Assembly (NCBI GenBank): GCA_013360465.1
Contig: JABWBO010000006.1
Location: 5,502-69,501 of the forward strand
DNA from: Anaerolineae bacterium
GTDB lineage: Bacteria; Chloroflexota; Anaerolineae; Aggregatilineales; Phototrophicaceae
Length of the DNA stretch: 64,000 bases
Direction of reading: 5' to 3'
Position 1 is the stretch's first letter. Every line of letters begins with the position of its first letter. A model generated the notes under the pieces. It was not told the origin of the DNA. It was given only the letters and a program-made list of their open reading frames with translations, and searched no databases. This document shows, piece after piece, positions 1 to 64,000 of the stretch. Both the position numbers and the translations under genes were made by a program.

Positions 1-132
1 ATCGAAGACGCGCCGGAAGTAGATATAGCGGTTGGTCTCTTCTATCAGCCGGGGGCTGGCGGTGCCGAATGAGATTTCCCCCAAGCCGCGCCGCCGCCAG
101 ACCCACTCGGCGCGCCGGTCGAATTTACGCAT
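1..132 (-). CDS. Hypothetical protein, N-terminal fragment only (gene runs off the left edge)
   Basis: Absent from the ORF track because it is truncated. The reverse strand reads GAGGA-n7-ATG (ATG at 132), then MRKFDRRAEWVWRRRGLGEISFGTASPRLIEETNRYIYFRRVFD with no stop to position 1. It lies 27 nt downstream of the permease stop on the same strand, so it is probably part of the ABC operon. The W-x-W ... Y-x-F-R-R-x-F pattern recalls N-termini of some large glycoside hydrolases but is not diagnostic. Confidence 0.4.
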   Translation of the reverse strand, partial: MRKFDRRAEWVWRRRGLGEISFGTASPRLIEETNRYIYFRRVFD

Positions 133-159
133 AGAGTCATCCTCGTCGTCCAGCGAGCC

Positions 160-987
160 TCAGCCCTTGATGGCTCCGGCAGTCAGCCCGGCGATGAAAG
201 TACGCATGCTGACCAGGAACAGCAGCACCAGCGGGATCGAGCTGATCACCGACGCCGCCATGCCCTGCCCCGGTTCGGGAATGCCGCGCCCTAGATAGAA
301 GACCACCAGTTTAAGGGCAACCGTCTGAAGCTCCGGGTCGGAAAGCACCAGACTGGGCCAGATGTAGTCATTCCACAGCAGCCAGATCAGGAATACGCCG
401 ATAGCGCTCATGATTGGACGAGCCAGGGGCAGCCCCAGATGGAGGTACATCTGGAAGAAATTCGCCCCGTCGATCTGGGCGGATTCGAAAAGTTCTTTGG
501 AAAGGCTATAGAAGAAGGTATAGAAGACCAGGATGGCAAAGCTCTGGCTGGCGGCGTAGGGCAGGATGACCGCCCAGCGGGTGTTGAGCAGTCCGAGATC
601 GACGATCAGCATGAAGAGCGGGACGAGGATCACCGTCGAGGGGATCGCCAGCACCGCCAGCACGAAATAGAACAGCACCTTGCGCCCCGGAAAGCTGAAC
701 CGCGCCAGCGAAAAAGCGGTCAGCGAGGCGAACAGCAGGATCGCCGCCACGCCGACGCCGATGATCAGCGTGTTGTTGAAGTAGGTGGAAGACATGAACG
801 ACCACGCCACTTCGTAGTTGGCGAAGTTGAACGGCAGGGTCGGCAGAAGCGGCTGCTGCCCATACTGAAAGAAGTCCTTGCCGGAAATCGACAGCATGAC
901 GAAGACCGGGAAGAAGGTCGGCAGCGCAAACAGCAGCAGGATGAGGTGCAGCGGCAGGTCTCGGTTGAAAATCTTGAGTTTGGGCAC
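160..987 (-). CDS. Carbohydrate ABC transporter permease (MalG/CUT1 type)
   Basis: C-terminal 275 aa of ORF 160..1413. It has multiple TM helices and the EAA-type loop LFESAQIDGANFFQMYLHLGLPLARP. I trimmed the start to GTG at 987, preceded by AGGAGG, because the upstream in-frame extension is R/A/G/P-rich nonsense overlapping the neighbouring gene. Confidence 0.9.
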   Translation of the reverse strand: MPKLKIFNRDLPLHLILLLFALPTFFPVFVMLSISGKDFFQYGQQPLLPTLPFNFANYEVAWSFMSSTYFNNTLIIGVGVAAILLFASLTAFSLARFSFPGRKVLFYFVLAVLAIPSTVILVPLFMLIVDLGLLNTRWAVILPYAASQSFAILVFYTFFYSLSKELFESAQIDGANFFQMYLHLGLPLARPIMSAIGVFLIWLLWNDYIWPSLVLSDPELQTVALKLVVFYLGRGIPEPGQGMAASVISSIPLVLLFLVSMRTFIAGLTAGAIKG

Positions 988-1001
988 GCTCAGCCTCCTG
1001 T

Positions 1002-1946
1002 CTATATCACATCGTCGCGGGTTCGGGTCAGGCGAAGCTGAATCAGCGTGATGACCAGCACAATCAGGAAGAGGATCGTGCCAATTGCCGATCCATAACC
1101 CAGGTCGAAGTCGCGATTGATGGCGTAGTACATGCGCAGACCGGGGACCATCGTGGCGAAACCCGGTCCGCCGTTGGTCATGATCATCGGAAGTTCGAAG
1201 CTGCGCATCCAGTAGATCAAAGTGAGCAGCACCAGCAGGCGCATCTGTGGGCGAAGGAGCGGCAGCTCGATGCTGAGGAAGCGGCGAAGGCTGGTCGCGC
1301 CATCGACCACCGAGGCGTCCAGCACCTCCTGCGAGATGTCCTGTAAGCCGGCGTAGTAAATCAGGAAGTTGATGCCCGCCACCCAGGGAAAGTTGGTGAA
1401 CGCCAGCGCCCACATCACGACATCGCGGTCACCCAGCCAGCTGCGCGTCAGATCGCCCAGTCCGACGGCGCTCAGCAGGATGTTCAGCCCGCCGTCCGCC
1501 GAGTACATCCAGCGCCAGACCAGGATCGACGCCACCGCCGGGACAACAATCGGGATGACGAAGACGATGCGCCACCAGTACTGCGCCGACAGGTTCTTCA
1601 CCCGAAAGATCAGCGCCGCCACCAGAAGCGGCAGGCTGATGACGACGCCGACGTTGAAGACCGCCAGAAAGATCAAATTTCTGAAGGACTGGATCAGGCG
1701 AACATCATTGAACAGGCGCTCGTAGTTATCCAGCCCTACCCACTGCGCGCCGCGCACATCGACGTACTGGAAGGAAGTCAGAAAGCCGTTGATGGCAGGG
1801 TAGTAGAAGAAGACCAGCAGCATCACGACGGTGGGCAGCACCATCAGGTAGAGCGGCGCAAAATGGCGCAGCCGCGCCCAGTTGACGCCGCGCCGGCTGC
1901 CTGCCTTCGGAAGGATTCCAGAAATTGCGCTGTTTGAGGACATCAT
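1002..1946 (-). CDS. Sugar ABC transporter permease (MalF/UgpA type)
   Basis: 314 aa with six hydrophobic segments and the EAA loop EVLDASVVDGATSLRRFLSIELPLLRP. It lies between the SBP and the second permease on the same strand. Confidence 0.9.
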   Translation of the reverse strand: MMSSNSAISGILPKAGSRRGVNWARLRHFAPLYLMVLPTVVMLLVFFYYPAINGFLTSFQYVDVRGAQWVGLDNYERLFNDVRLIQSFRNLIFLAVFNVGVVISLPLLVAALIFRVKNLSAQYWWRIVFVIPIVVPAVASILVWRWMYSADGGLNILLSAVGLGDLTRSWLGDRDVVMWALAFTNFPWVAGINFLIYYAGLQDISQEVLDASVVDGATSLRRFLSIELPLLRPQMRLLVLLTLIYWMRSFELPMIMTNGGPGFATMVPGLRMYYAINRDFDLGYGSAIGTILFLIVLVITLIQLRLTRTRDDVI

Positions 1947-2046
1947 TCGCCCAAACGGTTATTTTGGACAGGATCATGAAGAGGATGCGGCTCAACCAAC
2001 CGCATCCTCAAGTCTTGCCGCTCACTTCAGCGAGCGCCTGGCAGCC

Positions 2047-3573
2047 TTATTCCCAGGAATCGGCATCCCATTCCGGATGCGCGCGAATCGCCCGTTCAAC
2101 GGCGTCGTCGAGCAGCGGCTGGAATTCCGCGAAGACCTCTTCAATGGTCATGCTGCCGCCCATGTATTCGACGAACAGCCGCGACCATTCGGCATCGATA
2201 GCGCGATCAAAGGTCGCCCAGTTCAGCGACGCCCCGCCGTTATCGAACGCGCCCGGCTCGAAGAAGCCGCGCATGCGCACGACCATCGCCGGGTCGGTGT
2301 ACACCTGATCGATAGGCGTCCCCGGTTCGTAGCAGGGGATCGGCTGCTGGCTGCACCATATGTCGAGCTGCGCCGGCGCGGTCACATACTGGATCAGGTC
2401 GCGCGCCATAGCGAATTTCTCTGGGCTGCGATCGGCGGTGGTCGTCGGGATGAAGAAATAGACGCTGCCGCTGCCCGCCTGCCCCAGGTTGCCGACGCGG
2501 CGCGGCAGGATGTCGTTGCCGAATTCACTGTCGGCGGCGGTGACCGGCGGCTGATAGAACGTGCCCCACTCGAACGTGATGTTCGGGTTTCTGGCGATCT
2601 GTCCCAGCCACAGGTTCATCGTATTGATGACGCCAACCTGACCCTGAGCGAACAGGTCCACATCCGGCGGGGGCGCCAGGAAGTCTTCCTGCCAGTACTG
2701 CGACCATTCCTTCATCAGCTCCCAGGTCTCCGCCAGGCGCGGGTCTTCCAGGGTCAGCTTGCCGGTCGCGATGCAGTAGACGACTTCCTTGTCGTTGAGC
2801 AGATTGAACGGCTCTTCGATGTCGCACTGTTCGATCACGTCCTCCATCAACTGCTCGCGGATGGTCCATTCCGACCAGTTCCAGACCCAGCCCAGCGGTC
2901 CCGCTGTCGGCATCAGGAAGGGGGTATAGCCCGCATCCTTCAGCTTCTGCTGAACCTCCAGGAATTCACCCCAGGTCTGCGGCGGCTCGACGCCCACTTC
3001 GTCGAACATCGTCTTGTTGTAGGCGTAGGTGGTCACGCCAGAATCGCCGGAAAGCGTGAAGCCGATCACGCGGTTGCCGCCGTCGGACGACACGGTCTGG
3101 TTCAGCACCAGCCCATCCAGTGGGAAATCCTCAAGCCAGGTGGCGTTGTCGCTGTAAGGATTCGCCTGCTGCAGGTCATCGCCGAAGTTGTACAGCAGAT
3201 CGGCGGCGTTGTAGACATCGGGACCAGGGAAGTAGATCATCACCGCGTCGGGCAGCGTGCCCGCCAGCAGGTTGGTGTTGATCCAGGTGAAGCGTTCCGA
3301 GACGTTCGTCCCGCCGATGTAGTCGTACTTCAGTTCGACGTTCGGGTACATCGCCTGCCACTGCTGGAACAGGTTGTGGACGACGGTGACATCCGGGCGG
3401 TCGGGAGCCTGGTCGATCTGCCCCCAGACGGCGACGCGCAGCTCGCCGGCGAAATCCGCCCCGTGCGCCGGGGTGTCCTGGGACGACACGCCTGCCACTG
3501 AAAGCGTCAGCGACAGAGCCAGGATGCAGAGCAGCAAAAAGAGTTTCGGGGATAGCAGGTGCAGCTTTCTCAT
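2047..3573 (-). CDS. Extracellular solute-binding protein of a sugar ABC importer
   Basis: 508 aa with an N-terminal signal peptide MRKLHLLSPKLFLLLCILALSLTLSVAG. It is the first gene of the SBP-permease-permease string. GAGGAG lies 7 nt upstream of the ATG. Confidence 0.9.
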   Translation of the reverse strand: MRKLHLLSPKLFLLLCILALSLTLSVAGVSSQDTPAHGADFAGELRVAVWGQIDQAPDRPDVTVVHNLFQQWQAMYPNVELKYDYIGGTNVSERFTWINTNLLAGTLPDAVMIYFPGPDVYNAADLLYNFGDDLQQANPYSDNATWLEDFPLDGLVLNQTVSSDGGNRVIGFTLSGDSGVTTYAYNKTMFDEVGVEPPQTWGEFLEVQQKLKDAGYTPFLMPTAGPLGWVWNWSEWTIREQLMEDVIEQCDIEEPFNLLNDKEVVYCIATGKLTLEDPRLAETWELMKEWSQYWQEDFLAPPPDVDLFAQGQVGVINTMNLWLGQIARNPNITFEWGTFYQPPVTAADSEFGNDILPRRVGNLGQAGSGSVYFFIPTTTADRSPEKFAMARDLIQYVTAPAQLDIWCSQQPIPCYEPGTPIDQVYTDPAMVVRMRGFFEPGAFDNGGASLNWATFDRAIDAEWSRLFVEYMGGSMTIEEVFAEFQPLLDDAVERAIRAHPEWDADSWE

Positions 3574-3755
3574 TTTGATTTCTCCTCAAGGGTTTTCCAG
3601 GGGCAGCAGTTGACGTGCAGCAGAACTCGAATACGTCGATCCCTTCTTCGCGAAACCGCGACACCCTTCGAACAGCGCAGCAGGGTCAAACTTTTCTTGA
3701 AGTGTACGCCACGAATTTACCTGTTGTCAACGATTCTTGGAAAAACGAAGGCTCA

Positions 3756-3784
3756 TTGACACTGAAAAGAAATCTCAATACAAT
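3756..3784 (+). promoter_or_regulatory. Candidate sigma-70-type promoter for the DeoR gene
   Basis: TTGACA (3756-3761), 17 nt spacer, TACAAT (3779-3784), inside the only AT-rich stretch of the 359 bp divergent spacer. Followed by the inverted repeat ATGAAAGTT (3799-3807) / AACTTTCAT (3832-3840). Confidence 0.35.
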
Positions 3785-3932
3785 AAATTAACTTACGAAT
3801 GAAAGTTTTTGTTTGTTTTTGGCTTTTTTGGAACTTTCATATTGAAAGGACAGCGTGAATCAGCCGCGCCCGATGTATGATTCTGTGAGCAGCTCCACGA
3901 TGTCGTAAGCGTGCGAAAGGCAGCATTTCCAC

Positions 3933-4733
3933 ATGGCTGTATACATCAGGCTGATGAATCAGCGCCGGGAACAGATCGTCAACATCCTCAGCGAGCGGGA
4001 ACGAGTCACCGTGAATGAGCTGAGCGAAATGCTGAACGTATCTTCGGTCACGGTGCGCGGCGATCTGAACTTCCTCGCCGAAGAGGGGCGGGTCGTGCGC
4101 GTTCACGGCGGCGCGGCGCTCGCCAAGCCGAGCATGAGGCAGGAGATGACCTTTGCCTCGCGCCAGCGTCATCGGGCGGCAGAAAAACATGCCGTAGCGC
4201 GGCTGGCGGCGACTCTGGTCAAACCCATCGATTCTATCCTGCTGGATTCCAGCACGACGGCGCTGGCGGTCGGTCAGGCGGTCAAGGCATCGCCGACGAT
4301 CAGCAACGTCACAGTGCTGACCACCGGCTTATGGACGGCGGTCGCCATCATGGATTCGCCGAACATCCACACCATCATGGCGGGGGGCAGCCTGGGCAGC
4401 ACCTCAGGATCGGTCAGCGGACCGATCACCCGCGAGATGCTGGGGCGCTACAACATCAACAAGGCATTCGTCGGCGCGCTGGGGCTGACCCTGGAAGATG
4501 GGCTAAGCGGCAACGATCCGCTGGAGATCGAACTGCGGCAGTACATCGTCGAAAACGCCAAAGAGGTCATCGCTGTAGTCGATGGCAGCAAGTTCGGGCA
4601 GACCGGGCTTGCCTCTTTCGCCCGCATCGAGCAGCTGGATTACGTCGTCACTGAAAGCAGCGCGCCGGCGGAGATGGTCGAGGCGCTGCGCGAGCGCGGT
4701 GTGCAGGTCATGGTGGCAGCGGTCGAGCCCTGA
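3933..4733 (+). CDS. DeoR/GlpR family transcriptional regulator
   Basis: 266 aa. The N-terminal HTH region RREQIVNILSERERVTVNELSEMLNVSSVTVRGDLNFLAEEGRVVRVHGGA and the C-terminal DeoR-C sugar-phosphate sensor region are typical of the family. It is divergent from the ABC operon. Confidence 0.9.
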   Translation: MAVYIRLMNQRREQIVNILSERERVTVNELSEMLNVSSVTVRGDLNFLAEEGRVVRVHGGAALAKPSMRQEMTFASRQRHRAAEKHAVARLAATLVKPIDSILLDSSTTALAVGQAVKASPTISNVTVLTTGLWTAVAIMDSPNIHTIMAGGSLGSTSGSVSGPITREMLGRYNINKAFVGALGLTLEDGLSGNDPLEIELRQYIVENAKEVIAVVDGSKFGQTGLASFARIEQLDYVVTESSAPAEMVEALRERGVQVMVAAVEP

Positions 4734-4810
4734 ACGCAGCGCCGATCCCATCCACGACCTGGCTCCGTCTCGGCTTACATACTTTTTGGGGCAGAAACGG
4801 AGTTTAGAGC

Positions 4811-5629
4811 ATGGACGGCAGTATTCTGAGGGTGCAGTCCGACGGTCTCGAACTGGTCGCGGAGAGCATCGGAAGCGGTCCGCCGATCATCGCGGCGCAC
4901 GGCTTGTCGGGCAACCGTACGATCACCCAGCGCCAGATTTTCGCCCTCGCCGAACGCTACCAGGTCATCGTCTATGACCAGCGCGGTCATCACGATTCGA
5001 CGCCGATCACCAACCCCAGCCTGTACAACCCCGACCGCATGGCGGAAGACATGCGCGCCGTGATGGACGCCTACGGTATCGAAAAGGCGATTGTTCAGGG
5101 CGAATCGATGGGCGCGGCGACGACCCTGCTCTTCACGCTCAAATACCCGCATCGGGTCAGCGCCCTGCTGCTGACCGGTCCGGCATTCAGCGATGTTCCG
5201 AACCCGGAAATCCCCTCGCTGCACATGATGGCGATGGAGATTCAGCAGTATGGGCTGGAGGAATATCTGCGGCTTTCGGCGCAGCGTATGCGCGAGAATT
5301 GGGGCGCTTCGGAAGAAGTTATCGAGGCGGTGCGCGAAATGCAAAGCTCGCACCAGGAACAAAGCCTGATCACGGCACTGGATACCGTCAAGGATTGGGT
5401 GATCTTCGACGATCTGGCGGAGATCGCACAGCTCACCATGCCGATCTGCATCATCGCCTGGCCCGCCGATCCCCTGCATCCCATCGAACTGGCGCACCGC
5501 ATGACGGCGTATCTGCCGCAGGCGAAGCTGGCGACGGTCCCTTCGGTGGCGAGCGTCTTCCTCAACGGCGGCGCACTGATTGGCGAGATCTACGCGCACT
5601 TCCTGGGGGAAATGACGCCCCACCCTTGA
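4811..5629 (+). CDS. Alpha/beta hydrolase fold protein
   Basis: 272 aa. It has an HG oxyanion motif (IIAAHGLSGN), the nucleophile elbow GESMG, and a C-terminal His region. Confidence 0.85.
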   Translation: MDGSILRVQSDGLELVAESIGSGPPIIAAHGLSGNRTITQRQIFALAERYQVIVYDQRGHHDSTPITNPSLYNPDRMAEDMRAVMDAYGIEKAIVQGESMGAATTLLFTLKYPHRVSALLLTGPAFSDVPNPEIPSLHMMAMEIQQYGLEEYLRLSAQRMRENWGASEEVIEAVREMQSSHQEQSLITALDTVKDWVIFDDLAEIAQLTMPICIIAWPADPLHPIELAHRMTAYLPQAKLATVPSVASVFLNGGALIGEIYAHFLGEMTPHP

Positions 5630-5632
5630 CCA

Positions 5633-5660
5633 CATCGGGCTGGGCGGCTCCAGCCCGATG
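5633..5660. terminator. Hairpin between convergent genes
   Basis: CATCGGGCTGG (5633-5643), 6 nt loop, CCAGCCCGATG (5650-5660). It lies 4 nt after the hydrolase stop and 23 nt from the stop of the convergent gene. Confidence 0.5.
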
Positions 5661-5682
5661 CCTTCTCATTCGTCAAACCGTG

Positions 5683-6804
5683 TCACGAACCCGGCACGCC
5701 GATCGGCGCGACCGGCGGGGATGCGCCGGGAGTCAGAACCCAGTTCGGGTCGGCGGTCGGCGCCGAGAGCGCCGCGCAGGAGGCTTCGGCAGCAGCATAT
5801 TTGCCGTTGGCGGAACCGGAGCCGAACACCCCCATCGCCCGCTGGTATTCGGACATCGCCGCGCAGGGGTTGCCCTGCCCGACATAGGCGTCGCCGCGCC
5901 GGATGTAGGCATCGTAGAGGAGCTGCTGGGCTTCGGTGTAGTAGCGCCCGCCCGCGCCCAGACCGAGCAGCTCGTTGAGCGCATTGACGGCGGTCTGACT
6001 GCCGGTGCTGACTCCCGCCCGCGCCGTCAGATACAGCTCGGCGGCGTAGCGCTCGAAGCTCAGCCCTTCCGCCAGCGTGCCGAACTCCTCCGCGCGAGCG
6101 ACGATCAGGTTGGCGGCGGCGGGCTGCCCGGAATTGTAGAGTTCGCGGGCGAAGTTGTTGAGCGACTGCGACATCAGCGTGCGCACCTGCCCGGACTGAT
6201 ACGTAGGATCGACGGCGAGGATCACATCCAGCAGTTCGATGGCATCCTCCCACTGCGAGGAGGTGATCGCCGCCTGCGCCTGCCCCATGATCGCCGCCAG
6301 ATCGTAACTGCCGCCCGCCGGGGTCGGCAGGACGGTCTGTTCACCAGCTTCGAGGGTGGCACTAGGGAGCGCGGTCGGCGATGGCGTGAAGGTCGCCGTC
6401 GGCAGGCTGTTGAAGTACAGCGCGGTCCCCGTCGCCATGATGTCCTGAAGACCGGCGACGGCGGGCGTCTGAGTCGCCAGCCAGCGGATGCGGGCGTCCA
6501 GCACGATCAAATTGACGCCGGCGACATCGCCGGGAATCTCGTCCAACTGCGCCCGAACAGCGCTCTCGCGCGTGGCGGCGATCACCCTGCTGCCTTCGCG
6601 CTGCCCGTTCGTCCAGCCGGCGAGTCCGGCGAGGGCGACGATGGCGAGGGCGAACAGCAGCAGGATGCCGCCGACGACGATCTGAACAAAGCAACCGCGT
6701 CCGCGTCCGTCCGCCTCCGGGTCGATGGTCGGCGTGAGCGGCGCTTCACCGGCAAAGGGATTCACCGGGCGGATCGGCTGGGTATCGCTGAGGTTATCGG
6801 TCAC
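5683..6804 (-). CDS. Membrane-anchored hypothetical protein with a TPR-like helical C-terminal region
   Basis: 373 aa with a single TM segment FVQIVVGGILLLFALAIVALAGLAGW after a Pro-rich N-terminus. The C-terminal half is made of repeated amphipathic helices (WEDAIELLDVILAVDPTY, GDAYVGQGNPCAAMSEYQRAM). Confidence 0.7.
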   Translation of the reverse strand: MTDNLSDTQPIRPVNPFAGEAPLTPTIDPEADGRGRGCFVQIVVGGILLLFALAIVALAGLAGWTNGQREGSRVIAATRESAVRAQLDEIPGDVAGVNLIVLDARIRWLATQTPAVAGLQDIMATGTALYFNSLPTATFTPSPTALPSATLEAGEQTVLPTPAGGSYDLAAIMGQAQAAITSSQWEDAIELLDVILAVDPTYQSGQVRTLMSQSLNNFARELYNSGQPAAANLIVARAEEFGTLAEGLSFERYAAELYLTARAGVSTGSQTAVNALNELLGLGAGGRYYTEAQQLLYDAYIRRGDAYVGQGNPCAAMSEYQRAMGVFGSGSANGKYAAAEASCAALSAPTADPNWVLTPGASPPVAPIGVPGS

Positions 6805-6895
6805 TGTCTGCGTTCCGTCGTGCCAAAAACACCGCTGGATTATACGGATCGGGTGGAAGCGTGTACAGCGACGGATACCCTACGCTGTGCGCTGC

Positions 6896-8026
6896 TCAGG
6901 ACTCGGCGCGATACGAGTAGGCGATCTCCGCCGCCTCGCCCGCCGGGAGCGTCAAATGCCAGCGCAGCCGATTGCCCGGTTCGAAGCCGGCTTCGCCGGA
7001 AAACGCGAAGCCGCCGGCGGTCATGGCGTAGAAATCGACCACCTCGACTTCCAGATCCTCCTGGCTGAAACTGGTCAGCGTCAGCGTGATCTCGTGCAGG
7101 GTGTCCTGTTCGAAGAGCCACTCGCTGTGATAGGTGGTGGTCTCGACGCGGTTGACGCGCACATCCTGCACCCCGCCGACGGTCACGCTGCCCTCGCTGC
7201 CAACCGGGGTGAATTCGATGAAGTCGCTGCCGACGAACAGCCCATCCTGGTAAGAACGGACGATCCCTTCTGCCAGGGGTACGGCGGAGGCGTTTTCCAC
7301 TTTGTAGATAACGGTGATCTGGCGCTCGTCGCGCGCGTTCCACAGCAGCAGGCGGCGCGCCGGCAGGTTTCCCCCGAACAGCTGCGTGTACAGGGTTTCT
7401 CCCGGCTGCGCCGTGACGGCGTCGGTCAGTGGATAGATGTACTGGATGGTCACCGCCCCCTGTGCCAGCGCGGCGGTCCCGCTCTCCTGGTAGCCGGCGA
7501 TGTACTGATTCATGGTGACGGTCGAGAGCGAGTCGATCTGCTGGCTGATGCTGACGTTCCCCGCCGCCAGGGTCACGGCGACATCTTCCAGCGCCAGCGA
7601 GTCATTCTGGACTTCGGCGAAGAAGTTGAAGGCGACGTTCGCCGGGTCGGCTTCGCCAAATGCCATGTCATAGACCGGCTTCCAGCGGATTCCGGCGGTC
7701 AGATATTCCAGGGTGATATCGCGCAGTTCGGCGTCGGCGGCTTCCAGCAGCAGCAGGATATCGCCGCCCGAATGGTTGATGCGATACTGCCCCAGGCGCT
7801 CTCCGCCGTCCTGCACCAGCAGCGTATCCTGGAAGATCTGCGGCGGCAGCAAGATGCGGGCTTCGGCGCCGCCGGGGATGCGCAAGGTGTCGCGCACATA
7901 GGCGACATCGTTCAGGAAGATGACGAGTTCATCAGGCTGGCTGACATAGTGAACCTGATCGGCGGAAGCGGGCAGGGCGCCAGTGAGCAGCAAGAGCGCC
8001 AGAGTCACAAGAACAGGGGTCTTCAT
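6896..8026 (-). CDS. Exported DUF4139-like protein
   Basis: Start trimmed to the ATG at 8026, preceded by GGAGGA. Signal peptide MKTPVLVTLALLLLTGALPASA. The segment GIRWKPVYDMAF...FNFFAEVQNDSLALEDVAVTLAAG resembles, by eye, the DUF4139 core pattern. Confidence 0.65.
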   Translation of the reverse strand: MKTPVLVTLALLLLTGALPASADQVHYVSQPDELVIFLNDVAYVRDTLRIPGGAEARILLPPQIFQDTLLVQDGGERLGQYRINHSGGDILLLLEAADAELRDITLEYLTAGIRWKPVYDMAFGEADPANVAFNFFAEVQNDSLALEDVAVTLAAGNVSISQQIDSLSTVTMNQYIAGYQESGTAALAQGAVTIQYIYPLTDAVTAQPGETLYTQLFGGNLPARRLLLWNARDERQITVIYKVENASAVPLAEGIVRSYQDGLFVGSDFIEFTPVGSEGSVTVGGVQDVRVNRVETTTYHSEWLFEQDTLHEITLTLTSFSQEDLEVEVVDFYAMTAGGFAFSGEAGFEPGNRLRWHLTLPAGEAAEIAYSYRAES

Positions 8027-8107
8027 CCGTTCCTCCAGTCGTGGCTGACGACCGACACATGTCTTCATGTGCATTCATTGTATAGCCTTTTCCTGAAGCC
8101 GTCAGCC

Positions 8108-8144
8108 CAGGCGCACGGCGGCGGCAGGTTGCGCCGTGCGCCTG
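8108..8144. promoter_or_regulatory. Perfect 13 bp inverted repeat in a divergent control region
   Basis: CAGGCGCACGGCG (8108-8120), 11 nt, CGCCGTGCGCCTG (8132-8144). It lies between the starts of the DUF4139 gene (8026, -) and the GH51 gene (8241, +). Confidence 0.4.
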
Positions 8145-8240
8145 CAGGAGTCACACTGTCCGCCATCAGACTGCCGTCGGCGGCACAGCAAAGGCTCACT
8201 GCCACGCCCGACGAATGACCACCACGAAGGAAATCAGAAG

Positions 8241-9737
8241 ATGATCGAGACCAGCCTTGTCGTCCGAACGGAGAGTCCAATCGGGACGATTTCGCCGCGC
8301 CTCTACGGGCACTTTGCCGAACACCTGGGGCGCTGCTGCTACGACGGTCTGTGGGTGGGGACGGGCGACATCGACCTGCCGCGCTACGGCGGTTTTCGCA
8401 AAGATGTGGTCGATGCGCTGAAAGCCATGCCCGTGCCGCTGCTGCGCTGGCCCGGCGGCTGTTATGCCGATCACTACCACTGGCGCGACGGCATCGGCGC
8501 GCCGCACGAGCGAGCGCGCCGGCTCGGCATGTCGTGCGGCTTGCAGGTCGAAGACGAGAACAGCCTGGGCACGCACGAGTTTATCGCCCTGTGCCGCCTG
8601 CTCGGCGCAGAGCCGTATCTGGCGGGCAATGTCGGCAGCGGGTCGCCGCAGGAATTGTGCGATTGGGTCGAATACTGCAATACCGCCGTGCATACGTCCT
8701 TGCAGCGCGAGCGCGCCGCCAACGGATCGTCGGAACCGTTCGGCGTCCGGCTGTGGGGCGTGGGCAACGAGAACTGGGGCTGCGGCGGCAGCTACGACGC
8801 CGAAACCTATGCCCGCGAGTACCGCCGCTATGCCACCATGCTGCGCCACGTCGATCCGAAAGCGGAACTGGTCGCCTGCGGTCACGATGACGCCTGGAAT
8901 GAGCAGTTCATGGACACGAACCGGCGTCACATGCCGCTGATGGATCATTTCTCGATCCATCGCTACTGGATCAGCGGCGGCAAAGAGCTTGACTTCGACG
9001 ACGATCACTACTACGGGCTGCTGGCGGAAGCCGATGCCACAGAAGACTTCGTGCGCCGCACTGCCGATCTAATTTACGCCGTGCTGGGAAGCGCCACGCA
9101 CAGAGTCGGAATCGCGCTGGACGAGTGGGGCGTGTGGCATCCGGAAGCGCGCTCCTGGGGACCGGATGGCGCAGAACTGCACCGCGAACCGACCACCTAC
9201 GAGCAGGCGGGCACACTCCGCGACGCGCTGGCGGCAGGGGTGGCGTTCGAGGGATTCCACCGGCAGTGCGGCATCCTGTCGATGGCGAACCTGGCGCAGA
9301 TCGTCAACGTGCTGCACGCCCCGGTGATGACCGAGGGCGCGGCGATGTGGGTGACGCCGACCTACTACGCTTTCCAACTGCATGTGCCGCACATCGGTGC
9401 GCAAGCGCTCCCTGTCGAGGTGCTGCACGGCGCGTCTGTTCCGGGCAGCGCGAACGCGGTGAGCGGCACGGCGTCGGTCCAGGCGGGAGAAACGGCGGTC
9501 ACGCTGATCAACCGGCATCTCGACCAGCCGGCGTTGGTGGCGCTTCAGGTCGCCGGTTCGAGGCAGGTCATCGAGGCGAAAATTCTCACCGCCGCCTCGC
9601 CGCGCGACTGCAACAGCGCCCAGGAGCCGGACCGTGTCACGCTGGCGGCGCTGAGCGTCGGCGAGGATGGACAGGGAAACTGGCGGGTCGAACTCCCGCC
9701 GCACGCGATGGCGACGATCCGTTTCGGGTCGGGATAG
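8241..9737 (+). CDS. abfA: Alpha-L-arabinofuranosidase, GH51
   Basis: Start trimmed to ATG 8241 (MIETSLVV...). Family-typical segments are ISPRLYGHFAEHLGRCCYDGLWVG, LRWPGGCYADHYHWRDGIG and WGVGNENWGCGG (acid/base NE). There is no signal peptide. Confidence 0.88.
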   Translation: MIETSLVVRTESPIGTISPRLYGHFAEHLGRCCYDGLWVGTGDIDLPRYGGFRKDVVDALKAMPVPLLRWPGGCYADHYHWRDGIGAPHERARRLGMSCGLQVEDENSLGTHEFIALCRLLGAEPYLAGNVGSGSPQELCDWVEYCNTAVHTSLQRERAANGSSEPFGVRLWGVGNENWGCGGSYDAETYAREYRRYATMLRHVDPKAELVACGHDDAWNEQFMDTNRRHMPLMDHFSIHRYWISGGKELDFDDDHYYGLLAEADATEDFVRRTADLIYAVLGSATHRVGIALDEWGVWHPEARSWGPDGAELHREPTTYEQAGTLRDALAAGVAFEGFHRQCGILSMANLAQIVNVLHAPVMTEGAAMWVTPTYYAFQLHVPHIGAQALPVEVLHGASVPGSANAVSGTASVQAGETAVTLINRHLDQPALVALQVAGSRQVIEAKILTAASPRDCNSAQEPDRVTLAALSVGEDGQGNWRVELPPHAMATIRFGSG

Positions 9738-9744
9738 CAGCGAA

Positions 9745-9795
9745 GGTCCCTCACCTCGCGCGCTGCACTCATTGCAGGGGTGAGGGACTCTTTTT
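9745..9795. terminator. Bidirectional intrinsic terminator
   Basis: GGTCCCTCACC (9745-9755) pairs with GGTGAGGGAC (9779-9788) and is followed by TCTTTTT. It sits between the convergent abfA and uxaE genes. The loop is rather long at about 23 nt. Confidence 0.65.
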
Positions 9796-11234
9796 CACAC
9801 CTTAAACGCCTGTAGGTGGCGGTCGAAGTGCCGCCGCACCGTTTCGGTGTACTCTGCCGCGTGGGCAGCGAGCATCTGCCGCAGGTCCGCACCGAAATGA
9901 TCCAGCACCGATCCGAAGGTCACGTGAAGCACCTGCCGGGCGTCGAAATCGTCAAGCAGCGCCGGCAGATCACCGTCAGCGAGCGCGCCGGCGGCGGGCA
10001 CGCGCTCCAGCAGCGCCGAGACATGATAGGTTTTGCGGTCGGTCTCGTAGCGTTCGCGGGCGAAGTCCAGGACGCGGCGGAACAACGCCGGATCGACGTT
10101 CGCCATCAGGCGCAGCGCCTCAAGATAGCTCGTCCCGGCGGTCTTAAGGTGTACCCGTCCGCCGGTGTGGCGCATGGCGATGGGATAGACCCCGAATTTA
10201 TCCGATCCGGTGTGCAGGCTGAGCTTGTAGCCGTTCCCGAAATGGCGCATGATGGCGGCATGTCCGCCGATGTTGGCGTCGAGTTCGCCCAGATCGCCGA
10301 TGTAATCGACGCCTTTCTCGAACCGCCCGACGAAGCGCGGCGCAAGGCTGACGAACGGCACGCGCAGGCGGGTCAGTTCCGAGGCGATGAACAGATGCTC
10401 ATGCAGCGAGGTCGTCGTGCCGGTCTCATCGACCGAGATCTCCATCTCGAAGGGACGCCCGCTCATGCTGATCGCCAGCTGGCGCGCCATGCGGACGGTG
10501 TGGGCGACGGCAGCGCCGTACTTGACCAGCGCCTTAAGGAGCGCCTGTTCGTCGAAGGTCAGCGACAGACCATCGAGCGCAAAGGTCCGCAGATAGGAGG
10601 CGCGCGCCTCCTCCAGCGAGCTGCCCAGCGTCGCCCAGTCGAGCGTCCCGGCTTTGGCGCGCAGGGTCCCCAGGTCATCCTGTTCGGCGGCGTCATCGAC
10701 ATGATCGCCGGGGTCGATGGTGAAGAAGGTATAGCCGGCATCGGCGAAGGCGGGGATGTCGGCGGGCTGCTTGAGGTGATCGGCATCCGCCCCCCAGGCG
10801 TCGCGCCAGCCGCAGGTGAAGACGCCCCACATCGCATCGTCAAGCACCTGCTGAGGAGTACGCCCGGTGCGGGTGTTTTCGCGGACGGACTGCTGCGCGA
10901 AGATCGGCGCGACCCCGGTGTCGCGCACCGCCGCGATATGCCCCGGCGTCGCAACGCCCAGGCGGTCGCCAAACCCGGCGGAGGTGCGCAGCCCCAGGGG
11001 GATCGGGTTGAGCCAGGGCAGGCGGCTGCGCAGCGCCCTGGCGTTCTCCGCCGTCAGCGGGTACACGCCCACGCCATCCCCTGCCGTCAGCGCCTCGCTG
11101 AGTCCGCTCGTATCGCCCTTCACGCGCAGCGCACGCGCCCCGTCCGCGCCGCGCTCGACCAGCGCATAACGCGCGCCGTCAAATTCGACGGCTGAACCCC
11201 GAATTTCCTGCCATTCCGCAAAATCGGTCATCAT
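9795..11234 (-). CDS. uxaE: Tagaturonate/fructuronate epimerase (UxaE family)
   Basis: 479 aa, the size of Thermotoga-type UxaE. By-eye family similarity is seen in AGFGDRLGVATPGHI, SVRENTRTGRTP and GADADHLK. Its ATGATGA start overlaps the uxaC stop. Confidence 0.72.
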   Translation of the reverse strand: MMTDFAEWQEIRGSAVEFDGARYALVERGADGARALRVKGDTSGLSEALTAGDGVGVYPLTAENARALRSRLPWLNPIPLGLRTSAGFGDRLGVATPGHIAAVRDTGVAPIFAQQSVRENTRTGRTPQQVLDDAMWGVFTCGWRDAWGADADHLKQPADIPAFADAGYTFFTIDPGDHVDDAAEQDDLGTLRAKAGTLDWATLGSSLEEARASYLRTFALDGLSLTFDEQALLKALVKYGAAVAHTVRMARQLAISMSGRPFEMEISVDETGTTTSLHEHLFIASELTRLRVPFVSLAPRFVGRFEKGVDYIGDLGELDANIGGHAAIMRHFGNGYKLSLHTGSDKFGVYPIAMRHTGGRVHLKTAGTSYLEALRLMANVDPALFRRVLDFARERYETDRKTYHVSALLERVPAAGALADGDLPALLDDFDARQVLHVTFGSVLDHFGADLRQMLAAHAAEYTETVRRHFDRHLQAFKV

Positions 11235-12637
11235 GCCTCGCCCAGTTTGTAGGTCCGCTTCGCCAGCCGGTACGCCAGATCAACGATCATCTCGGCGGCG
11301 TCTTCCTCGTCGATGATACCGCGCAGCACCTGTCCGGCAAGCCAGTCGGCGCAGACTCGCCGCCACACGTCGTGACGCGCCGGAATCGAGGGATACGCGC
11401 GGGTGTCGTCGTTGAATCCGGCGGTGTTGTAGATGCCCGCCGTCTCGACCACCGCATCGAAGAAGCGGATCATGCCGTTCACACTGTCGAAGAACCACCA
11501 GGGAGGACCCAGCCGCAGCGCCGGATAATGCCCCGCCAGCGGCGCGAGTTCGCGGCTGTAATTCGTCTCGTCCAGGTTGAACAGCACCAGAGTCAGGCGG
11601 GGATCGCTCCCGAAGGCGTCGAGCAGCGGCTTGAGGTTTCGGGTGAACTCCGCAGCCAGCGGGATGTCCGCGCCCATGTCGCGCCCGTGACGCGCGAAGA
11701 TCACCGGGTTGTGATTGCGCGCGCTGCCGACGTGCAGCTGCATGACCAAGCCGTCTTCGACGCTCATCCGCGCCATCTCGATCAGCATATGCCCGGTGAA
11801 GCGCATCGTGTCATTTTCAGAAGCCCCGCCGGCGAGGGCGCGCGCGAAGATCGCTTCGGCTTCAGCATCGCTGAGCCACCCGGTATACGCCGAGACGGCG
11901 GCGTGATCGGTGGCGGTCGCCCCCATCGACCTGAAGAACCCGCGCCGCATTTCCAGCGCGGCGATGAACGTTCGGTAGTCGTGAATGGCGATGCCTGACG
12001 CGATACTCAGCCGGTCGATGTGCGCGCGCCAGCCTTCGGTATCCAGGTTGACGACGGCGTCGGGGCGGAAGGTCGGGATGACTCGCCCGCCCCACCCCGA
12101 CTCGCGGATGGCGCGGTGTTCTTCCAGCGAGTCGGCAGCGCCGTCGGTGGTCGCCAGGACTTCGATGTTGAAGCGTTCGAACAGGCGGCGCGGCTGAAAC
12201 TCCGGCGCAGTCAGCTGCGCGGCGATGCGATCGTAGATCGCCTGGGCATTGGCGCTGTTCAGCTTTTCGGAGACGCCGAACACGTCGCGCAGCTCGTCAC
12301 GCAGCCAGATTCCCGTCGGCGTCCCGCGAAAGAGATGCCAGTGATCGCAGACGGTCTGCCAGATCGCCCGGTGATCCGTCTCAACTTCGCCGCCGTCCTT
12401 ACGCGGGATACCGAGCGCTTCCAGCGGGATGCCCTGGGAATAGAGCATACGAAAGATGTAGTGATCGGGGATGATCAGCAGATCGACCGGCGTACCCCAG
12501 TCGAAAGAATCATCCGCCAGGAGACGCGGGTTGACATGTCCGTGCGGGCAGACCAGGGGCAGCCCGCGCGCGCGTTCGTAAAGGGACCGGGCGAGCCGCC
12601 GCTGCGCCGGGTCAGGAGAAAATAAGCGATCCTGCAT
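11231..12637 (-). CDS. uxaC: Glucuronate isomerase
   Basis: Start trimmed to ATG 12637, preceded by AAGAGGA, giving 468 aa. The N-terminus LFSPDPAQRRLARSLYERARGLPLVCPHGHVNPRLLADD is the canonical UxaC signature, including the HxH metal site. Confidence 0.92.
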   Translation of the reverse strand: MQDRLFSPDPAQRRLARSLYERARGLPLVCPHGHVNPRLLADDSFDWGTPVDLLIIPDHYIFRMLYSQGIPLEALGIPRKDGGEVETDHRAIWQTVCDHWHLFRGTPTGIWLRDELRDVFGVSEKLNSANAQAIYDRIAAQLTAPEFQPRRLFERFNIEVLATTDGAADSLEEHRAIRESGWGGRVIPTFRPDAVVNLDTEGWRAHIDRLSIASGIAIHDYRTFIAALEMRRGFFRSMGATATDHAAVSAYTGWLSDAEAEAIFARALAGGASENDTMRFTGHMLIEMARMSVEDGLVMQLHVGSARNHNPVIFARHGRDMGADIPLAAEFTRNLKPLLDAFGSDPRLTLVLFNLDETNYSRELAPLAGHYPALRLGPPWWFFDSVNGMIRFFDAVVETAGIYNTAGFNDDTRAYPSIPARHDVWRRVCADWLAGQVLRGIIDEEDAAEMIVDLAYRLAKRTYKLGEA

Positions 12638-12718
12638 GGTTATTTGATCCTCTTGCGCGATGCGCGAATGCCCAACTGTAGCACAGTCCGTGTCGTGGTG
12701 AAGCGGGCAGCGCACGCC

Positions 12719-14047
12719 TCACGGAGCAGGCAGCGGAAGAAGATCGTCGATGTTCACCACCTGACCGGTGAGCATTGACTGGTTGGCGGCGATGCCGACC
12801 AACGCCGACGCCGCCCCGTCGATGTGCGACGCCGCCCGCCGGTAAGGATCAGGCGGGGGGGTGGGCGAAAAGATCTGTTCCAGCATGACCGGGTCCGCGC
12901 CGCCGTGACCGCCATCGCCCTGGGGCACATCTACCTCGTAGGACTGCCCGAACATCGGGTGTACGCGCATGGTCGTACTCTTGAACGAACCTTTGCTGGC
13001 GGCAGCCTCATCGACCCGCCCATCGCCGAGCAGATGGTTGATGTTTTCGGCGATGTCCATCTCGATGCGCCCCTTCGTCCCGGTGATGGCGACACGCAGT
13101 CCTTCCCAGGGCGAGTAGGCGATCAGGCAGTAGGAGAGGATCGCGCCGCTGCGATAGCGGACGGAGACGCTCATCGTGTCCTCGATAGTGATCGGCTCGC
13201 CGAAGACGTTGCGGTCGCGCAGGTAGCCGGTTTCAGCCTCGGCATTGAGGTACAGCCCACGAAAGGCTTCCTTATCGGTGAGGAACAGCGCAAAGGGATC
13301 GTTCGCCGCTTCGGCGACGCCGGTATAGCGGGCATAGGCATAGTGTTCGCCGCGCGCCTCGGCGTTGCGTTTGCCATAGAACAGCAGATCGCCCATCGCC
13401 ATCACCTGCTGCGGATACGAGCCGATCCACCAGTTGACCAGATCGAAGTGGTGCGTGGCTTTATGGACCAACAGCCCACCGCTGTTAGCTTTCTCGCGGT
13501 GCCAGCGGCGAAAATAATCCGCGCCGTGGCTGGTATCGAGCAGCCAGGAAAAATCGACGGAGAGCGGTCTGCCGATCACGCCATCCATCACTAACTGGCG
13601 AAAGCGGGTATAGGCGGGCGCATAGCGATAGTTGAAGGTCACTCGCAGCGACCTTCCAGTGCGCGCGATGGCGTCGAAGATCGCCCGCATCCTGCCGATG
13701 TCGGTCGTCATCGGCTTCTCGCTGATCACGTCGCAGCCCAGTTCCATCGCACGGACGATATACTGATGATGCGTCGCGTCGATGGTGGCGACGACGACGA
13801 TATCCGGCTTGGTCTCGGCGATCATCCGGTCGAACTCTCCGGCGAGGTAGGTCGGGATCGGGCGAAGCCCGTGACCCTCGCTCAACTGCCGGTTGTACCA
13901 GTCCATGCGCGTCTGACTCAGGTCGCACAACCCAACCAGTTCGGAGTCAGCGCGGTAGGTGCCGCAGATCGCCTGAAAGTACATCCCCGCCCGCGATCCG
14001 GTACCGATGATCGCGTAGCGTTTCCTGGACTCACTCGTTGCCGCCAT
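12719..14047 (-). CDS. Gfo/Idh/MocA family oxidoreductase
   Basis: 442 aa with an N-terminal Rossmann motif [11 protein letters not shown] and the EKP motif (VISEKPM). It lies between DUF624 and uxaC in the same operon. Confidence 0.85.
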
Positions 14048-14747
14048 GATTCCTCTTCGTTAACGGTAGGTCTTGAGATGATTTTGGCTGCTCCTGAAGG
14101 CTGGCAAGCAGCTCCGGGGCGAGATGCTCGCGGATGACCCGCCAGGTCCCGGCGCAGATGATCCATGCGCAGAGCGACGCGGTGGCGATGACGAAGATGC
14201 CCTGCGGCAGCAGCAGGCTGATCAGCACCGGCAGCGCCGCCGCCGTCAGCACCCCTATCGACCAGAAAGGGTGGGCAAAGACCAGCGCAGCGGCAGAACG
14301 GATCAACCGGCGCAGGCTCATCGTCTCCAGCAGGACGAGCAGCGCCCAGCTGTACAGATTGATGAGCAGCAGGGCGAGTGCCACGAACAGCGTCACGCTG
14401 CGGGCAAGAAAAGCGAGCGGATCGGTCGTGAAGTCCATGCGCGCGAAGATCAGCCCGTTCAGGACGACCAGCCCGCCGACCAGCAGGTCGAGACAGGCGA
14501 GGACCGTCGCCTTGCGCCAGTGCCGCCGGGCTGCCCCGAAAAAGGTACTCACCACATCCGGCTGCCGCCCGCGCGCCCGCTCAGACATATAGGCGAACAA
14601 CCCGGCGGTCGCCGCCGGCAGGGTGATGACCGGTAGCGACAGGATCGCCCACAGGATGTTCGCCAGCACGAACCCGCTCCACCGCTCGGCATGTTCGGCG
14701 AGTTCAGCGCGTTCGCTCCGAGGAGTCGAAAGGCGGCGTGTCATCAT
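14031..14747 (-). CDS. DUF624 (YesL-like) integral membrane protein
   Basis: 238 aa with several TM segments and the characteristic N-terminal pattern [29 protein letters not shown]. This family typically follows sugar ABC permeases. Confidence 0.8.
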
Positions 14748-14754
14748 CCCCGGC

Positions 14755-15636
14755 TCAGCCCTTGAGACCAGTGGTAGCGATGCCTTCGACCAGATAGCGC
14801 TGGAAGAAGACGAAGATCAGGATCACCGGGACGAGCGACAGGGTGAGCATGGCGAAGACCGCGCCCCAGTTGTTGACGCTGCCCAGGTCGGTATAGGCGC
14901 GCAGCGCCAGTGCGACGGTATACATATTCGGGTTTTGTAGATATACCAGCGGACCGAGGAAGTCTTCCCACGTCCAGTAAAACGAGAAGATGGCGGCAGT
15001 CACCAGCGCCGGCGTGATCTGCGGCAGGATGATGCGAAAGAAGATGCCGCCCTTGCTGCACCCGTCGATCATCGCCGCTTCGTCCAGTTCGATGGGAATG
15101 CCGCGAATGAACTGGATGATCATGAAGATGAAGAAGACATCCCCGCCGAGACGGGGGATGAGCAGCGGCAGGAAGGTGTTGATCCAGCCCAGCTCGTTGA
15201 AGATGATGTACTGGGGAATCATGAGAATCTGGCTGGGCAGCATGAGCGTCATCAGCATGATCGAGAACCACAGGTCCCTGCCGCGAAATTTCACGCGGGC
15301 AAAGCCATAGGCGACCACCGCCGAGCTGATGACGGTGAACAGCGTGCCCACCCCGGCGTGAACGAAGGAATTGCCGAAGAAGATCTGAAAGCTGATGCCG
15401 CCGAAACCCTGCCAGCCTTCGGCGTAGTTTTCGAAGCGCAGGGCGCTGGGGATGAGCGAGGTGACATTCGTCCAGATTTCATCCAGCGGCTTGAGCGAAC
15501 TGGCAACCAGCCACGCCACCGGGTAGAGCATGACGACCGCCAGCAGGCCGACGCCGGCGTAGTAGACCAACCCGCGAGTCAGGTTAGCGCGCCGCCGCTG
15601 ATGCCGATGGGACTCGAAGTTGAGCGCTTGATCCAT
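14755..15636 (-). CDS. Carbohydrate ABC transporter permease (MalG type)
   Basis: 293 aa with the EAA loop ELDEAAMIDGCSKGGIFFRIILPQITP and six TM segments. Confidence 0.9.
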   Translation of the reverse strand: MDQALNFESHRHQRRRANLTRGLVYYAGVGLLAVVMLYPVAWLVASSLKPLDEIWTNVTSLIPSALRFENYAEGWQGFGGISFQIFFGNSFVHAGVGTLFTVISSAVVAYGFARVKFRGRDLWFSIMLMTLMLPSQILMIPQYIIFNELGWINTFLPLLIPRLGGDVFFIFMIIQFIRGIPIELDEAAMIDGCSKGGIFFRIILPQITPALVTAAIFSFYWTWEDFLGPLVYLQNPNMYTVALALRAYTDLGSVNNWGAVFAMLTLSLVPVILIFVFFQRYLVEGIATTGLKG

Positions 15637-15642
15637 GAGCGG

Positions 15643-16629
15643 CTACCCTTCCTTGGTCTCGTAGAACACCCACAGCCGCGACAGACGGAAGTTCAACAGG
15701 GTGAAGAAGGCGATGATCAGCAGCAGCACCCACGCCATCGCCGAAGCGTAGCCCATCTGGAAGTCGTTGAAGGCGCGCCGGTACAAATAGAGCGCGTAGA
15801 ACAGGGTGCTGTCGAGCGGGTTTCCGGCGGTGATCACGAACGCCTGGGTGAAGACACGGAACCCGGAAATGATCTGCATGATGAAATTGAAGAAGATGAT
15901 CGGCGTCAGCAGGGGCAGGGTGACGTTCATCAGCTTCTGCCAGCCGCTCGCTCCGTCGATGGATGCTGCTTCATAGAATTCGCTGGGGATCTGCCGCAGC
16001 CCGGCGAGGAAGATCAGCATTGGCGAACCGAACTGCCAGACCGCCAGCAGAACGAGCGTCCAGATCGCTGTATCCGGGTTGCCGAACCAGTTCAACCGTT
16101 CGATGCCCATGAAGCCGAGCAGGGTGTTGATCACCCCTTCGTTGACGCGCCCATCGCCGCCGAACAACTGCCGCCACATGACGGCAACGGCGACGCTGCC
16201 GCCGATGACCGATGGGATGTAATAGGCGGCGCGGAACCAGTACACCCCGCGCCGCTTGGTGTTGAGCAGCAGGGCGACCGCCAGCGCGAAGATCAGGCGC
16301 AGGGGCACGGCGAGCAGGACATAGCGAAAGGTGGCGACCACTGCTCGCCCATAGCGAATGTCCGAGGTGAACATGCGCTCGAAGTTCGCCAGCCCGACCC
16401 ACTCTCCACCGCGCAGCAGATGATAATTGGTGAATGCCAGATAGAGGGAGATGGCGATGGGGATGAAACCGAACAGAAAGAAGCCGATCAGCCAGGGGGA
16501 GACGAACAGATAGCCGACCAGGTTATTGCGTTTGAAATCTCTTGACCTGCTATTGGTCGGTGCGCGGCGCAAAGCCTCTTCCTGTGTTTGATTCGCCCCC
16601 GTAAGGACTGCTGCGGGTTCGCTCATCAT
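15643..16629 (-). CDS. Sugar ABC transporter permease (MalF type)
   Basis: 328 aa with the EAA loop EFYEAASIDGASGWQKLMNVTLPLLTP. Confidence 0.9.
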   Translation of the reverse strand: MMSEPAAVLTGANQTQEEALRRAPTNSRSRDFKRNNLVGYLFVSPWLIGFFLFGFIPIAISLYLAFTNYHLLRGGEWVGLANFERMFTSDIRYGRAVVATFRYVLLAVPLRLIFALAVALLLNTKRRGVYWFRAAYYIPSVIGGSVAVAVMWRQLFGGDGRVNEGVINTLLGFMGIERLNWFGNPDTAIWTLVLLAVWQFGSPMLIFLAGLRQIPSEFYEAASIDGASGWQKLMNVTLPLLTPIIFFNFIMQIISGFRVFTQAFVITAGNPLDSTLFYALYLYRRAFNDFQMGYASAMAWVLLLIIAFFTLLNFRLSRLWVFYETKEG

Positions 16630-16786
16630 TTTTCCTGAATACTCATCGTGTAAATCTTATCTCGAAACCTCATCCCCGGTCCGTCTCACTGCATCAGGGC
16701 GAGACAGTTCGGGGCAAGGATTATGCTGAATATGAGCAGGGGCGACCTGACTGTGTCGCCCCTGCGCCCCCATATTTCGCCTGGGA

Positions 16787-18091
16787 TTAGTTACCGGAAA
16801 GGATCGCCTGTCCTTCGGAACGGAAGATGGCGACGCCTTCTTCCACCGAAATCTGCCCATACAGCACCGGGTCATGGAACAGCGGCGTCCACACATTATT
16901 GCGGAGGTCGTTGTAGCCGGGCGGGTTGGGCGGGAAGATCGGGCTGGCATCCTGCGCCACCATTTCCAGGAAGCTGAAGGTCTCCGCGCCGGACGCGTCC
17001 AGCGACGGCAGCAGGTGTTCGCGAATGACGGAGGAAACCGGCACGCCGCGTTCCGCCGCCAGGATGTCGTTGGCTTCCGGGCTGTTGGTGAAGAAGTTGA
17101 TCAGGTCGGCGGCGACCTCCGGCATGGCGCAGTCCGCCGTGATCGAGAAGAACAGTGACGGTTTCAGGTAGTTGGCTGCGCCGACGGCGTCCGCCGGGCG
17201 TGGCATCGTCCACAGTTTGAAGTGACGCTCTGCGCCCGCCGCTGCGAAAATGGCAACCACCTGGTTGCTCCACTGATACTGCATCGCCGCCGAGCCGGCG
17301 ACAATCGGTGAGTTTTCGGGACCACCCGAATACTGCGACGCCTCTTCCGGGGTCATGATCGCGCCGGCTTCCTGCAGGCGGAGTAGGCGGTTGAAGTGAT
17401 CGATGATCGGCTGGTCGTCGGTATAGCCGAAATCCGTGTTGTCTGCGCTGAACGGGTTCGTGCCGAGCGACACCATCATCGCCGTCCAGATCTGGTCGTC
17501 GCCCAGAGTCGGCGAGCCGTACGCCCAGGTTCCGAGCTTCTCGTGCAGTTCCAGGGCGATCGCGTCGAAATCATCCCATGTCCAGTCGGCAGCCGGCAGT
17601 TCGACGCCAGCGGCTTCGAAGGCATCAAGATCGAGGATCATCGACTGAGTGTTCGTGCCCAGGCTCAAGCCGTAAAGCTGACCATCGACGCGCCCACCTT
17701 GCAGGAAGACATCATCGATGTTTGTCGTATCCAGGATGCCGGATTCGATGAATGGATCGAGCGGCTGCAGCAGCCCATTGCGCGCCCATTCAGAGAGGTA
17801 GGCATAGTCGTGCTGCATAACACACGCCAATTCGCCGCCCGCCGCCTGAGTATTCATCAATGTCCAGTAGTCGTTGAAGTTGGCGAACTCGTAGACAATA
17901 TCCACTTCAGGATGCGCGGCTTCGTACATCTCGACGACGGCGATGGTGCGGTCATGGCGGTTCTGAGACCCCCACCACACCAGACGCATCTCCTGCTTGT
18001 CCTGCGCCAGGGCAGCGCCGCCCACCAGGAGCAGCAGCGCCACGACCGATAGAAGGATCAAGACTTTTCGGTTATGGTGTACCATCTTCAT
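16787..18091 (-). CDS. Extracellular solute-binding protein of a sugar ABC importer
   Basis: 434 aa with signal peptide MKMVHHNRKVLILLSVVALLLLVGGAALAQ. It is the first gene of the hexuronate operon. Confidence 0.9.
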   Translation of the reverse strand: MKMVHHNRKVLILLSVVALLLLVGGAALAQDKQEMRLVWWGSQNRHDRTIAVVEMYEAAHPEVDIVYEFANFNDYWTLMNTQAAGGELACVMQHDYAYLSEWARNGLLQPLDPFIESGILDTTNIDDVFLQGGRVDGQLYGLSLGTNTQSMILDLDAFEAAGVELPAADWTWDDFDAIALELHEKLGTWAYGSPTLGDDQIWTAMMVSLGTNPFSADNTDFGYTDDQPIIDHFNRLLRLQEAGAIMTPEEASQYSGGPENSPIVAGSAAMQYQWSNQVVAIFAAAGAERHFKLWTMPRPADAVGAANYLKPSLFFSITADCAMPEVAADLINFFTNSPEANDILAAERGVPVSSVIREHLLPSLDASGAETFSFLEMVAQDASPIFPPNPPGYNDLRNNVWTPLFHDPVLYGQISVEEGVAIFRSEGQAILSGN

Positions 18092-18133
18092 AATGTCCTT
18101 TCAAACTGACACAACTTGACCTGCGAATTCAAC

Positions 18134-18145
18134 TTGACCGGTCAA
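18134..18145. promoter_or_regulatory. Candidate LacI-family operator O1 (perfect palindrome with central CG)
   Basis: TTGACCGGTCAA at 18134-18145, in the spacer between the SBP start (18091, -) and the LacI gene (18267, +). The decamer CAACTTGACC is also directly repeated at 18112-18121 and 18130-18139. Confidence 0.45.
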
Positions 18146-18233
18146 TTCTTCTACCATAGAGATAACAGAAAATTGGCGGTCTTGTCAAGTAATTCCAGGG
18201 GTATTTTGCAAATATTGGGGTCATGCTATGATA

Positions 18234-18245
18234 TTGAACGGTCAA
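18234..18245. promoter_or_regulatory. Candidate LacI-family operator O2
   Basis: TTGAACGGTCAA at 18234-18245 has one mismatch to O1. It lies exactly 100 bp from O1 and 22 nt upstream of the LacI start codon. Confidence 0.4.
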
Positions 18246-18266
18246 GCTTTTTGGGCGGCATAGAAG

Positions 18267-19277
18267 ATGAACTCCAGAAAACAGCCAACCATTCGCGACA
18301 TCGCCAAGCTGGCAGGCGTGTCCTACCAGACGGTTTCGCTGGTGATCAACGATAAACCCGGCGTTTCTGAAAAGACGCGGCGCGAGATCGTACGGCTGAT
18401 GGGCGAACTGGGCTATCGCCCCAACCGCGCCGCGCAGATGCTCATGACCAATCGCTCGCACACGCTGGAACTGATCGTGGTCGATGTTAACTATGGCGGC
18501 AGGCTGGCAGATTCTACGAAGAATATGGCGCACGCCGCCAAAGAAGCCGGTTACAGCCTGTTGGTCTCGGAATCGACCTCGCAGGGATTGGATGCCGCGC
18601 TGGAAAGCGCCGCCGCGCGCCTCGTCGACGGCGTGATCCTGTATGCGCCACGCCTGCATATGGACGATGACGAACTTCAGCGTATCTGCCGGGGCATCCC
18701 GGTGGTGCGCCGTGATTATGTGCCGAGTTCACGGCTGGCGTGGGTGGGCTTCGATCAGGTCCATGCCGCACGGCTCGCAACCGAGCATCTGCTCTCTCTG
18801 GGACACCGGCAGATCGCCGCCGTCCCGCCGACTTCTGCCCTGCACAACGGCTACTGGCGTCACGCCACCATCCGCAGCGTACTGCACGAGCATGATCTGA
18901 AGCTGGTCGCCGTCGCCGAGGGCGATTATTCGATGCGCAGCGGCTACGAAGGAGTCAAGCAAATCCTCGCCAGCCGCCAGCCGTTCACCGGGCTGATTGT
19001 CGGCACCGATAGTATGGCGCAGGGCGCGCTGCGCGCCCTGCACGAAGCCGGGCTGCACATTCCCCAGGAGGTCTCTGTCGTCAGCTTCGACAACGCTGAA
19101 CTTTCGCTCTATACTGAACCACCGCTGACGACGGTCGAATTCAGGTTCATCAAGCAGGATGAGCTGTCAATCAAATATCTGCTGGAGCTGATCGCCGAGC
19201 CGCAGATGGAACTGCATCACCGCATCCTGGTGCCCGCCCTGCTGGTCCGTGAAAGCACGCACGAGGTCGCCTCATGA
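18267..19277 (+). CDS. LacI family transcriptional regulator
   Basis: 336 aa. N-terminal [53 protein letters not shown], followed by a periplasmic-binding-protein-like sugar-sensor domain. Confidence 0.92.
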
Positions 19278-20719
19278 CGTACAAACGTGTTGCGCAGCTG
19301 CGCACGCCTGCCGATTTTCACACCTACCTGGAACAGATCGGGGCGGCGCTTGAATTCGACGAACAAGTCGAACATGGCTCCGATTCGCCGCTGGCACAGC
19401 CGTTCACCTTCGACGGCGTGACGATTGGCAACCGCTTCACCATCCTGCCGATGGAGGGCTGGGACGCCGAGCCGGACGGGCAGCCGAGCGCGCTGGTGCG
19501 GCGGCGCTGGGAGCGCTTTGGCAGCAGCGGCGCAAAGCTGATCTTCGGCGGCGAAGCGACGGCGGTCCGCCGCGACGGGCGCGCCAACCCCAACCAACTG
19601 GTGATTGGCGAGGAGACACTGGAACGGATCGCTGACCTACGGACGGCGCTGGTGCAGGCGCACGCCGCGCAGATCGGCGACACATCCGACCTGCTGGTCG
19701 GGCTGCAGCTCACGCATTCCGGGCGTTTCGCGCGCCCTAACGACAAGAAACGTCTGGAACCGCGCATCCTCTATCATCACCCCCTGCTCGACGCGAAATA
19801 CAAGCTTGCGAGCGATTATCCCGTCATGACCGACGATGAGATCGATGCGCTGATCGCGGATTTCGTAGCGGCGGCAGTACGGGCGCAGCAAGCCGGGTTC
19901 GCCTTCGTCGATGTCAAACACTGTCACGGCTACCTGGGACACGAATTCCTGAGCGCGGTGGAACGCCCTGGCAGGTATGGCGGCAGCTTCGAGAACCGCA
20001 CCCGCTTCCTGCGCGAGATCGTGGCGGGCATCCGCCGGGATGCGCCGGGGCTGCTGATCGGCGTCCGCCTGAGCGCCTTCGACTGGCTGCCCTTCCGCCC
20101 CGGCGCAGACAGCGCCGGCGAACCCGAAAGCTGGAGCGGCAGCTATCCTTACGCCTTTGGGGGTGACGGCAGCGGCGTCGGCATCGATCTGACCGAGACG
20201 CATCGCTTTCTCAGCCTGCTGGAAGACCTGAACATCCGATTGGTCTGCCTGACCGCCGGCAGCCCGTACTACAACCCGCACATCCAGCGACCGGCGCTCT
20301 TTCCGCCCTCCGACGGCTATCAGCCGCCAGAAGACCCGCTGCGCGGCGTCGCCCGGCAGATCGGCGTCGTCGCCGAACTCAAGCGGACGCACCCCAATCT
20401 GTTCCTGATCGGTTCGGGCTACTCCTACCTGCAGGACTGGCTGCCCAACGTCGCGCAGCGCATCGTGCGGACGGGTATGGCGGATTCCATCGGTCTGGGG
20501 CGCATGGTGCTGAGCTACCCGCAGATGCCCGCCGACATCCTCGCCGGTCGCCCGCTTCAGCGCAAGCAGATCTGCCGCACCTTTAGTGACTGCACAACCG
20601 CTCCGCGCGGCGGCATGATTTCGGGATGCTACCCGCTCGACGGTTTCTACAAGACGCACCCGGAAGCGGCGCAGCTTGAAGCGCTCAAACACCCTGACCG
20701 GCGTCAGGCACACGAATAA
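19274..20719 (+). CDS. NADH:flavin oxidoreductase (Old Yellow Enzyme-like TIM barrel) with a C-terminal extension
   Basis: 481 aa. OYE-like segments are [39 protein letters not shown] and [11 protein letters not shown]. Its start overlaps the LacI stop (ATGA). Confidence 0.82.
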
Positions 20720-20761
20720 TGGCACGGACGGCGGTGCTGTCCTGAACGAGGATAAACGATC

Positions 20762-21862
20762 ATGACTGTGCATCGTCTGGCAATCATCGGGACCGGCAAA
20801 TCGGTCGGGAATCATCTGTCCGCCATCCGTGCGATGGGCGAGCGCGTCGAACTGGTCGCCGCCGTCGATCTTGACGAAGCGCGCGTCCGGGCGATCAGCG
20901 AGGCGAGCGGCATCCCGCGCTGGTACACCGATTCCGCCGCGATGCTGGCAGTGGAACAGCCTGATCTGGTACACATCGTGACGCCGCCCGCCCCGCACAG
21001 GGCGCTGATCCTTCAGGCGTTGGACGCCGGGGCGTGGGTGTTTTGCGAGAAACCGCTCTGCGCCTCACTGGCGGAATTCGACGAGATCACGCGCGCCGAA
21101 GAGCGCACCGGGCGGCACGTCAGCACGGTGTTCCAGTGGCGCTTCGGCTCGGCGGCGAAGCACCTCAAGCGGCTGATTCAGACGCAGGCGCTCGGAAAAC
21201 CGCTGGTCGGCGTCTGCAACACGCTGTGGTATCGCACCCAGGAGTATTATGACGCGCCCTGGCGCGGACGATGGAAGACCGAAGTCGGCGGACCCACCGT
21301 CACCCTGGGGGTGCATCTCGCCGACCTCTTCCTGTGGCTGCTGGACGACTGGAGCGAAGTGACGGCGATGGCGGGCACACTCGACCGGAATATGGAAGTC
21401 GAAGATGTGTCGATGGCGCTGGTCCGCTTCGCCAGCGGCGCGCTCGGCACGATCACCAACAGCGCGCTTTCGCCCCGCCAGGAGACCTACATGCGCCTCG
21501 ATTTCCAGCAGGCAAGCGTGGAAGTCACAGCGCTCTATCGCTATCACAACGAAAACTGGCGGTTCACCCTGCCGGAAGGCATGGAGGACCCGGCGGCGAT
21601 GGCGCAGTGGCAGGCGCTGACCGAGGACGCGCCCGGCAACCACGACGCCCAGCTTCACGATCTGCTGGACTGTCTGGAACGCGGCGTAACACCACCGGTC
21701 AGCGGCGAAGAAGCGCGGCGCATCCTGGAATTCGCCGCCAGCCTTTATAAATCAGCATTCACCGGGAAACGGGTGATGCGCGGCGAAATCACGCCCGATG
21801 ATCCGTTCTATCACGCCATGAACGGCTCGTTCCAGGAGAATTCTCTACATCACCCGATCTGA
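20762..21862 (+). CDS. Gfo/Idh/MocA family oxidoreductase
   Basis: 366 aa with [13 protein letters not shown] (Rossmann motif) and VFCEKPL (EKP motif). Confidence 0.85.
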
Positions 21863-21873
21863 GACACGCCGAC

Positions 21874-22269
21874 TTACGCCAGCGGCGCGAACAGATCGAC
21901 CGGGCTGCCGTCCGGGTCGAGGACCTGGGCGTAACGCTGTCCCCAGAAGGCATCCCAGGGCGCTTTGTGCGCCTCGTAACCCATGCCGGTCAGCCTGGCG
22001 AAAACGGCATCGACCTGCGCCGGACTCTCGCACAGGAACGCCAGCCCCATGCGATGTCCGCCGGCGGGCGGCTGCCAATCTGGCGAGAAGCTGCGAATGA
22101 CTTCCTGGGTGTCCCAGGCGATACGCAGCCCGCCGGGCAGGACCGCCTCGACGTGTCCTTCCTGATCCATCGATGCGGGCAGGTCAAAGCCGAGCTGACG
22201 ATAGAATGCCAGTGACGCCGGCATATCCCGCACGACGATGCCGATCAGGTCCAGCTTTGGAACAATCAT
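21874..22269 (-). CDS. VOC/glyoxalase family protein
   Basis: Start trimmed to ATG 22269 (AGGA 6 nt upstream), giving 131 aa. It has the beta-alpha-beta-beta-beta-type pattern LDLIGIVVRDMPASLAFYRQLGF ... GGHRMGLAF. Confidence 0.78.
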   Translation of the reverse strand: MIVPKLDLIGIVVRDMPASLAFYRQLGFDLPASMDQEGHVEAVLPGGLRIAWDTQEVIRSFSPDWQPPAGGHRMGLAFLCESPAQVDAVFARLTGMGYEAHKAPWDAFWGQRYAQVLDPDGSPVDLFAPLA

Positions 22270-22588
22270 GTCCATTCCTCTCGCAGCGAGGCTCAATCCC
22301 GCCGCCCAGTCTGACGTGATGCAGGACTGAACCACCATCATTGCATCGAATTATAGCGCACAGATAGATAATTTGTTCGCTTTGACGCGCCTCCGGCGCT
22401 TTGCATTACCGGTTTGTCCCGAAAAAACCGGGACATCCGCACCTTCTGCGCAGCCCGGCTCAAGGTTAATGTTAGATGAGAGGCTGGAACATCGAATCCG
22501 CTTGTTCGCCATAGAGACGTCGCAAGTCGAAGGAATTCCAGCCGAAACAGCAGCTCATGTCTTTCAACCTGCTCAGGATGGAATCACG

Positions 22589-23611
22589 ATGAAGAAGCTT
22601 TCGCTAGGTATTCTCTTATGCGTTCTGGTACTCGCTCTTTCCGCAGCCGTATCCGCCCAGGATGATGGCTTGGTGTCGGTCTCCGCTGCCGAAGCGCCCG
22701 CTCTGGACGGCATGTCAGACGACGCAGCCTGGGCAGACGCCCCGGTGATCGAAATCCAGACCCGGCGCGGCGCAAACGAGAGCGCCACGACGATCACGAT
22801 GCAATCGGTCTATACCGACGATATGGTCTACTTCCTGGTCCGCTGGGAAGACCCGACCCAGAGCTATCTGCGCTCCCCCTGGGAAATGCAGCCTGACGGC
22901 ACGTGGGCGCGCCTCCGCGACCCCGATGATCAGGGCGGCGACAACAACCTGTGGTACGAGGACAAGCTGGCGATCATCTGGCCCATCAACGACAGCATCG
23001 AAGACTTTGACGCCGATGGCTGCTTCACCGCCTGCCACCGCTCCGAAGCTGGCGATCCCAAGCCGTTTGGCAACAAGAACACCGAGTCTGAGGGACAGAT
23101 CGGTGACATCTGGCACTGGAAATCGGTGCGCAACCTGTATCAGCTAGACGATCAGTACCTCGACAGCACGCCCTACAGCCCCGACACTCCTGAGGCAGGA
23201 CGCCACAGCGACCCGAAGGACGGCGGCGGCTACAGCGACAACGTTAACGAAGACAAGACGGCTCCGGCGTTCATGCCCCCCGGTGATTTCCCGCGTGATG
23301 GCAGCCCTGGTTTCATCCTGCAGAGCGAAGCCGTGCCGTTCGATGCTTCCCTGTTCCAGCCGGGCGACCGCATCCCCTCCATCGTCATCAGCGAGATCAC
23401 CGGTGACCGCGGCAACATTGCCGCCGGGTGGGTGTGGGCAGATGGCATGTGGACACTGGAATTCGGGCGCGCCCTGGTGACCGGTTCGGAATTCGACGTG
23501 CAGTTCGACGATCTGAGCGCGATCTACCGCTTCGGCATCGCCAACTTCGACAATGCCCAGGTGCGTCACGCTTACGAGGGTGACCCCATCGAATTCAGCT
23601 TCCAACCGTAA
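22589..23611 (+). CDS. Exported EB_dh (ethylbenzene dehydrogenase gamma / cytochrome c-552-like) haem-binding domain protein
   Basis: Start trimmed to ATG 22589. Signal peptide MKKLSLGILLCVLVLALSAAVSAQ. Family-like pattern: LDGMSDDAAWADAPVIEIQT ... MQSVYTDDMVYFLVRWEDPT ... DIWHWKSVRN. It contains C-F-T-A-C-H. Confidence 0.72.
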   Translation: MKKLSLGILLCVLVLALSAAVSAQDDGLVSVSAAEAPALDGMSDDAAWADAPVIEIQTRRGANESATTITMQSVYTDDMVYFLVRWEDPTQSYLRSPWEMQPDGTWARLRDPDDQGGDNNLWYEDKLAIIWPINDSIEDFDADGCFTACHRSEAGDPKPFGNKNTESEGQIGDIWHWKSVRNLYQLDDQYLDSTPYSPDTPEAGRHSDPKDGGGYSDNVNEDKTAPAFMPPGDFPRDGSPGFILQSEAVPFDASLFQPGDRIPSIVISEITGDRGNIAAGWVWADGMWTLEFGRALVTGSEFDVQFDDLSAIYRFGIANFDNAQVRHAYEGDPIEFSFQP

Positions 23612-23632
23612 TCTTACGTTCGTGTGGCGATG

Positions 23633-23664
23633 GCAAACGAGGACTGCGCGCAGTCCTCGTTTGC
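23633..23664 (+). terminator. Perfect 32 nt palindrome (hairpin) after the EB_dh gene
   Basis: GCAAACGAGGACTGCG/CGCAGTCCTCGTTTGC at 23633-23664, 22 nt after the stop codon. There is no clear U-tract, so it may act as an attenuator or processing site rather than a full terminator. Confidence 0.5.
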
Positions 23665-23724
23665 ATTACGCCGAACTGACGCCGGTGTTACAATTCAATC
23701 AGGTCTGGCAGGAAACCCACCCTG

Positions 23725-25116
23725 ATGATGGCAGAGATCAGCGAATTCTTCAGGATCAACCGCATCGTCGTGCTGTTCATCTATGGTCTCACATTCTTCG
23801 TGATGGGGTTTGCCATATTCCTGCGCACCCGACGACACAGCCGGCTGCGTCTGGCGCACGACCTGCGCTGGCTGGCGGTATTCGGAATCGCGCATGGGGT
23901 TCATGAATGGGGCATCATCTTCATCCCGATCCAGGCGGGGTATCTGCCGGAAGCCCTGATCGATCTGCTGCGGTCGGCGCAGTTGGTCCTGCTAGCGGTC
24001 TCGTTCATGTGTCTGTTGATGTTCGGAGCCGTCACCCTGGAACACCGCTACCCAATGCTGAGACCGGCAGTCGTCGCCCTGGCAGGGGTATGGAGCGTCG
24101 GCTATATGCTGGGGGGGTATCTGCTGCCGACGGATGAAAGCTGGTATCTCCTTTCGGATGTCTGGGCGCGCTATCTGCTTGGGTTTCCGGGCAGCCTGAT
24201 CGCCGCTTACGGCTTGCGCTACCAGGCACGGCTTACCATCGCGCCGCTGAAAATCGATAACATCCTCAACGTACTGCGCCTCGCCGGAATCGGACTGATC
24301 GCCTACGCCCTGTTTGGGGGGCTGATCGTTCCCCCGGCAGACTTTCCTCCCGCCAACGTGCTCAACTATGCGCTGTTCGACCAGCAGATCGGCGTCCCGG
24401 TGCAGGTTTTTCGCACGCTGATCGGGCTGCTGCTCGCCATCACCATCATTCGCGCGCTGGAGGTTTTTGAGATCGAACTGGATCGCCTCATCGAGCACAT
24501 GGAGGTCGAGCAGATTCAGGCGGCGGAACGCGAACGCATCGGGCAGGAAATCCACGATGGCGCGATTCAGGGCGTATATTCGGCGAGCCTGATCCTGGAA
24601 TCGATGGAACCGCTCGTACAGGAAGGTTCGGAAGCAGAGAGGCGACTGCTTCAGGCGAAAAATGTCCTCAACGCCCTCAACACCGATCTGCGCAGCTACA
24701 TGGTCTCGCTGCGCGATCCCTCGCCGGCTGACCCCCTGGTTCCGAGTTTACGGCAGTTGTTCGGTAATCCACGCTTCAAAGGACTGCTCGACATCGAACT
24801 GACCTACGAGTCCTCACCCAATTTCAAACCGGTACAGGTCCGTCACATTCTGGCGATTGTGCAGGAATGTCTGTCCAACACCCTGCGCCATGCGCGAGCG
24901 CGGCAGGTCCAGGTGCAGATTCGCCGCGCCGATGGCGTCTTCACGCTCACGCTGGAAGATGACGGGTACGGTTTCGCAGTCGAAACCACGCCTGCCGGTT
25001 ACGGGCTTCGATCCATGCGCGACCGCGCCCGCCTGATCGGTGGGCAGATGGAGATCGCAAGTCAGCCGGGCAAAGGCACAAAAGTCACCCTTTCCCTGCC
25101 GGAAGAGAAGTCATGA
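23725..25116 (+). CDS. Sensor histidine kinase (HisKA_3 / NarL-partner class) with a polytopic membrane N-terminal domain
   Basis: 463 aa with about 6-7 TM segments in the first 230 aa. It has the H-box ERERIGQEIHDGAIQ and an ATPase region with LEDDGYGF and GYGLRSMRDRARLIGG. Confidence 0.88.
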   Translation: MMAEISEFFRINRIVVLFIYGLTFFVMGFAIFLRTRRHSRLRLAHDLRWLAVFGIAHGVHEWGIIFIPIQAGYLPEALIDLLRSAQLVLLAVSFMCLLMFGAVTLEHRYPMLRPAVVALAGVWSVGYMLGGYLLPTDESWYLLSDVWARYLLGFPGSLIAAYGLRYQARLTIAPLKIDNILNVLRLAGIGLIAYALFGGLIVPPADFPPANVLNYALFDQQIGVPVQVFRTLIGLLLAITIIRALEVFEIELDRLIEHMEVEQIQAAERERIGQEIHDGAIQGVYSASLILESMEPLVQEGSEAERRLLQAKNVLNALNTDLRSYMVSLRDPSPADPLVPSLRQLFGNPRFKGLLDIELTYESSPNFKPVQVRHILAIVQECLSNTLRHARARQVQVQIRRADGVFTLTLEDDGYGFAVETTPAGYGLRSMRDRARLIGGQMEIASQPGKGTKVTLSLPEEKS

Positions 25117-25781
25117 TGCAACCTTTGACGATCATCCTGGTGGACGATCACGAAGTTGTGCGTATGGGGTTGAGGCTGCTGCTGGAACAGATTCCCGAAA
25201 CCCGCATCGTCGCAGAAGCCGGTACAGCCGCGGACGGCGTTCGCCTGTGCAGCCTTCACCAGCCCGATGTCGTGATCATGGATATCCGCATGCCGCCGGG
25301 TGACAGCGGCATCGAAGCGTGCCGCGCTATCGTAGAGCGGCAGCCGGGGACCCAGGTGATCATGCTCACTTCATACGCCGACGACGAACTGATCGCCGAT
25401 GCCATCCGCGCCGGTGCGGTGGGCTACGTGCTGAAGCAGGGCGGCACGGGCGAACTCATTCGCGCGTTGGACGCGGTGCGGCAGGGCGCAGCACTGCTGG
25501 ACCCGGCAATCACACGGCGCGTCCTGGCGATGATGCGCCAGCGCGGCGACACCAGACACGATCCGTTCAATGAGCTTACCGACCGGGAAATCGATGTGCT
25601 CAGGCTGCTGGCAGAGGGCAAAAACAACGCCGAAATCGCGGCGGCGCTGGTCCTGAGTGACAAAACCGTTCGCAATCATATCAGCGTCATCCTGGACAAG
25701 CTGCACGTCGGGAACCGTGTCGAAGCGGCGACGTTCGCCATCGATCATGATATTCGCAGCTATCGTTCCTCTGCGCCATAA
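25113..25781 (+). CDS. Response regulator, NarL/LuxR family
   Basis: 222 aa. The receiver domain has LVDDH, DVVIMDIRMP and LTS. The C-terminal LuxR HTH is LTDREIDVLRLLAEGKNNAEIAAALVLSDKTVRNHISVILDKL. Its start overlaps the kinase stop (ATGA). Confidence 0.92.
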   Translation: MMQPLTIILVDDHEVVRMGLRLLLEQIPETRIVAEAGTAADGVRLCSLHQPDVVIMDIRMPPGDSGIEACRAIVERQPGTQVIMLTSYADDELIADAIRAGAVGYVLKQGGTGELIRALDAVRQGAALLDPAITRRVLAMMRQRGDTRHDPFNELTDREIDVLRLLAEGKNNAEIAAALVLSDKTVRNHISVILDKLHVGNRVEAATFAIDHDIRSYRSSAP

Positions 25782-25819
25782 GCACGGGAAAGCGACACGG
25801 CACCATCGGTAGAATCAAA

Positions 25820-25845
25820 AAACTGCCCCGTTTCGGGGGCAGTTT
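25820..25845. terminator. Bidirectional intrinsic terminator
   Basis: AAACTGCCCC (25820-25829), 6 nt loop, GGGGCAGTTT (25836-25845). It is flanked by an A-run upstream and T-rich sequence downstream, and lies between the convergent response regulator and csp genes. Confidence 0.7.
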
Positions 25846-25879
25846 GGGGTTCGATGGAAGATGAAGAAGCGGGCGTCGG

Positions 25880-26095
25880 TTAGCGGTTCAGCACCGTAAC
25901 GCTGCTCGCCTGCTTGCCTTTCTTACCCTGGGTGATTTCGAATTCCACTTTCGCGCCTTCATCGAGCGAGCGGAAGCCGGCACCGACGATTTCGGAGAAG
26001 TGGACGAACAGGTCTTCCCCGCCTTCATGCGAGATAAACCCGAAACCCTTTTCCGCGTTGAACCACTTGACTGTACCTTGCGTACGCGCTGCCAT
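25880..26095 (-). CDS. cspA: Cold-shock protein (CspA family)
   Basis: 71 aa. [30 protein letters not shown] carries the RNP1 (KGFGFI) and RNP2 (VFVHF-like) motifs. An AGGAG RBS is present. Confidence 0.95.
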
Positions 26096-26673
26096 GTTGT
26101 TTCACTCCTGAAACATAAGAGGTCTGCAATAGCCTTTTCACCGCACAACATTCCAGATATTTCAGGAAGCTTACGCGACACACACGAGGATCACAGAAGG
26201 GCTTTGGGGGGTACAGCGATCCGTTTTCTCGTAGAAAGTCTACAGGTGTTTAACCAGGGCACCGATGTGAACGAGACACAATTGTCTTCTTTTTTCACAT
26301 TGCTTCAGAAGCATATCACGAAGTCTGGTGGTTGGCGAGAGTGAATATTCGATCAGCCTCGCCATTTCTCGTTTTCTTTACAGGGGGTCAGAACAAGAGT
26401 ACACTGAAGAGAGGGCAGTGCTGATTTTCAGACTGCGCCGTCCGCTCCTCCTATTCACGTTCGATGAAGCCGGTTGGTTTCCCGCCATCCTGTTCGAGAA
26501 TTCAGGTTTTTCGGTTCGTCGAACCCAAAGCCACGGGTCAGTTCTCCATTACTCATGATGAATGCGGCGCACCGGTCATGGAGAGTCGTTTTCATTCCTG
26601 TGAGTATCGTCCAACGGGCAGGTTCCCGCCTTTTCCAGGGTCCGGGACTCGATCCCCAAATGAGAGGTGTCTC

Positions 26674-27015
26674 TTGGCTCAAAGACTGTATGTCGGCAAC
26701 CTGCCTTACAACACCACCGAAGCCCAGCTTCGCGATCTGTTCGCGAAAGTCGGGGATATCAAAGAGCTTTTTCTTTCCAGAAATCGCTACACATCGAAGT
26801 CGAATGGGTTCGCATTTGTCGAGATGGCATCCGAGGCGGAAACGCAGAAAGCCATCACCCTTCTGCACGGATATTCCATCGCCGACCGTCCCATGACGGT
26901 ACAGCCCATCGATAGGTCGAGACCGATTGCCTGGACGGGTTCCTCCAGCACCGTCATCTATCGCAAACGGGCGCTTCCTGAGAAAGACACCCCAAATGAC
27001 GACCCACAGTCCTAA
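26674..27015 (+). CDS. RRM-type RNA-binding protein
   Basis: ORF 26464..27015 trimmed to TTG 26674 (GAGAGG 6 nt upstream), giving M-AQRLYVGNLPYNTTEAQLRDLF...NGFAFVEM. This is RNP2 (LYVGNL) plus RNP1 (NGFAFVEM), the usual bacterial Rbp layout starting directly at the RRM. The exact start codon is uncertain. Confidence 0.8.
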   Translation: MAQRLYVGNLPYNTTEAQLRDLFAKVGDIKELFLSRNRYTSKSNGFAFVEMASEAETQKAITLLHGYSIADRPMTVQPIDRSRPIAWTGSSSTVIYRKRALPEKDTPNDDPQS

Positions 27016-27232
27016 GCCGCTCAGCTATCTGGAGTGGATCGCCCTGAAGACGCTGTATGAACATCGAGATCGGCACGCCAGCCCGGTGAAATATGTTGGC
27101 TTGCCCCTCATCATCAAGGCGCTTATCGAGCGCCAGCCCCCGCTGGCGGTGTGGGTCGGGAGAAGCGCCGACAATCAAATCCATATCACTGATGCGGGCA
27201 TTGCAGTGTTCGAGTCGCCAGACGAAGCGTGA
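26996..27232 (+). CDS. Small hypothetical protein (78 aa)
   Basis: ATG at 26996 within ORF 26927..27232. It overlaps the RRM gene 3' end by 20 nt in another frame. I recognise no family and support comes only from ORF length and codon style. Confidence 0.4.
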   Translation: MTTHSPKPLSYLEWIALKTLYEHRDRHASPVKYVGLPLIIKALIERQPPLAVWVGRSADNQIHITDAGIAVFESPDEA

Positions 27233-27268
27233 CGAATGCCCTCGTATCATCGTACGCCGGCAATTCCC

Positions 27269-29935
27269 CTATCTTCCCGGAGAGAGGTAACTCACCATCC
27301 CCTCCAACAGATGCCGTCCCGCCGGGCTGGCGGACAACCCGCTGACCTGATCGCCAGCGCCGCCGGCGAAGCGCAGCGTCGAAGCCAGCGCCACGCCCTC
27401 ACCGATGCGCAGTTCGACCAGATAGTCGGTCAGCATGAACTGCCGGGCGTCCAGGCGGCGCAGGATCGGCATCACCGCGCGCAGATCGGGGAGCGCTGCC
27501 GACAGCGCGGCGCTGTCTAGGGCGTGATCGGTCGCCAGGTGATAGAACTGAAGGTCGGCATAGCCCCGGTGGGGGAATCCTGCCCAGACCGGATGATCGT
27601 AGAGCAGCTTGAGCGACTCGCGCCAGAAGGGGCGCGGCACAGCCGGCAGGTATCCCGGACCGGTCTGGAGCAGGATCGCCCGCCCGCCGCCCCGCACGTA
27701 GTCGATCACCGCCGGGTCAGGGGCGCTCGTCACCAGAAGGTGATCGGTCAGCGCCGCGAAACTGCCCCGGCAGAGATCAAGCGCCGCGTCTGTCCAATCG
27801 CGCAGATCGCCCAGAGCGCCGCCCGGATCATGCCAGGCGACTGACGCCGATACAGCCGATGCCGCCGGGTAAACCCACAGCGTCCAGCGGTTGCGCAGCC
27901 CATCGAGATCGACCTCCAGGGCATATTCTCCTGCGGCATCCGGCGCGCTGAACCCGAACGAGGCGATCTCGCGCGGCGCGCCGCCCACCAGCGGACCTTC
28001 GACCGCGCAGCTTCCTCTCGCTGCCGCCCTGCCGTCGCCATCCAGCAGCCGCCAGCGCAGATCGCCGCCAGGCAGGTCTGCCCCGGCGTGTGCCAGGATG
28101 ATGCGGTAATCAACCGGCGTGCCGGCGGTCAGGTTGAAGCGGTCCATCGGAGCAGGACGGTCGCCGCCGCGCTTCCAAAGCCGCCGGCGTCCCTGCTCTA
28201 ACACCAGTATCGATTCAGCATTGAAGGCACGGAAGGCGTCGGCGTCGTATTTGGTCCGCCCCAGGTCGTCGAACATCGAGGATGTTGCCAGCGGCGTATC
28301 GCGCAGCCCAGTCACTACATAACCACCCATGCCGGAGCGCCCACGCACTTTCTCCAGGATTGTCTTGCGGATGACGAACGACTGCCGACGGGCGATGCGC
28401 TGAAGGTCCTGACCGCTGAAACCCAGGTCGGCGAGCTGGCGCATCCGCTCGTCCTGAAGCGGGTAGCCGAGCGCTTGAAGCGAATGGATCGGGTTCTTCT
28501 CGGTCAGCCACCAGGGCAGCGTCCCGCCCGAAGCGGCGGCGATCTCCTCCAGGTCGCGGTAATCGTCGGCGTCGCAGAATTCCCCGAAGATCCAGGGGCG
28601 CGGCGGACGCCAGTCACGCCGGAAATGATCGACCAGCGGCGTGAAGTAGTGCAGGTCGCAGTAAAAGTGATAGTCGTTGAAGTCGGCGAAGTCGAAACCC
28701 AACCCGCCATAGGCTTCGCCGCTGCCGCTGTTGTCGCACGCCAGCACGCCGCTGGTGCGGCTGCGCAGGATGCCGTTCAACCGGCTGAGCAGGTCGGCGT
28801 TCACCTCGGCGTCCAGCTCGCAGCCCAGGCTGTAGAGGACGATGGACGGGTGGGCGTGAACCCGCGCCAGGATATCGGCATACTCCATCGGAGCCTGCTT
28901 CTCCAGCCGCTCGGTCACATGAGGCAGCCACATCGGCAGTTCCAGCCACAGGAACATCCCTTCCTCGTCGGCGATCTCGAAATAGCGGGGCGAAGGGACG
29001 ACCAGGCAGAGCTTGACCAGATTATAGCCCAGGCTGCGGACGCGCCGGAATTCGTCACGAATTGTCCCCTCGTCAGGTGCGGGACAGAGGGTTTCGGGAT
29101 ACCAGCCCCAGTTGAGAATGCCGCGCAGGATGGCGGGCTGATCGTTGTAGAGCAGCTGATCGCCGTCGCTGGAAAGCGTCCGAAAGCCGAAGGTGCGCCG
29201 CAGGATCGCCTGCGCCGCGCCGCCCGATTCCAGGCGCAGTTCAACGGTATAGAGCGCCGGATCGTCGGGACCCCAAAGGCGCGGCATCTGGACTGTCAGA
29301 TCGGCGTGGACGGCATCGGCTTCGACCGCCCCCAGCCAGATCGCCGCTTCGCGACCGGCAGGGTCGAAGAGCCGGACGACAGCGTTCATCCCCTGCGCAC
29401 CGTGCGCCGCCGCTTCGACATGGACGCGCCCGGTCCCGGCGTCGGGCAGCAGCCAGAGATCGCTGAGCGCTGCACCGGGGAAAGCGGTCAGGCGCGCCCG
29501 TCCCCAGACGCCGCCGAAGGGGATGCAGACATCGGGCAGGAACCCGGCGAGCGACTCGCGCATCGGGAAACGTTCGCCCGGCTTGTAGACGGTCAGTTCG
29601 AGGAGATTTTCCAGACCGGGGCGCAGCGCATCGGTCACATCGAAGGCGAAAGCAGTCCACATGCCGGTGTGTTCACCGACCCTCACGCCGTTCAGGCGCG
29701 CCTCGATGTGATAGCTCAGCGCGTCGAACTGAAGCTGGACGCGCATCCCCTGCCAATCAGCCGGGACAGCGAGGGTGCGCCGGTAGACCGCCGGACCCTC
29801 GACATAGCGTGCATAGCCCTGCGCCTCCCAGACTCCGGGTACGACGATGCTCCCCGACTGCCCGGCAAGGGAGAACTCCCATGTGCCATCGAGCGGCAGG
29901 CTGTGCGATTGAAGCGCGTTGACCCACTGCGTCAT
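27269..29935 (-). CDS. Glycoside hydrolase family 2 protein (beta-galactosidase/glucuronidase/mannosidase-like), specificity unknown
   Basis: 888 aa with no signal peptide. GH2-like N-terminal sugar-binding segment LDGTWEFSL ... AVYRRT. The TIM-barrel segment AHPSIVLYSLGCELD aligns by eye to the NHPS..WS.GNE acid/base region, and PWIFGEFCDA to the nucleophile region. Confidence 0.82.
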   Translation of the reverse strand: MTQWVNALQSHSLPLDGTWEFSLAGQSGSIVVPGVWEAQGYARYVEGPAVYRRTLAVPADWQGMRVQLQFDALSYHIEARLNGVRVGEHTGMWTAFAFDVTDALRPGLENLLELTVYKPGERFPMRESLAGFLPDVCIPFGGVWGRARLTAFPGAALSDLWLLPDAGTGRVHVEAAAHGAQGMNAVVRLFDPAGREAAIWLGAVEADAVHADLTVQMPRLWGPDDPALYTVELRLESGGAAQAILRRTFGFRTLSSDGDQLLYNDQPAILRGILNWGWYPETLCPAPDEGTIRDEFRRVRSLGYNLVKLCLVVPSPRYFEIADEEGMFLWLELPMWLPHVTERLEKQAPMEYADILARVHAHPSIVLYSLGCELDAEVNADLLSRLNGILRSRTSGVLACDNSGSGEAYGGLGFDFADFNDYHFYCDLHYFTPLVDHFRRDWRPPRPWIFGEFCDADDYRDLEEIAAASGGTLPWWLTEKNPIHSLQALGYPLQDERMRQLADLGFSGQDLQRIARRQSFVIRKTILEKVRGRSGMGGYVVTGLRDTPLATSSMFDDLGRTKYDADAFRAFNAESILVLEQGRRRLWKRGGDRPAPMDRFNLTAGTPVDYRIILAHAGADLPGGDLRWRLLDGDGRAAARGSCAVEGPLVGGAPREIASFGFSAPDAAGEYALEVDLDGLRNRWTLWVYPAASAVSASVAWHDPGGALGDLRDWTDAALDLCRGSFAALTDHLLVTSAPDPAVIDYVRGGGRAILLQTGPGYLPAVPRPFWRESLKLLYDHPVWAGFPHRGYADLQFYHLATDHALDSAALSAALPDLRAVMPILRRLDARQFMLTDYLVELRIGEGVALASTLRFAGGAGDQVSGLSASPAGRHLLEGMVSYLSPGR

Positions 29936-29959
29936 CGGACCCTCCCCATGGGCGGCATC

Positions 29960-31033
29960 TCAGAGCCGGGGCAGCCGCTGTTCGACCGGCAGCATGGACG
30001 GGAAAGGCGCGTGCGGCTCCGCCTGATACCAGTAAGCGGTGGACGCATAATCGTTGCTCAGCTTGTTGGCGTGCCCATGCTCGATGGTGACTTTGATCGA
30101 GCGCTCGAAGAAGATCGGGTCTTCGATGTGATAGCGGTACACCGTATTCTTGCCGCGCCACTTCCAATCATCGGTCCCCTGGTAGAGGATCAGCCCGTGA
30201 TAGGGCGCGCTGTACTCCTGTGTCGGGCAAAATGCCGTGTTGAAGTAGTCTTCCGTGCCGGTTCCGTACAAGCTGGGCAGCGGCGCGCCGTCGATGACGA
30301 TCATGTCGTCGCCCTCGCCGTACCAGTCGTTCGCCTGCCGCGAAAAACAGTCGATATCCAGATGACAGCCGACGTAGTGCCCCCGCCCTTCCGCCTCCAG
30401 GATGACGTAGTTGTTCTCTCCGGTCAGGTTCGGGGTGCGCCAGGCTTCAAACATGGCGTCGCGGCTGCCTTCCCAGCGCACGGCAGGGTCCGCCCAACCC
30501 GGCGTCGGGTTGACGCGCCGCCACTGCGCATGAAACCGCCCGTAGTCGTCCAGGCGGGTCTCGGCGGGATAGCTCTCGTAATCGACGTAGAAGTAGAAGT
30601 TGAGCTTCTTGTCGGCTTCGTTGACGACTTCGACCCGCGCCGACGACTGGAAGGGCATGGGGAACCAGCAGTTGAAGGCGCGCCCATTTTCAGGACTCAT
30701 TTGCAGCGGCAGCGAGACAAAATTGCGTGTCATGCTGTGCCCCATGCCGAAGAAGTCGCCAAGCGGCGTCTCGACACTGGGGGCGCTTTCGCCGTCCCAG
30801 TACATGCGCAGCAGGACTTTGCGCAGCGCGTATTTGTCTTCGCACCAGAAGGTGATCCAGATGTGCTTGACGCAGCCCGGACCGGTCAGGCTGGCGATGT
30901 CGCGCGCCTGCCCCGGTTCGAATTCCCACCAATCCATATTGCCGCCCGTCGGGTCATAACTGGAGACGCGCAGACGGCGGACGCCGGGGCGCAGCAGCGG
31001 CAGCCCAGCGAGCGTACTCATACCCAGAACCAT
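29960..31033 (-). CDS. DUF2961 / glycoside hydrolase family 172 protein
   Basis: 357 aa. The N-terminal pattern RVSSYDPTGGNMDWWEFEPGQARDIASLTGPGCVKHIWITF is characteristic of DUF2961. There is no signal peptide. Confidence 0.85.
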   Translation of the reverse strand: MVLGMSTLAGLPLLRPGVRRLRVSSYDPTGGNMDWWEFEPGQARDIASLTGPGCVKHIWITFWCEDKYALRKVLLRMYWDGESAPSVETPLGDFFGMGHSMTRNFVSLPLQMSPENGRAFNCWFPMPFQSSARVEVVNEADKKLNFYFYVDYESYPAETRLDDYGRFHAQWRRVNPTPGWADPAVRWEGSRDAMFEAWRTPNLTGENNYVILEAEGRGHYVGCHLDIDCFSRQANDWYGEGDDMIVIDGAPLPSLYGTGTEDYFNTAFCPTQEYSAPYHGLILYQGTDDWKWRGKNTVYRYHIEDPIFFERSIKVTIEHGHANKLSNDYASTAYWYQAEPHAPFPSMLPVEQRLPRL

Positions 31034-31095
31034 TGTGTCAACCTTTCATCGAAACCCCACACTGCCCCACGCCGCATCTATTCGAATCACGCGGC

Positions 31096-33423
31096 TTAAA
31101 GCATGCCCTCCCGCGTCCAGCCGAAGCGCGCCAAGCCGGCGGCTCCAACGTAGAACGACGCGCCAAGCAGCAGCGCCGCCGTAAACCCGATGCTGACCGC
31201 CAGCGTCATCGCCAGCGCCGAGCCAAGGATCGCCGTCGCAGCGTTTGCTCCCCAGAAGGCAGCGATGCCGCGCGGATCGGCTTCATGGGCAATGCGCAGC
31301 CCACCGGGAAACGGCACACCCATCAGGACACCGAGCGGCAGAACTGCCGCCGCCGTCACCAACAGACGAATTTCCAGGCTCAGCGGCAGCGCCCAGCGGA
31401 TCAACGCAGGATGAACGATCAGCGACAGCGCGACGCCAGCAGCGACCAGCAGCGCAAACAGCGCGACGCGCCGGGGGAGCGACTTCAGGCTGAAACGACT
31501 GCTGAGCAGGCTCCCCAGCCCGCTCCCCACCAACAGCGCGCCGATCACCAGCGGAAGCGCCAGCGTCGGCTGACCCAGAAGCAGGTTGAAGCGCTGAATG
31601 AGCGGGATTTCCACCAGCATGTACGCCGCGCCAAGCAGCGCGAAGTAGGGTGTCAGCAGGGCACGCCGCCACTGATAGCCATCGCGCCGGACATAGAAGA
31701 AGATCGCCCAGGACAGATAGGCAAGCGCGACGAAGACGCTGACCAGCAGCAGATCGCTCACACCGGGGGGCAGCCCCGGCGTGAACTGGTAAAAGAATGG
31801 ACTGTCGTCGGTGGTCGGGGTGTAGTTGAACTGGGCGGCGTTGGCATCGATGTAGTCTTGAAGGGTCATTGCGCCGGTCGCCAGCCCTGTCATGCCGACT
31901 TCCTGGAAACCGGGCAGATAGAGCATCCCGACGTCAATGTCATGGGCGGCGGTCACTACTGCCTGGCTGTTCTCGGAGTCAAAGGGCTGGCGGCGGATGA
32001 AGACGGCGGAGGTGCGCGTCTGAGCATCGCCCGATCGCCGTGAACCCAGGGCGACATGACGCAGTGCCTCCTGAACGCTCATGCCTTCGGCTTGCAGCAT
32101 GTCCAGCGCGGCGACCACCAGACGCAGCCCTTCGATGCCGTGATGCGTGGCGAAGGCGATAGTGCCGTCCTCGGTGAGATGTCCCCAGTAGGCGCGCAGC
32201 GCTTCGCGGGTGAAGATGTAACTTTCCGCCAGCGCCGAATGCCCCGGCGCAGCCGCCTGGCTGTAGACCACGTTGGCGTAGATCAGGTCGTAGGTCTGCG
32301 CGCTGCGCTCGACAAAGTTGCGTCCGTCGGTCACGATGGTCTGCACATTGGGCAGATCGAATATGCCGCCGTTGTACTCGGCAGAATCGCGCGTGAGATC
32401 GACCAGCGTCGGGTTGATTTCGACGGCGGTGATGTCTGCCAGACCCGCCAGCTTCGCCATCAGCACATCGCGCCCCGCGCCCGCTCCGATGATCAGCGCC
32501 GATCGCGCGCCCTCCGGCAGGACGGCGAACGGCAGGTACTCCACATCGCGACGCATCCAATCGACTGCCGCATCATCGCCGTCGTAGCGGACCATGATGC
32601 TGCCCGCACCGGCGTCGGTGAAGACGTAGCGCAGCGAGTCGTCATCGGCAGTCACCACATCCAGCCGGGCGAAGGGATCCCAGCGGGTTTCCAGGAGCGC
32701 GGCGTTGCCGCTTTGGAGCATGTGGATCATCGTCTTGTCTGGCGGCGCGTTTTCCAGCGCGGCGGGCGAAAAGACGAGCCAGCCGCCGAAGCGGTTGGCG
32801 AGGAAACCGACTGCCAGCGCGCCGGTCAGAATCAGGGCGCGCGTCACAAGCGAGCGGTCGCCACCCGACCAGGCAAGGAGGCAGCCCACCCCGGCGGCGA
32901 TCACCGCCAGCGCCAGGATCAGATCGAACGCGCCGAACAGGCTGATCGCCGCGAACGCCGCCACCAGCCCGAAGGCTCCGCCGAGCAGGTCGGCGGCGTA
33001 GAGGACACCGCCCGACTGCGCGAAGGCAGCAAACAGCACCGACAGCAGAAACCCGATGCCGACGAATGGCAGCAGTGCCGCCGCCAGGGCAGCACCGACC
33101 AGGTCGGCGGAGGGCAGCAGCGCCAGCACCCCCGCCGCGACAACGAGCAGGAGGGCAGTTAGCTGGACGGCAGTTGTGAGCTTCGTCCGGCTCCCTTCCC
33201 ACCCCCTGCCGCGCGTCAGCAGCGTTGCCAGAGCAGCGCCGCCGCTCAAACCGGCGACAGCGAGCGAGACCACGAGGAAGACGAAATGGTACTGCAAGAT
33301 CACCGAGAAGACGCGCGTCAGCGCAATCTCGTACGCCAGTCCTACGGCTGCCAGAAGAAAAAGGACGAGCAGGATTCCAGGAGGTCTGCCGGCAGCCTGC
33401 GGCGATCTGGTATTGGTCTTCAA
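31096..33423 (-). CDS. Polytopic membrane protein with a central spermidine-synthase-like (class I methyltransferase fold) domain
   Basis: 775 aa. About 7 N-terminal and 5-6 C-terminal TM segments flank ALIIGAGAGRDVLMAKLAGLADITAVEINPTLVDL ... VTDGRNFVERSAQTYDLIYANVV. The only available start is TTG at 33423, 1 nt after the upstream permease stop (AAGGGG upstream). Confidence 0.8.
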   Translation of the reverse strand: MKTNTRSPQAAGRPPGILLVLFLLAAVGLAYEIALTRVFSVILQYHFVFLVVSLAVAGLSGGAALATLLTRGRGWEGSRTKLTTAVQLTALLLVVAAGVLALLPSADLVGAALAAALLPFVGIGFLLSVLFAAFAQSGGVLYAADLLGGAFGLVAAFAAISLFGAFDLILALAVIAAGVGCLLAWSGGDRSLVTRALILTGALAVGFLANRFGGWLVFSPAALENAPPDKTMIHMLQSGNAALLETRWDPFARLDVVTADDDSLRYVFTDAGAGSIMVRYDGDDAAVDWMRRDVEYLPFAVLPEGARSALIIGAGAGRDVLMAKLAGLADITAVEINPTLVDLTRDSAEYNGGIFDLPNVQTIVTDGRNFVERSAQTYDLIYANVVYSQAAAPGHSALAESYIFTREALRAYWGHLTEDGTIAFATHHGIEGLRLVVAALDMLQAEGMSVQEALRHVALGSRRSGDAQTRTSAVFIRRQPFDSENSQAVVTAAHDIDVGMLYLPGFQEVGMTGLATGAMTLQDYIDANAAQFNYTPTTDDSPFFYQFTPGLPPGVSDLLLVSVFVALAYLSWAIFFYVRRDGYQWRRALLTPYFALLGAAYMLVEIPLIQRFNLLLGQPTLALPLVIGALLVGSGLGSLLSSRFSLKSLPRRVALFALLVAAGVALSLIVHPALIRWALPLSLEIRLLVTAAAVLPLGVLMGVPFPGGLRIAHEADPRGIAAFWGANAATAILGSALAMTLAVSIGFTAALLLGASFYVGAAGLARFGWTREGML

Positions 33424-33424
33424 G

Positions 33425-35398
33425 TTACCCCTTCAGCCCGGTCAACTGAATGCCTTCGATGAAATAGCGCTGCGCAAAGAAGAAAATCAGGATAATCGGC
33501 AGGATGACGACCATCGATGCCGCCATGAGCAGGTGGAAGGATGTATTGTACTGCCCTTTGAAGAATGCCAGCCCCAGGGATACGGTGTACTGCTGCGGGC
33601 TGCTCAGGTACACATAGGGTTCGAAGAACGAGTTCCATGTCCACCAGAAGGTGAAAATACCGACCGTCGCCAGCGCCGGGGCGCTCAGCGGCAGGATCAC
33701 CCTGACCAGCACTTGCAGCGTGGTTGCGCCGTCGATGCGGGCAGCCTCTTCCAATTCCATCGGTATCGCCATGAAGAACTGGCGCAGCAGAAAGATCAGG
33801 AAGGCGTTGCCGAAGAAAGACCGGACGAAGAGGGGCCACAGGGTATTGATCATCCCGAGCTTCTGGAAGATCTCAAAGGTGGGGATGAGCATCACCGGGA
33901 AGGGCAGCATCATGGTCGAAAGCAGCACCATGAACAGGAAGTTCTTGCCCGGCGCGCGCAGGCGAGCGAAGGCGTATGCCACCAGCGTGACCGACAGGAA
34001 ATGCCCGATCAGATTCAGCAGCACCAGCAGCCCGGAATTTCGGAAGAAGGTGAAGAAGGTCGCGCCGCCCAGGTCCTTCGACAGCGCATCGACGTAATTC
34101 TGGAGGCTGAAGTTGGGCGTAAGCACCGCCGACAGCGACTCGCTCGGCACGTCGAACGCCTGCTCCACAACAGCCTGAGGGGCAATCAGCGCCATGTCGC
34201 GGCGCTCGCTGACGATGGCGATGGCGTGACGCTGATCGCCCTCGACGTAATCGTCGCGATAGCTGACCGAGACGCCATCCAGGTTGGCTACGAACGGCTG
34301 CGCCAATTTGCCCAGCGGAGTCAGGCGAAGGGTGGTCGCTTCATCGACCGGAATGACGAAAGTGAGCGCGCTGGTTTCGACCAGCAGGACAACTTCGCGC
34401 TGAGAACCATCTTCCATCCCTGCTGTGGCGACGGGCATGTCGGGCGTGCCGTTAACCGTCCGCAGTTCGGAAGCGCTCAGGGCGCTGTTTTCGACGGTGA
34501 AACCACTGGCGCGCGCCTGCTCCAGGTCGATGATCGGCTGCCAGGACTCGGCGCTCAGCAGGACGTATTTTTCCGCTTCGGGGTGGTCCGCCAGCGTGTA
34601 GACCGGCAGCTCCGTCGAGCCAAACGGAGCCAGCCCCGCCTCTTCAACCGCCTCGGCGGGCACGAGTACAGCGGCGCTTGCCACTTCTTGCGGGGCGACG
34701 ACGGTCAGCTCCGATTCAGGACCGAGCGCCAGCAGTGTAACACCCTCTTCTTCCAGCTCGCGCGCCTGAAGCCGATAGCCGCCGATCTCGACGTTGGCGC
34801 GTTTCCCGGCGTTGACTTCATCCAGAGGTCGAATTGCGGCGATTTTCCTCAGATCATCGACCGCCGCCACCACCAGATTTTCCCCGTCGCGGGCGATGGC
34901 GACGACCTGCCGGGTCGTTCCGTCATCCAGCGTCAGCGTGCGGACGTTGAAGGTCACACTGTCCATCGCTGTGGGCTGCGCATCGCTCAGCCGATCAGCA
35001 GGGGCAGCGATCAGTTCTGGCATCTGGCTGACATCGATCACGGTCGTGAAGCGGCGCACGCCTACCTTGAGGACTTCTTCGCGCTCCCCGTCGGGGTTCA
35101 CAGCCCACCACAGCGGGAATTCCTGTGTGGTGCTGCCGGCTTGCGCGTGAATCCAGGTCGAAGGAATCCAGATCGGCGGCTGGGCGAGGATCTGCCACTC
35201 CGGCTTGAAGCTGGAGGTAAACATCCATAAGAGCGGAAACAGCATGATGGTCGCGCCGACGAACAGGATCAGATAGTTCAGAGCGCGCCCGAACTGCGGA
35301 CCGACGGGTTTTCCGGAGCGCGATTCAGCGCGGCGAGCGGCGTGATTCAGTCCGCCTGTAGGGCTGCTCATTGGAGGCAACGAGCTGAGGTCGGTCAT
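33425..35398 (-). CDS. Carbohydrate ABC transporter permease (MalG type) with a roughly 370 aa insertion in the first extracytoplasmic loop
   Basis: Start trimmed to ATG 35398 (ATGA overlap with the upstream permease stop), giving 657 aa. TM1 (LNYLILFVGATIMLFPLLWMF) is followed by a long soluble segment before the usual FSLQNY motif. The canonical core follows, with the EAA loop ELEEAARIDGATTLQVLVRVILPLSAP. Confidence 0.85.
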   Translation of the reverse strand: MTDLSSLPPMSSPTGGLNHAARRAESRSGKPVGPQFGRALNYLILFVGATIMLFPLLWMFTSSFKPEWQILAQPPIWIPSTWIHAQAGSTTQEFPLWWAVNPDGEREEVLKVGVRRFTTVIDVSQMPELIAAPADRLSDAQPTAMDSVTFNVRTLTLDDGTTRQVVAIARDGENLVVAAVDDLRKIAAIRPLDEVNAGKRANVEIGGYRLQARELEEEGVTLLALGPESELTVVAPQEVASAAVLVPAEAVEEAGLAPFGSTELPVYTLADHPEAEKYVLLSAESWQPIIDLEQARASGFTVENSALSASELRTVNGTPDMPVATAGMEDGSQREVVLLVETSALTFVIPVDEATTLRLTPLGKLAQPFVANLDGVSVSYRDDYVEGDQRHAIAIVSERRDMALIAPQAVVEQAFDVPSESLSAVLTPNFSLQNYVDALSKDLGGATFFTFFRNSGLLVLLNLIGHFLSVTLVAYAFARLRAPGKNFLFMVLLSTMMLPFPVMLIPTFEIFQKLGMINTLWPLFVRSFFGNAFLIFLLRQFFMAIPMELEEAARIDGATTLQVLVRVILPLSAPALATVGIFTFWWTWNSFFEPYVYLSSPQQYTVSLGLAFFKGQYNTSFHLLMAASMVVILPIILIFFFAQRYFIEGIQLTGLKG

Positions 35399-36330
35399 GC
35401 GCGCTCCCTTTCGGTTTCGTAGTAGACCCACAGGCTGGACGAGCGAATGATCACCACCGTCAGCGCCATGATGATCAGGAAGAGTACCCACGCCAGCGCC
35501 GAAGCATAGCCAAGGCTGCCCATCTGAAAGGCTTCACGATAGAGGTTGAGCATGTAAGTCAGGGTGGCTTTATTCGGTCCGCCATTGGTCAGGATCAATG
35601 GACCATCGAACACCTGAAAGGCTCCGATGAAGCCGAGTACGACGTTGAAAAAGATCGTCGGGCTGAGCATCGGCACGGTGATATTCCAGAAACGCGCCCA
35701 CGACCCTGCGCCATCAATCTGCGCGACTTCGTAATATTCTTTAGGGATATTTTTCAAGCCGGCGAGATAGATGATGACCTGCCCGCCGACCGTCCACCAG
35801 CTCATGAAGACCAGCGACGGCAGCGCCCAGTCTTCGCTGGTGATCCACCCCGGACCTTTGATGCCGATGTAGCCTAGCAGCGTGTTGATCAAGCCATACT
35901 GGGGGTTAAAAACGTAGAACCACAGCACGGCGACGGCGATCGGCGCAACCACCGAAGGCAGGAAATAGATGGTGCGCCAGATGCTCACCCCGCGAATGTT
36001 CTGCGCCAGCAGCATGGCGACACCGATGGCGATGACCGTGCTTCCGGGGACGCTGCCCAGGACGTACAACCCGGTCACGCGGAGCGACTGCCAGAAATCG
36101 GGGTCTTGAAAGAGCCGGGAGAAATTGTCGAAGCCGACGAAGACCGGCTCACGCCCGATCTGGTACTGGGTGAGCGCCAGGTAGAGCGAGCGCACCATCG
36201 GGTAAGCGATAAAAATGATGAAACCCAGCAGCCAGGGAGAAATAAGGACATAGAAGGTGAGCGCTTCACGCCGGGCGGAAGCGCTCATGTTCGCGAATGG
36301 ACGCAATCGAGCCGCCATAGACCCTCTCAC
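35395..36330 (-). CDS. Sugar ABC transporter permease (MalF type)
   Basis: 311 aa with the EAA loop EYYEVAQIDGAGSWARFWNITVPMLSP. Confidence 0.9.
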   Translation of the reverse strand: MRGSMAARLRPFANMSASARREALTFYVLISPWLLGFIIFIAYPMVRSLYLALTQYQIGREPVFVGFDNFSRLFQDPDFWQSLRVTGLYVLGSVPGSTVIAIGVAMLLAQNIRGVSIWRTIYFLPSVVAPIAVAVLWFYVFNPQYGLINTLLGYIGIKGPGWITSEDWALPSLVFMSWWTVGGQVIIYLAGLKNIPKEYYEVAQIDGAGSWARFWNITVPMLSPTIFFNVVLGFIGAFQVFDGPLILTNGGPNKATLTYMLNLYREAFQMGSLGYASALAWVLFLIIMALTVVIIRSSSLWVYYETERERA

Positions 36331-36481
36331 AAAGACTCATCAGAACGCCTGCAATGCGAGGACCGCCGCCTGCTCGAACAGAACCTACCCAAAAACAACC
36401 GTTTCAGCAGAAGCACGGCTCGCCATGCCCCTGCTGAAACAGAGTGAAGCTCACGGGTTTTTGAGCGCCGACGGAATCAGG

Positions 36482-37816
36482 CTACTGCTGTTCCATGCAT
36501 GCCTGATATTCGGGCATCCGCTCGTTGACCAGCGCGGCGACATCCACATCCGCGCCTTCCTCGCCGAACAGTACCGCTGTGATCTCCGAGCCGGCGGGTG
36601 TGCCCACGCACTGGAGATAATACGGGTTCTTCAGGTCATCCAGCGCATCCAGATATTCGACCTCGTCGAGGAACGTGCCCCAGAACGGGTGATCCTGCTT
36701 GGATTCCATGATGACCGGCATGGAGGAGAGCGCATGCTCGCCATACTGACGCTGACCGATGTCCGTGCCGAGCGCCTTCAGGAGCAGCCATGCTTCTTCA
36801 GGATTCTCGCTGTTGGGCGCCAGACCGAAGCCCGCCCAGCAGACCGCGCCGTGATGTCCACCTGGACCGGTCGGCATCGGCAGAATGGCATATTCGAAGC
36901 CGGGCTGCTCTTCCAGCATGCCCAGGAACCAGGGACCCATGCCGAAGACCATCGCGATCTTGCCATCCAGGAATTCGGGCATCACGCCGCCGGGCAGCGA
37001 GCTGATGTAGTTGCTGGTCGGGGCGACATGGTAAACATGGACTGCGTCGCGCATCCACTCCAACGCCTGAATCGTGCCTTCGCTGTTGAAATAGCCATCC
37101 AGCGTCGTGCCGTCATCGCTGATGGTGTGCGAACCGAACGAGTAAACCACGCTCTGGAAGCCGCGCCACCAGTCACCACGATGATCCATACCCCACTGCA
37201 CGACGTTAGTCGGGTCAAAGTCGGGGCTGGCGGCGTTGTTGCCGTTGGCGTCCACCGTCAGCTGCATCGCCACATCGAGCAGATCGTCGTAGGTCCAGCC
37301 TTCCTGGGGCATCTCGATGCCGGCGGCGTCCAGGAGTGCCTTGTTGGCGTATATCGCCACCGTGCTGTAGTCCTTCGCCAGCACGTAGGGATCGCCCTGA
37401 TAGAAGCCATTTTCGTAGACTGACTGATAGAAGACTTCGGCGGGGTCAAAACCAGTGTCGCCCTCGACGAACGGGCGCAGATTGGTCAGACCACCCGATT
37501 CCACATAGAGCGGGATGTAGCTGGAATCGACCATGTAGACATCCGGCAGTTCGCCAGAGGCGATCAGCGTCAGGATACGGCTGTGCCAGTCGCCGCCCGG
37601 ATTCGGCTGAATCTCCACATCGATGTTCGGGAACTGCGCTTCAAAGTCAGCGATCACCGCCAGATGGCGCTGGTTGCCGTTTTCATCGTCCCACGAACCC
37701 AGCGTGATCAGGGTCTTATCCTGGGCAGACACGACAGCGAAGCTGAGCATCGAGACGATCAGGCTGACGACGGTGAAGACTGCGAGGAACGAAAGAGTCC
37801 ATTTACGGTGCTGCAT
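36482..37816 (-). CDS. Extracellular solute-binding protein of a sugar ABC importer
   Basis: Start trimmed to ATG 37816 (GGAGGG upstream). Signal peptide MQHRKWTLSFLAVFTVVSLIVSMLSFAVVSAQ. Confidence 0.9.
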   Translation of the reverse strand: MQHRKWTLSFLAVFTVVSLIVSMLSFAVVSAQDKTLITLGSWDDENGNQRHLAVIADFEAQFPNIDVEIQPNPGGDWHSRILTLIASGELPDVYMVDSSYIPLYVESGGLTNLRPFVEGDTGFDPAEVFYQSVYENGFYQGDPYVLAKDYSTVAIYANKALLDAAGIEMPQEGWTYDDLLDVAMQLTVDANGNNAASPDFDPTNVVQWGMDHRGDWWRGFQSVVYSFGSHTISDDGTTLDGYFNSEGTIQALEWMRDAVHVYHVAPTSNYISSLPGGVMPEFLDGKIAMVFGMGPWFLGMLEEQPGFEYAILPMPTGPGGHHGAVCWAGFGLAPNSENPEEAWLLLKALGTDIGQRQYGEHALSSMPVIMESKQDHPFWGTFLDEVEYLDALDDLKNPYYLQCVGTPAGSEITAVLFGEEGADVDVAALVNERMPEYQACMEQQ

Positions 37817-38072
37817 AGTAAAACGCCCTCCATGCAACTATTTTTGCGCAAGCGATGTACAGACTGGCTTGAGAGGTATGAATTATTGGCGTTCATGATC
37901 CTCGGGTCTGGAAGATGTTCAGCGAGTCACGCCATCGATGCTCCTTTCCGCAAGAGTTGCGCTTTGCGCGCTCACAAGGATGACGAACATTCGTACGCTG
38001 CGGCGCAAAGGTCTGAAACACTTCACAGAGAATGTCTATATAAATCGACTCTAGTGTAGTGTTTGCCGTGCG

Positions 38073-38106
38073 GGCTGTCAAGAAAACCGATGATTCCTTG
38101 ACAGCC
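38073..38106. promoter_or_regulatory. 10 bp inverted repeat with a 14 nt spacer between two divergent SBP genes
   Basis: GGCTGTCAAG (38073-38082), 14 nt, CTTGACAGCC (38097-38106). Followed by GTCTAAAC (38119-38126) and TCTAAAC (38131-38137). Confidence 0.4.
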
Positions 38107-38343
38107 ATGCCCGCATCCGTCTAAACTTGTTCTAAACATTGCACAGAACATGTACAGTCCTTTGATAAAACTGCCGAATTTAGATAAGGACAAGATGGTG
38201 AAAGTCTTACCAACCAGTCGCGCCGCCCTGCGCCGTGCTGCGTTGAGCGCCGCTGCTCGTCCCGTGAGAAAGGAGGCGCGCGGTCACACTTTTTCGGCTT
38301 CAGCTTCGCCGTAAGTGATCTTGATGTTTTAGGAGGTTCTGCA

Positions 38344-39684
38344 ATGTCTTCACGCATCCGGTTGTTCTCGCTTCTCACCATCCTGCTCCTGCTGGTGGTC
38401 ATCGGGAGCGTCAGCGCTCAAGATGTGACGCTGAACGTCGTCGGGTTTGTCGTGCCACTGGAAGAACAGGGCACGCCCCTCGACGAAGCCTACAAAGCCT
38501 TCATCGCCGGATTCCAGGAGAGCCACCCCGGCGTGACCGTCAACGCCCTGGAGACCCCGCCGGAGTTCGACACGCAGCTTCTGGTCGATCTCGCCGCCGG
38601 GACCGCCCCTGACGTGTGGAATCAGGACGCCTCGACGCTTGCCCGTCTGGTGGATGCCGGCTACGTCCTGGATATGAATGAGTGCGTCGCGCTCGTGCCG
38701 GAGTTCAACCTCGACCGCTTCTTCCCGTCGACGCTGGCGATTCACCAGCGCGAAGCAGGCGGACCGATCTACGGCGTGCCGAACGACTTCACGCCGATGG
38801 TCATCTACTACAACACCCTGGCGTTTGAGCGCGCCGGCGTCGAACCCCCACAGGCGGGCTGGACCTGGGAAGACTTCGTCGAGATCGCCAAACAGGTGAC
38901 GCTCGACGGCAACGGCAACAATGCCGCCAGCCCGGATTTCGACCCGGAAAATGTGACGCAGTGGGGCTTCCGCGTGCGCAAGTGGACCTTCGAGTGGCTG
39001 TACCGCGTATGGCAGGCGGGCAGCGACGTCATCTCGCCGGATGGCACGACCGCCAGCGGCTACCTGGATTCGCCGGAGAGCATCGCGGCGATCACCTTCC
39101 TGCGCGACCTGGTGACAGTCGAACACGTCGCCCCGCCGCCGACCACGCTCGACCAGATGATCCAGCAGTTGGGCTTCCTGGACCGCTTCCTGATGGGCGA
39201 TTTCGCCATGTTCGACCGTGGACACTGGGAGATGGTCGGGCTGCGCGCCAACGCCAACTTTGAAGAAGGTCGGTTCAGCGTCGTCGGTCAGCCGCAGGGC
39301 GCAGCCCGCGCCACCGTGATGTACGCCTCCGGCTTCGTCATCCGCGCCGACATCCCCGAAGACCGCAAGCTGGCTGCCTGCCAGTTCGTCGAGGCGGCGA
39401 CCAACCGGGCGTACCAGGATACGAAGGTGCTGACCGGCATCGCCATCTCCGCCAATCAGGCGGCGGCAGCCGACGCTATCGCTCAGAGTGCCGACCCGGC
39501 AATCGAGCAGGCTTTCTACGATGAGGTGGAATTCGGACGCGCGCCCTACGGCGCGATCTACGCGCAGTGGCCCACCATCGAGGGGCGGCTCGACACCATG
39601 ATGGAAGCTATCCTCGCCGGCGGCGACGTCGAAGCAGAGGTTGCGCTTGCCGTAGAAGAGATCAACCGCGAACTTTCCCGCTAA
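38344..39684 (+). CDS. Extracellular solute-binding protein of a sugar ABC importer
   Basis: 446 aa with signal peptide MSSRIRLFSLLTILLLLVVIGSVSAQ. TAGGAGG lies 7 nt upstream of the ATG. Confidence 0.9.
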   Translation: MSSRIRLFSLLTILLLLVVIGSVSAQDVTLNVVGFVVPLEEQGTPLDEAYKAFIAGFQESHPGVTVNALETPPEFDTQLLVDLAAGTAPDVWNQDASTLARLVDAGYVLDMNECVALVPEFNLDRFFPSTLAIHQREAGGPIYGVPNDFTPMVIYYNTLAFERAGVEPPQAGWTWEDFVEIAKQVTLDGNGNNAASPDFDPENVTQWGFRVRKWTFEWLYRVWQAGSDVISPDGTTASGYLDSPESIAAITFLRDLVTVEHVAPPPTTLDQMIQQLGFLDRFLMGDFAMFDRGHWEMVGLRANANFEEGRFSVVGQPQGAARATVMYASGFVIRADIPEDRKLAACQFVEAATNRAYQDTKVLTGIAISANQAAAADAIAQSADPAIEQAFYDEVEFGRAPYGAIYAQWPTIEGRLDTMMEAILAGGDVEAEVALAVEEINRELSR

Positions 39685-39696
39685 CCTCCGGTTTTT

Positions 39697-39732
39697 GGCA
39701 GGGGCAGCCTGATTTCACGGGCTGCCCCTGCC
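39697..39732 (+). terminator. Intra-operon hairpin between the SBP and permease genes
   Basis: GGCAGGGGCAGCC (39697-39709), loop, GGCTGCCCCTGCC (39720-39732), then CTTTG. It starts 13 nt after the SBP stop and ends 41 nt before the permease start. Confidence 0.55.
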
Positions 39733-39772
39733 CTTTGATCGCCTGCTCTTTGTTCGATGGAGCACCCCCCTC

Positions 39773-40711
39773 ATGGCACAAATGACTGCTGTGCGCGCCG
39801 AGTCTGCGCCCGGTCTGTGGCGGCGTTTCTGGAGCCGCAGCAACGAGCGCGCGGGTTATCTGTTCATCCTGCCGTCGCTGATCCATATCCTCGCCTTCCT
39901 CTTCATCCCGCTTGTCCTCAGCTTCTTTCTTTCCTTCCGAGACTGGACCCGCCCGACGTTCTCCGACGCGCCCTACATCGGGCTGGAAAACTACGAATTT
40001 CTGATGGGCGACCGCCGCTTCTGGCAGTCGATGGGCAACTCGGCGTATTACACGGCGCTCTCTGTGCCGCTGGGGATGGCGTTCAGCCTGGCGATTGCGC
40101 TGGTCATGAATCAGAAGCTGCGCGGCGTCTATCTGTTTCGCACCCTCTTCTTCATGCCCGTCGTCTCGTCGTGGGTGGCGGTCTCGATCATCTGGCTGAC
40201 GCTGCTGGACCCTAACGTCGGCATCGTCAACTACGTCCTCGGCTGGTTCGGCATTCAGCCGATCAACTGGCTGGGCGACCCGCGTTCGGCAATGCCCGCC
40301 ATCGTGCTGATCTCGATTTGGAAAAGCGCCGGTTTCAACATGGTCATCTGGCTGGCGGGCTTGCAGGCAATCCCGCAGGAGCTGTATGAAGCCGCCGCCA
40401 TCGACGGGGCAAACCGCCTGCAATCGTTCCGCTTTCTGACCCTGCCGCTGCTCGCGCCGACCTCGTTTTTCATGGCGGTGACCGGCGTGATCGGCTCCTT
40501 CCAGGTGTTCACCCCGGTCTACGTGCTGACGCGCGGCGGACCGCTGGATTCGACCAACACTGCCGTCTTTCACATCTACCGCCGCGCCTTTCAGGAATTC
40601 GACTTCGGCTATGCGTCCGCCCAATCCTGGGTGCTGTTCGGCGTGATCTTCATCGCCACGCTGATCCAACTGTTCTACGTCCGCCGCCGCCGCGAAGAGA
40701 TTCAGTTCTGA
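39773..40711 (+). CDS. Sugar ABC transporter permease (MalF type)
   Basis: 312 aa with the EAA loop ELYEAAAIDGANRLQSFRFLTLPLLAP. Confidence 0.9.
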   Translation: MAQMTAVRAESAPGLWRRFWSRSNERAGYLFILPSLIHILAFLFIPLVLSFFLSFRDWTRPTFSDAPYIGLENYEFLMGDRRFWQSMGNSAYYTALSVPLGMAFSLAIALVMNQKLRGVYLFRTLFFMPVVSSWVAVSIIWLTLLDPNVGIVNYVLGWFGIQPINWLGDPRSAMPAIVLISIWKSAGFNMVIWLAGLQAIPQELYEAAAIDGANRLQSFRFLTLPLLAPTSFFMAVTGVIGSFQVFTPVYVLTRGGPLDSTNTAVFHIYRRAFQEFDFGYASAQSWVLFGVIFIATLIQLFYVRRRREEIQF

Positions 40712-40742
40712 GGCTGATGAGGCTGAGAGGAGAAACTCGCTC

Positions 40743-41594
40743 ATGGTCACCAAAATCACCCCGCAGATGATCGCGGCGCGCATTGCAGGCTATGCCATCC
40801 TCTTCATCGTCGCCGGCATGATGGTCGTGCCTTTCATGTGGATGGTGACGACCTCGTTCAAAACGCCGGGGACAGAATTCAGCTACCCACCGCAAATCCT
40901 GCCGAACCAGTTCGACTTCCAGAACTACGGCACCCTGTTCAACAACCTGCCCTTCTTTCGCTATTTCCTGAACACGACGGCGATCACCCTGGTGACCGTC
41001 TTCGGTCAGCTACTCATCTGCTCATTGGCTGCCTATGGCTTCGCCCGCCTCAACTTCATGGGGCGCGACACGATCTTCGTGCTGTACCTGACGACGATGA
41101 TGATCCCCTTTCAGATCACGCTGATCCCCCTGTACCTGATCATCACGCAGCTGGGCTGGGTCAACACCTACCAGGGGTTGATCGTGCCGGGCATCTCCAG
41201 CGCTTTCGGCATCTTCCTGCTGCGCCAGTCGTTCCTGAACATCCCGCGCGACTACCAGGACGCCGCCCGCATCGACGGCGCGAGCGAACTGACGATCTTC
41301 ATACGCATCTTCCTGCCGCTCAACGGTCCGACGCTGGCGACGCTGGGCGTCTTCGCCTTCATGGGGACCTGGACCGACCTGCTGTGGCCCCTGCTGATCG
41401 CCCGCAGCGAAGAGATGCGCACGCTCGAGCTGGGGTTAGCCTACTTCAACGCCCGTCCCAACGCCTTTTTGCAGCCGAACTGGCCCCTGCTCATGGCGGG
41501 ATCGGTGGTCGTCATGCTGCCGGTGCTGGTCGTCTACATCGTGGCGCAGCGCTATTTCATCCAGGGCATCGCCCTGAGCGGAGTCAAGGGATAA
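40743..41594 (+). CDS. Carbohydrate ABC transporter permease (MalG type)
   Basis: 283 aa with the EAA loop DYQDAARIDGASELTIFIRIFLPLNGP. Confidence 0.9.
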   Translation: MVTKITPQMIAARIAGYAILFIVAGMMVVPFMWMVTTSFKTPGTEFSYPPQILPNQFDFQNYGTLFNNLPFFRYFLNTTAITLVTVFGQLLICSLAAYGFARLNFMGRDTIFVLYLTTMMIPFQITLIPLYLIITQLGWVNTYQGLIVPGISSAFGIFLLRQSFLNIPRDYQDAARIDGASELTIFIRIFLPLNGPTLATLGVFAFMGTWTDLLWPLLIARSEEMRTLELGLAYFNARPNAFLQPNWPLLMAGSVVVMLPVLVVYIVAQRYFIQGIALSGVKG

Positions 41595-41595
41595 C

Positions 41596-43191
41596 ATGCA
41601 GTTCTACAGCTTTGATGCGCGCGATCCGATCTTCGAGATCGACGGCTGGAAGTTGAGCCTACAGGTCATCACATTGGAAAACATCTACAGTCCTGCCCCG
41701 GAAAGTGTAACGCTGACCCGCGAGCCGGAGGGCTGGCGTCTGCGCTGCGACCGCCTGGCATGGGCGGGCGGTCAGGAGCGCGCCGCCGGAGGGCTGACGG
41801 CAGCAGTCACCGACAACGACGCGGGCGGGCTGCGTATCACCCTCAACGCCAGTGCGCCGGAACCGATCACCAGCGTCAAACTGCTGATCCGCGATCTGCC
41901 GCCGGTCCAGCCTTTGACCATGCTGGATCAGCCCCGCGACGTGCCGACCGACGGCTTGCTCGACCGCTACCCCAACGGCATCCGCCTGCCGGTCTGGCTG
42001 GCGGCGCGCTCAGACGGCGGCGTCTACGGCTTTCGCTGCGAGGATGCGCAGCACCGCGCCAAGCGCTTCTGCGCCTATGCCGAGCGCATGGGTCCGCTGA
42101 CCGGGCGGATCGCCATCGAGTGCATTCACGATGAGGACGCCCGCCATTTCGACACGACGATCCACGCGCCGACCTGGGTGCTGGCACGCGACGTCGAGCC
42201 GGACGCCTTTCGCGCGGCGCAGCTCGCCTTCAACGAGGCGCAGGCGGGATTCGTCCCCTGGGAAGGACGTACTGACGTGCCCGGCTGGGCGCGCGATCTG
42301 CGTCTGGTGCTGACCCTGCACGGTATGCACTGGTCCGGCTTCATCTTCAACGACTACGCCGCCATGCTCGACATCATCCGCTACGTCGCCGGGCAGATCG
42401 ACGGGCGGAAAGTTCTCGCCTACCTGCCGGGATGGGAGGGGCGCTACTACTGGCAGTACGGTGATTTCCGCCCTGAACCGCGACTGGGCGGCGAAGAGGG
42501 TTTTGTCCGGCTGTGCGACGGCGCACGGGCGCTCGGCGTCCACCTCATGCCGATGTTCGGCGGCAACTGTGCCAACGCCTGGATGCCTCATTTCCACACC
42601 TTTGGTCCGTCGTCGTACATGAAATCGGCGACGCGCAACGTGTTTCTGGGCAACCAACCGGATTGGAATCTGAGTCGGGCGCATGATACCGGCTGGCAGG
42701 CATGGCTGAACCCCGGCGCGCCGGCATGGCAGACGGAATTGACGCGCCAGATCACCCGGCTGATGGAACGCTACGGCTTCGATGCCGTCTTCCTGGATAC
42801 CGTCGAGGTCTGGTCGAACGACCCGGATTTCAACATCCGTGAGGGCTACCGCCAATTGGTGGATCGTCTGCGAGCCGGACGCCCCGATCTGCTGGTAACC
42901 GGCGAAGACTGGTACGATGGGCTGCTGCCGATCTTCCCGATCTTCCAGCAGACCTCGAAATGGCGGCAGGTCCCCGCCTGGGTCGGGCGCTACGCCCGGC
43001 TGATGGGGCACATCTGCGACGGCGAGCCAAGCCGGGGCAGCACCGGCGTCTTCGAGTCCGGCTATGCGCCCTACGAGCGCCTGCCGGATGAACCGCACTA
43101 CCTGCCGACGCTGGCGTTCGTCGATGGCACGCTGGACGCCGCGCGCGGCGAGATTGACGCTGTGATCGCCCTGGCGAAGCAGCGCGGCTGA
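41596..43191 (+). CDS. Hypothetical cytoplasmic protein, possible TIM-barrel glycoside-hydrolase-like enzyme (family not recognised)
   Basis: 531 aa. The ATG lies 1 nt after the permease stop. There is no signal peptide. The C-terminal 300 aa has alternating beta/alpha-like segments with acidic motifs (FDAVFLDTVEVW, LLVTGEDWYDG). I recognise no named family. Confidence 0.7.
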   Translation: MQFYSFDARDPIFEIDGWKLSLQVITLENIYSPAPESVTLTREPEGWRLRCDRLAWAGGQERAAGGLTAAVTDNDAGGLRITLNASAPEPITSVKLLIRDLPPVQPLTMLDQPRDVPTDGLLDRYPNGIRLPVWLAARSDGGVYGFRCEDAQHRAKRFCAYAERMGPLTGRIAIECIHDEDARHFDTTIHAPTWVLARDVEPDAFRAAQLAFNEAQAGFVPWEGRTDVPGWARDLRLVLTLHGMHWSGFIFNDYAAMLDIIRYVAGQIDGRKVLAYLPGWEGRYYWQYGDFRPEPRLGGEEGFVRLCDGARALGVHLMPMFGGNCANAWMPHFHTFGPSSYMKSATRNVFLGNQPDWNLSRAHDTGWQAWLNPGAPAWQTELTRQITRLMERYGFDAVFLDTVEVWSNDPDFNIREGYRQLVDRLRAGRPDLLVTGEDWYDGLLPIFPIFQQTSKWRQVPAWVGRYARLMGHICDGEPSRGSTGVFESGYAPYERLPDEPHYLPTLAFVDGTLDAARGEIDAVIALAKQRG

Positions 43192-43217
43192 TCCTGAAGA
43201 CTGCGAAAGGACGCATC

Positions 43218-44579
43218 ATGCGAGAGAACGTCATCCCGGTCGATGGCATGGTCATCACCGAAGATACCCGGTTCGCGCCGGGGGTGTATCCGCTTCAGCA
43301 GGGCGTGACCCTCGCCGTCGACGGCATCATCGTCGAGGGGGAAGGCGCGCTGCTGGTCAACACATCACGGCAGGGCGTTGGCGTCCACGCTGAAAACCGG
43401 CGGGGCGTCACCGTCCGAGGGCTGGCGCTGTCGGGCTTCTATCACGGGCTGCGCTTCGACGGCTGCCGCGACGTGCTGGTCGAGGATGTCCGCGTCCGCA
43501 ACACCTACGAGATCGAAGGCATCGATACGTTCCTGTACCTGTGGAACCCTATCGAAGAGGTCTACAGCGGGGCGATCCTGCTCAACGGCGTGCAGGGCGG
43601 GGTGGTGCGCGGCTGCGATCTTCAGCATCAGATGAACGGCATCCTGCTCTACGCCACCAACGGTGTGACCCTCGCCGACAACAACGCTTCATTCAACAGC
43701 GGCTGGGGTGTCTACCTGAGCGGATCGAACGAGAACATCGTGCAGGATAACCGGCTGGATTTCTGCAACCGCATCTACCGCCGCCCGGAAAGCGGCGCGA
43801 TCCGCGTCGAAGCCGATGCCGCCGGGATCGTGCTGGTGGAAAGCTCCTGCCGCAACCATCTGCTGCGCAACAGCTGCCTGTGCGGCGGGGATGGCATCTT
43901 CATCGCCGGGTACAACCACAAAGGTGGCAAGACCACCTGCGACGATAACCTGATCGAGGGCAACGACTGCCGGCTCAGCCCGAACAACGCCATCGAATCG
44001 ACCTTTTCGCGCGGCAACATCTTCCGCCGCAACGATTGCAGCCGATCCAACTACGGATTCTGGATGGGCTACTCGTGGGACAACGTGATGGAGGACAACA
44101 TCATCGACTCCTGCCGGATGGTCGGCATCGCCATCGAACATGGACACGGGTTTGTCATCCGCCGCAACCAGATTCAGAACAACCGCGAAGGGGTGCGCCT
44201 GTTCACGCGCGGCGGCGCGACGCTGGAACACTGGCGCGAGTGGGCGGTCTCGTACGACTACACGCTGGAAGATAACCTGATCGAGCAGAATCGCATCGGC
44301 TTCAACGGCTACACCGGACCGGAGATTCCGCTAGATCAGGTCAGCTACGATCTGCGGCTGCGCGGCAACACCTTCAAGGGCAACATCACCGGGGCGCGTT
44401 TTCATCGGGTGCGGCAGGCGGCGCTGACCGGCAACACCTTCCAGGGCAACCAGCGGGCGGCGCTGCTGATCGAGGAGCCGGGGGTGGCGCTTGCCGACAA
44501 TCAGTTCGCCGACAACGCCGAGGCGATCCTGCACACCAGCGAGCTGGGACACACCACCGAGCGCTCAGGGTGGGTGTGA
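43218..44579 (+). CDS. Right-handed parallel beta-helix repeat protein (pectate-lyase / NosD-like fold), cytoplasmic
   Basis: 453 aa. It has repeated approximately 22-25 aa units rich in N/G/I/V (VTVRGLALSGFYHGLRF, GCDLQHQMNGILLY, ADNNASFNSGWGVYL, VQDNRLDFCN, IEGNDCRLSPNNAIE, MEDNIIDSCRMVGIAIE). There is no signal peptide. Confidence 0.8.
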   Translation: MRENVIPVDGMVITEDTRFAPGVYPLQQGVTLAVDGIIVEGEGALLVNTSRQGVGVHAENRRGVTVRGLALSGFYHGLRFDGCRDVLVEDVRVRNTYEIEGIDTFLYLWNPIEEVYSGAILLNGVQGGVVRGCDLQHQMNGILLYATNGVTLADNNASFNSGWGVYLSGSNENIVQDNRLDFCNRIYRRPESGAIRVEADAAGIVLVESSCRNHLLRNSCLCGGDGIFIAGYNHKGGKTTCDDNLIEGNDCRLSPNNAIESTFSRGNIFRRNDCSRSNYGFWMGYSWDNVMEDNIIDSCRMVGIAIEHGHGFVIRRNQIQNNREGVRLFTRGGATLEHWREWAVSYDYTLEDNLIEQNRIGFNGYTGPEIPLDQVSYDLRLRGNTFKGNITGARFHRVRQAALTGNTFQGNQRAALLIEEPGVALADNQFADNAEAILHTSELGHTTERSGWV

Positions 44580-44681
44580 AAGGGTGAAGAATGCGGGAAT
44601 GCAGGGGATGGCGAACAGCGGGGCGCACATCAGCACGCCCCATGTCTGATCGCTCTGCTGCTGGCTGTGAAAGCGGAGCGA

Positions 44682-45806
44682 TCACCCCGCCTGTATCTCC
44701 TCCAGGATCGGCGGGACGGCGACCGCCTGCCCGGTGGCAATCGACTGGCGGGCGGCTTCCATCACCGCGAAGACCGCCAAGCCGTCCTCCAGGGTGGGCG
44801 CACAGCTGCGCCCTTCCAGCAGCGCCAGGGCGAAGGTCTCGGCGTAGCTCGCAAATTCGCCGTAATGCATGCCGTGCGCCTCGTTGTTGAAGGCGTAGCC
44901 GCGCAGCGCATAGAGCGTATCTTCGCGCGCTTCCGTGCCATCCGGTCGGGTGTAGAGATAGCGCATGTCGTGATACTGCGCCAGGCTTGTGCCGCCCGTC
45001 CCATAGAGCATCAGTTCCAGGGCATTGCGCGCCGATGGCAGTTCGTGCAGCCCGTAGTGACCGAGCGCCCGCCCCAGCCGTCCATCGACGGTGCGCAGAT
45101 TGACGGTGCAGATGTCGGGCGAACGCACCTGGAACGCGCTTGCCAGCGCCGAGTGCGCGCCATACGCCGTCACCTCGGCGACCGGACCGAGATACCAGCA
45201 CAGCAGGTCCAGCGGGTGACTCATGCCGAGGAAAATCCAGTCGGTGGCATTCGCCGCCCAGGGACTTTTGCGATAGTACCAGTCCATGCGGTGGATGTAG
45301 TGGGCATCCGCCAGTTCCAGCGCCCCTACCTCGCCCGCCTCAAAGGCGGCGCGCTGCCGGCGAAAGGATTCGAAGAAGCGCACGCTCTGCCCCACCAGGA
45401 GCCGGCGATCTGTCCCACGTGAAGCCGCCCACAGCCGCCGCGCGTCCGCCATGTTATTGACCAGCGGTTTGGTGCAGATGACGTGTTTGCCGGCGGCGAA
45501 CGCCTGCAGGATGTGATCGGCGTGGAAGGCGTCGGGCGTGTAGATCGCCACGATCTGCACGTCGTCGCGCCGCAGCATCTCGGCATAGTCGGGGGTGGTG
45601 AAAACCGCCGGATCGTCGGCGCGCACCTCGTCGAGCTTCTGCAGATTCAGGTCGCAGGCTGCCACCACGCGGACGTGCGGGGCGCGGTAGCGCACTTCTT
45701 CCGCCTGCCCGACCGGCGCGGGAATCGGCAGGTTGATCGCCTTGAGCAGCGTACGCCCTTCATGAAGACCGATGATGCCGATGCCCAGTGGTGGAACGTT
45801 CGTCAT
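44682..45806 (-). CDS. Gfo/Idh/MocA family oxidoreductase
   Basis: 374 aa with LGIGIIGLHEGR (Rossmann motif) and VICTKPL (EKP-like motif). It is divergent from the URO-D gene trio. Confidence 0.85.
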   Translation of the reverse strand: MTNVPPLGIGIIGLHEGRTLLKAINLPIPAPVGQAEEVRYRAPHVRVVAACDLNLQKLDEVRADDPAVFTTPDYAEMLRRDDVQIVAIYTPDAFHADHILQAFAAGKHVICTKPLVNNMADARRLWAASRGTDRRLLVGQSVRFFESFRRQRAAFEAGEVGALELADAHYIHRMDWYYRKSPWAANATDWIFLGMSHPLDLLCWYLGPVAEVTAYGAHSALASAFQVRSPDICTVNLRTVDGRLGRALGHYGLHELPSARNALELMLYGTGGTSLAQYHDMRYLYTRPDGTEAREDTLYALRGYAFNNEAHGMHYGEFASYAETFALALLEGRSCAPTLEDGLAVFAVMEAARQSIATGQAVAVPPILEEIQAG

Positions 45807-45883
45807 GCTGTCCTTTATCCTCGTCTGTGCCTCGTCACTGCGTCAGCCGGCGCGTCTGTACAGAGATTCGGAAACTGCGCCTG

Positions 45884-45912
45884 TTGGCTCAACGCTCAAT
45901 TGTATCTATAAT
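45884..45912 (+). promoter_or_regulatory. Candidate sigma-70-type promoter for the URO-D operon
   Basis: TTGGCT (45884-45889), 17 nt spacer, TATAAT (45907-45912), 37 nt upstream of the ATG at 45949. Confidence 0.4.
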
Positions 45913-45945
45913 TGACTAGACTAAAATACACAAAGGTCTAGTCAA
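45912..45945. promoter_or_regulatory. 10 bp inverted repeat with a 14 nt spacer (candidate operator or leader hairpin)
   Basis: TTGACTAGAC (45912-45921), 14 nt, GTCTAGTCAA (45936-45945). It starts at the last base of the predicted -10 box and ends 3 nt before the start codon, covering the RBS position. Confidence 0.5.
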
Positions 45946-45948
45946 CTT

Positions 45949-47121
45949 ATGCCCCCGATGACCTCTCGCCAGCGGATGCTCACAGCCCTGCAGGGCGGCA
46001 TCCCAGACCGACTGCCGGTGACCACGCATCATGTGATGCTCTCCTTCCTGGAAAAATACTTCGGCGGAATTCCTTACCACGAGTTCTTCGACCGCTATGG
46101 GCTGGATGCCTACGTCTGGACGGTCCCCTACAAGCCGGACACCGCCAAGGGCGAGTACTTCGACCCCAATCAGACCTCTATTCACCCGCTCGATCACACC
46201 CACCGCGTCGTCTCCGACAACTGGCGCATCGAGGCGGAAGACCTCCCCGATCCGGAATACCGGACGACGCGCTATCACTTCGTGACGCCCGACGGGACGC
46301 TGAACATGCTGCTTCAGGGCAATCAGTACACCGACTGGGTGGTCGAGCCGCTGATCAAAGAGAAGCGCGACATCGACCTGATCGCCAAGTGGGTCACCCA
46401 CCCCAAGATCGACGTAGAAGCCGTCAACCGCACCGCCGAGGCGTTCGGCGAACGCGGGCTGGTGCGCGGGCACATCTGCTACTTCGACATCTACGGACAG
46501 CCGGGCTGCTGGCAGGACGCCGTCGAGCTGGTCGGCACGGAGCGGCTGATCATGGAGACCTATGACGACCCGCAATGGGTACACGAGTTGATCAAGATCC
46601 TGCACGAGCGCAAAAAGACCTTCATCTGCTCTCTGAAGGGCGCGCGTTACGACTTGCTGGAACTCGGCGGCGGGGCGGCGTCCTCGACGGTCATCTCGCC
46701 GAAGCTGTTCGACGAATTCGTCGCCCCCTATGACAGCGAACTGATCGCGATGGCGCACGAGGTCGGGCAGCGCATCGTCTATCACACCTGCGGCGGCATG
46801 ATGCCCATCCTGGAGCGCCTCGCCGCCATGAAACCGGATGCGATGGAGACCTTCACGCCGGCGGACATGGGCGGCGACATGCGGCTGGCGGAAGCCAAGC
46901 AGCGCATCGGCGACCGCGTCTGCATGATCGGCGGTTTTGACCAGTTCCACTACTATGTCGGCTGCACGCCGGAAGAGACGCGCGCCGAAGTGCGCCGCTG
47001 CTTCGAGGCGGCGGGACCGGGCGGCGGCTACATCCTCAGCCCGTCGGATCATTTCTTCGAGGCGGACCTGCCGCTCCTCGAAGCCTTCGCCGATGAAGCG
47101 CGGCAGTGCAGCTATGGCTGA
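45949..47121 (+). CDS. Uroporphyrinogen decarboxylase (URO-D) superfamily protein, MtaA/CmuA-like methyltransferase candidate, paralogue 1
   Basis: 390 aa. The N-terminus SRQRMLTALQGGIPDRLPV and the core IVYHTCGGMMPILERLAAMKPDAMETF with GGYILSPSDH are typical of the URO-D/MtaA family. It has an H-x-C-G motif. Confidence 0.85.
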   Translation: MPPMTSRQRMLTALQGGIPDRLPVTTHHVMLSFLEKYFGGIPYHEFFDRYGLDAYVWTVPYKPDTAKGEYFDPNQTSIHPLDHTHRVVSDNWRIEAEDLPDPEYRTTRYHFVTPDGTLNMLLQGNQYTDWVVEPLIKEKRDIDLIAKWVTHPKIDVEAVNRTAEAFGERGLVRGHICYFDIYGQPGCWQDAVELVGTERLIMETYDDPQWVHELIKILHERKKTFICSLKGARYDLLELGGGAASSTVISPKLFDEFVAPYDSELIAMAHEVGQRIVYHTCGGMMPILERLAAMKPDAMETFTPADMGGDMRLAEAKQRIGDRVCMIGGFDQFHYYVGCTPEETRAEVRRCFEAAGPGGGYILSPSDHFFEADLPLLEAFADEARQCSYG

Positions 47122-48271
47122 GCCGATCATCGAGATCAACGTGCCCTACGAGGCGATCGAAGCGCGCCGGGAGCGCGTCGCCCGCGCCCGGCGCTTCGAG
47201 ACGCCCGACCGCGTCCCGGTCATCCCGGCTATCGCCCACCGCTTCCTGGTCCCCAAAGCCGGCATCTCTTTCGCCGACTACTACCGCGACCCAGAGACGA
47301 TGCTGCGCGCCCAGATCATGGGGCAGAAATGGCTGATGGAGAACATCCGCACCGACGCCCACGCGATCACCGGGGCATGGGTCGGGGCGTGGACGGACTT
47401 CCAGAATACCTTTGAAGCCGGCAGCCTGGGCTGCGAAGTCGTCTTCCAGGACGACGACATCCCCTGGGTGGGTCCGGGATGGGTGAAGACCGACGACGAT
47501 CTGAAGCGGCTGGAAGCGATGGATTTTGTGCGCGGCGGCATCAACGGCAGACAGATCGCCTACCGCCGTGCCATGATCGACGTGGCGGAGAAGTACCCGG
47601 TGCGCTTCCTGGGCGGACCGGTCTTCTACCCCGGCGCGAACCCCGCCCTGACCCATACTTCGGACGGACCATTCGGCGTGGCAGGCGACGTGATGGGACA
47701 GGTCGATCTGTTCCTGGGCGTCCACGAGCGCCCCGGCTTTGTGCGCGAGCTGCTGCGCATCATCACCGACAAGCTGATCGCCTGGCTGGATTTCTGCTGG
47801 CAAGAGGAAGGACTGCCAACGCCGAAGGATTTCGCCTGGACCGATGACCTGGCGGTATCCCTTTCCGCCGAGACCTACCGCGATCTGGTGCTGCCCTTCG
47901 AGCAGCGCCTGCGCTTCCATTTCGACGGCTATCTGAGCCTGCATATGTGCGGGAAATCGGATCACCTGCTGGAGATCTTCCGCGATGATCTGAAGATCAA
48001 TGAGCTTCAGGGCTTTGGCTATCAGGTCAGCCTTGACCGGGTCGCCTCGGTCCTCGCCGGGCGGGTGGTGCTGATCGGCAACATCAACCCGATGCTCATC
48101 CACGACGGCACGCCGGAGCAGGTGCGTCAGGCGGCGCGCCAGGTCATCGAAAAGCTCGCGCCCTATCGCGGATTGATCCTCCAGGATGGCAACAATATCC
48201 CGCCCGGTTCGCCGCTGGAAAACATCAACGCCATGATGGAAGCGGCGGAGACCTACGGACGGTACGATTGA
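47114..48271 (+). CDS. URO-D superfamily protein, MtaA/CmuA-like methyltransferase candidate, paralogue 2
   Basis: Start trimmed to ATG 47114 (8 nt overlap with paralogue 1), giving 385 aa. It has RRERVARARRFETPDRVPV, LSLHMCGKSDHLLEIF and LILQDGNNIPPGSP. Confidence 0.85.
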   Translation: MAEPIIEINVPYEAIEARRERVARARRFETPDRVPVIPAIAHRFLVPKAGISFADYYRDPETMLRAQIMGQKWLMENIRTDAHAITGAWVGAWTDFQNTFEAGSLGCEVVFQDDDIPWVGPGWVKTDDDLKRLEAMDFVRGGINGRQIAYRRAMIDVAEKYPVRFLGGPVFYPGANPALTHTSDGPFGVAGDVMGQVDLFLGVHERPGFVRELLRIITDKLIAWLDFCWQEEGLPTPKDFAWTDDLAVSLSAETYRDLVLPFEQRLRFHFDGYLSLHMCGKSDHLLEIFRDDLKINELQGFGYQVSLDRVASVLAGRVVLIGNINPMLIHDGTPEQVRQAARQVIEKLAPYRGLILQDGNNIPPGSPLENINAMMEAAETYGRYD

Positions 48272-48412
48272 TCGGCGCATCTGCCAGGATTCGCGCGCCA
48301 GATGATCCTGATGGAGGATCGAAATAGAGATGGCGTCATCCGTAGGGCGTGCCGGCGGCTCGCCCATTGAAAAGACGAGACCCGACTTTGCGAAAGGACG
48401 CTCCCAACCCGA

Positions 48413-49540
48413 ATGGATGCGCAGCGGAAGATCGAACAGAGCAAAACCTTCCTCCAGCAGCTCTGGGCGCTGGACAACGAGGAACGCCCCGGATTCATGA
48501 TCGGCTATGTCGGTCCGAAGGTGAAAAACGGCAAGCCGGTTCCGAGCGCCCTGTTTTCGACCGAAGGACCGGACACCGTGCGCGACCGCCTGCAGGACCC
48601 GGCAAAATTCCTCCAGGCGCAGATCGTCGAAATCGACGCGCAGTTGAATCAGGAGGGCGATTTCGTCCCCTCGCTCTGCCCGACGCTGGGGCTGGTTGGC
48701 ATCCCATCGGCGTTCGGCTGTGAGGTCGTCTGGTGGGAGAACGACCTGCCCGCCGTCCGTCCCGTCGTCGGCGACGACGCGGAAGCAATCTACGGTCTGC
48801 CGACGCCGACCGTCCGCGACGGCGAACTGGGGCGCATGTTGGACTACACCCGCTACTTCATCGAACACAGCGACAGGGGCTATCCCATCCGCATGAGCGA
48901 CATCCAGGGACCCTTAGACAGCGCGGCGCTGATCATGGGGCACAACAATTTCCTGTTGGCGATGCTCACCAACCCGGCGGCGGTCCATCATTTGCTGCAA
49001 AAAGTGACCGATCTGACCATCGCCTTCGTGGGGGCGCAGCGCGACCTCGCCCGCAGCCTGGGCGTCGAGTTTGTGCCGAGCATGTTCCAGCCCTGGATGC
49101 CGGATGGCTGCGGCGTATCGATCTCCAACGATGAGTGCGTGATGATCTCGGCGGCGATGCACGACGAATTCCACGTGCCCTACCTCAATCAGCTCTCCGA
49201 CGCCTTTGGCGGAGTCTACCTGCATTCCTGCGGCAGATGGACCCACCAGTTCCCCAGCCTCGCCAAGGTTCACAACCTGCGCGGGCACGAGTTCGGCGCG
49301 AGTGAAGCAACTTTCGAACCGGTGCTGGACCATTTCGGGGGGAAGATCGTCCTCGCCTGCCGGGTCGGGCTGCACCGCGATCTGAAGTTCACCGGCATGG
49401 CAGATTTTGTCCGCCGGGTCAAAGCCGCCAGCAGGACCTATCGCGGTCTGTTCATCAACGTGGACATCACCAACGGGTTGATCGATGAGGCGTGGCAGGA
49501 GACGGATCTGCTGGAGATTTACGCCCTGTTCCGGGGATAA
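48413..49540 (+). CDS. URO-D superfamily protein, MtaA/CmuA-like methyltransferase candidate, paralogue 3
   Basis: 375 aa. It has GIPSAFGCEVVWWEND, ISNDECVMISAAMHDEFHVPYLNQLSDAFGGVYLHSCGRW, and an H-x-C-G motif. Confidence 0.82.
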   Translation: MDAQRKIEQSKTFLQQLWALDNEERPGFMIGYVGPKVKNGKPVPSALFSTEGPDTVRDRLQDPAKFLQAQIVEIDAQLNQEGDFVPSLCPTLGLVGIPSAFGCEVVWWENDLPAVRPVVGDDAEAIYGLPTPTVRDGELGRMLDYTRYFIEHSDRGYPIRMSDIQGPLDSAALIMGHNNFLLAMLTNPAAVHHLLQKVTDLTIAFVGAQRDLARSLGVEFVPSMFQPWMPDGCGVSISNDECVMISAAMHDEFHVPYLNQLSDAFGGVYLHSCGRWTHQFPSLAKVHNLRGHEFGASEATFEPVLDHFGGKIVLACRVGLHRDLKFTGMADFVRRVKAASRTYRGLFINVDITNGLIDEAWQETDLLEIYALFRG

Positions 49541-49545
49541 TCACG

Positions 49546-49581
49546 CCGCAGCCCGCGATCCGGTTGGATCGCGGGCTGCGG
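49546..49581. terminator. Strong hairpin between convergent operons
   Basis: Perfect 16 bp stem CCGCAGCCCGCGATCC (49546-49561), loop GGTT, GGATCGCGGGCTGCGG (49566-49581). It starts 6 nt after the URO-D3 stop and ends 8 nt before the stop of the convergent gene. There is no U-tract. Confidence 0.6.
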
Positions 49582-49588
49582 GATAGGT

Positions 49589-50860
49589 CTAATACGACTG
49601 CGTGTCTCCGCCGGGTGCGCTGTCAGCCTGGTGCGCCGCCATCGCCATCTTCTGCTGCATCCTGACGGGCGTGTTTTCCATCAGCCAGGCTTCGGTGCGC
49701 GCGGCGATCTCCGCCGGAGTCTCCTTGTAGCCGTAAGTCTCCAGCAGGACCGGCGTCCACTTCTTGCCCCAGCGGATGTGAAAGTTCTCGTCGCTCCAGT
49801 CATAGCTGACCGCCGCCGCTGAGATGTCGTCTTCGATCTCTTCCCAGTGTTCGCGGTTGGCAGATTTTTCCGGCATGCCGTTCGGCTCGATCACGGTGGT
49901 CAGCAGCGCGTACTGATCGACGGCGGGCAGGGTCATCATCACGTCGTAGATCTGCACCACCTGCGGCACGTCTTCGACCTTCAGCCCAAGCTGCTGAATG
50001 CGCACCATGCCCAGCTGGCTATGGCGGATTTCATCCCAACAGTGGCGCGCCACGTTGTTCTGGTACTCCCAGGGCATCTCCGGCGTCATCCACAGGATCG
50101 ACCCCAGGGTTTCCGCCGCCGTCATCTCGTTGAGATAGTGCTTGAAGCGCCACAGACGATGGGCTTCCGGCTCGGCTTTGCGATCTGGCTCAACATCCAC
50201 CAAGGGATCGAAGACGAGCCAGCCCTTCATGCGCTGGCACTTCTTCCAGGGCAGCAGCAGCGGATGCTCTGCCGGCTCCGGCGGTTCGGCGCGCGGCGTC
50301 TCCATGCCGGTGACGCCGCCATCCGCCGCCAGCAGCCCGGCGACGTAATCGCGCCATGCCTCCCAGCCGGGGTAGCGCGCCGCCGCTTCGGGGAAGAACC
50401 GTTCCGCCCAGGCGACCTGCCGTTCGAGCGCCGGCAGCACCATCTCCGTCACCTTGACGGTCGGACGGTCGAAGTCACTCCAGGTCACGTCGGGGTGGGA
50501 ACGGTACGCCTCAAGGAGCTGCTTCTTGACCACCAGATAGACGGCGGCGACCAGTTCGGCGCTGTTCTGCGCCCGGTCCAGCGCGCGCGCCAGACGTAAG
50601 AGCCGCTCGCTGAGGTTGCGTTCCGGCTGATAGGAGCGCAGCTCGCGCAGGCGCTGGTAAATCTTGTCTGCCGAGTCGGCGCTTTCCCACAGGTGCAAGC
50701 CGATCTCGTTCTTCGCTTCCCATTCCGGCACGCCCGGCAGCCAACCGGAGAGGGTGCGCATGCACGCCTTTTCCAGAAAAGCATAGCGCTTCAGAATCTC
50801 GGTATTCCGCTCAATCGTGATGTGGGTCGGTGCGCTGCTCATCGTCCTCAACTGCTCCAC
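49589..50860 (-). CDS. Hypothetical protein with a ferritin-like diiron-carboxylate motif set
   Basis: 423 aa and the last gene of the minus-strand ABC operon. The C-terminal half carries E (NEMTAAETLG), ExxH (WDEIRHSQ), E (VIEPNGMPE) and ExxH (SDENFHIRW), with roughly 33 / 47 / 33 residue spacings. Confidence 0.7.
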   Translation of the reverse strand: MEQLRTMSSAPTHITIERNTEILKRYAFLEKACMRTLSGWLPGVPEWEAKNEIGLHLWESADSADKIYQRLRELRSYQPERNLSERLLRLARALDRAQNSAELVAAVYLVVKKQLLEAYRSHPDVTWSDFDRPTVKVTEMVLPALERQVAWAERFFPEAAARYPGWEAWRDYVAGLLAADGGVTGMETPRAEPPEPAEHPLLLPWKKCQRMKGWLVFDPLVDVEPDRKAEPEAHRLWRFKHYLNEMTAAETLGSILWMTPEMPWEYQNNVARHCWDEIRHSQLGMVRIQQLGLKVEDVPQVVQIYDVMMTLPAVDQYALLTTVIEPNGMPEKSANREHWEEIEDDISAAAVSYDWSDENFHIRWGKKWTPVLLETYGYKETPAEIAARTEAWLMENTPVRMQQKMAMAAHQADSAPGGDTQSY

Positions 50861-50903
50861 AGAACTCGTTTCGTCTCTCTTGCGTCGTTTTCAACCGTCA
50901 AGT

Positions 50904-51809
50904 TCACTTCAGCGCCCCGCGCGCCAAGCCGGAGATGATCATGCGCTGTCCGAACAGGATGATCAGCAGCACGGGCACGATCATGAACACGCTCAGCGCG
51001 CTCATCTGGTCCCAGGGCTTGGTATAGGTCGAACCAGGATCGGTCAGCTCGGTCAGACCGACGCTCAAGGTCTTGGTATCGACATTATGCGCGAAGACCA
51101 GCGGATACAGCAACTCGTTCCAGCTGATGATGAAATTGATCAGGAACATGGTGAACAACGCCGGGCGAATCAGCGGCAGCACGACGCGCAGGATGATCTG
51201 GGCGGTGTTCGCGCCATCGATGTAGGCGGCTTCTTCGATCTCCGCCGGAACCTGATTGATGAACGAGACCAGGGTCATGATGGTGAAGGGCAGCATCAGG
51301 CTGCTCATCATGATGATCAGCCCGTAAGGGGTGTTGACCAGTCTGAAGCTGTTGAAGGTCTGATACATCGGAACCAGTACGGCGATCTGCGGCAGCGCCA
51401 CCGAGAGGATCAGCGCCAGATAGAGGATGTTGCTGCCCGGAAAGCGGATGCGCGCCAGCGCATAAGCCGCCATGCCCGCCGCGATCACCGACACCGCCGA
51501 CGAGCCGATGGCGAAGATCAGCGAATTGCGGAAGTAGGTCAGAAACGGGATCGACTCCATCATTTTCAGGTAGTTTTCCAGCGTCGGGGCGCTGGGTAGG
51601 TAGGTCGGCGGTATGTTGAAGAGTTCCGAGGAGGGGGTGATCGACGAGATGAAGATGAAGTAGAACGGCAGCCCGATCACCACAGCGAAGATGATGAAGC
51701 TGACGTAGACGAGGATGCTTCCGCCGAAGCGGGTGAGGCGTTCCATCGTCTGCCCTGGATGATCTCCCTGGGCGGGCTGCGCCGGTCTGGCGGTAAGCTG
51801 GGTGGACAT
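50904..51809 (-). CDS. Carbohydrate ABC transporter permease (MalG type)
   Basis: Start trimmed to ATG 51809, giving 301 aa. EAA loop EIEEAAYIDGANTAQIILRVVLPLIRP. Confidence 0.9.
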   Translation of the reverse strand: MSTQLTARPAQPAQGDHPGQTMERLTRFGGSILVYVSFIIFAVVIGLPFYFIFISSITPSSELFNIPPTYLPSAPTLENYLKMMESIPFLTYFRNSLIFAIGSSAVSVIAAGMAAYALARIRFPGSNILYLALILSVALPQIAVLVPMYQTFNSFRLVNTPYGLIIMMSSLMLPFTIMTLVSFINQVPAEIEEAAYIDGANTAQIILRVVLPLIRPALFTMFLINFIISWNELLYPLVFAHNVDTKTLSVGLTELTDPGSTYTKPWDQMSALSVFMIVPVLLIILFGQRMIISGLARGALK

Positions 51810-51822
51810 CAGCACAGCCCTT

Positions 51823-52752
51823 TCATGCCGAAACGTCGAAGCGGCGGAACAGATACAGCCCGACGGCGCCGACCAGCGCGACGATGCCGACCAGCACCAT
51901 GCTGATCGACGCCGCGTAGCCATAATTGAGCGAATTGCTTTCCAGGTAAATTTTCTGGGCGATCACCGTCGTGGAGAAGCCGGGTCCGCCGCCGGTCATC
52001 AGGAACGGCAGATCGAACACCGCCAGCTGCCAGACGATCATGAACATGCCGGTGGTGATCAGGATGGGCAGCAGCATGGGGATGGTGATGTAGAACAGGC
52101 ACGTCCAGGCGTTCGCGCCATCGACGCGCGCCGCCTCGTACAGGTCGCGTCCGATGCCCTGTAAGCCGGCGAGCAGCACCAGCGCCACGAACGGCGTACT
52201 CTTCCAGACGGCGACCGAGACCACTGCCAGCTTGGCGTTGTTCGGGTCGATCAGCCAGCGGACATTCGCCCCCGTCAGGGTGCGCAGCAGGTCGGGAATG
52301 ATGCCGAACTGATCGTCGAACATCCAGCGGAAGCCGAGCGCCGCCACCGCCATCGGGATCGCCCAGGGAATCAGCACCAGGGCGCGCGCCAGATAGCGCA
52401 GACGGAAGGCGGCATTGAGCAAATGGGCGACCGCCAGCCCCAGGGTCAGTTGAAAGAAGGTCGCGCCCAGCACGAACAGAAGGGTGAAGCCGATGCTGGC
52501 TTGCACCACCGGATCAGAACCGATGCGCGTAAAGTTGTTCAGCCCGACGAACACGGGACCGTCATGATCGAACGCCGGGTTGTACTTGTGCAGACTGAGG
52601 TATGCCGTCTGCAAAAAGGGGTAGAACGCCGTGAAGACGCGCAGCGCCACCGCCGGCAGCAGCAGCAGAACAGCCACGATATAGAAGCGCTGCCGCAGCG
52701 TCAGCCGGGAGAACCGTCCCGGAGGCTGGGCGGCGCGTGATTGAGCAGCCAT
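51823..52752 (-). CDS. Sugar ABC transporter permease (MalF type)
   Basis: Start taken as ATG 52752 (309 aa). A TTG at 52809 is an alternative. EAA loop DLYEAARVDGANAWTCLFYITIPMLLP. Confidence 0.85.
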   Translation of the reverse strand: MAAQSRAAQPPGRFSRLTLRQRFYIVAVLLLLPAVALRVFTAFYPFLQTAYLSLHKYNPAFDHDGPVFVGLNNFTRIGSDPVVQASIGFTLLFVLGATFFQLTLGLAVAHLLNAAFRLRYLARALVLIPWAIPMAVAALGFRWMFDDQFGIIPDLLRTLTGANVRWLIDPNNAKLAVVSVAVWKSTPFVALVLLAGLQGIGRDLYEAARVDGANAWTCLFYITIPMLLPILITTGMFMIVWQLAVFDLPFLMTGGGPGFSTTVIAQKIYLESNSLNYGYAASISMVLVGIVALVGAVGLYLFRRFDVSA

Positions 52753-52851
52753 AGAGCGTAATTTTCGGAGTCTCGAAACGCAGGACGAATCCACGCTGCC
52801 AGGGGGCAAACCGCCGGCTTACCCCCTGGCTTGAACGATCCAGATATTCCC

Positions 52852-54174
52852 CTACTGGTCCAGGGCGGCGATCAGCTGCTTGCCCTGCTCCAGTACCTCA
52901 GATAGGCTCGCCTGTTTGGTCAGGAAGAGCGACGCCATGTCGTCCACGACGGTCTGCGCCTCAGCGACGCGCGGGTGGAAGGCGCGCGGCGCGAACACAT
53001 CGTTTTCGGCGTACAGCCCCATCGCGGTGATCAGTTCGTCGCCGGTATCCGCCATCGCCTCAAGGATCGAGTAGCGCGGCGTGAGCAGGAAGCCCTGCTG
53101 CGCAGCCAGCTGCGACGCGACGGCGTTGGAGGTCAGGTACTGAATGAGCGCCGCTGCGCCATCGGGGTTCGGCGCGTAGGTCGGGATCGAATAGCCCCAA
53201 CCGCCGATCCAGCTCTTGCTCCCTAACGGACCCGCCGGCGGCAGGGAGATGATCAGCTTCTCCGGCGCGTACCACTCGGCATTGCCTTCGGCGACGCCCT
53301 GGAAGAAGGGCCACTGACGCATGAACCACACCTTGTCGCTCATATACAGCGCGTTCTGAGCGGTGTAGTCCTGGTTGAGCGATTCTTCCGGGAAGATCTT
53401 GTGGGTGTGAATCATATCGTACAGGAACTGCAGCGCCTGCGCCGTGCCGTCGTCGAACTCGAAGACCTTGCCGCCCGCCTGCACCGCCAGATAGGCAACG
53501 TAGACGTACAGGAGCGCCGGCTTGATCAGCGCGTCGGTCGTCCCCCACACGCCGTTCGCGGAGTCGGTGACTTCCTTGCCGACCTCGACCAGTTCGTCCC
53601 AGGTCGTCGGAACCGTCAGACCGCGCTCGGAGAGCCAGTCCTGGCGGGAGAAGAAGTAGCCAACGGCGAATTCATGCGGGATGCGGTAAGGCACATCGTC
53701 GATGCTGAGGAAGCCGCGAATGTGATCCTGCATGCTGGGCGGGAAGTCGTCCCACGTTTCCTGAGGGATGATCTCGTTGAGCGGTTTGACCCACCCCGCC
53801 CCCATGAAGGTCGGCGAGCTGTCGTCGGCGTCGCTGAACAGATCGACCGGGCTGGTTCCAGAGGCAAACGCCGGGCTGTAGGCAGTCAGCATCTCGTTTC
53901 CGGTGACCGGACCGCCTTCAAGCTGAACGGTCAAGCCGGTATCCGCCTCGAACTGGGGCAGCACCGACTGAATGGCTTCGTGTGCGAAAGACTGAATGGC
54001 GAAAATGACGGTGTTGTTCTGACGAATGAGCCGGGGCGCGAACATCCCCTGTGTCATGAACTTTCCTGGACCGCTTGCAGCCAGCGCGCCGGCGATGCTG
54101 CCCGCCGTCCCTCTCAGGAACATGCGGCGCGAGATTCCTCGCTTGACACCCTTCGACTGCTCCTCTTTTCCCAT
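52852..54174 (-). CDS. Extracellular solute-binding protein of a sugar ABC importer, Tat-type signal
   Basis: Start trimmed to ATG 54174. It has the twin-arginine signal GISRRMFLRGTAGSIAGALAASG, followed by an SBP fold of typical length (440 aa). Confidence 0.88.
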   Translation of the reverse strand: MGKEEQSKGVKRGISRRMFLRGTAGSIAGALAASGPGKFMTQGMFAPRLIRQNNTVIFAIQSFAHEAIQSVLPQFEADTGLTVQLEGGPVTGNEMLTAYSPAFASGTSPVDLFSDADDSSPTFMGAGWVKPLNEIIPQETWDDFPPSMQDHIRGFLSIDDVPYRIPHEFAVGYFFSRQDWLSERGLTVPTTWDELVEVGKEVTDSANGVWGTTDALIKPALLYVYVAYLAVQAGGKVFEFDDGTAQALQFLYDMIHTHKIFPEESLNQDYTAQNALYMSDKVWFMRQWPFFQGVAEGNAEWYAPEKLIISLPPAGPLGSKSWIGGWGYSIPTYAPNPDGAAALIQYLTSNAVASQLAAQQGFLLTPRYSILEAMADTGDELITAMGLYAENDVFAPRAFHPRVAEAQTVVDDMASLFLTKQASLSEVLEQGKQLIAALDQ

Positions 54175-54225
54175 AAGCTTAGCCTTTCTGCTAATATCGA
54201 CGGATAAATCTTGACGATGTATTTC

Positions 54226-54253
54226 TTGGCGATGCTGCGAACGGTGGTATAAT
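54226..54253 (+). promoter_or_regulatory. Candidate extended -10 promoter for the GH38 gene
   Basis: TTGGCG (54226-54231), 16 nt spacer, TGgTATAAT (54245-54253). It lies in the AT-richer divergent spacer, 75 nt upstream of the ATG at 54328. Confidence 0.45.
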
Positions 54254-54327
54254 CGTATTTGTCTAAACAACCAATTTCAAATATATAGTCAACACGCCCC
54301 TTTGTCAAACAGGTAGAGGCTGTATTC

Positions 54328-57054
54328 ATGGCTCGATTTCATGCAACGATGGTTAGTCATACTCACTGGGATCGTGCATGGTACTGTACCTTTCAGGAAT
54401 TTCGCCTACGTCTGGTACAGTTGGTCGATAACCTCCTAAAGATTCTGGATTCCGACCCGAATTTTCGCTGTTTCATGCTCGACGGGCAGATGAGCGTTAT
54501 CGAAGATTATTTGGAAGCCCGCCCAGGGCAGGCGGAGGCGCTGCGCACCCACTGCCGTTCGGGGCGTATCCAGGTCGGTCCCTGGTTCGTACTGGCTGAT
54601 GAGTTCCTGGTCAGCCCGGAATCCCTCATCCGTAATCTCCGTCTAGGACACCGCATGGGCGAGGACTATGGCGGCGTGGTCAAGATCGGCTACGTGCCGG
54701 ATGGCTTCGGACACATCGCCCAACTGCCGCAAATCCTGCGCGGCTTCGGCATCGATAACGCCTTTTTCTGGCGCGGCATGGGCGCGGAGGGAGACCGCCT
54801 GGGCACGGAATTTCACTGGGAGGCGCTCGACGGTTCCGCCGTGACGACGATCCTCATGCCCTGGGGCTACCACAACGTCACCAACCTCGGCTATGGCATC
54901 CACTGGGGTGACACCTCGCAGATGTCATTCGACATGCAGATGGCGCTGGACAAGATCGAACGCGCCGTCAAAAAGCTCACGCCGATGGCGAACACCAACG
55001 CGCTGCTGCTCATGAACGGAATCGATCACGCCGAGCCGGAACCCCGCATCCCGGCGATCATCGCCCAGGCGAATGATCACCTGGAAACGGCGGAGATCGT
55101 CCAGGGCACGCTCGCCGATCATCTGGCACGGGTGCGCGCGTCCGGCGTGACCCTGCCCCATTTCAGCGGCGAATTTCGCTGGGGACGCTATTCGGAGATC
55201 CTTCAGGGGGTCTATTCCACCCGCATTCACCTCAAACAGGCGAATCATGCCGGAGAAACCCTGCTGGAACGCTATGCTGAACCGCTGGCGGCGCTGTCCT
55301 GGCTGGCGGGGGCAGCCGGCACGCCCGGCGTGCCGGACATGCTCGACCTCGCCTGGCACTGGCTGCTCCTCAACCATCCGCATGACGATATATATGGAAG
55401 CGGCATCGACGAAGTGCATCACGAGATGGCGTTCCGCTTCAGCCAGTCTAGACAGATCGCCGACGCGCTGGTGCGAGACAGCCTGCGCCGCCTCGCCCGT
55501 CAGGTCGATTTCAGCGCGCACACCGGCGTACCGGTCATCGCCTTCAACCCGCTGGGATGGGAACGCCGCGAGATCGTCGAGGCGGAGATCGACTTCGAAT
55601 TCGACGACCCCGACGCTGGATCGTTCCAGGTGGTGGATTCCGCCGGCGTGATCCTGCCGCATCAGGTGATCAGCGACGAGACGCTCTTCTGGATGGAGGT
55701 CCTCAAACCTAACCGCAAACGCCGGGTGAAAGTCCTCTTTCCGGCGGCGACGCCCGCCTGCGGTTATGCCGCATTCACCATCCAACCGCGCGCCGCTCAG
55801 CCGCCCGCAGCTGACCTCTCCGTCGCCGAGCGCAGCGCGGAAAACGCCTACATCGCCCTTCAGATCGCCGACGACGGCGGCATGACGCTGACCGACAAGA
55901 TCACCCGGCGCACTTACAGCGGAATCGGACACCTGGTGGATGTCGCCGATGCGGGCGACGAATACACCTTCTGCCCGCTCAAAGACGATCAGCCGGTCGG
56001 CACCGCCGGCGCGCCGGCGCAGATCACGCGCACCGAAGCAGGTCCATGCCGCGCCTCCTTCCGTATCACGCGCACGCTGAAACTTCCAGCCGGGTTGAGC
56101 GCCGACCGTCAGAGCCGCAGCGCTGAAACGGTCGAGATGCCCATCGTCACCGACGTGGTCGTCTATGCCGGGCAGCCCGGCGTTTACGTCACGACTCGCA
56201 TCGTCAACCACGCGCACGATCACAAGCTGACCGCCGTCTTTCCCAGCGGAATCCAGGCGGAAGTGGCGCATGTCGATGAGTCCTTCATGATCGCCGAGCG
56301 CGCTCTGCGCCTGCCCGATTCCACCGGCTGGGTCGAAGACCCGACCGCGCTCATGCATCAGCGCACCTTTGCCGATCTCAGCGACGGAGAGCGCGGGCTG
56401 GCGGTACTCAATCGCGGGCTGCCCTCGGTTGAAGTTCACCAGGACGGCACGATTGCCCTCACCCTGCTGCGCAGCGTGGGCTGGCTCTCGCGCGATGATC
56501 TGTGGGTGCGGCGCATCGCTGCCGGACCGCTGGTTCCTACCCCCGGGGCGCAGTGCCTCGGCGACTATACCTATGAATATGCAGTCCTGGCGCATCCCGG
56601 CAACTGGCGCAGCGTCTATCAGGCTGCCCACAACTACAACGCCCCGGTGATGACGAGGCGCGCCGACACGCACCCTGGTCTGGAGCTGCGCGAGATGAAT
56701 ATCACGCGCGACAATCCCGATCGCGTGCGCAAAATTCCCTGGCAGCGGGGTGGACCTCTGCCGGCGGCGCACAGCATCGTGCAGATCGAACCACCGGCGC
56801 TGATCCTGAGCGCCGTCTATCGCAGCGGGGACGCGCTGATCGTGCGCTTCTACAATCCCACGCGCGATGCCGTCGGTGGATCGGTGATCTTCGGGCTGCC
56901 GCTGGCGCGCGCCGAGCAGGTGCGCATGGATGAAACTTTCGTGATGCCGCTGCTGCACGATGCCGCTGGACGTATCCCAGTCGAGGTGCGCGCCGGAGAG
57001 GTCTTCACCCTGCGGCTGATCCCCGCCAAGCCGTCGGAAGTGCCGGCACAGTGA
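54328..57054 (+). CDS. Glycoside hydrolase family 38 alpha-mannosidase (cytoplasmic, MngB-like architecture)
   Basis: 908 aa. The N-terminal metal-site signature is MVSHTHWDRAWY. FMLDGQMSVIEDYLE and GYVPDGFGH are typical of bacterial GH38. There is no signal peptide. Confidence 0.9.
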   Translation: MARFHATMVSHTHWDRAWYCTFQEFRLRLVQLVDNLLKILDSDPNFRCFMLDGQMSVIEDYLEARPGQAEALRTHCRSGRIQVGPWFVLADEFLVSPESLIRNLRLGHRMGEDYGGVVKIGYVPDGFGHIAQLPQILRGFGIDNAFFWRGMGAEGDRLGTEFHWEALDGSAVTTILMPWGYHNVTNLGYGIHWGDTSQMSFDMQMALDKIERAVKKLTPMANTNALLLMNGIDHAEPEPRIPAIIAQANDHLETAEIVQGTLADHLARVRASGVTLPHFSGEFRWGRYSEILQGVYSTRIHLKQANHAGETLLERYAEPLAALSWLAGAAGTPGVPDMLDLAWHWLLLNHPHDDIYGSGIDEVHHEMAFRFSQSRQIADALVRDSLRRLARQVDFSAHTGVPVIAFNPLGWERREIVEAEIDFEFDDPDAGSFQVVDSAGVILPHQVISDETLFWMEVLKPNRKRRVKVLFPAATPACGYAAFTIQPRAAQPPAADLSVAERSAENAYIALQIADDGGMTLTDKITRRTYSGIGHLVDVADAGDEYTFCPLKDDQPVGTAGAPAQITRTEAGPCRASFRITRTLKLPAGLSADRQSRSAETVEMPIVTDVVVYAGQPGVYVTTRIVNHAHDHKLTAVFPSGIQAEVAHVDESFMIAERALRLPDSTGWVEDPTALMHQRTFADLSDGERGLAVLNRGLPSVEVHQDGTIALTLLRSVGWLSRDDLWVRRIAAGPLVPTPGAQCLGDYTYEYAVLAHPGNWRSVYQAAHNYNAPVMTRRADTHPGLELREMNITRDNPDRVRKIPWQRGGPLPAAHSIVQIEPPALILSAVYRSGDALIVRFYNPTRDAVGGSVIFGLPLARAEQVRMDETFVMPLLHDAAGRIPVEVRAGEVFTLRLIPAKPSEVPAQ

Positions 57055-57060
57055 GGGCAT

Positions 57061-57089
57061 TTGACAACAGATTCGATGTGATGTAGAGT
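57061..57089 (+). promoter_or_regulatory. Candidate promoter for the regulator gene
   Basis: TTGACA (57061-57066), 17 nt spacer, TAGAGT (57084-57089), starting 7 nt after the GH38 stop. The palindrome TTGTACAA lies at 57117-57124, downstream of it. Confidence 0.4.
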
Positions 57090-57134
57090 AACAGGTATAG
57101 ACCTTTATGCTCGTGATTGTACAAGTTGGGACCT

Positions 57135-58256
57135 ATGCCAATCCTCCTTGATCGAACACCCGATGCGCCACACCTGCATGTGCAGGTCGCCGCTATCCTC
57201 AAGAAGCGCATCCATAACGGGACCTGGAGCAGCGGCAGCAGCATCCCATCGGAGAAAGAGCTGTGCGCCGAATTCGACGTGGCGCGCGGGACGGTGCGCC
57301 AGGCATTGGCGAGCCTGGAGGCGGAAGGCTATCTGAGCCGTGAACAGGGGCGGGGAACCTTCGTTCAGTGGCGCGAATTCAGCGCCAACCGCAGCCGATC
57401 CCAACGCCTGGCATTCGTCGTCCCGTATGTGCGCGACTCGTCGGTTCCGACCATCCTGGTCGGCTTCCAGCAGGTCGCCGAACAAGCCAACTACTCGGTC
57501 ATCTTCAACCACGTCAACAACGATCTTCAGCAGCAGGAACGGGTGGTCCTCAAGCTCATCGACGAGAATGTGGCGGGGATCGCCCTCTACCCCATCAATT
57601 CGGAAACGCTGCCGATCATCGAAAACCTGTATAACGCCCGGTTTCCGCTGGTGCTGATCGACCGCTACGTGCGCACGTTTTCGACCGACTATGTGATGAC
57701 CGATCACTTCGGCGGGGCGATTCGCGGCACACATTATCTGTTCAACCTGGGACATACCCGCGTGGGCTTCGTCACCTGGCTCTCGCCGGCGGTCAGCATG
57801 GAACATCGATTCCTGGGTTACAGTCAGGCGGTCGCCGAACGCGGGCTGCGGCTCAGCGACCGCCTGATCTGCCGGGTCGAGGGGTATCCGATGATTGACC
57901 GCACGCCGCTGAACGAGTATCTTTCGGGACCCGACCGCCCCACCGCCGTATTCGCCGCCAATGACCAGATCGCCATCGCCGTCTATCGCGCCGCGACCAG
58001 CCTGGGGCTGTCGATCCCCGACGATCTCTCGGTCCTGGGATTCGACGATCTGGATGTTTCGGCGCATCTCGATCCGCCGCTGACGACCATCGCCCAGCCC
58101 TTCATGCAGATCGGCAGGACTGCCGCCGAACTCCTGCTGCGGCGAATCAGCGGAGAACGCGGTAACCTTGAGCAGTTGGCGCTTCAGGCGGCGTTCTCTC
58201 TGCGCGAATCGTGCCGGGCGCTGATATCTGAAGAATCAACGGCGCCGGCGATATAG
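57135..58256 (+). CDS. Transcriptional regulator with an N-terminal GntR-type winged HTH and a C-terminal LacI-type periplasmic-binding-protein sugar-sensor domain
   Basis: Start taken as ATG 57135 (the ORF track begins at TTG 57117). GntR HTH: IPSEKELCAEFDVARGTVRQALASLEAEGYLSREQGRGTFV. PBP-like region: RLAFVVPYVRDSSVPTILVGF ... AVFAANDQIAIAVYRAATSLGLSIPDDLSVLGFDD. Confidence 0.88.
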   Translation: MPILLDRTPDAPHLHVQVAAILKKRIHNGTWSSGSSIPSEKELCAEFDVARGTVRQALASLEAEGYLSREQGRGTFVQWREFSANRSRSQRLAFVVPYVRDSSVPTILVGFQQVAEQANYSVIFNHVNNDLQQQERVVLKLIDENVAGIALYPINSETLPIIENLYNARFPLVLIDRYVRTFSTDYVMTDHFGGAIRGTHYLFNLGHTRVGFVTWLSPAVSMEHRFLGYSQAVAERGLRLSDRLICRVEGYPMIDRTPLNEYLSGPDRPTAVFAANDQIAIAVYRAATSLGLSIPDDLSVLGFDDLDVSAHLDPPLTTIAQPFMQIGRTAAELLLRRISGERGNLEQLALQAAFSLRESCRALISEESTAPAI

Positions 58257-58266
58257 CCGCCGGCGC
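58242..58266 (+). other. GC hairpin spanning the regulator stop codon
   Basis: GCGCCGGCG (58242-58250), loop ATATAGC containing the TAG stop, CGCCGGCGC (58258-58266). There is no U-tract. Confidence 0.35.
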
Positions 58267-58380
58267 GGGGGTATCAAGAACCATGCTCAGGCAGCGGCGC
58301 TGAGTTGGGCGTGTTACAGCGCGCCCTGATGATGCAGCAAAACCTGTATTCGCGTCATAATTAGGCAGTTGGGAGAAAAT

Positions 58381-59013
58381 ATGTCTCTGATAGAGGAAAT
58401 TCGAGAGGGTGTCATCGAGGGTCAGGCAAACGTCGTCCTGGAGAAAGTCAGGCAAGCCCTTGAAGCTGGCGAATCGGCGGAGGTCATCCTCAACCAGGGA
58501 CTGATCAGCGGTATGCAGCGGGTGGGCGAATTGTTCGAAGAAGGCACGGTCTTCGTGCCGGAAATGCTGATCGCCGCCCGCGCGATGGACAAAGCCCTGA
58601 CGGTGCTGCGCCCGCATCTCGTCGAAGCCGGGGTGCAGCCCATCGCCAAAGTCGCCATCGGCACAGTAAAGGGCGACCTGCACGACATCGGCAAGAAGCT
58701 GGTGGCGATGATGCTGGAAGGTTCGGGGTTCGAGATCATGGACCTGGGCATCAATGTGCCGCCAGAGAAATTCGTCGACGCCGTGCGCCAGGGCGCGCAG
58801 GTCGTCGCCCTCTCCGCCCTGCTGACCACCACCATGCCCAACATGAAAGATGTGGTCGACGCCATCGACCAGGCGGGGCTGCGCAGGCAGACGCGGGTGA
58901 TCATCGGCGGCGCGCCAGTCAACCAGAACTACGCCGACCAGATCGGCGCAGACGGCTTCGCGCCGGATGCTTCCAGCGCGGTCCGCAAGGTTCGCGAACT
59001 CGTCGGCGTCTGA
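58381..59013 (+). CDS. Corrinoid (cobalamin-binding) protein of methyltransferase systems
   Basis: Start taken as ATG 58381 (GGGAG 5 nt upstream), giving 210 aa. It has an N-terminal B12-binding_2 helical cap, then a Rossmann B12 domain with the DxHxxG signature GDLHDIGKKLV and SALLTTTM. Confidence 0.92.
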   Translation: MSLIEEIREGVIEGQANVVLEKVRQALEAGESAEVILNQGLISGMQRVGELFEEGTVFVPEMLIAARAMDKALTVLRPHLVEAGVQPIAKVAIGTVKGDLHDIGKKLVAMMLEGSGFEIMDLGINVPPEKFVDAVRQGAQVVALSALLTTTMPNMKDVVDAIDQAGLRRQTRVIIGGAPVNQNYADQIGADGFAPDASSAVRKVRELVGV

Positions 59014-59023
59014 GTGCGGCACG

Positions 59024-60961
59024 ATGCATCACAGGCTGATTCTGATGCCCTCCGGGCGGCAGGGCGAAGTCGCTGACGGCGCGACTTTGCTGGAAGCCGC
59101 CCGCCAGCTCGGCGTCGAACTGGAAGCCATCTGCGGCGGCAGACAAACCTGCGGCAAGTGCCTGGTGACGCTGGAACGCGGGCAGTTCCTCAAGCACAGC
59201 ATCACCTCTTCGTCGGATCATCTGACACCGCCGGGCGAAGATGAGCGCGCCTATGCCGCCGCGCACGGGCTGACTCTTGAGACGTGGCGCATGGCATGCG
59301 CTGCCTGCATCACCGGAGATGTCCTGCTGCACATCCCGGAAACCAGCCTGGCGCGCAAGCAGGTCATCCTGAAAGCTGCCCGCGACATGGTGATCGAGGT
59401 CGCCCCTGCCGTGCGCCTCATCTACGTCGAAGTCGAACCGGCATCGCTGGGCGGCGACGGCGATTGGCAGCGACTGCAGAAGGCGCTGGCGGAACAGTGG
59501 CAGATCGATGGGTTGGAGATCGATGTGTCTCTGCTGCGGCGGCTGCAGGCGGCGCTGCGCGCCGGCGGGTGGAAGATCACCGCCACGCTCTGGGATGAGC
59601 GCCAGGTGATCCGCGTCGAACCGGGCTATGTAGAAAGCCTGTACGGGCTGGCGGTCGATGTTGGCTCGACCACCATCGTCTGCCACCTCTGCGATCTGCT
59701 CACCGGTCAGGTGATCGCCACCGAAGCCACGATGAATCCTCAGGTGCGCTACGGCGAGGACCTGATGAGCAGAGTTTCCTATGCCACCGGCGAAGCGGGC
59801 GGGCTGGGGCGGCTGCACCATGCCGCCGTCAAAGCCATCAACGATCTGGCGGACCGCGCCGCCGGGACCGCCGGCATCGACACCGCCGCCATCACCGACA
59901 TCGTCCTGGTCGGCAACACCATCATGCACCACCTGCTGCTCGGCATCGACCCGGTAGAACTGGGACAGGTCCCCTTCGCCCTGGCGACCGAGGACCCAGT
60001 CGATCTGCGGGCGCGCGAGCTGGGTCTGAACGTCCTGCACCCCGGCGCGCAGGCGCATCTGCTGCCCTGCATTGCCGGCTACGTCGGCGCGGACTGCGTG
60101 GCGGCGCTGCTGGCGAGCCTGCCCTTCCCGCAAGACGAGGTCCTGCTGATCCTGGACATCGGCACCAACGCCGAGATCATGCTGGTGGCGGGGTCGCGCA
60201 TCCTGGTCACCTCCAGCCCGACCGGTCCCGCCTTCGAAGGCGCGCAGATCCGTCATGGTCAGCGCGCCGCCTTCGGGGCAATCGAGCGCTTCCGCCTGGA
60301 CAGCACGACGGGAGCCGCCCGCTACCGCGTCGTCGGCGACGAGCGCTGGAGCGATCGGCTTCAGCCGGGGCACTCGCTGACGCCGACCGGCATCTGCGGG
60401 TCGGGCATCATCGAGATCGTCGCCGAGCTGCTCAGCGCGGGCTACGTCGCCCCCAGCGGCTACTTTGCGCCGACCGGGAAACACCCGCGCATTCGCGCCG
60501 CCGGAAAATCGGCGGAGTTCGTCCTCGCCGAAGCCGATGAAACCGCCGGCTCGCGCGAGATCGTCGTCACCCAGTTCGATATTCGCGCCGTGCAGCTCGC
60601 CAAAGCCGCGCTGTATGCCGGGGCGCGCCTGCTCATGGATCACCTCGGCATCGAGCGGGTGGACCGCATACACCTCGCCGGCGCATTCGGCAGCTACATC
60701 GACCCGATTTACGCCATGACCATCGGGATGATCCCCGACTGTGACCTCAGCCGGGTGGTCGCTGTCGGCAACGCCGCCGGAGATGGCGCGCGGATAGCGC
60801 TGCTCAATGCCGCCGCCCGCCGGCAGGCAGCTGATCTGGCGCGGCGCGCCGAATTCGTGGAGACCGCCGCTCATCCGCGCTTCCAGGACCTGTTCGTGGA
60901 GGCGATGGCGCTGCCCCACGCCAGCGATTCTTTTCCGCACCTTGCCGATCTCAAGCCGTGA
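59024..60961 (+). CDS. Corrinoid activation/regeneration protein (RACo-type: 2Fe-2S ferredoxin domain plus ASKHA ATPase domain)
   Basis: Start trimmed to ATG 59024, giving 645 aa. It has a plant-type 2Fe-2S motif CGGRQTCGKC ... C. The ASKHA-like segments LAVDVGSTTIV and LILDIGTNAEI are typical of the DUF4445/RACo family. Confidence 0.88.
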   Translation: MHHRLILMPSGRQGEVADGATLLEAARQLGVELEAICGGRQTCGKCLVTLERGQFLKHSITSSSDHLTPPGEDERAYAAAHGLTLETWRMACAACITGDVLLHIPETSLARKQVILKAARDMVIEVAPAVRLIYVEVEPASLGGDGDWQRLQKALAEQWQIDGLEIDVSLLRRLQAALRAGGWKITATLWDERQVIRVEPGYVESLYGLAVDVGSTTIVCHLCDLLTGQVIATEATMNPQVRYGEDLMSRVSYATGEAGGLGRLHHAAVKAINDLADRAAGTAGIDTAAITDIVLVGNTIMHHLLLGIDPVELGQVPFALATEDPVDLRARELGLNVLHPGAQAHLLPCIAGYVGADCVAALLASLPFPQDEVLLILDIGTNAEIMLVAGSRILVTSSPTGPAFEGAQIRHGQRAAFGAIERFRLDSTTGAARYRVVGDERWSDRLQPGHSLTPTGICGSGIIEIVAELLSAGYVAPSGYFAPTGKHPRIRAAGKSAEFVLAEADETAGSREIVVTQFDIRAVQLAKAALYAGARLLMDHLGIERVDRIHLAGAFGSYIDPIYAMTIGMIPDCDLSRVVAVGNAAGDGARIALLNAAARRQAADLARRAEFVETAAHPRFQDLFVEAMALPHASDSFPHLADLKP

Positions 60962-60994
60962 GTTTCGAAATCTGTTTCTAAAGGAGGTTGCCAT

Positions 60995-61897
60995 ATGACC
61001 GTCAGCCTTGCTCAGCTTCTTGAATCACAGGCGACCCTGGTCGCCGACGGCGGCATGGGGACGATGCTCTTCGCCGCTGGTCTGGCGCGCGGCAGCGCGC
61101 CCGAAGTGTGGAATGTCGAACGTCCCGAAGCCGTGCGCCGGATTCACGCCGACTACATCGCCGCCGGGGCGCAGATCATCCTGACCAACAGCTTCGGTGG
61201 CAGCCGGGCGCGGCTGAGCATGCACGGGCTGGCGGATCGGGCAGCCGAACTGAACCGCGCTGCCGCTCAGATCGCCCGTTCCGCCGCCCAGGATGCCCGA
61301 CATTCAGTGGTAATCGCCGGCTCCATCGGACCCACCGGACAGATGCTCGCGCCTTACGGCGACCTGGAACCGGACGATGCGGCGGAGATGTTCGCCGAAC
61401 AGGCGGCGGCGCTGGTCGAGGGCGGCGTCGATGTGCTGTGGATCGAGACGATGGCGGATATGAGCGAGGTGCGCGCCGCCGTCGAAGGCTGCCGCCGCGC
61501 AGCGCCGGGCGTGCCGCTGGTCGCCACGCTGACCTATGACACGCGCGGGCGCACCATGATGGGCGAGACGCCGGAACACGCCGCCGAGACTCTTGAAGGG
61601 ATGGGACTGCTGGCGCACGGCGCAAACTGTGGCAACGGTCCCGACGAACTGCTGACCGCCATCGATCACATGCATCACGCCCAGCCCCAGGCGCACCTGG
61701 TCGCCAAAGCCAACGCCGGGCTGCCCCACATGGTCGATGACCGCGCGGTGTACGACGCCGGTCCCGAAGTCATGGCGGCGTATGCCCGGCAGGCGCGCGC
61801 CAACGGCGCCCGCATCATCGGCGCATGCTGCGGCAGCACGCCGGAACATGTGCGCGCCATCGCCGAAGCGCTGCGCCAGGAGGACCCGGTAACATGA
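60995..61897 (+). CDS. Stand-alone homocysteine-binding S-methyltransferase domain protein (MetH N-terminal module / Pfam S-methyl_trans type)
   Basis: 300 aa. It has ADGGMGTML and ILTNSFGG. The zinc cysteines are in HGANCGNGP and IGACCGSTPEHV, matching the C...CC pattern of the MetH/BHMT/MmuM family. Confidence 0.9.
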   Translation: MTVSLAQLLESQATLVADGGMGTMLFAAGLARGSAPEVWNVERPEAVRRIHADYIAAGAQIILTNSFGGSRARLSMHGLADRAAELNRAAAQIARSAAQDARHSVVIAGSIGPTGQMLAPYGDLEPDDAAEMFAEQAAALVEGGVDVLWIETMADMSEVRAAVEGCRRAAPGVPLVATLTYDTRGRTMMGETPEHAAETLEGMGLLAHGANCGNGPDELLTAIDHMHHAQPQAHLVAKANAGLPHMVDDRAVYDAGPEVMAAYARQARANGARIIGACCGSTPEHVRAIAEALRQEDPVT

Positions 61898-62655
61898 CCC
61901 ACTACATCGCACTGACCTGTTCCGCCCTGGCGCGCAGCGTCTATGCAGCGGCGGCGGTCGCTGAACCGGTCGTCTCGGTACGCCTGTTCGATCAGGGCTT
62001 GCACAACGCGCCGCGCAGCCTGCGCGGTCGGCTGCAAGCGGCGGTCGATGCCGTAACGCCCGGCGAATGCGACGCCATCCTGCTCGCCTACGGCATCTGC
62101 GGCACGGCAACCATCGGGCTGACCGCTCACCACACGCCGCTGGTCATCCCCCGCGCCCACGACTGCATCACGCTCTATCTGGGATCGCGCCGGCGCTATC
62201 AGGATGAGTTCGACGCCTACCCCGGAACCTACTGGTACAGCCAGGATTACCTGGAACGCAATCCCTCTAGTTCGGGCGTCGCCCTGGGTGCTGCCAGCAT
62301 CCAGGTCAGCGAGTCGATCTACCAGCAGTACGTCGAGAAGTATGGGCAGGACAACGCCGATTACCTGATGGAGGTGATGGGCGAATGGGGCAGCCACTAC
62401 AACCGCGCCGTCTTCATCGATACCGGACTCGGCGACGGCGCGATCTATGAACAGCGGGCGCGCGAACAGGCGGAGAAGCGCGGTTGGCGCTACGAGAAAC
62501 GCGCGGGCGACCGGGGGATCACCGATCGGCTGCTGAGCGGCAGATGGAGCGAGGAGGAGTTCCTGATCATCCCGCCGGGGCATCGAATCGTCCAGGCAGT
62601 CGGTGATCAGCTCGTCCAGGCGCAGGCTGTCACCGACGAACCGCCGGAAACATAG
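61894..62655 (+). CDS. DUF1638 domain protein
   Basis: Start trimmed to ATG 61894 (ATGA overlap with the previous stop), giving 253 aa. By eye, the pattern LHNAPRSLRGRLQAAVD ... AILLAYGICGTATIGL ... LVIPRAHDCITLYLGS matches DUF1638, a family usually found next to corrinoid methyltransferase genes. Confidence 0.75.
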   Translation: MTHYIALTCSALARSVYAAAAVAEPVVSVRLFDQGLHNAPRSLRGRLQAAVDAVTPGECDAILLAYGICGTATIGLTAHHTPLVIPRAHDCITLYLGSRRRYQDEFDAYPGTYWYSQDYLERNPSSSGVALGAASIQVSESIYQQYVEKYGQDNADYLMEVMGEWGSHYNRAVFIDTGLGDGAIYEQRAREQAEKRGWRYEKRAGDRGITDRLLSGRWSEEEFLIIPPGHRIVQAVGDQLVQAQAVTDEPPET

Positions 62656-62682
62656 TCATGCAGTCTGAGGTCGAAGCCCGCT

Positions 62683-63957
62683 TCAGCGTTCGATCACAAC
62701 CGTCAGCACAAATACCCCGGATTCGCCGCCGTATTCGCCGACTTCAATGGTGTACGTCCCGTCCGCCGTGACCAGCGATGGCGGAATAACCGAGTCCAGA
62801 CCGCCCACGCCGAACAAGATCGCCTCGGTGTCGTCATTTTCAGCAAAGACCACGCCATCCGGGGCGATCACCTGTACATGAGAATCGAAGACCAACCCGA
62901 CGCCGCGCACATAAACGCTCAGCCGATCCTGCGCCAGCAGCGCCAGCGGCAGACGATAGATCGTCTCGTCGTCCAGCGCCTCTAAGAAGACATATTCCGT
63001 ACGCCCCTGCTCGGAAGGCGGGATGGTGGTTCGCGCCGACGGCGCGAAGGCGGTGACGGTCGCAGCGTCCGACGGTGGAACGATGATCTGCGGCTGATCG
63101 CCCTCGCGGAACGCCACCTCCAGCGCCGCGGAGACGGAAAAGGGCGGCTCGGGATAGCCGAGCAGTCCTGGCTGCAAGAGCAGGTCAACAGCGACGGCAA
63201 GATGGCGCAGGAGTCCATCTTCCGCGCCGATAGCCTCGTCCACCGTCAGCGTGGACCCCTCGAACAGCCGGGAGTTGTCCAGGACGATCTGCACCAGCTC
63301 GTCGTAGTCGTAGAGGATGATGTCAGTGCCCTGAGCTTGAGCGAGCGCGCGGACGGCGTCGTGGAAAGCGCCTATCTGCATCAAGGCATCAACATCGGCA
63401 GCGAATCGCAGGCGGTGAGCAGTCACACCGTCGGCGGTTTCATCCGGGAGCGCCGCGATCTCGGCGAATTCGGCAGGGTCAGCCGCCGCCAAAGCCGCCA
63501 GGACATCTGACATCCCGCCCACCCTGGAAAAATCCCAGTCGGCGAGCGCGCCATCCATGCCCATCAAGCCGAACATCGCCAGGATGCGCGTGGCGAACGC
63601 CCCGGCATCCTCCGTCTTCTGCCAACCGCCGCCGAAATTGAGGTAGAGGCTGTTGTCGATCCAGCGCGCCTGCAGGGTGATGTCATACGGTAGACTGCTG
63701 CCCAGCAGGAGCGTTCCTGTCAGATCGAGGCGAAATGACCGCGCGGGTACATCGACCGCGCCGTTCCCGTCCAGGCGCAGATCGAAGGTGAAGGTGTCCA
63801 AATTCTGGACGGAAAGGCTCCCCGCAAGATCGAAGGCGAAGGTCCTGGGCATGACCGCCCAGGGAGACGGCATCTCCTGCGCTTGCGCCGGTTGAGCGAT
63901 GAGGAGCGCGAACAGGACGCAGAGACGCATCATAACCCCGTATCTACCCGGTTTCAT
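62683..63957 (-). CDS. Secreted hypothetical protein with a C-terminal pre-peptidase-C-terminal (PPC)-like beta domain
   Basis: 424 aa with signal peptide MMRLCVLFALLIAQPAQAQ. The C-terminal 90 aa (VIAPDGVVFAENDDTEAILF ... ADGTYTIEVGEYGGESGVFVLTV) resembles PPC domains. I did not recognise the N-terminal part. Confidence 0.72.
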   Translation of the reverse strand: MKPGRYGVMMRLCVLFALLIAQPAQAQEMPSPWAVMPRTFAFDLAGSLSVQNLDTFTFDLRLDGNGAVDVPARSFRLDLTGTLLLGSSLPYDITLQARWIDNSLYLNFGGGWQKTEDAGAFATRILAMFGLMGMDGALADWDFSRVGGMSDVLAALAAADPAEFAEIAALPDETADGVTAHRLRFAADVDALMQIGAFHDAVRALAQAQGTDIILYDYDELVQIVLDNSRLFEGSTLTVDEAIGAEDGLLRHLAVAVDLLLQPGLLGYPEPPFSVSAALEVAFREGDQPQIIVPPSDAATVTAFAPSARTTIPPSEQGRTEYVFLEALDDETIYRLPLALLAQDRLSVYVRGVGLVFDSHVQVIAPDGVVFAENDDTEAILFGVGGLDSVIPPSLVTADGTYTIEVGEYGGESGVFVLTVVIER

Positions 63958-64000
63958 CGGATGATTCTTTCGCTGCCAGTATTCGATATTACGATTATAT

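Follow-up and report, generated by a model that had tools for sequence, protein, structure and literature searches.

Gene content and organisation of the locus

The analysed stretch of DNA (the window, 64 kb) comes from an Aggregatilineales bacterium (Anaerolineae, Chloroflexota). It carries three consecutive URO-D superfamily genes (U1, U2 and U3), a CUT1-type ABC importer operon convergent with them, a GH38 alpha-mannosidase gene, a regulator gene and a four-gene corrinoid/homocysteine module (Table 1). A preliminary description, made from the sequence alone, had read this region as a corrinoid-dependent methyl-transfer system embedded in a sugar-uptake locus. Every gene that it listed was found by Pfam searches at the place given there, and its parts list for the methyl-transfer system agrees with the domain matches.

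Table 1. Genes and regulatory features of the locus
Feature	Position	Strand	Evidence and remarks
Promoter-like site TTGGCT-17-TATAAT	45884-45912	+	Before U1
Perfect inverted repeat TTGACTAGAC-N14-GTCTAGTCAA, candidate operator	45912-45945	+	Ends 3 nt before U1 start codon
U1, URO-D superfamily, MtaA/CmuA-like putative corrinoid methyltransferase	45949..47121	+	Pfam URO-D E 8.5e-23
U2, second MtaA/CmuA-like URO-D protein	47114..48271	+	Pfam E 6.7e-31
U3, third URO-D protein, more divergent	48413..49540	+	Pfam E 1.3e-15
Perfect 16-bp GC-rich hairpin between convergent U3 and DUF455 genes	49546..49581	.	Read from sequence
DUF455 ferritin-like protein, di-iron ExxH motifs	49589..50860	-	Pfam DUF455 E 1.3e-8, barely over cut-off
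CUT1 ABC permease 2	50904..51923	-	Pfam BPD_transp_1
CUT1 ABC permease 1	51823..52809	-	Pfam BPD_transp_1; true start likely 52752
Tat-signal solute-binding protein (SBP), CUT1 type	52852..54174	-	Pfam SBP_bac_1 and SBP_bac_8; twin-arginine motif RRMFLRG
Divergent promoter region between SBP and GH38 genes	54226..54308	.	Sequence
GH38 promoter-like site	54226-54253	+	
Operator-like TTGTCTAAAC-N14-ATATAGTCAA	54259-54292		In GH38/SBP divergent region
SBP promoter-like site	54308-54280	-	
Cytoplasmic GH38 alpha-mannosidase	54328..57054	+	Pfam, three GH38 domains
Promoter-like site TTGACA-17-TAGAGT	within 57061..57104	+	Upstream of regulator gene
Near-palindrome AGGTATAGACCT	57093-57104	+	Upstream of regulator gene
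GntR-HTH regulator, LacI-type periplasmic-binding-protein sensor domain	57135..58256	+	Pfam GntR and Peripla_BP_3/1/4
Corrinoid protein, B12-binding_2 cap and Rossmann B12-binding domain	58381..59013	+	Pfam; DxHxxG as GDLHDIGK
RACo/RamA-type ATP-dependent reductive activase, 2Fe-2S domain	59024..60961	+	Pfam Fer2 and RACo_linker, middle, C_ter 2e-86
Stand-alone homocysteine S-methyltransferase domain protein, MtgE/'Bhmt' type	60995..61897	+	Pfam S-methyl_trans 7.7e-77
DUF1638 protein	61894..62655	+	Pfam 1.4e-37; start overlaps preceding stop (ATGA)

The nearest PDB relatives of the solute-binding protein are the trehalose/maltose-binding protein, MalE3 and the sulfoquinovosyl-glycerol-binding protein, all of which bind disaccharides or glycosides. 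Gene calls in relatives place the true start of permease 2 probably near 51812. The importer operon ends with the DUF455 gene, which has orthologues in 33 loci and whose product has no PDB relative by sequence. The alpha-mannosidase has no signal peptide; it matches PDB entries 3lvt (E 1e-110) and 2wyh (E 1e-95) as well as, under the cut-off, the NCBIfam mannosylglycerate hydrolase model.

The module genes are separated by the very short or overlapping junctions noticed earlier: 10 nt between the corrinoid protein and RACo genes, 33 nt between the RACo and homocysteine methyltransferase genes, and a 4-nt overlap of the latter with the DUF1638 gene. In NCBIfam, the best match of the corrinoid protein is the MtgC-type corrinoid protein (4.9e-65, under the cut-off), and RACo, with its CGGRQTCGKC motif, matches an AcsV-like model (5.6e-114). 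The homocysteine methyltransferase, with motifs GANCG and GACCG, passes model NF005718 (347.9 bits, cut-off 338), which fits the earlier proposal of homocysteine as the methyl acceptor. The AF2 model of the DUF1638 protein gave no PDB fold match; DUF1638 is genetically required together with split MetH in Phaeobacter (10.1101/192971). Neither a pterin-binding nor an MtaB gene was found anywhere in the window (tblastn; Pfam on all large ORFs) or in the 10 kb past its end (contig L060), confirming that a pterin-binding methyltransferase is missing from this region.

The four best promoter-like sites precede U1, GH38, SBP and the regulator gene, whereas the 124 nt ahead of the corrinoid gene showed no such site. 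U2 starts inside U1, with an 8-nt overlap between its ATG and the U1 stop, and the hairpin downstream of U3 is a likely bidirectional terminator. An operator-like box is common to U1 and GH38/SBP: the box T[AC]TAGTCAA occurs just three times in the window, always upstream of U1 or GH38, and AAAGGT(A/C)TAGTCAAC is kept ahead of U1 in type A loci. For the operator-like site of the GH38/SBP region, 11 of 12 matches in other loci adjoin the GH38 or SBP start, with about one match expected from shuffles. The near-palindrome upstream of the regulator gene is a probable autoregulatory operator; its motif is kept in 20 related loci and the contig of the window (L060), in all but L037 near the consensus, and the corresponding PWM has a single match in the window, at this very site (22 bits).

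Conservation of the linkage in related species

The preliminary description argued from the carbohydrate-type nature of all neighbouring genes. The sugar genes are indeed there, including the uronate genes (UxaC, UxaE) and the GH51-type arabinofuranosidase gene that it mentioned; however, the argument is weak alone, as sugar genes abound throughout the window, with five CUT1 systems in 64 kb. Some adjacency between the module and sugar genes is therefore expected. The comparison of gene neighbourhoods that it called for showed that the linkage of URO-D genes to the CUT1 importer, GH38 and the GntR/PBP regulator is kept across many species, and the recurrence of the clustering in dozens of related species indicates that it exceeds chance.

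The module follows the regulator gene in the window and in L008, L011, L012, L020, L040, L041, L051, L052 and L144, and in the rearranged locus L013 the corrinoid gene alone is still attached to the importer operon. Overall, at least four gene orders keep the corrinoid gene linked to sugar genes. In two loci (L062 and L143), a U3 orthologue (about 80% identity) heads the corrinoid operon, with 10 nt separating it from the corrinoid gene downstream. In L143, a single compact cluster holds orthologues of all three URO-D genes, the regulator, the complete module and the CUT1 importer, without GH38 or DUF455. The latter two are thus dispensable partners, and the core consists of importer, URO-D genes and module. 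About half of the comparable (type A) loci have no module beside the regulator (L014-L017, L033, L037, L046), and none was found within 10 kb of type B loci, e.g., in Aggregatilinea lenta. One or two ancestral events could account for the loci with a linked corrinoid gene. In other Anaerolineae (A. lenta and another genome), the homocysteine methyltransferase has solitary orthologues in unrelated contexts; the module may therefore double as the housekeeping methionine synthase. In seven relatives (L020, L040, L041, L051, L052, L062, L144) the corrinoid and RACo genes flank an MtaB-family gene (NCBIfam MtaB_Meth, E 2.9e-115); this gene is absent from the window, L008, L011 and L143, which keep all other parts.

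Affinities of the URO-D proteins

The URO-D proteins are nearest to MtaA/CmuA-type corrinoid methyltransferases, in keeping with the family named in the preliminary description, and are not HemE. U1 matches NCBIfam mtaA_cmuA (3e-15), and U2 and U3 match PRK06252 (7e-21 and 9e-11); the hemE model does not match U1 or U3 and reaches only 2.6e-4 for U2, 20 bits where the cut-off is 303. Searched against the PDB, a profile built from U2 orthologues ranked MtaA (4ay7, 1.9e-7) first and the MT I enzyme CdmB (5.8e-7) second, followed by HemE. The U1 AF2 model (pLDDT 88.6) has a predicted MtaA/URO-D fold; its best Foldseek match is MtaA (4ay8), with HemE scoring about equal. Every orthologue of U1 (n=33), U2 (n=21) and U3 (n=10) carries the HxC zinc motif. 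It is H279-x-C281 in U1, where D367, also invariant, aligns with the third zinc Cys of MtaA; H277-x-C279 in U2, which has Asn/Ser at that position and an invariant D358; and H271-x-C273 in U3. Identity to PDB relatives is 15-20%, and no closer characterised homologue was found. More distant loci with DUF1638 have URO-D genes alongside RACo, corrinoid and pterin-binding genes, so that URO-D paralogues are a usual part of the corrinoid systems of these bacteria.

A candidate demethylation pathway and its alternatives

On the basis of the domains identified, the operon layout and the conservation of the gene linkage, we propose, with a probability of about 0.5, a regulon in which sugar import is coupled to URO-D-dependent demethylation onto the corrinoid protein and to methyl transfer to homocysteine. 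The CUT1 system would import a carbohydrate-type solute, trimmed by the cytoplasmic GH38 enzyme if it is an alpha-mannoside. The three zinc-type URO-D proteins would act as substrate:corrinoid methyltransferases, moving the methyl group to Co(I) of the adjacent corrinoid protein, which RACo would keep active by ATP-driven reduction, with DUF1638 possibly assisting. The stand-alone homocysteine methyltransferase would then pass the methyl group from methyl-Co(III) to homocysteine, yielding methionine. As with the Mtg system of Roseobacter, the cell probably relies on this carrier and homocysteine module for its regular methionine synthesis as well. We consider an O-methylated sugar or glycoside the most likely methyl donor; this identity, the use of this corrinoid protein by U1-U3 and the direction of transfer are inferred. 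The locus thus points to a possible route by which methyl groups would be removed from imported methylated sugars without oxygen. Cleavage of alkyl methyl ethers is chemically more demanding than that of aryl ethers, and beyond methanol no corrinoid enzyme acting on such ethers is known; a literature search found no paper on corrinoid-dependent sugar demethylation.

Split MetH, as defined genetically, has five components (10.1101/192971; PMC12478193), four of which correspond to the module proteins. The module could accordingly be the split cobalamin-dependent methionine synthase of the cell, with a pterin-binding partner encoded elsewhere, placed beside a sugar locus by chance in one clade, the URO-D proteins having another sugar-catabolic role not involving this carrier. 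The NF005718 score of the homocysteine methyltransferase, its solitary orthologues, the type A and type B loci without a module nearby and the saturation of the window with sugar genes all accord with such an origin. We nevertheless consider it unlikely: U3 orthologues lie within the corrinoid operon in two genomes, the corrinoid gene stays by sugar genes through the various gene orders, the URO-D proteins resemble corrinoid methyltransferases and not decarboxylases, and neither a SAM nor a cobalamin riboswitch, which might be expected for a methionine gene, was found upstream of the module.

The classical methanol system consists of MtaB, MtaC and a URO-D-type MtaA, and the MtaB-family gene of the seven relatives offers methanol, or MtaB itself, as a donor route. 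The donor could then be methanol or another small C1 compound, freed (e.g., from methyl esters) as the imported glycan is broken down, rather than a sugar methyl ether, with MtaB-type enzymes loading the carrier, the gene lost in the lineage of the window, and the URO-D proteins acting as MtaA-like second methyltransferases. Four loci keeping all other parts without MtaB make this improbable, as do the lack of the His-Cys-Cys site typical of thiol-methylating MtaA, an unloading step already covered by the homocysteine methyltransferase, and the lack of a conserved esterase in the locus.

Corrinoid methyl transfers are reversible, their direction is not readable from sequence, and MtgD is proposed to act both ways (PMC12478193). 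A biosynthetic direction, from the carrier to a sugar or other acceptor via the URO-D proteins, is nevertheless very improbable in a catabolic context of importer, cytoplasmic glycosidase and sugar-sensing repressor-type regulator, with no glycosyltransferase or export genes present and with a homocysteine methyltransferase that is a methyl sink, not a source. That the URO-D genes encode genuine uroporphyrinogen decarboxylases for tetrapyrrole synthesis can practically be dismissed despite their Pfam and Foldseek matches, given the hemE scores, the HxC motif missing from aligned HemE sequences, and three divergent paralogues in a sugar operon with no other heme gene nearby.

U1-U3 share HxC with MtaA but lack its third zinc Cys, replaced in U1 by the invariant Asp; HxC without the third Cys is reported for O- rather than S/Se-methyltransferases of the superfamily (PMC10418091). 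The corrinoid protein, RACo, homocysteine methyltransferase and DUF1638, already described together as split MetH or the MtgC-MtgE hub (10.1101/192971; PMC12478193), make up all but one of the five parts of that published system. In the Mtg system, the MtgC corrinoid protein is common to glycine-betaine demethylation and methionine synthesis, the betaine methyl group being routed by the authors to tetrahydrofolate via MtgD (PMC12478193). It thus provides a precedent for a corrinoid carrier that serves both a catabolic methyl donor and methionine synthesis.

Gene content of the locus and identity of the URO-D proteins

Gene calling by six-frame ORF listing with a GC3 filter yielded one clear gene per interval in the window, whose G+C content is 60%–65%. 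The preliminary description, made from sequence alone, had given a parts list for this locus: three tandem URO-D genes (U1, U2 and U3), a CUT1 ABC importer with a Tat-type solute-binding protein (SBP), a GH38 alpha-mannosidase, a GntR regulator with a sugar-sensing domain, and a module consisting of a corrinoid protein (CP), a RACo activase, a stand-alone homocysteine methyltransferase (HcyMT) and DUF1638. Each named element was confirmed by Pfam (see the table), and the motifs quoted at the time (GDLHDIGK, CGGRQTCGKC, GANCG and GACCG) are present in the translations. The reading frames of U1 and U2 overlap by 8 nt, from the U2 ATG to the U1 stop. Next to the regulator gene are those for the CP, RACo, the S-methyl_trans protein and DUF1638, which are spaced by 10, 33 and −4 nt. 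For the GH38 protein, Pfam found all three domains of the family (N-terminal catalytic, middle and C-terminal), and PDB relatives of this protein include 3lvt (E 1e-110) and 2wyh (E 1e-95), and the ferritin-like DUF455 protein encoded with the importer carries ExxH motifs. The nearest proteins are those of Anaerolineae/Aggregatilineales MAGs; U1 shares 83% identity with an Aggregatilinea lenta protein.

Features of the locus and of related loci, with coordinates (window positions unless a related locus is named)
Feature	Coordinates	Strand	Basis
EB_dh (ethylbenzene-dehydrogenase-like) island	22373–27015		
778-aa protein	31096–33432		
U1, URO-D	45949–47121	+	Pfam
U2, URO-D	47114–48271	+	Pfam
U3, URO-D	48413–49540	+	Pfam
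Importer operon: Tat-signal SBP_bac_1, two BPD_transp_1 permeases, DUF455	54174 down to 49589	convergent	Pfam
GH38, signal-less	54328–57054		Pfam
AGGTATAGACCTTT near-palindrome	57093–57104		
GntR-HTH regulator with Peripla_BP sensor	57135–58256		Pfam
TGATGCA box	58300–58345		
CP, RACo, HcyMT, DUF1638 module	58381–62655	+	
DUF1638	61894–62655	+	
424-aa protein	62683–63957		
L013, interval 3' of the CP gene	1744–3416		
L013, 144-aa ORF	2452–2886		
L061, URO-D/CP cluster	1931–10744		
MtaB-family gene	L020:14658–16049; L051:11715–13082; L062:5798–7177; L144:5680–7074		NCBIfam MtaB_Meth, E 2.9e-115, below cut-off

The remainder of the window is likewise carbohydrate-related. It holds four further CUT1 systems, GH2 and GH172 enzymes, and LacI and DeoR regulators, together with UxaC, UxaE and a GH51-type enzyme, in agreement with the uronate and GH51 genes noticed earlier. 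The run of sugar loci is broken by an island in which an EB_dh protein adjoins a HisKA_3/GerE two-component pair and a small RRM_1 RNA-binding protein. A 778-aa protein within the GH172-GH2-ABC operon gave weak matches only (spermine synthase, E 1.8e-5; class I methyltransferase, E 3.4e-4). Convergent to DUF1638 lies a gene for a predicted secreted 424-aa protein without a Pfam match; another record of the same contig, L060, which was recognised by a 100% match to HcyMT, has a 416-aa gene at this position, also with no Pfam match.

Single-sequence PDB searches with U1–U3 returned only remote matches (HemE, MtaA and CdmB, E 1e-4 to 1e-6), so that a profile was needed to place MtaA first. With a U2 profile built from nine orthologues, MtaA (4ay7, 1.9e-7) and the chloromethane methyltransferase I CdmB (5.8e-7) both ranked above every HemE entry. 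The best NCBIfam models for all three proteins belong to the MtaA/CmuA family (E 3e-15 for U1, 7e-21 for U2 and 9e-11 for U3). The preliminary description had considered that the URO-D genes might prove to be genuine HemE, an identity that we reject on the NCBIfam scores: U2 reached only 20.1 bits with the hemE equivalog TIGR01464, whose cut-off is 303, and U1 and U3 had no match to it. The AlphaFold model of U1 (pLDDT 88.6, pTM 0.90) is a URO-D/MtaA barrel with a four-strand beta insertion early in the barrel (residues about 93–133), which MtaA and HemE do not have and which, judging from the model, may form a substrate lid or a dimer element. Foldseek placed MtaA first for this model, yet level with HemE (both E about 1e-12), and thus did not separate the two.

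The HxC zinc motif of MtaA is kept in every orthologue from related loci, with H279/C281 of U1 (n = 33), H277/C279 of U2 (n = 21) and H271/C273 of U3 (n = 10) invariant. At the position of the third zinc Cys of MtaA, U1 has an invariant Asp (D367), U2 has Asn or Ser with an invariant Asp two residues before, and U3 has a non-ligand beside an invariant Asp. In the UroD superfamily, His-Cys-Cys is the mark of S/Se-methyltransferases, while in O-methyltransferases one or both Cys are swapped for carboxylates or non-ligands (PMC10418091). Since HxC is kept and the third Cys replaced, in line with this pattern, the most plausible reading of the alignment is that U1–U3 are corrinoid methyltransferases that depend on zinc and have an O-type site. 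According to recent work, the superfamily contains clades without characterisation or known substrates (PMC13222342).

The corrinoid module and its regulation

HcyMT scored 347.9 bits against NCBIfam NF005718 ('betaine--homocysteine S-methyltransferase'), above the curated cut-off of 338; in Ruegeria this family goes by the name MtgE. The CP comprises PF02607 and PF02310, i.e., a B12 cap and a Rossmann domain, with the DxHxxG motif as GDLHDIGK; its best NCBIfam model is of the MtgC type (218.9 against a cut-off of 370). The activase has all RACo domains plus Fer2 in Pfam. Tblastn and Pfam found no pterin-binding gene in the window or, on L060, in the 10 kb that follow, which bears out the absence of a pterin-binding methyltransferase noticed earlier, HcyMT standing in its place. 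A search for MtaB gave no tblastn match in the window (best E 0.33) and none in the 10 kb beyond. The split methionine synthase of Phaeobacter has five parts, namely a homocysteine module, a B12 protein, a pterin module, a RamA-like activase and DUF1638 (10.1101/192971), and the four-gene operon of the window appears, from its sequence, to be this module minus the pterin part.

This resemblance works in two directions. Homocysteine had been proposed as the methyl acceptor, and transfer to it is consistent with a known module. The same resemblance raises the first of the main rival explanations, that the operon is simply the cell's housekeeping methionine synthase, merely adjacent to a sugar locus. 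In its favour, HcyMT orthologues (64%–69% identity) occur by themselves, outside sugar contexts, in A. lenta and on a Chloroflexi contig of 4.2 Mb.

DUF1638 homologues share invariant C9, C69 and H89-D90-C91, which may constitute a metal or redox site. A fold comparison of the AlphaFold model of this protein (pLDDT 80.5) with the PDB gave no match (best E 0.046).

Of the sigma-70-like sites between 45.7 and 63 kb, the best four precede U1, GH38, the SBP operon and the regulator gene, and none of these precedes the CP gene, which makes co-transcription of the module with the regulator gene probable. Directly adjoining the U1 start is a perfect inverted repeat, TTGACTAGAC-N14-GTCTAGTCAA, and a related site of the same geometry is present in the GH38/SBP promoter region. 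In other loci, 11 of the 12 matches to the GH38/SBP-type site are beside a GH38 or SBP start, with about one expected from shuffles, and all three occurrences of the 9-mer T[AC]TAGTCAA in the window are at the U1 or the GH38/SBP site. The regulator promoter carries a different conserved near-palindrome, AGGTATAGACCTTT (GT-N-TA-N-AC type), just 3' of the promoter-like site. It is also found 5' of regulator orthologues in 20 related loci, differs from the boxes 5' of U1 and GH38, and probably serves autoregulation. As a PWM derived from the regulator's own operator did not find the motif 5' of U1, GH38 or the CP gene, the one pointer to a shared regulon is the weaker T[AC]TAGTCAA box. Rfam detected no RNA family in the window, including SAM or cobalamin riboswitches and including the region 5' of the corrinoid operon. 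A short TGATGCA box is kept about 40–60 nt 5' of the CP start in the window and in four related loci (L008, L011, L020 and L040); this box has no Rfam match.

Conservation of the locus in related genomes

Related loci were scanned with GH38 as anchor and one genome per species, which gave 50 loci, nearly all from Anaerolineae, and the window proteins were compared with them by tblastn. The typical companions of GH38 orthologues are DUF455, U1, U2, the importer and the regulator, sometimes with U3; all fetched loci together contain 33 full-length orthologues of DUF455, 33 of U1, 21 of U2 and 10 of U3. The type A layout is that of the window, while in type B (L001 and L007; A. lenta) GH38 is followed by U1 within 3–15 nt and then by the SBP gene. 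The module lies directly 3' of the regulator gene in nine loci (L008, L011, L012, L020, L040, L041, L051, L052 and L144). It is missing in seven others where the downstream sequence is sufficient (L014–L017, L033, L037 and L046). In a GH38 tree the linked loci form two clades with an unlinked clade between them, so the linkage may be either ancestral with later losses or of at least two separate origins.

Rearranged loci indicate which genes stay together. In L013, SBP, both permeases, DUF455, the regulator and the CP are encoded on one strand with the carrier last, and the about 1.7 kb 3' of it holds only one ORF of at least 120 aa (144 aa, TTG start) and neither RACo nor a remnant of RACo. 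L062 has an operon of U3 (80%), CP, MtaB, RACo, HcyMT and DUF1638 followed by importer orthologues, about 12 kb away from the GH38 locus of the same genome. In L143, U2 and U1 beside the regulator gene are divergent from U3-CP-RACo-HcyMT-DUF1638-SBP-permease-permease, with neither GH38 nor DUF455 within 10 kb. From these rearrangements, the URO-D genes persist together with the corrinoid module, the CUT1 importer and the sugar-sensor regulator; the partners GH38 and DUF455 are often present but dispensable.

Outside this group the context changes. In the Chloroflexi genome of the 4.2-Mb contig mentioned above (L061), three URO-D genes, CobW, CP, Pterin_bind and RACo lie beside a ROK-family regulator and DUF1638, and the HcyMT gene is about 0.6 Mb from this cluster. 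More distant metagenome loci with DUF1638 show the order URO-D-DUF1638-RACo-Pterin_bind and similar ones, recognisable sugar genes being mostly absent, so these loci did not carry the observed sugar linkage further than the Aggregatilineales clade. URO-D paralogues are thus regular members of corrinoid systems in these bacteria, and a position inside a sugar locus is peculiar to one clade. Linkage to sugar genes is conserved in related genomes: the URO-D genes accompany GH38, the importer and the regulator in many loci, and the core set survives rearrangement, but the module is not universal and GH38 can be dispensed with.

The second main rival is a methanol or MtaB-centred system served by MtaA-like URO-D proteins. 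It draws on an MtaB-family gene between the CP and RACo genes in seven relatives (L020, L040, L041, L051, L052, L062 and L144). Against it, this gene is missing from the window, L008, L011 and L143.

Among GH38 loci with full flanks, DUF455 and URO-D occur together in 11, DUF455 alone in five and URO-D alone in three. Such a both-or-either pattern is as expected of oxygen-dependent and oxygen-independent enzymes for one step, which for DUF455 and URO-D is speculation. DUF455 has no PDB relative by sequence, and the titles and abstracts of the DUF455 literature matches listed contain no bacterial enzyme. Many loci have a second DUF455 paralogue with just 26%–29% identity.

Proposed pathway and comparison with known systems

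The preliminary description had proposed that a corrinoid methyl-transfer system demethylates imported O-methylated sugars. Starting from the observed domain identities, conserved linkage and operon structure, we infer that the URO-D proteins use the CP as carrier, and likewise the direction of transfer and the class of substrate. A carbohydrate-type solute would be imported and, if an alpha-mannoside, trimmed by GH38. The URO-D proteins would polarise the ether oxygen on zinc, with the Co(I) of the carrier accepting the methyl group; HcyMT would then make methionine and regenerate Co(I), while oxidised Co(II) would be rescued by RACo. The third main rival takes the transfer in reverse, as biosynthetic methylation. 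We give roughly one chance in three to the reading that this is the first O2-independent, cobalamin-dependent O-demethylation of methylated sugars (alkyl methyl ethers), in which three dedicated URO-D proteins feed a shared corrinoid carrier and thence methionine directly, the di-iron DUF455 protein being an O2-dependent alternative for the same step.

Sugar methyl ethers are common, e.g., 4-O-methyl-glucuronate in xylan, the methylated sugars of RG-II, and methylated mannose, galactose, fucose and rhamnose in glycans of algae, cyanobacteria and mycobacteria. Such ethers are a block to glycoside hydrolases and to the catabolic steps that follow. Digesters, activated sludge and sediments are rich in Anaerolineae. 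The full-text literature returned no report of corrinoid/cobalamin-dependent demethylation of methylated sugars, and the sole carbohydrate demethylase found in the literature searched is an oxygen-requiring P450 system (PMC6292453), which leaves a gap in how methylated sugars are handled without oxygen. A cobalamin route in Anaerolineae would fill this gap, add carbohydrate ethers to the aryl ethers, methanol and amines of corrinoid methyltransferase chemistry, and tie glycan degradation directly to methionine/SAM supply and cobalamin demand. A sugar substrate, if confirmed, would represent a new enzyme activity; even with another substrate, three URO-D clades that await characterisation, DUF455 and DUF1638 would each gain a function that can be tested. 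All component families and the carrier/homocysteine hub are already known. What is new is that they occur together with three divergent clades of URO-D proteins in a sugar-import regulon that is conserved.

The Mtg hub of Phaeobacter inhibens and Ruegeria pomeroyi (10.1101/192971, PMC12478193) shares with the window a stand-alone HcyMT (MtgE/'Bhmt' type, NF005718), a stand-alone cap-plus-B12 CP, a RamA/RACo activase and DUF1638, the pairing of a RamA-like activase with DUF1638 being that of 10.1101/192971. One carrier in this hub is common to methionine synthesis and catabolic demethylation, and by analogy the CP of the window may be as well. Unlike the hub, the window has neither the pterin-binding MtgD nor the MttB-family MtgB; its candidate donor enzymes belong to the URO-D superfamily, and its genes form one operon behind a sugar-sensing regulator in a carbohydrate locus of Chloroflexota.

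OdmB/VdmB, MtvB, MtoB and CdmBCA (PMC13222342, PMC8630106) resemble the window in combining a URO-D superfamily methyltransferase I with a CP, a second methyltransferase and an ATP-dependent activase, and CdmB is the second-best PDB match of the U2 profile, though at very low sequence identity. These aryl O-demethylase and chloromethane systems use a pterin-binding second methyltransferase with tetrahydrofolate as methyl acceptor, whereas the window has HcyMT; they act on methoxy-aromatics or chloromethane and belong to C1/aromatic metabolism, not to sugar import. MtaABC of methanogens and bacterial MtaBC likewise have an MtaC-like CP and an MtaA-like URO-D protein containing the HxC zinc motif; MtaA (4ay7) heads the PDB matches, and relatives of the window also have an MtaB-family gene. 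However, the window has neither MtaB nor coenzyme M, U1–U3 do not have the third Cys of the thiol-activating site, and a homocysteine domain of the MetH type serves as acceptor module.

Type 1 mlp clusters, with three MtaA-like proteins, a CP and Ram/RACE (PMC10418091), share several URO-D paralogues, a CP and an activase with no in-cluster tetrahydrofolate methyltransferase. Their Mlp proteins have His-Cys-Cys sites and sulfur/selenium neighbours, mostly in strictly anaerobic Firmicutes, whereas U1–U3 have no third Cys and are encoded among carbohydrate genes, HcyMT and DUF1638 are present and the hosts are Anaerolineae. We reject membership in this group on zinc site and gene context. The P450 6-O-methyl-galactose demethylase of marine porphyran degraders (PMC6292453) would, if the sugar hypothesis holds, be alike in removing a sugar methyl ether within a glycan-utilisation locus. 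The proteins are unrelated, and the window contains no P450. That enzyme is an oxygen-dependent monooxygenase releasing formaldehyde, whereas the system of the window would use nucleophilic methyl transfer by Co(I) and so conserve the methyl group.
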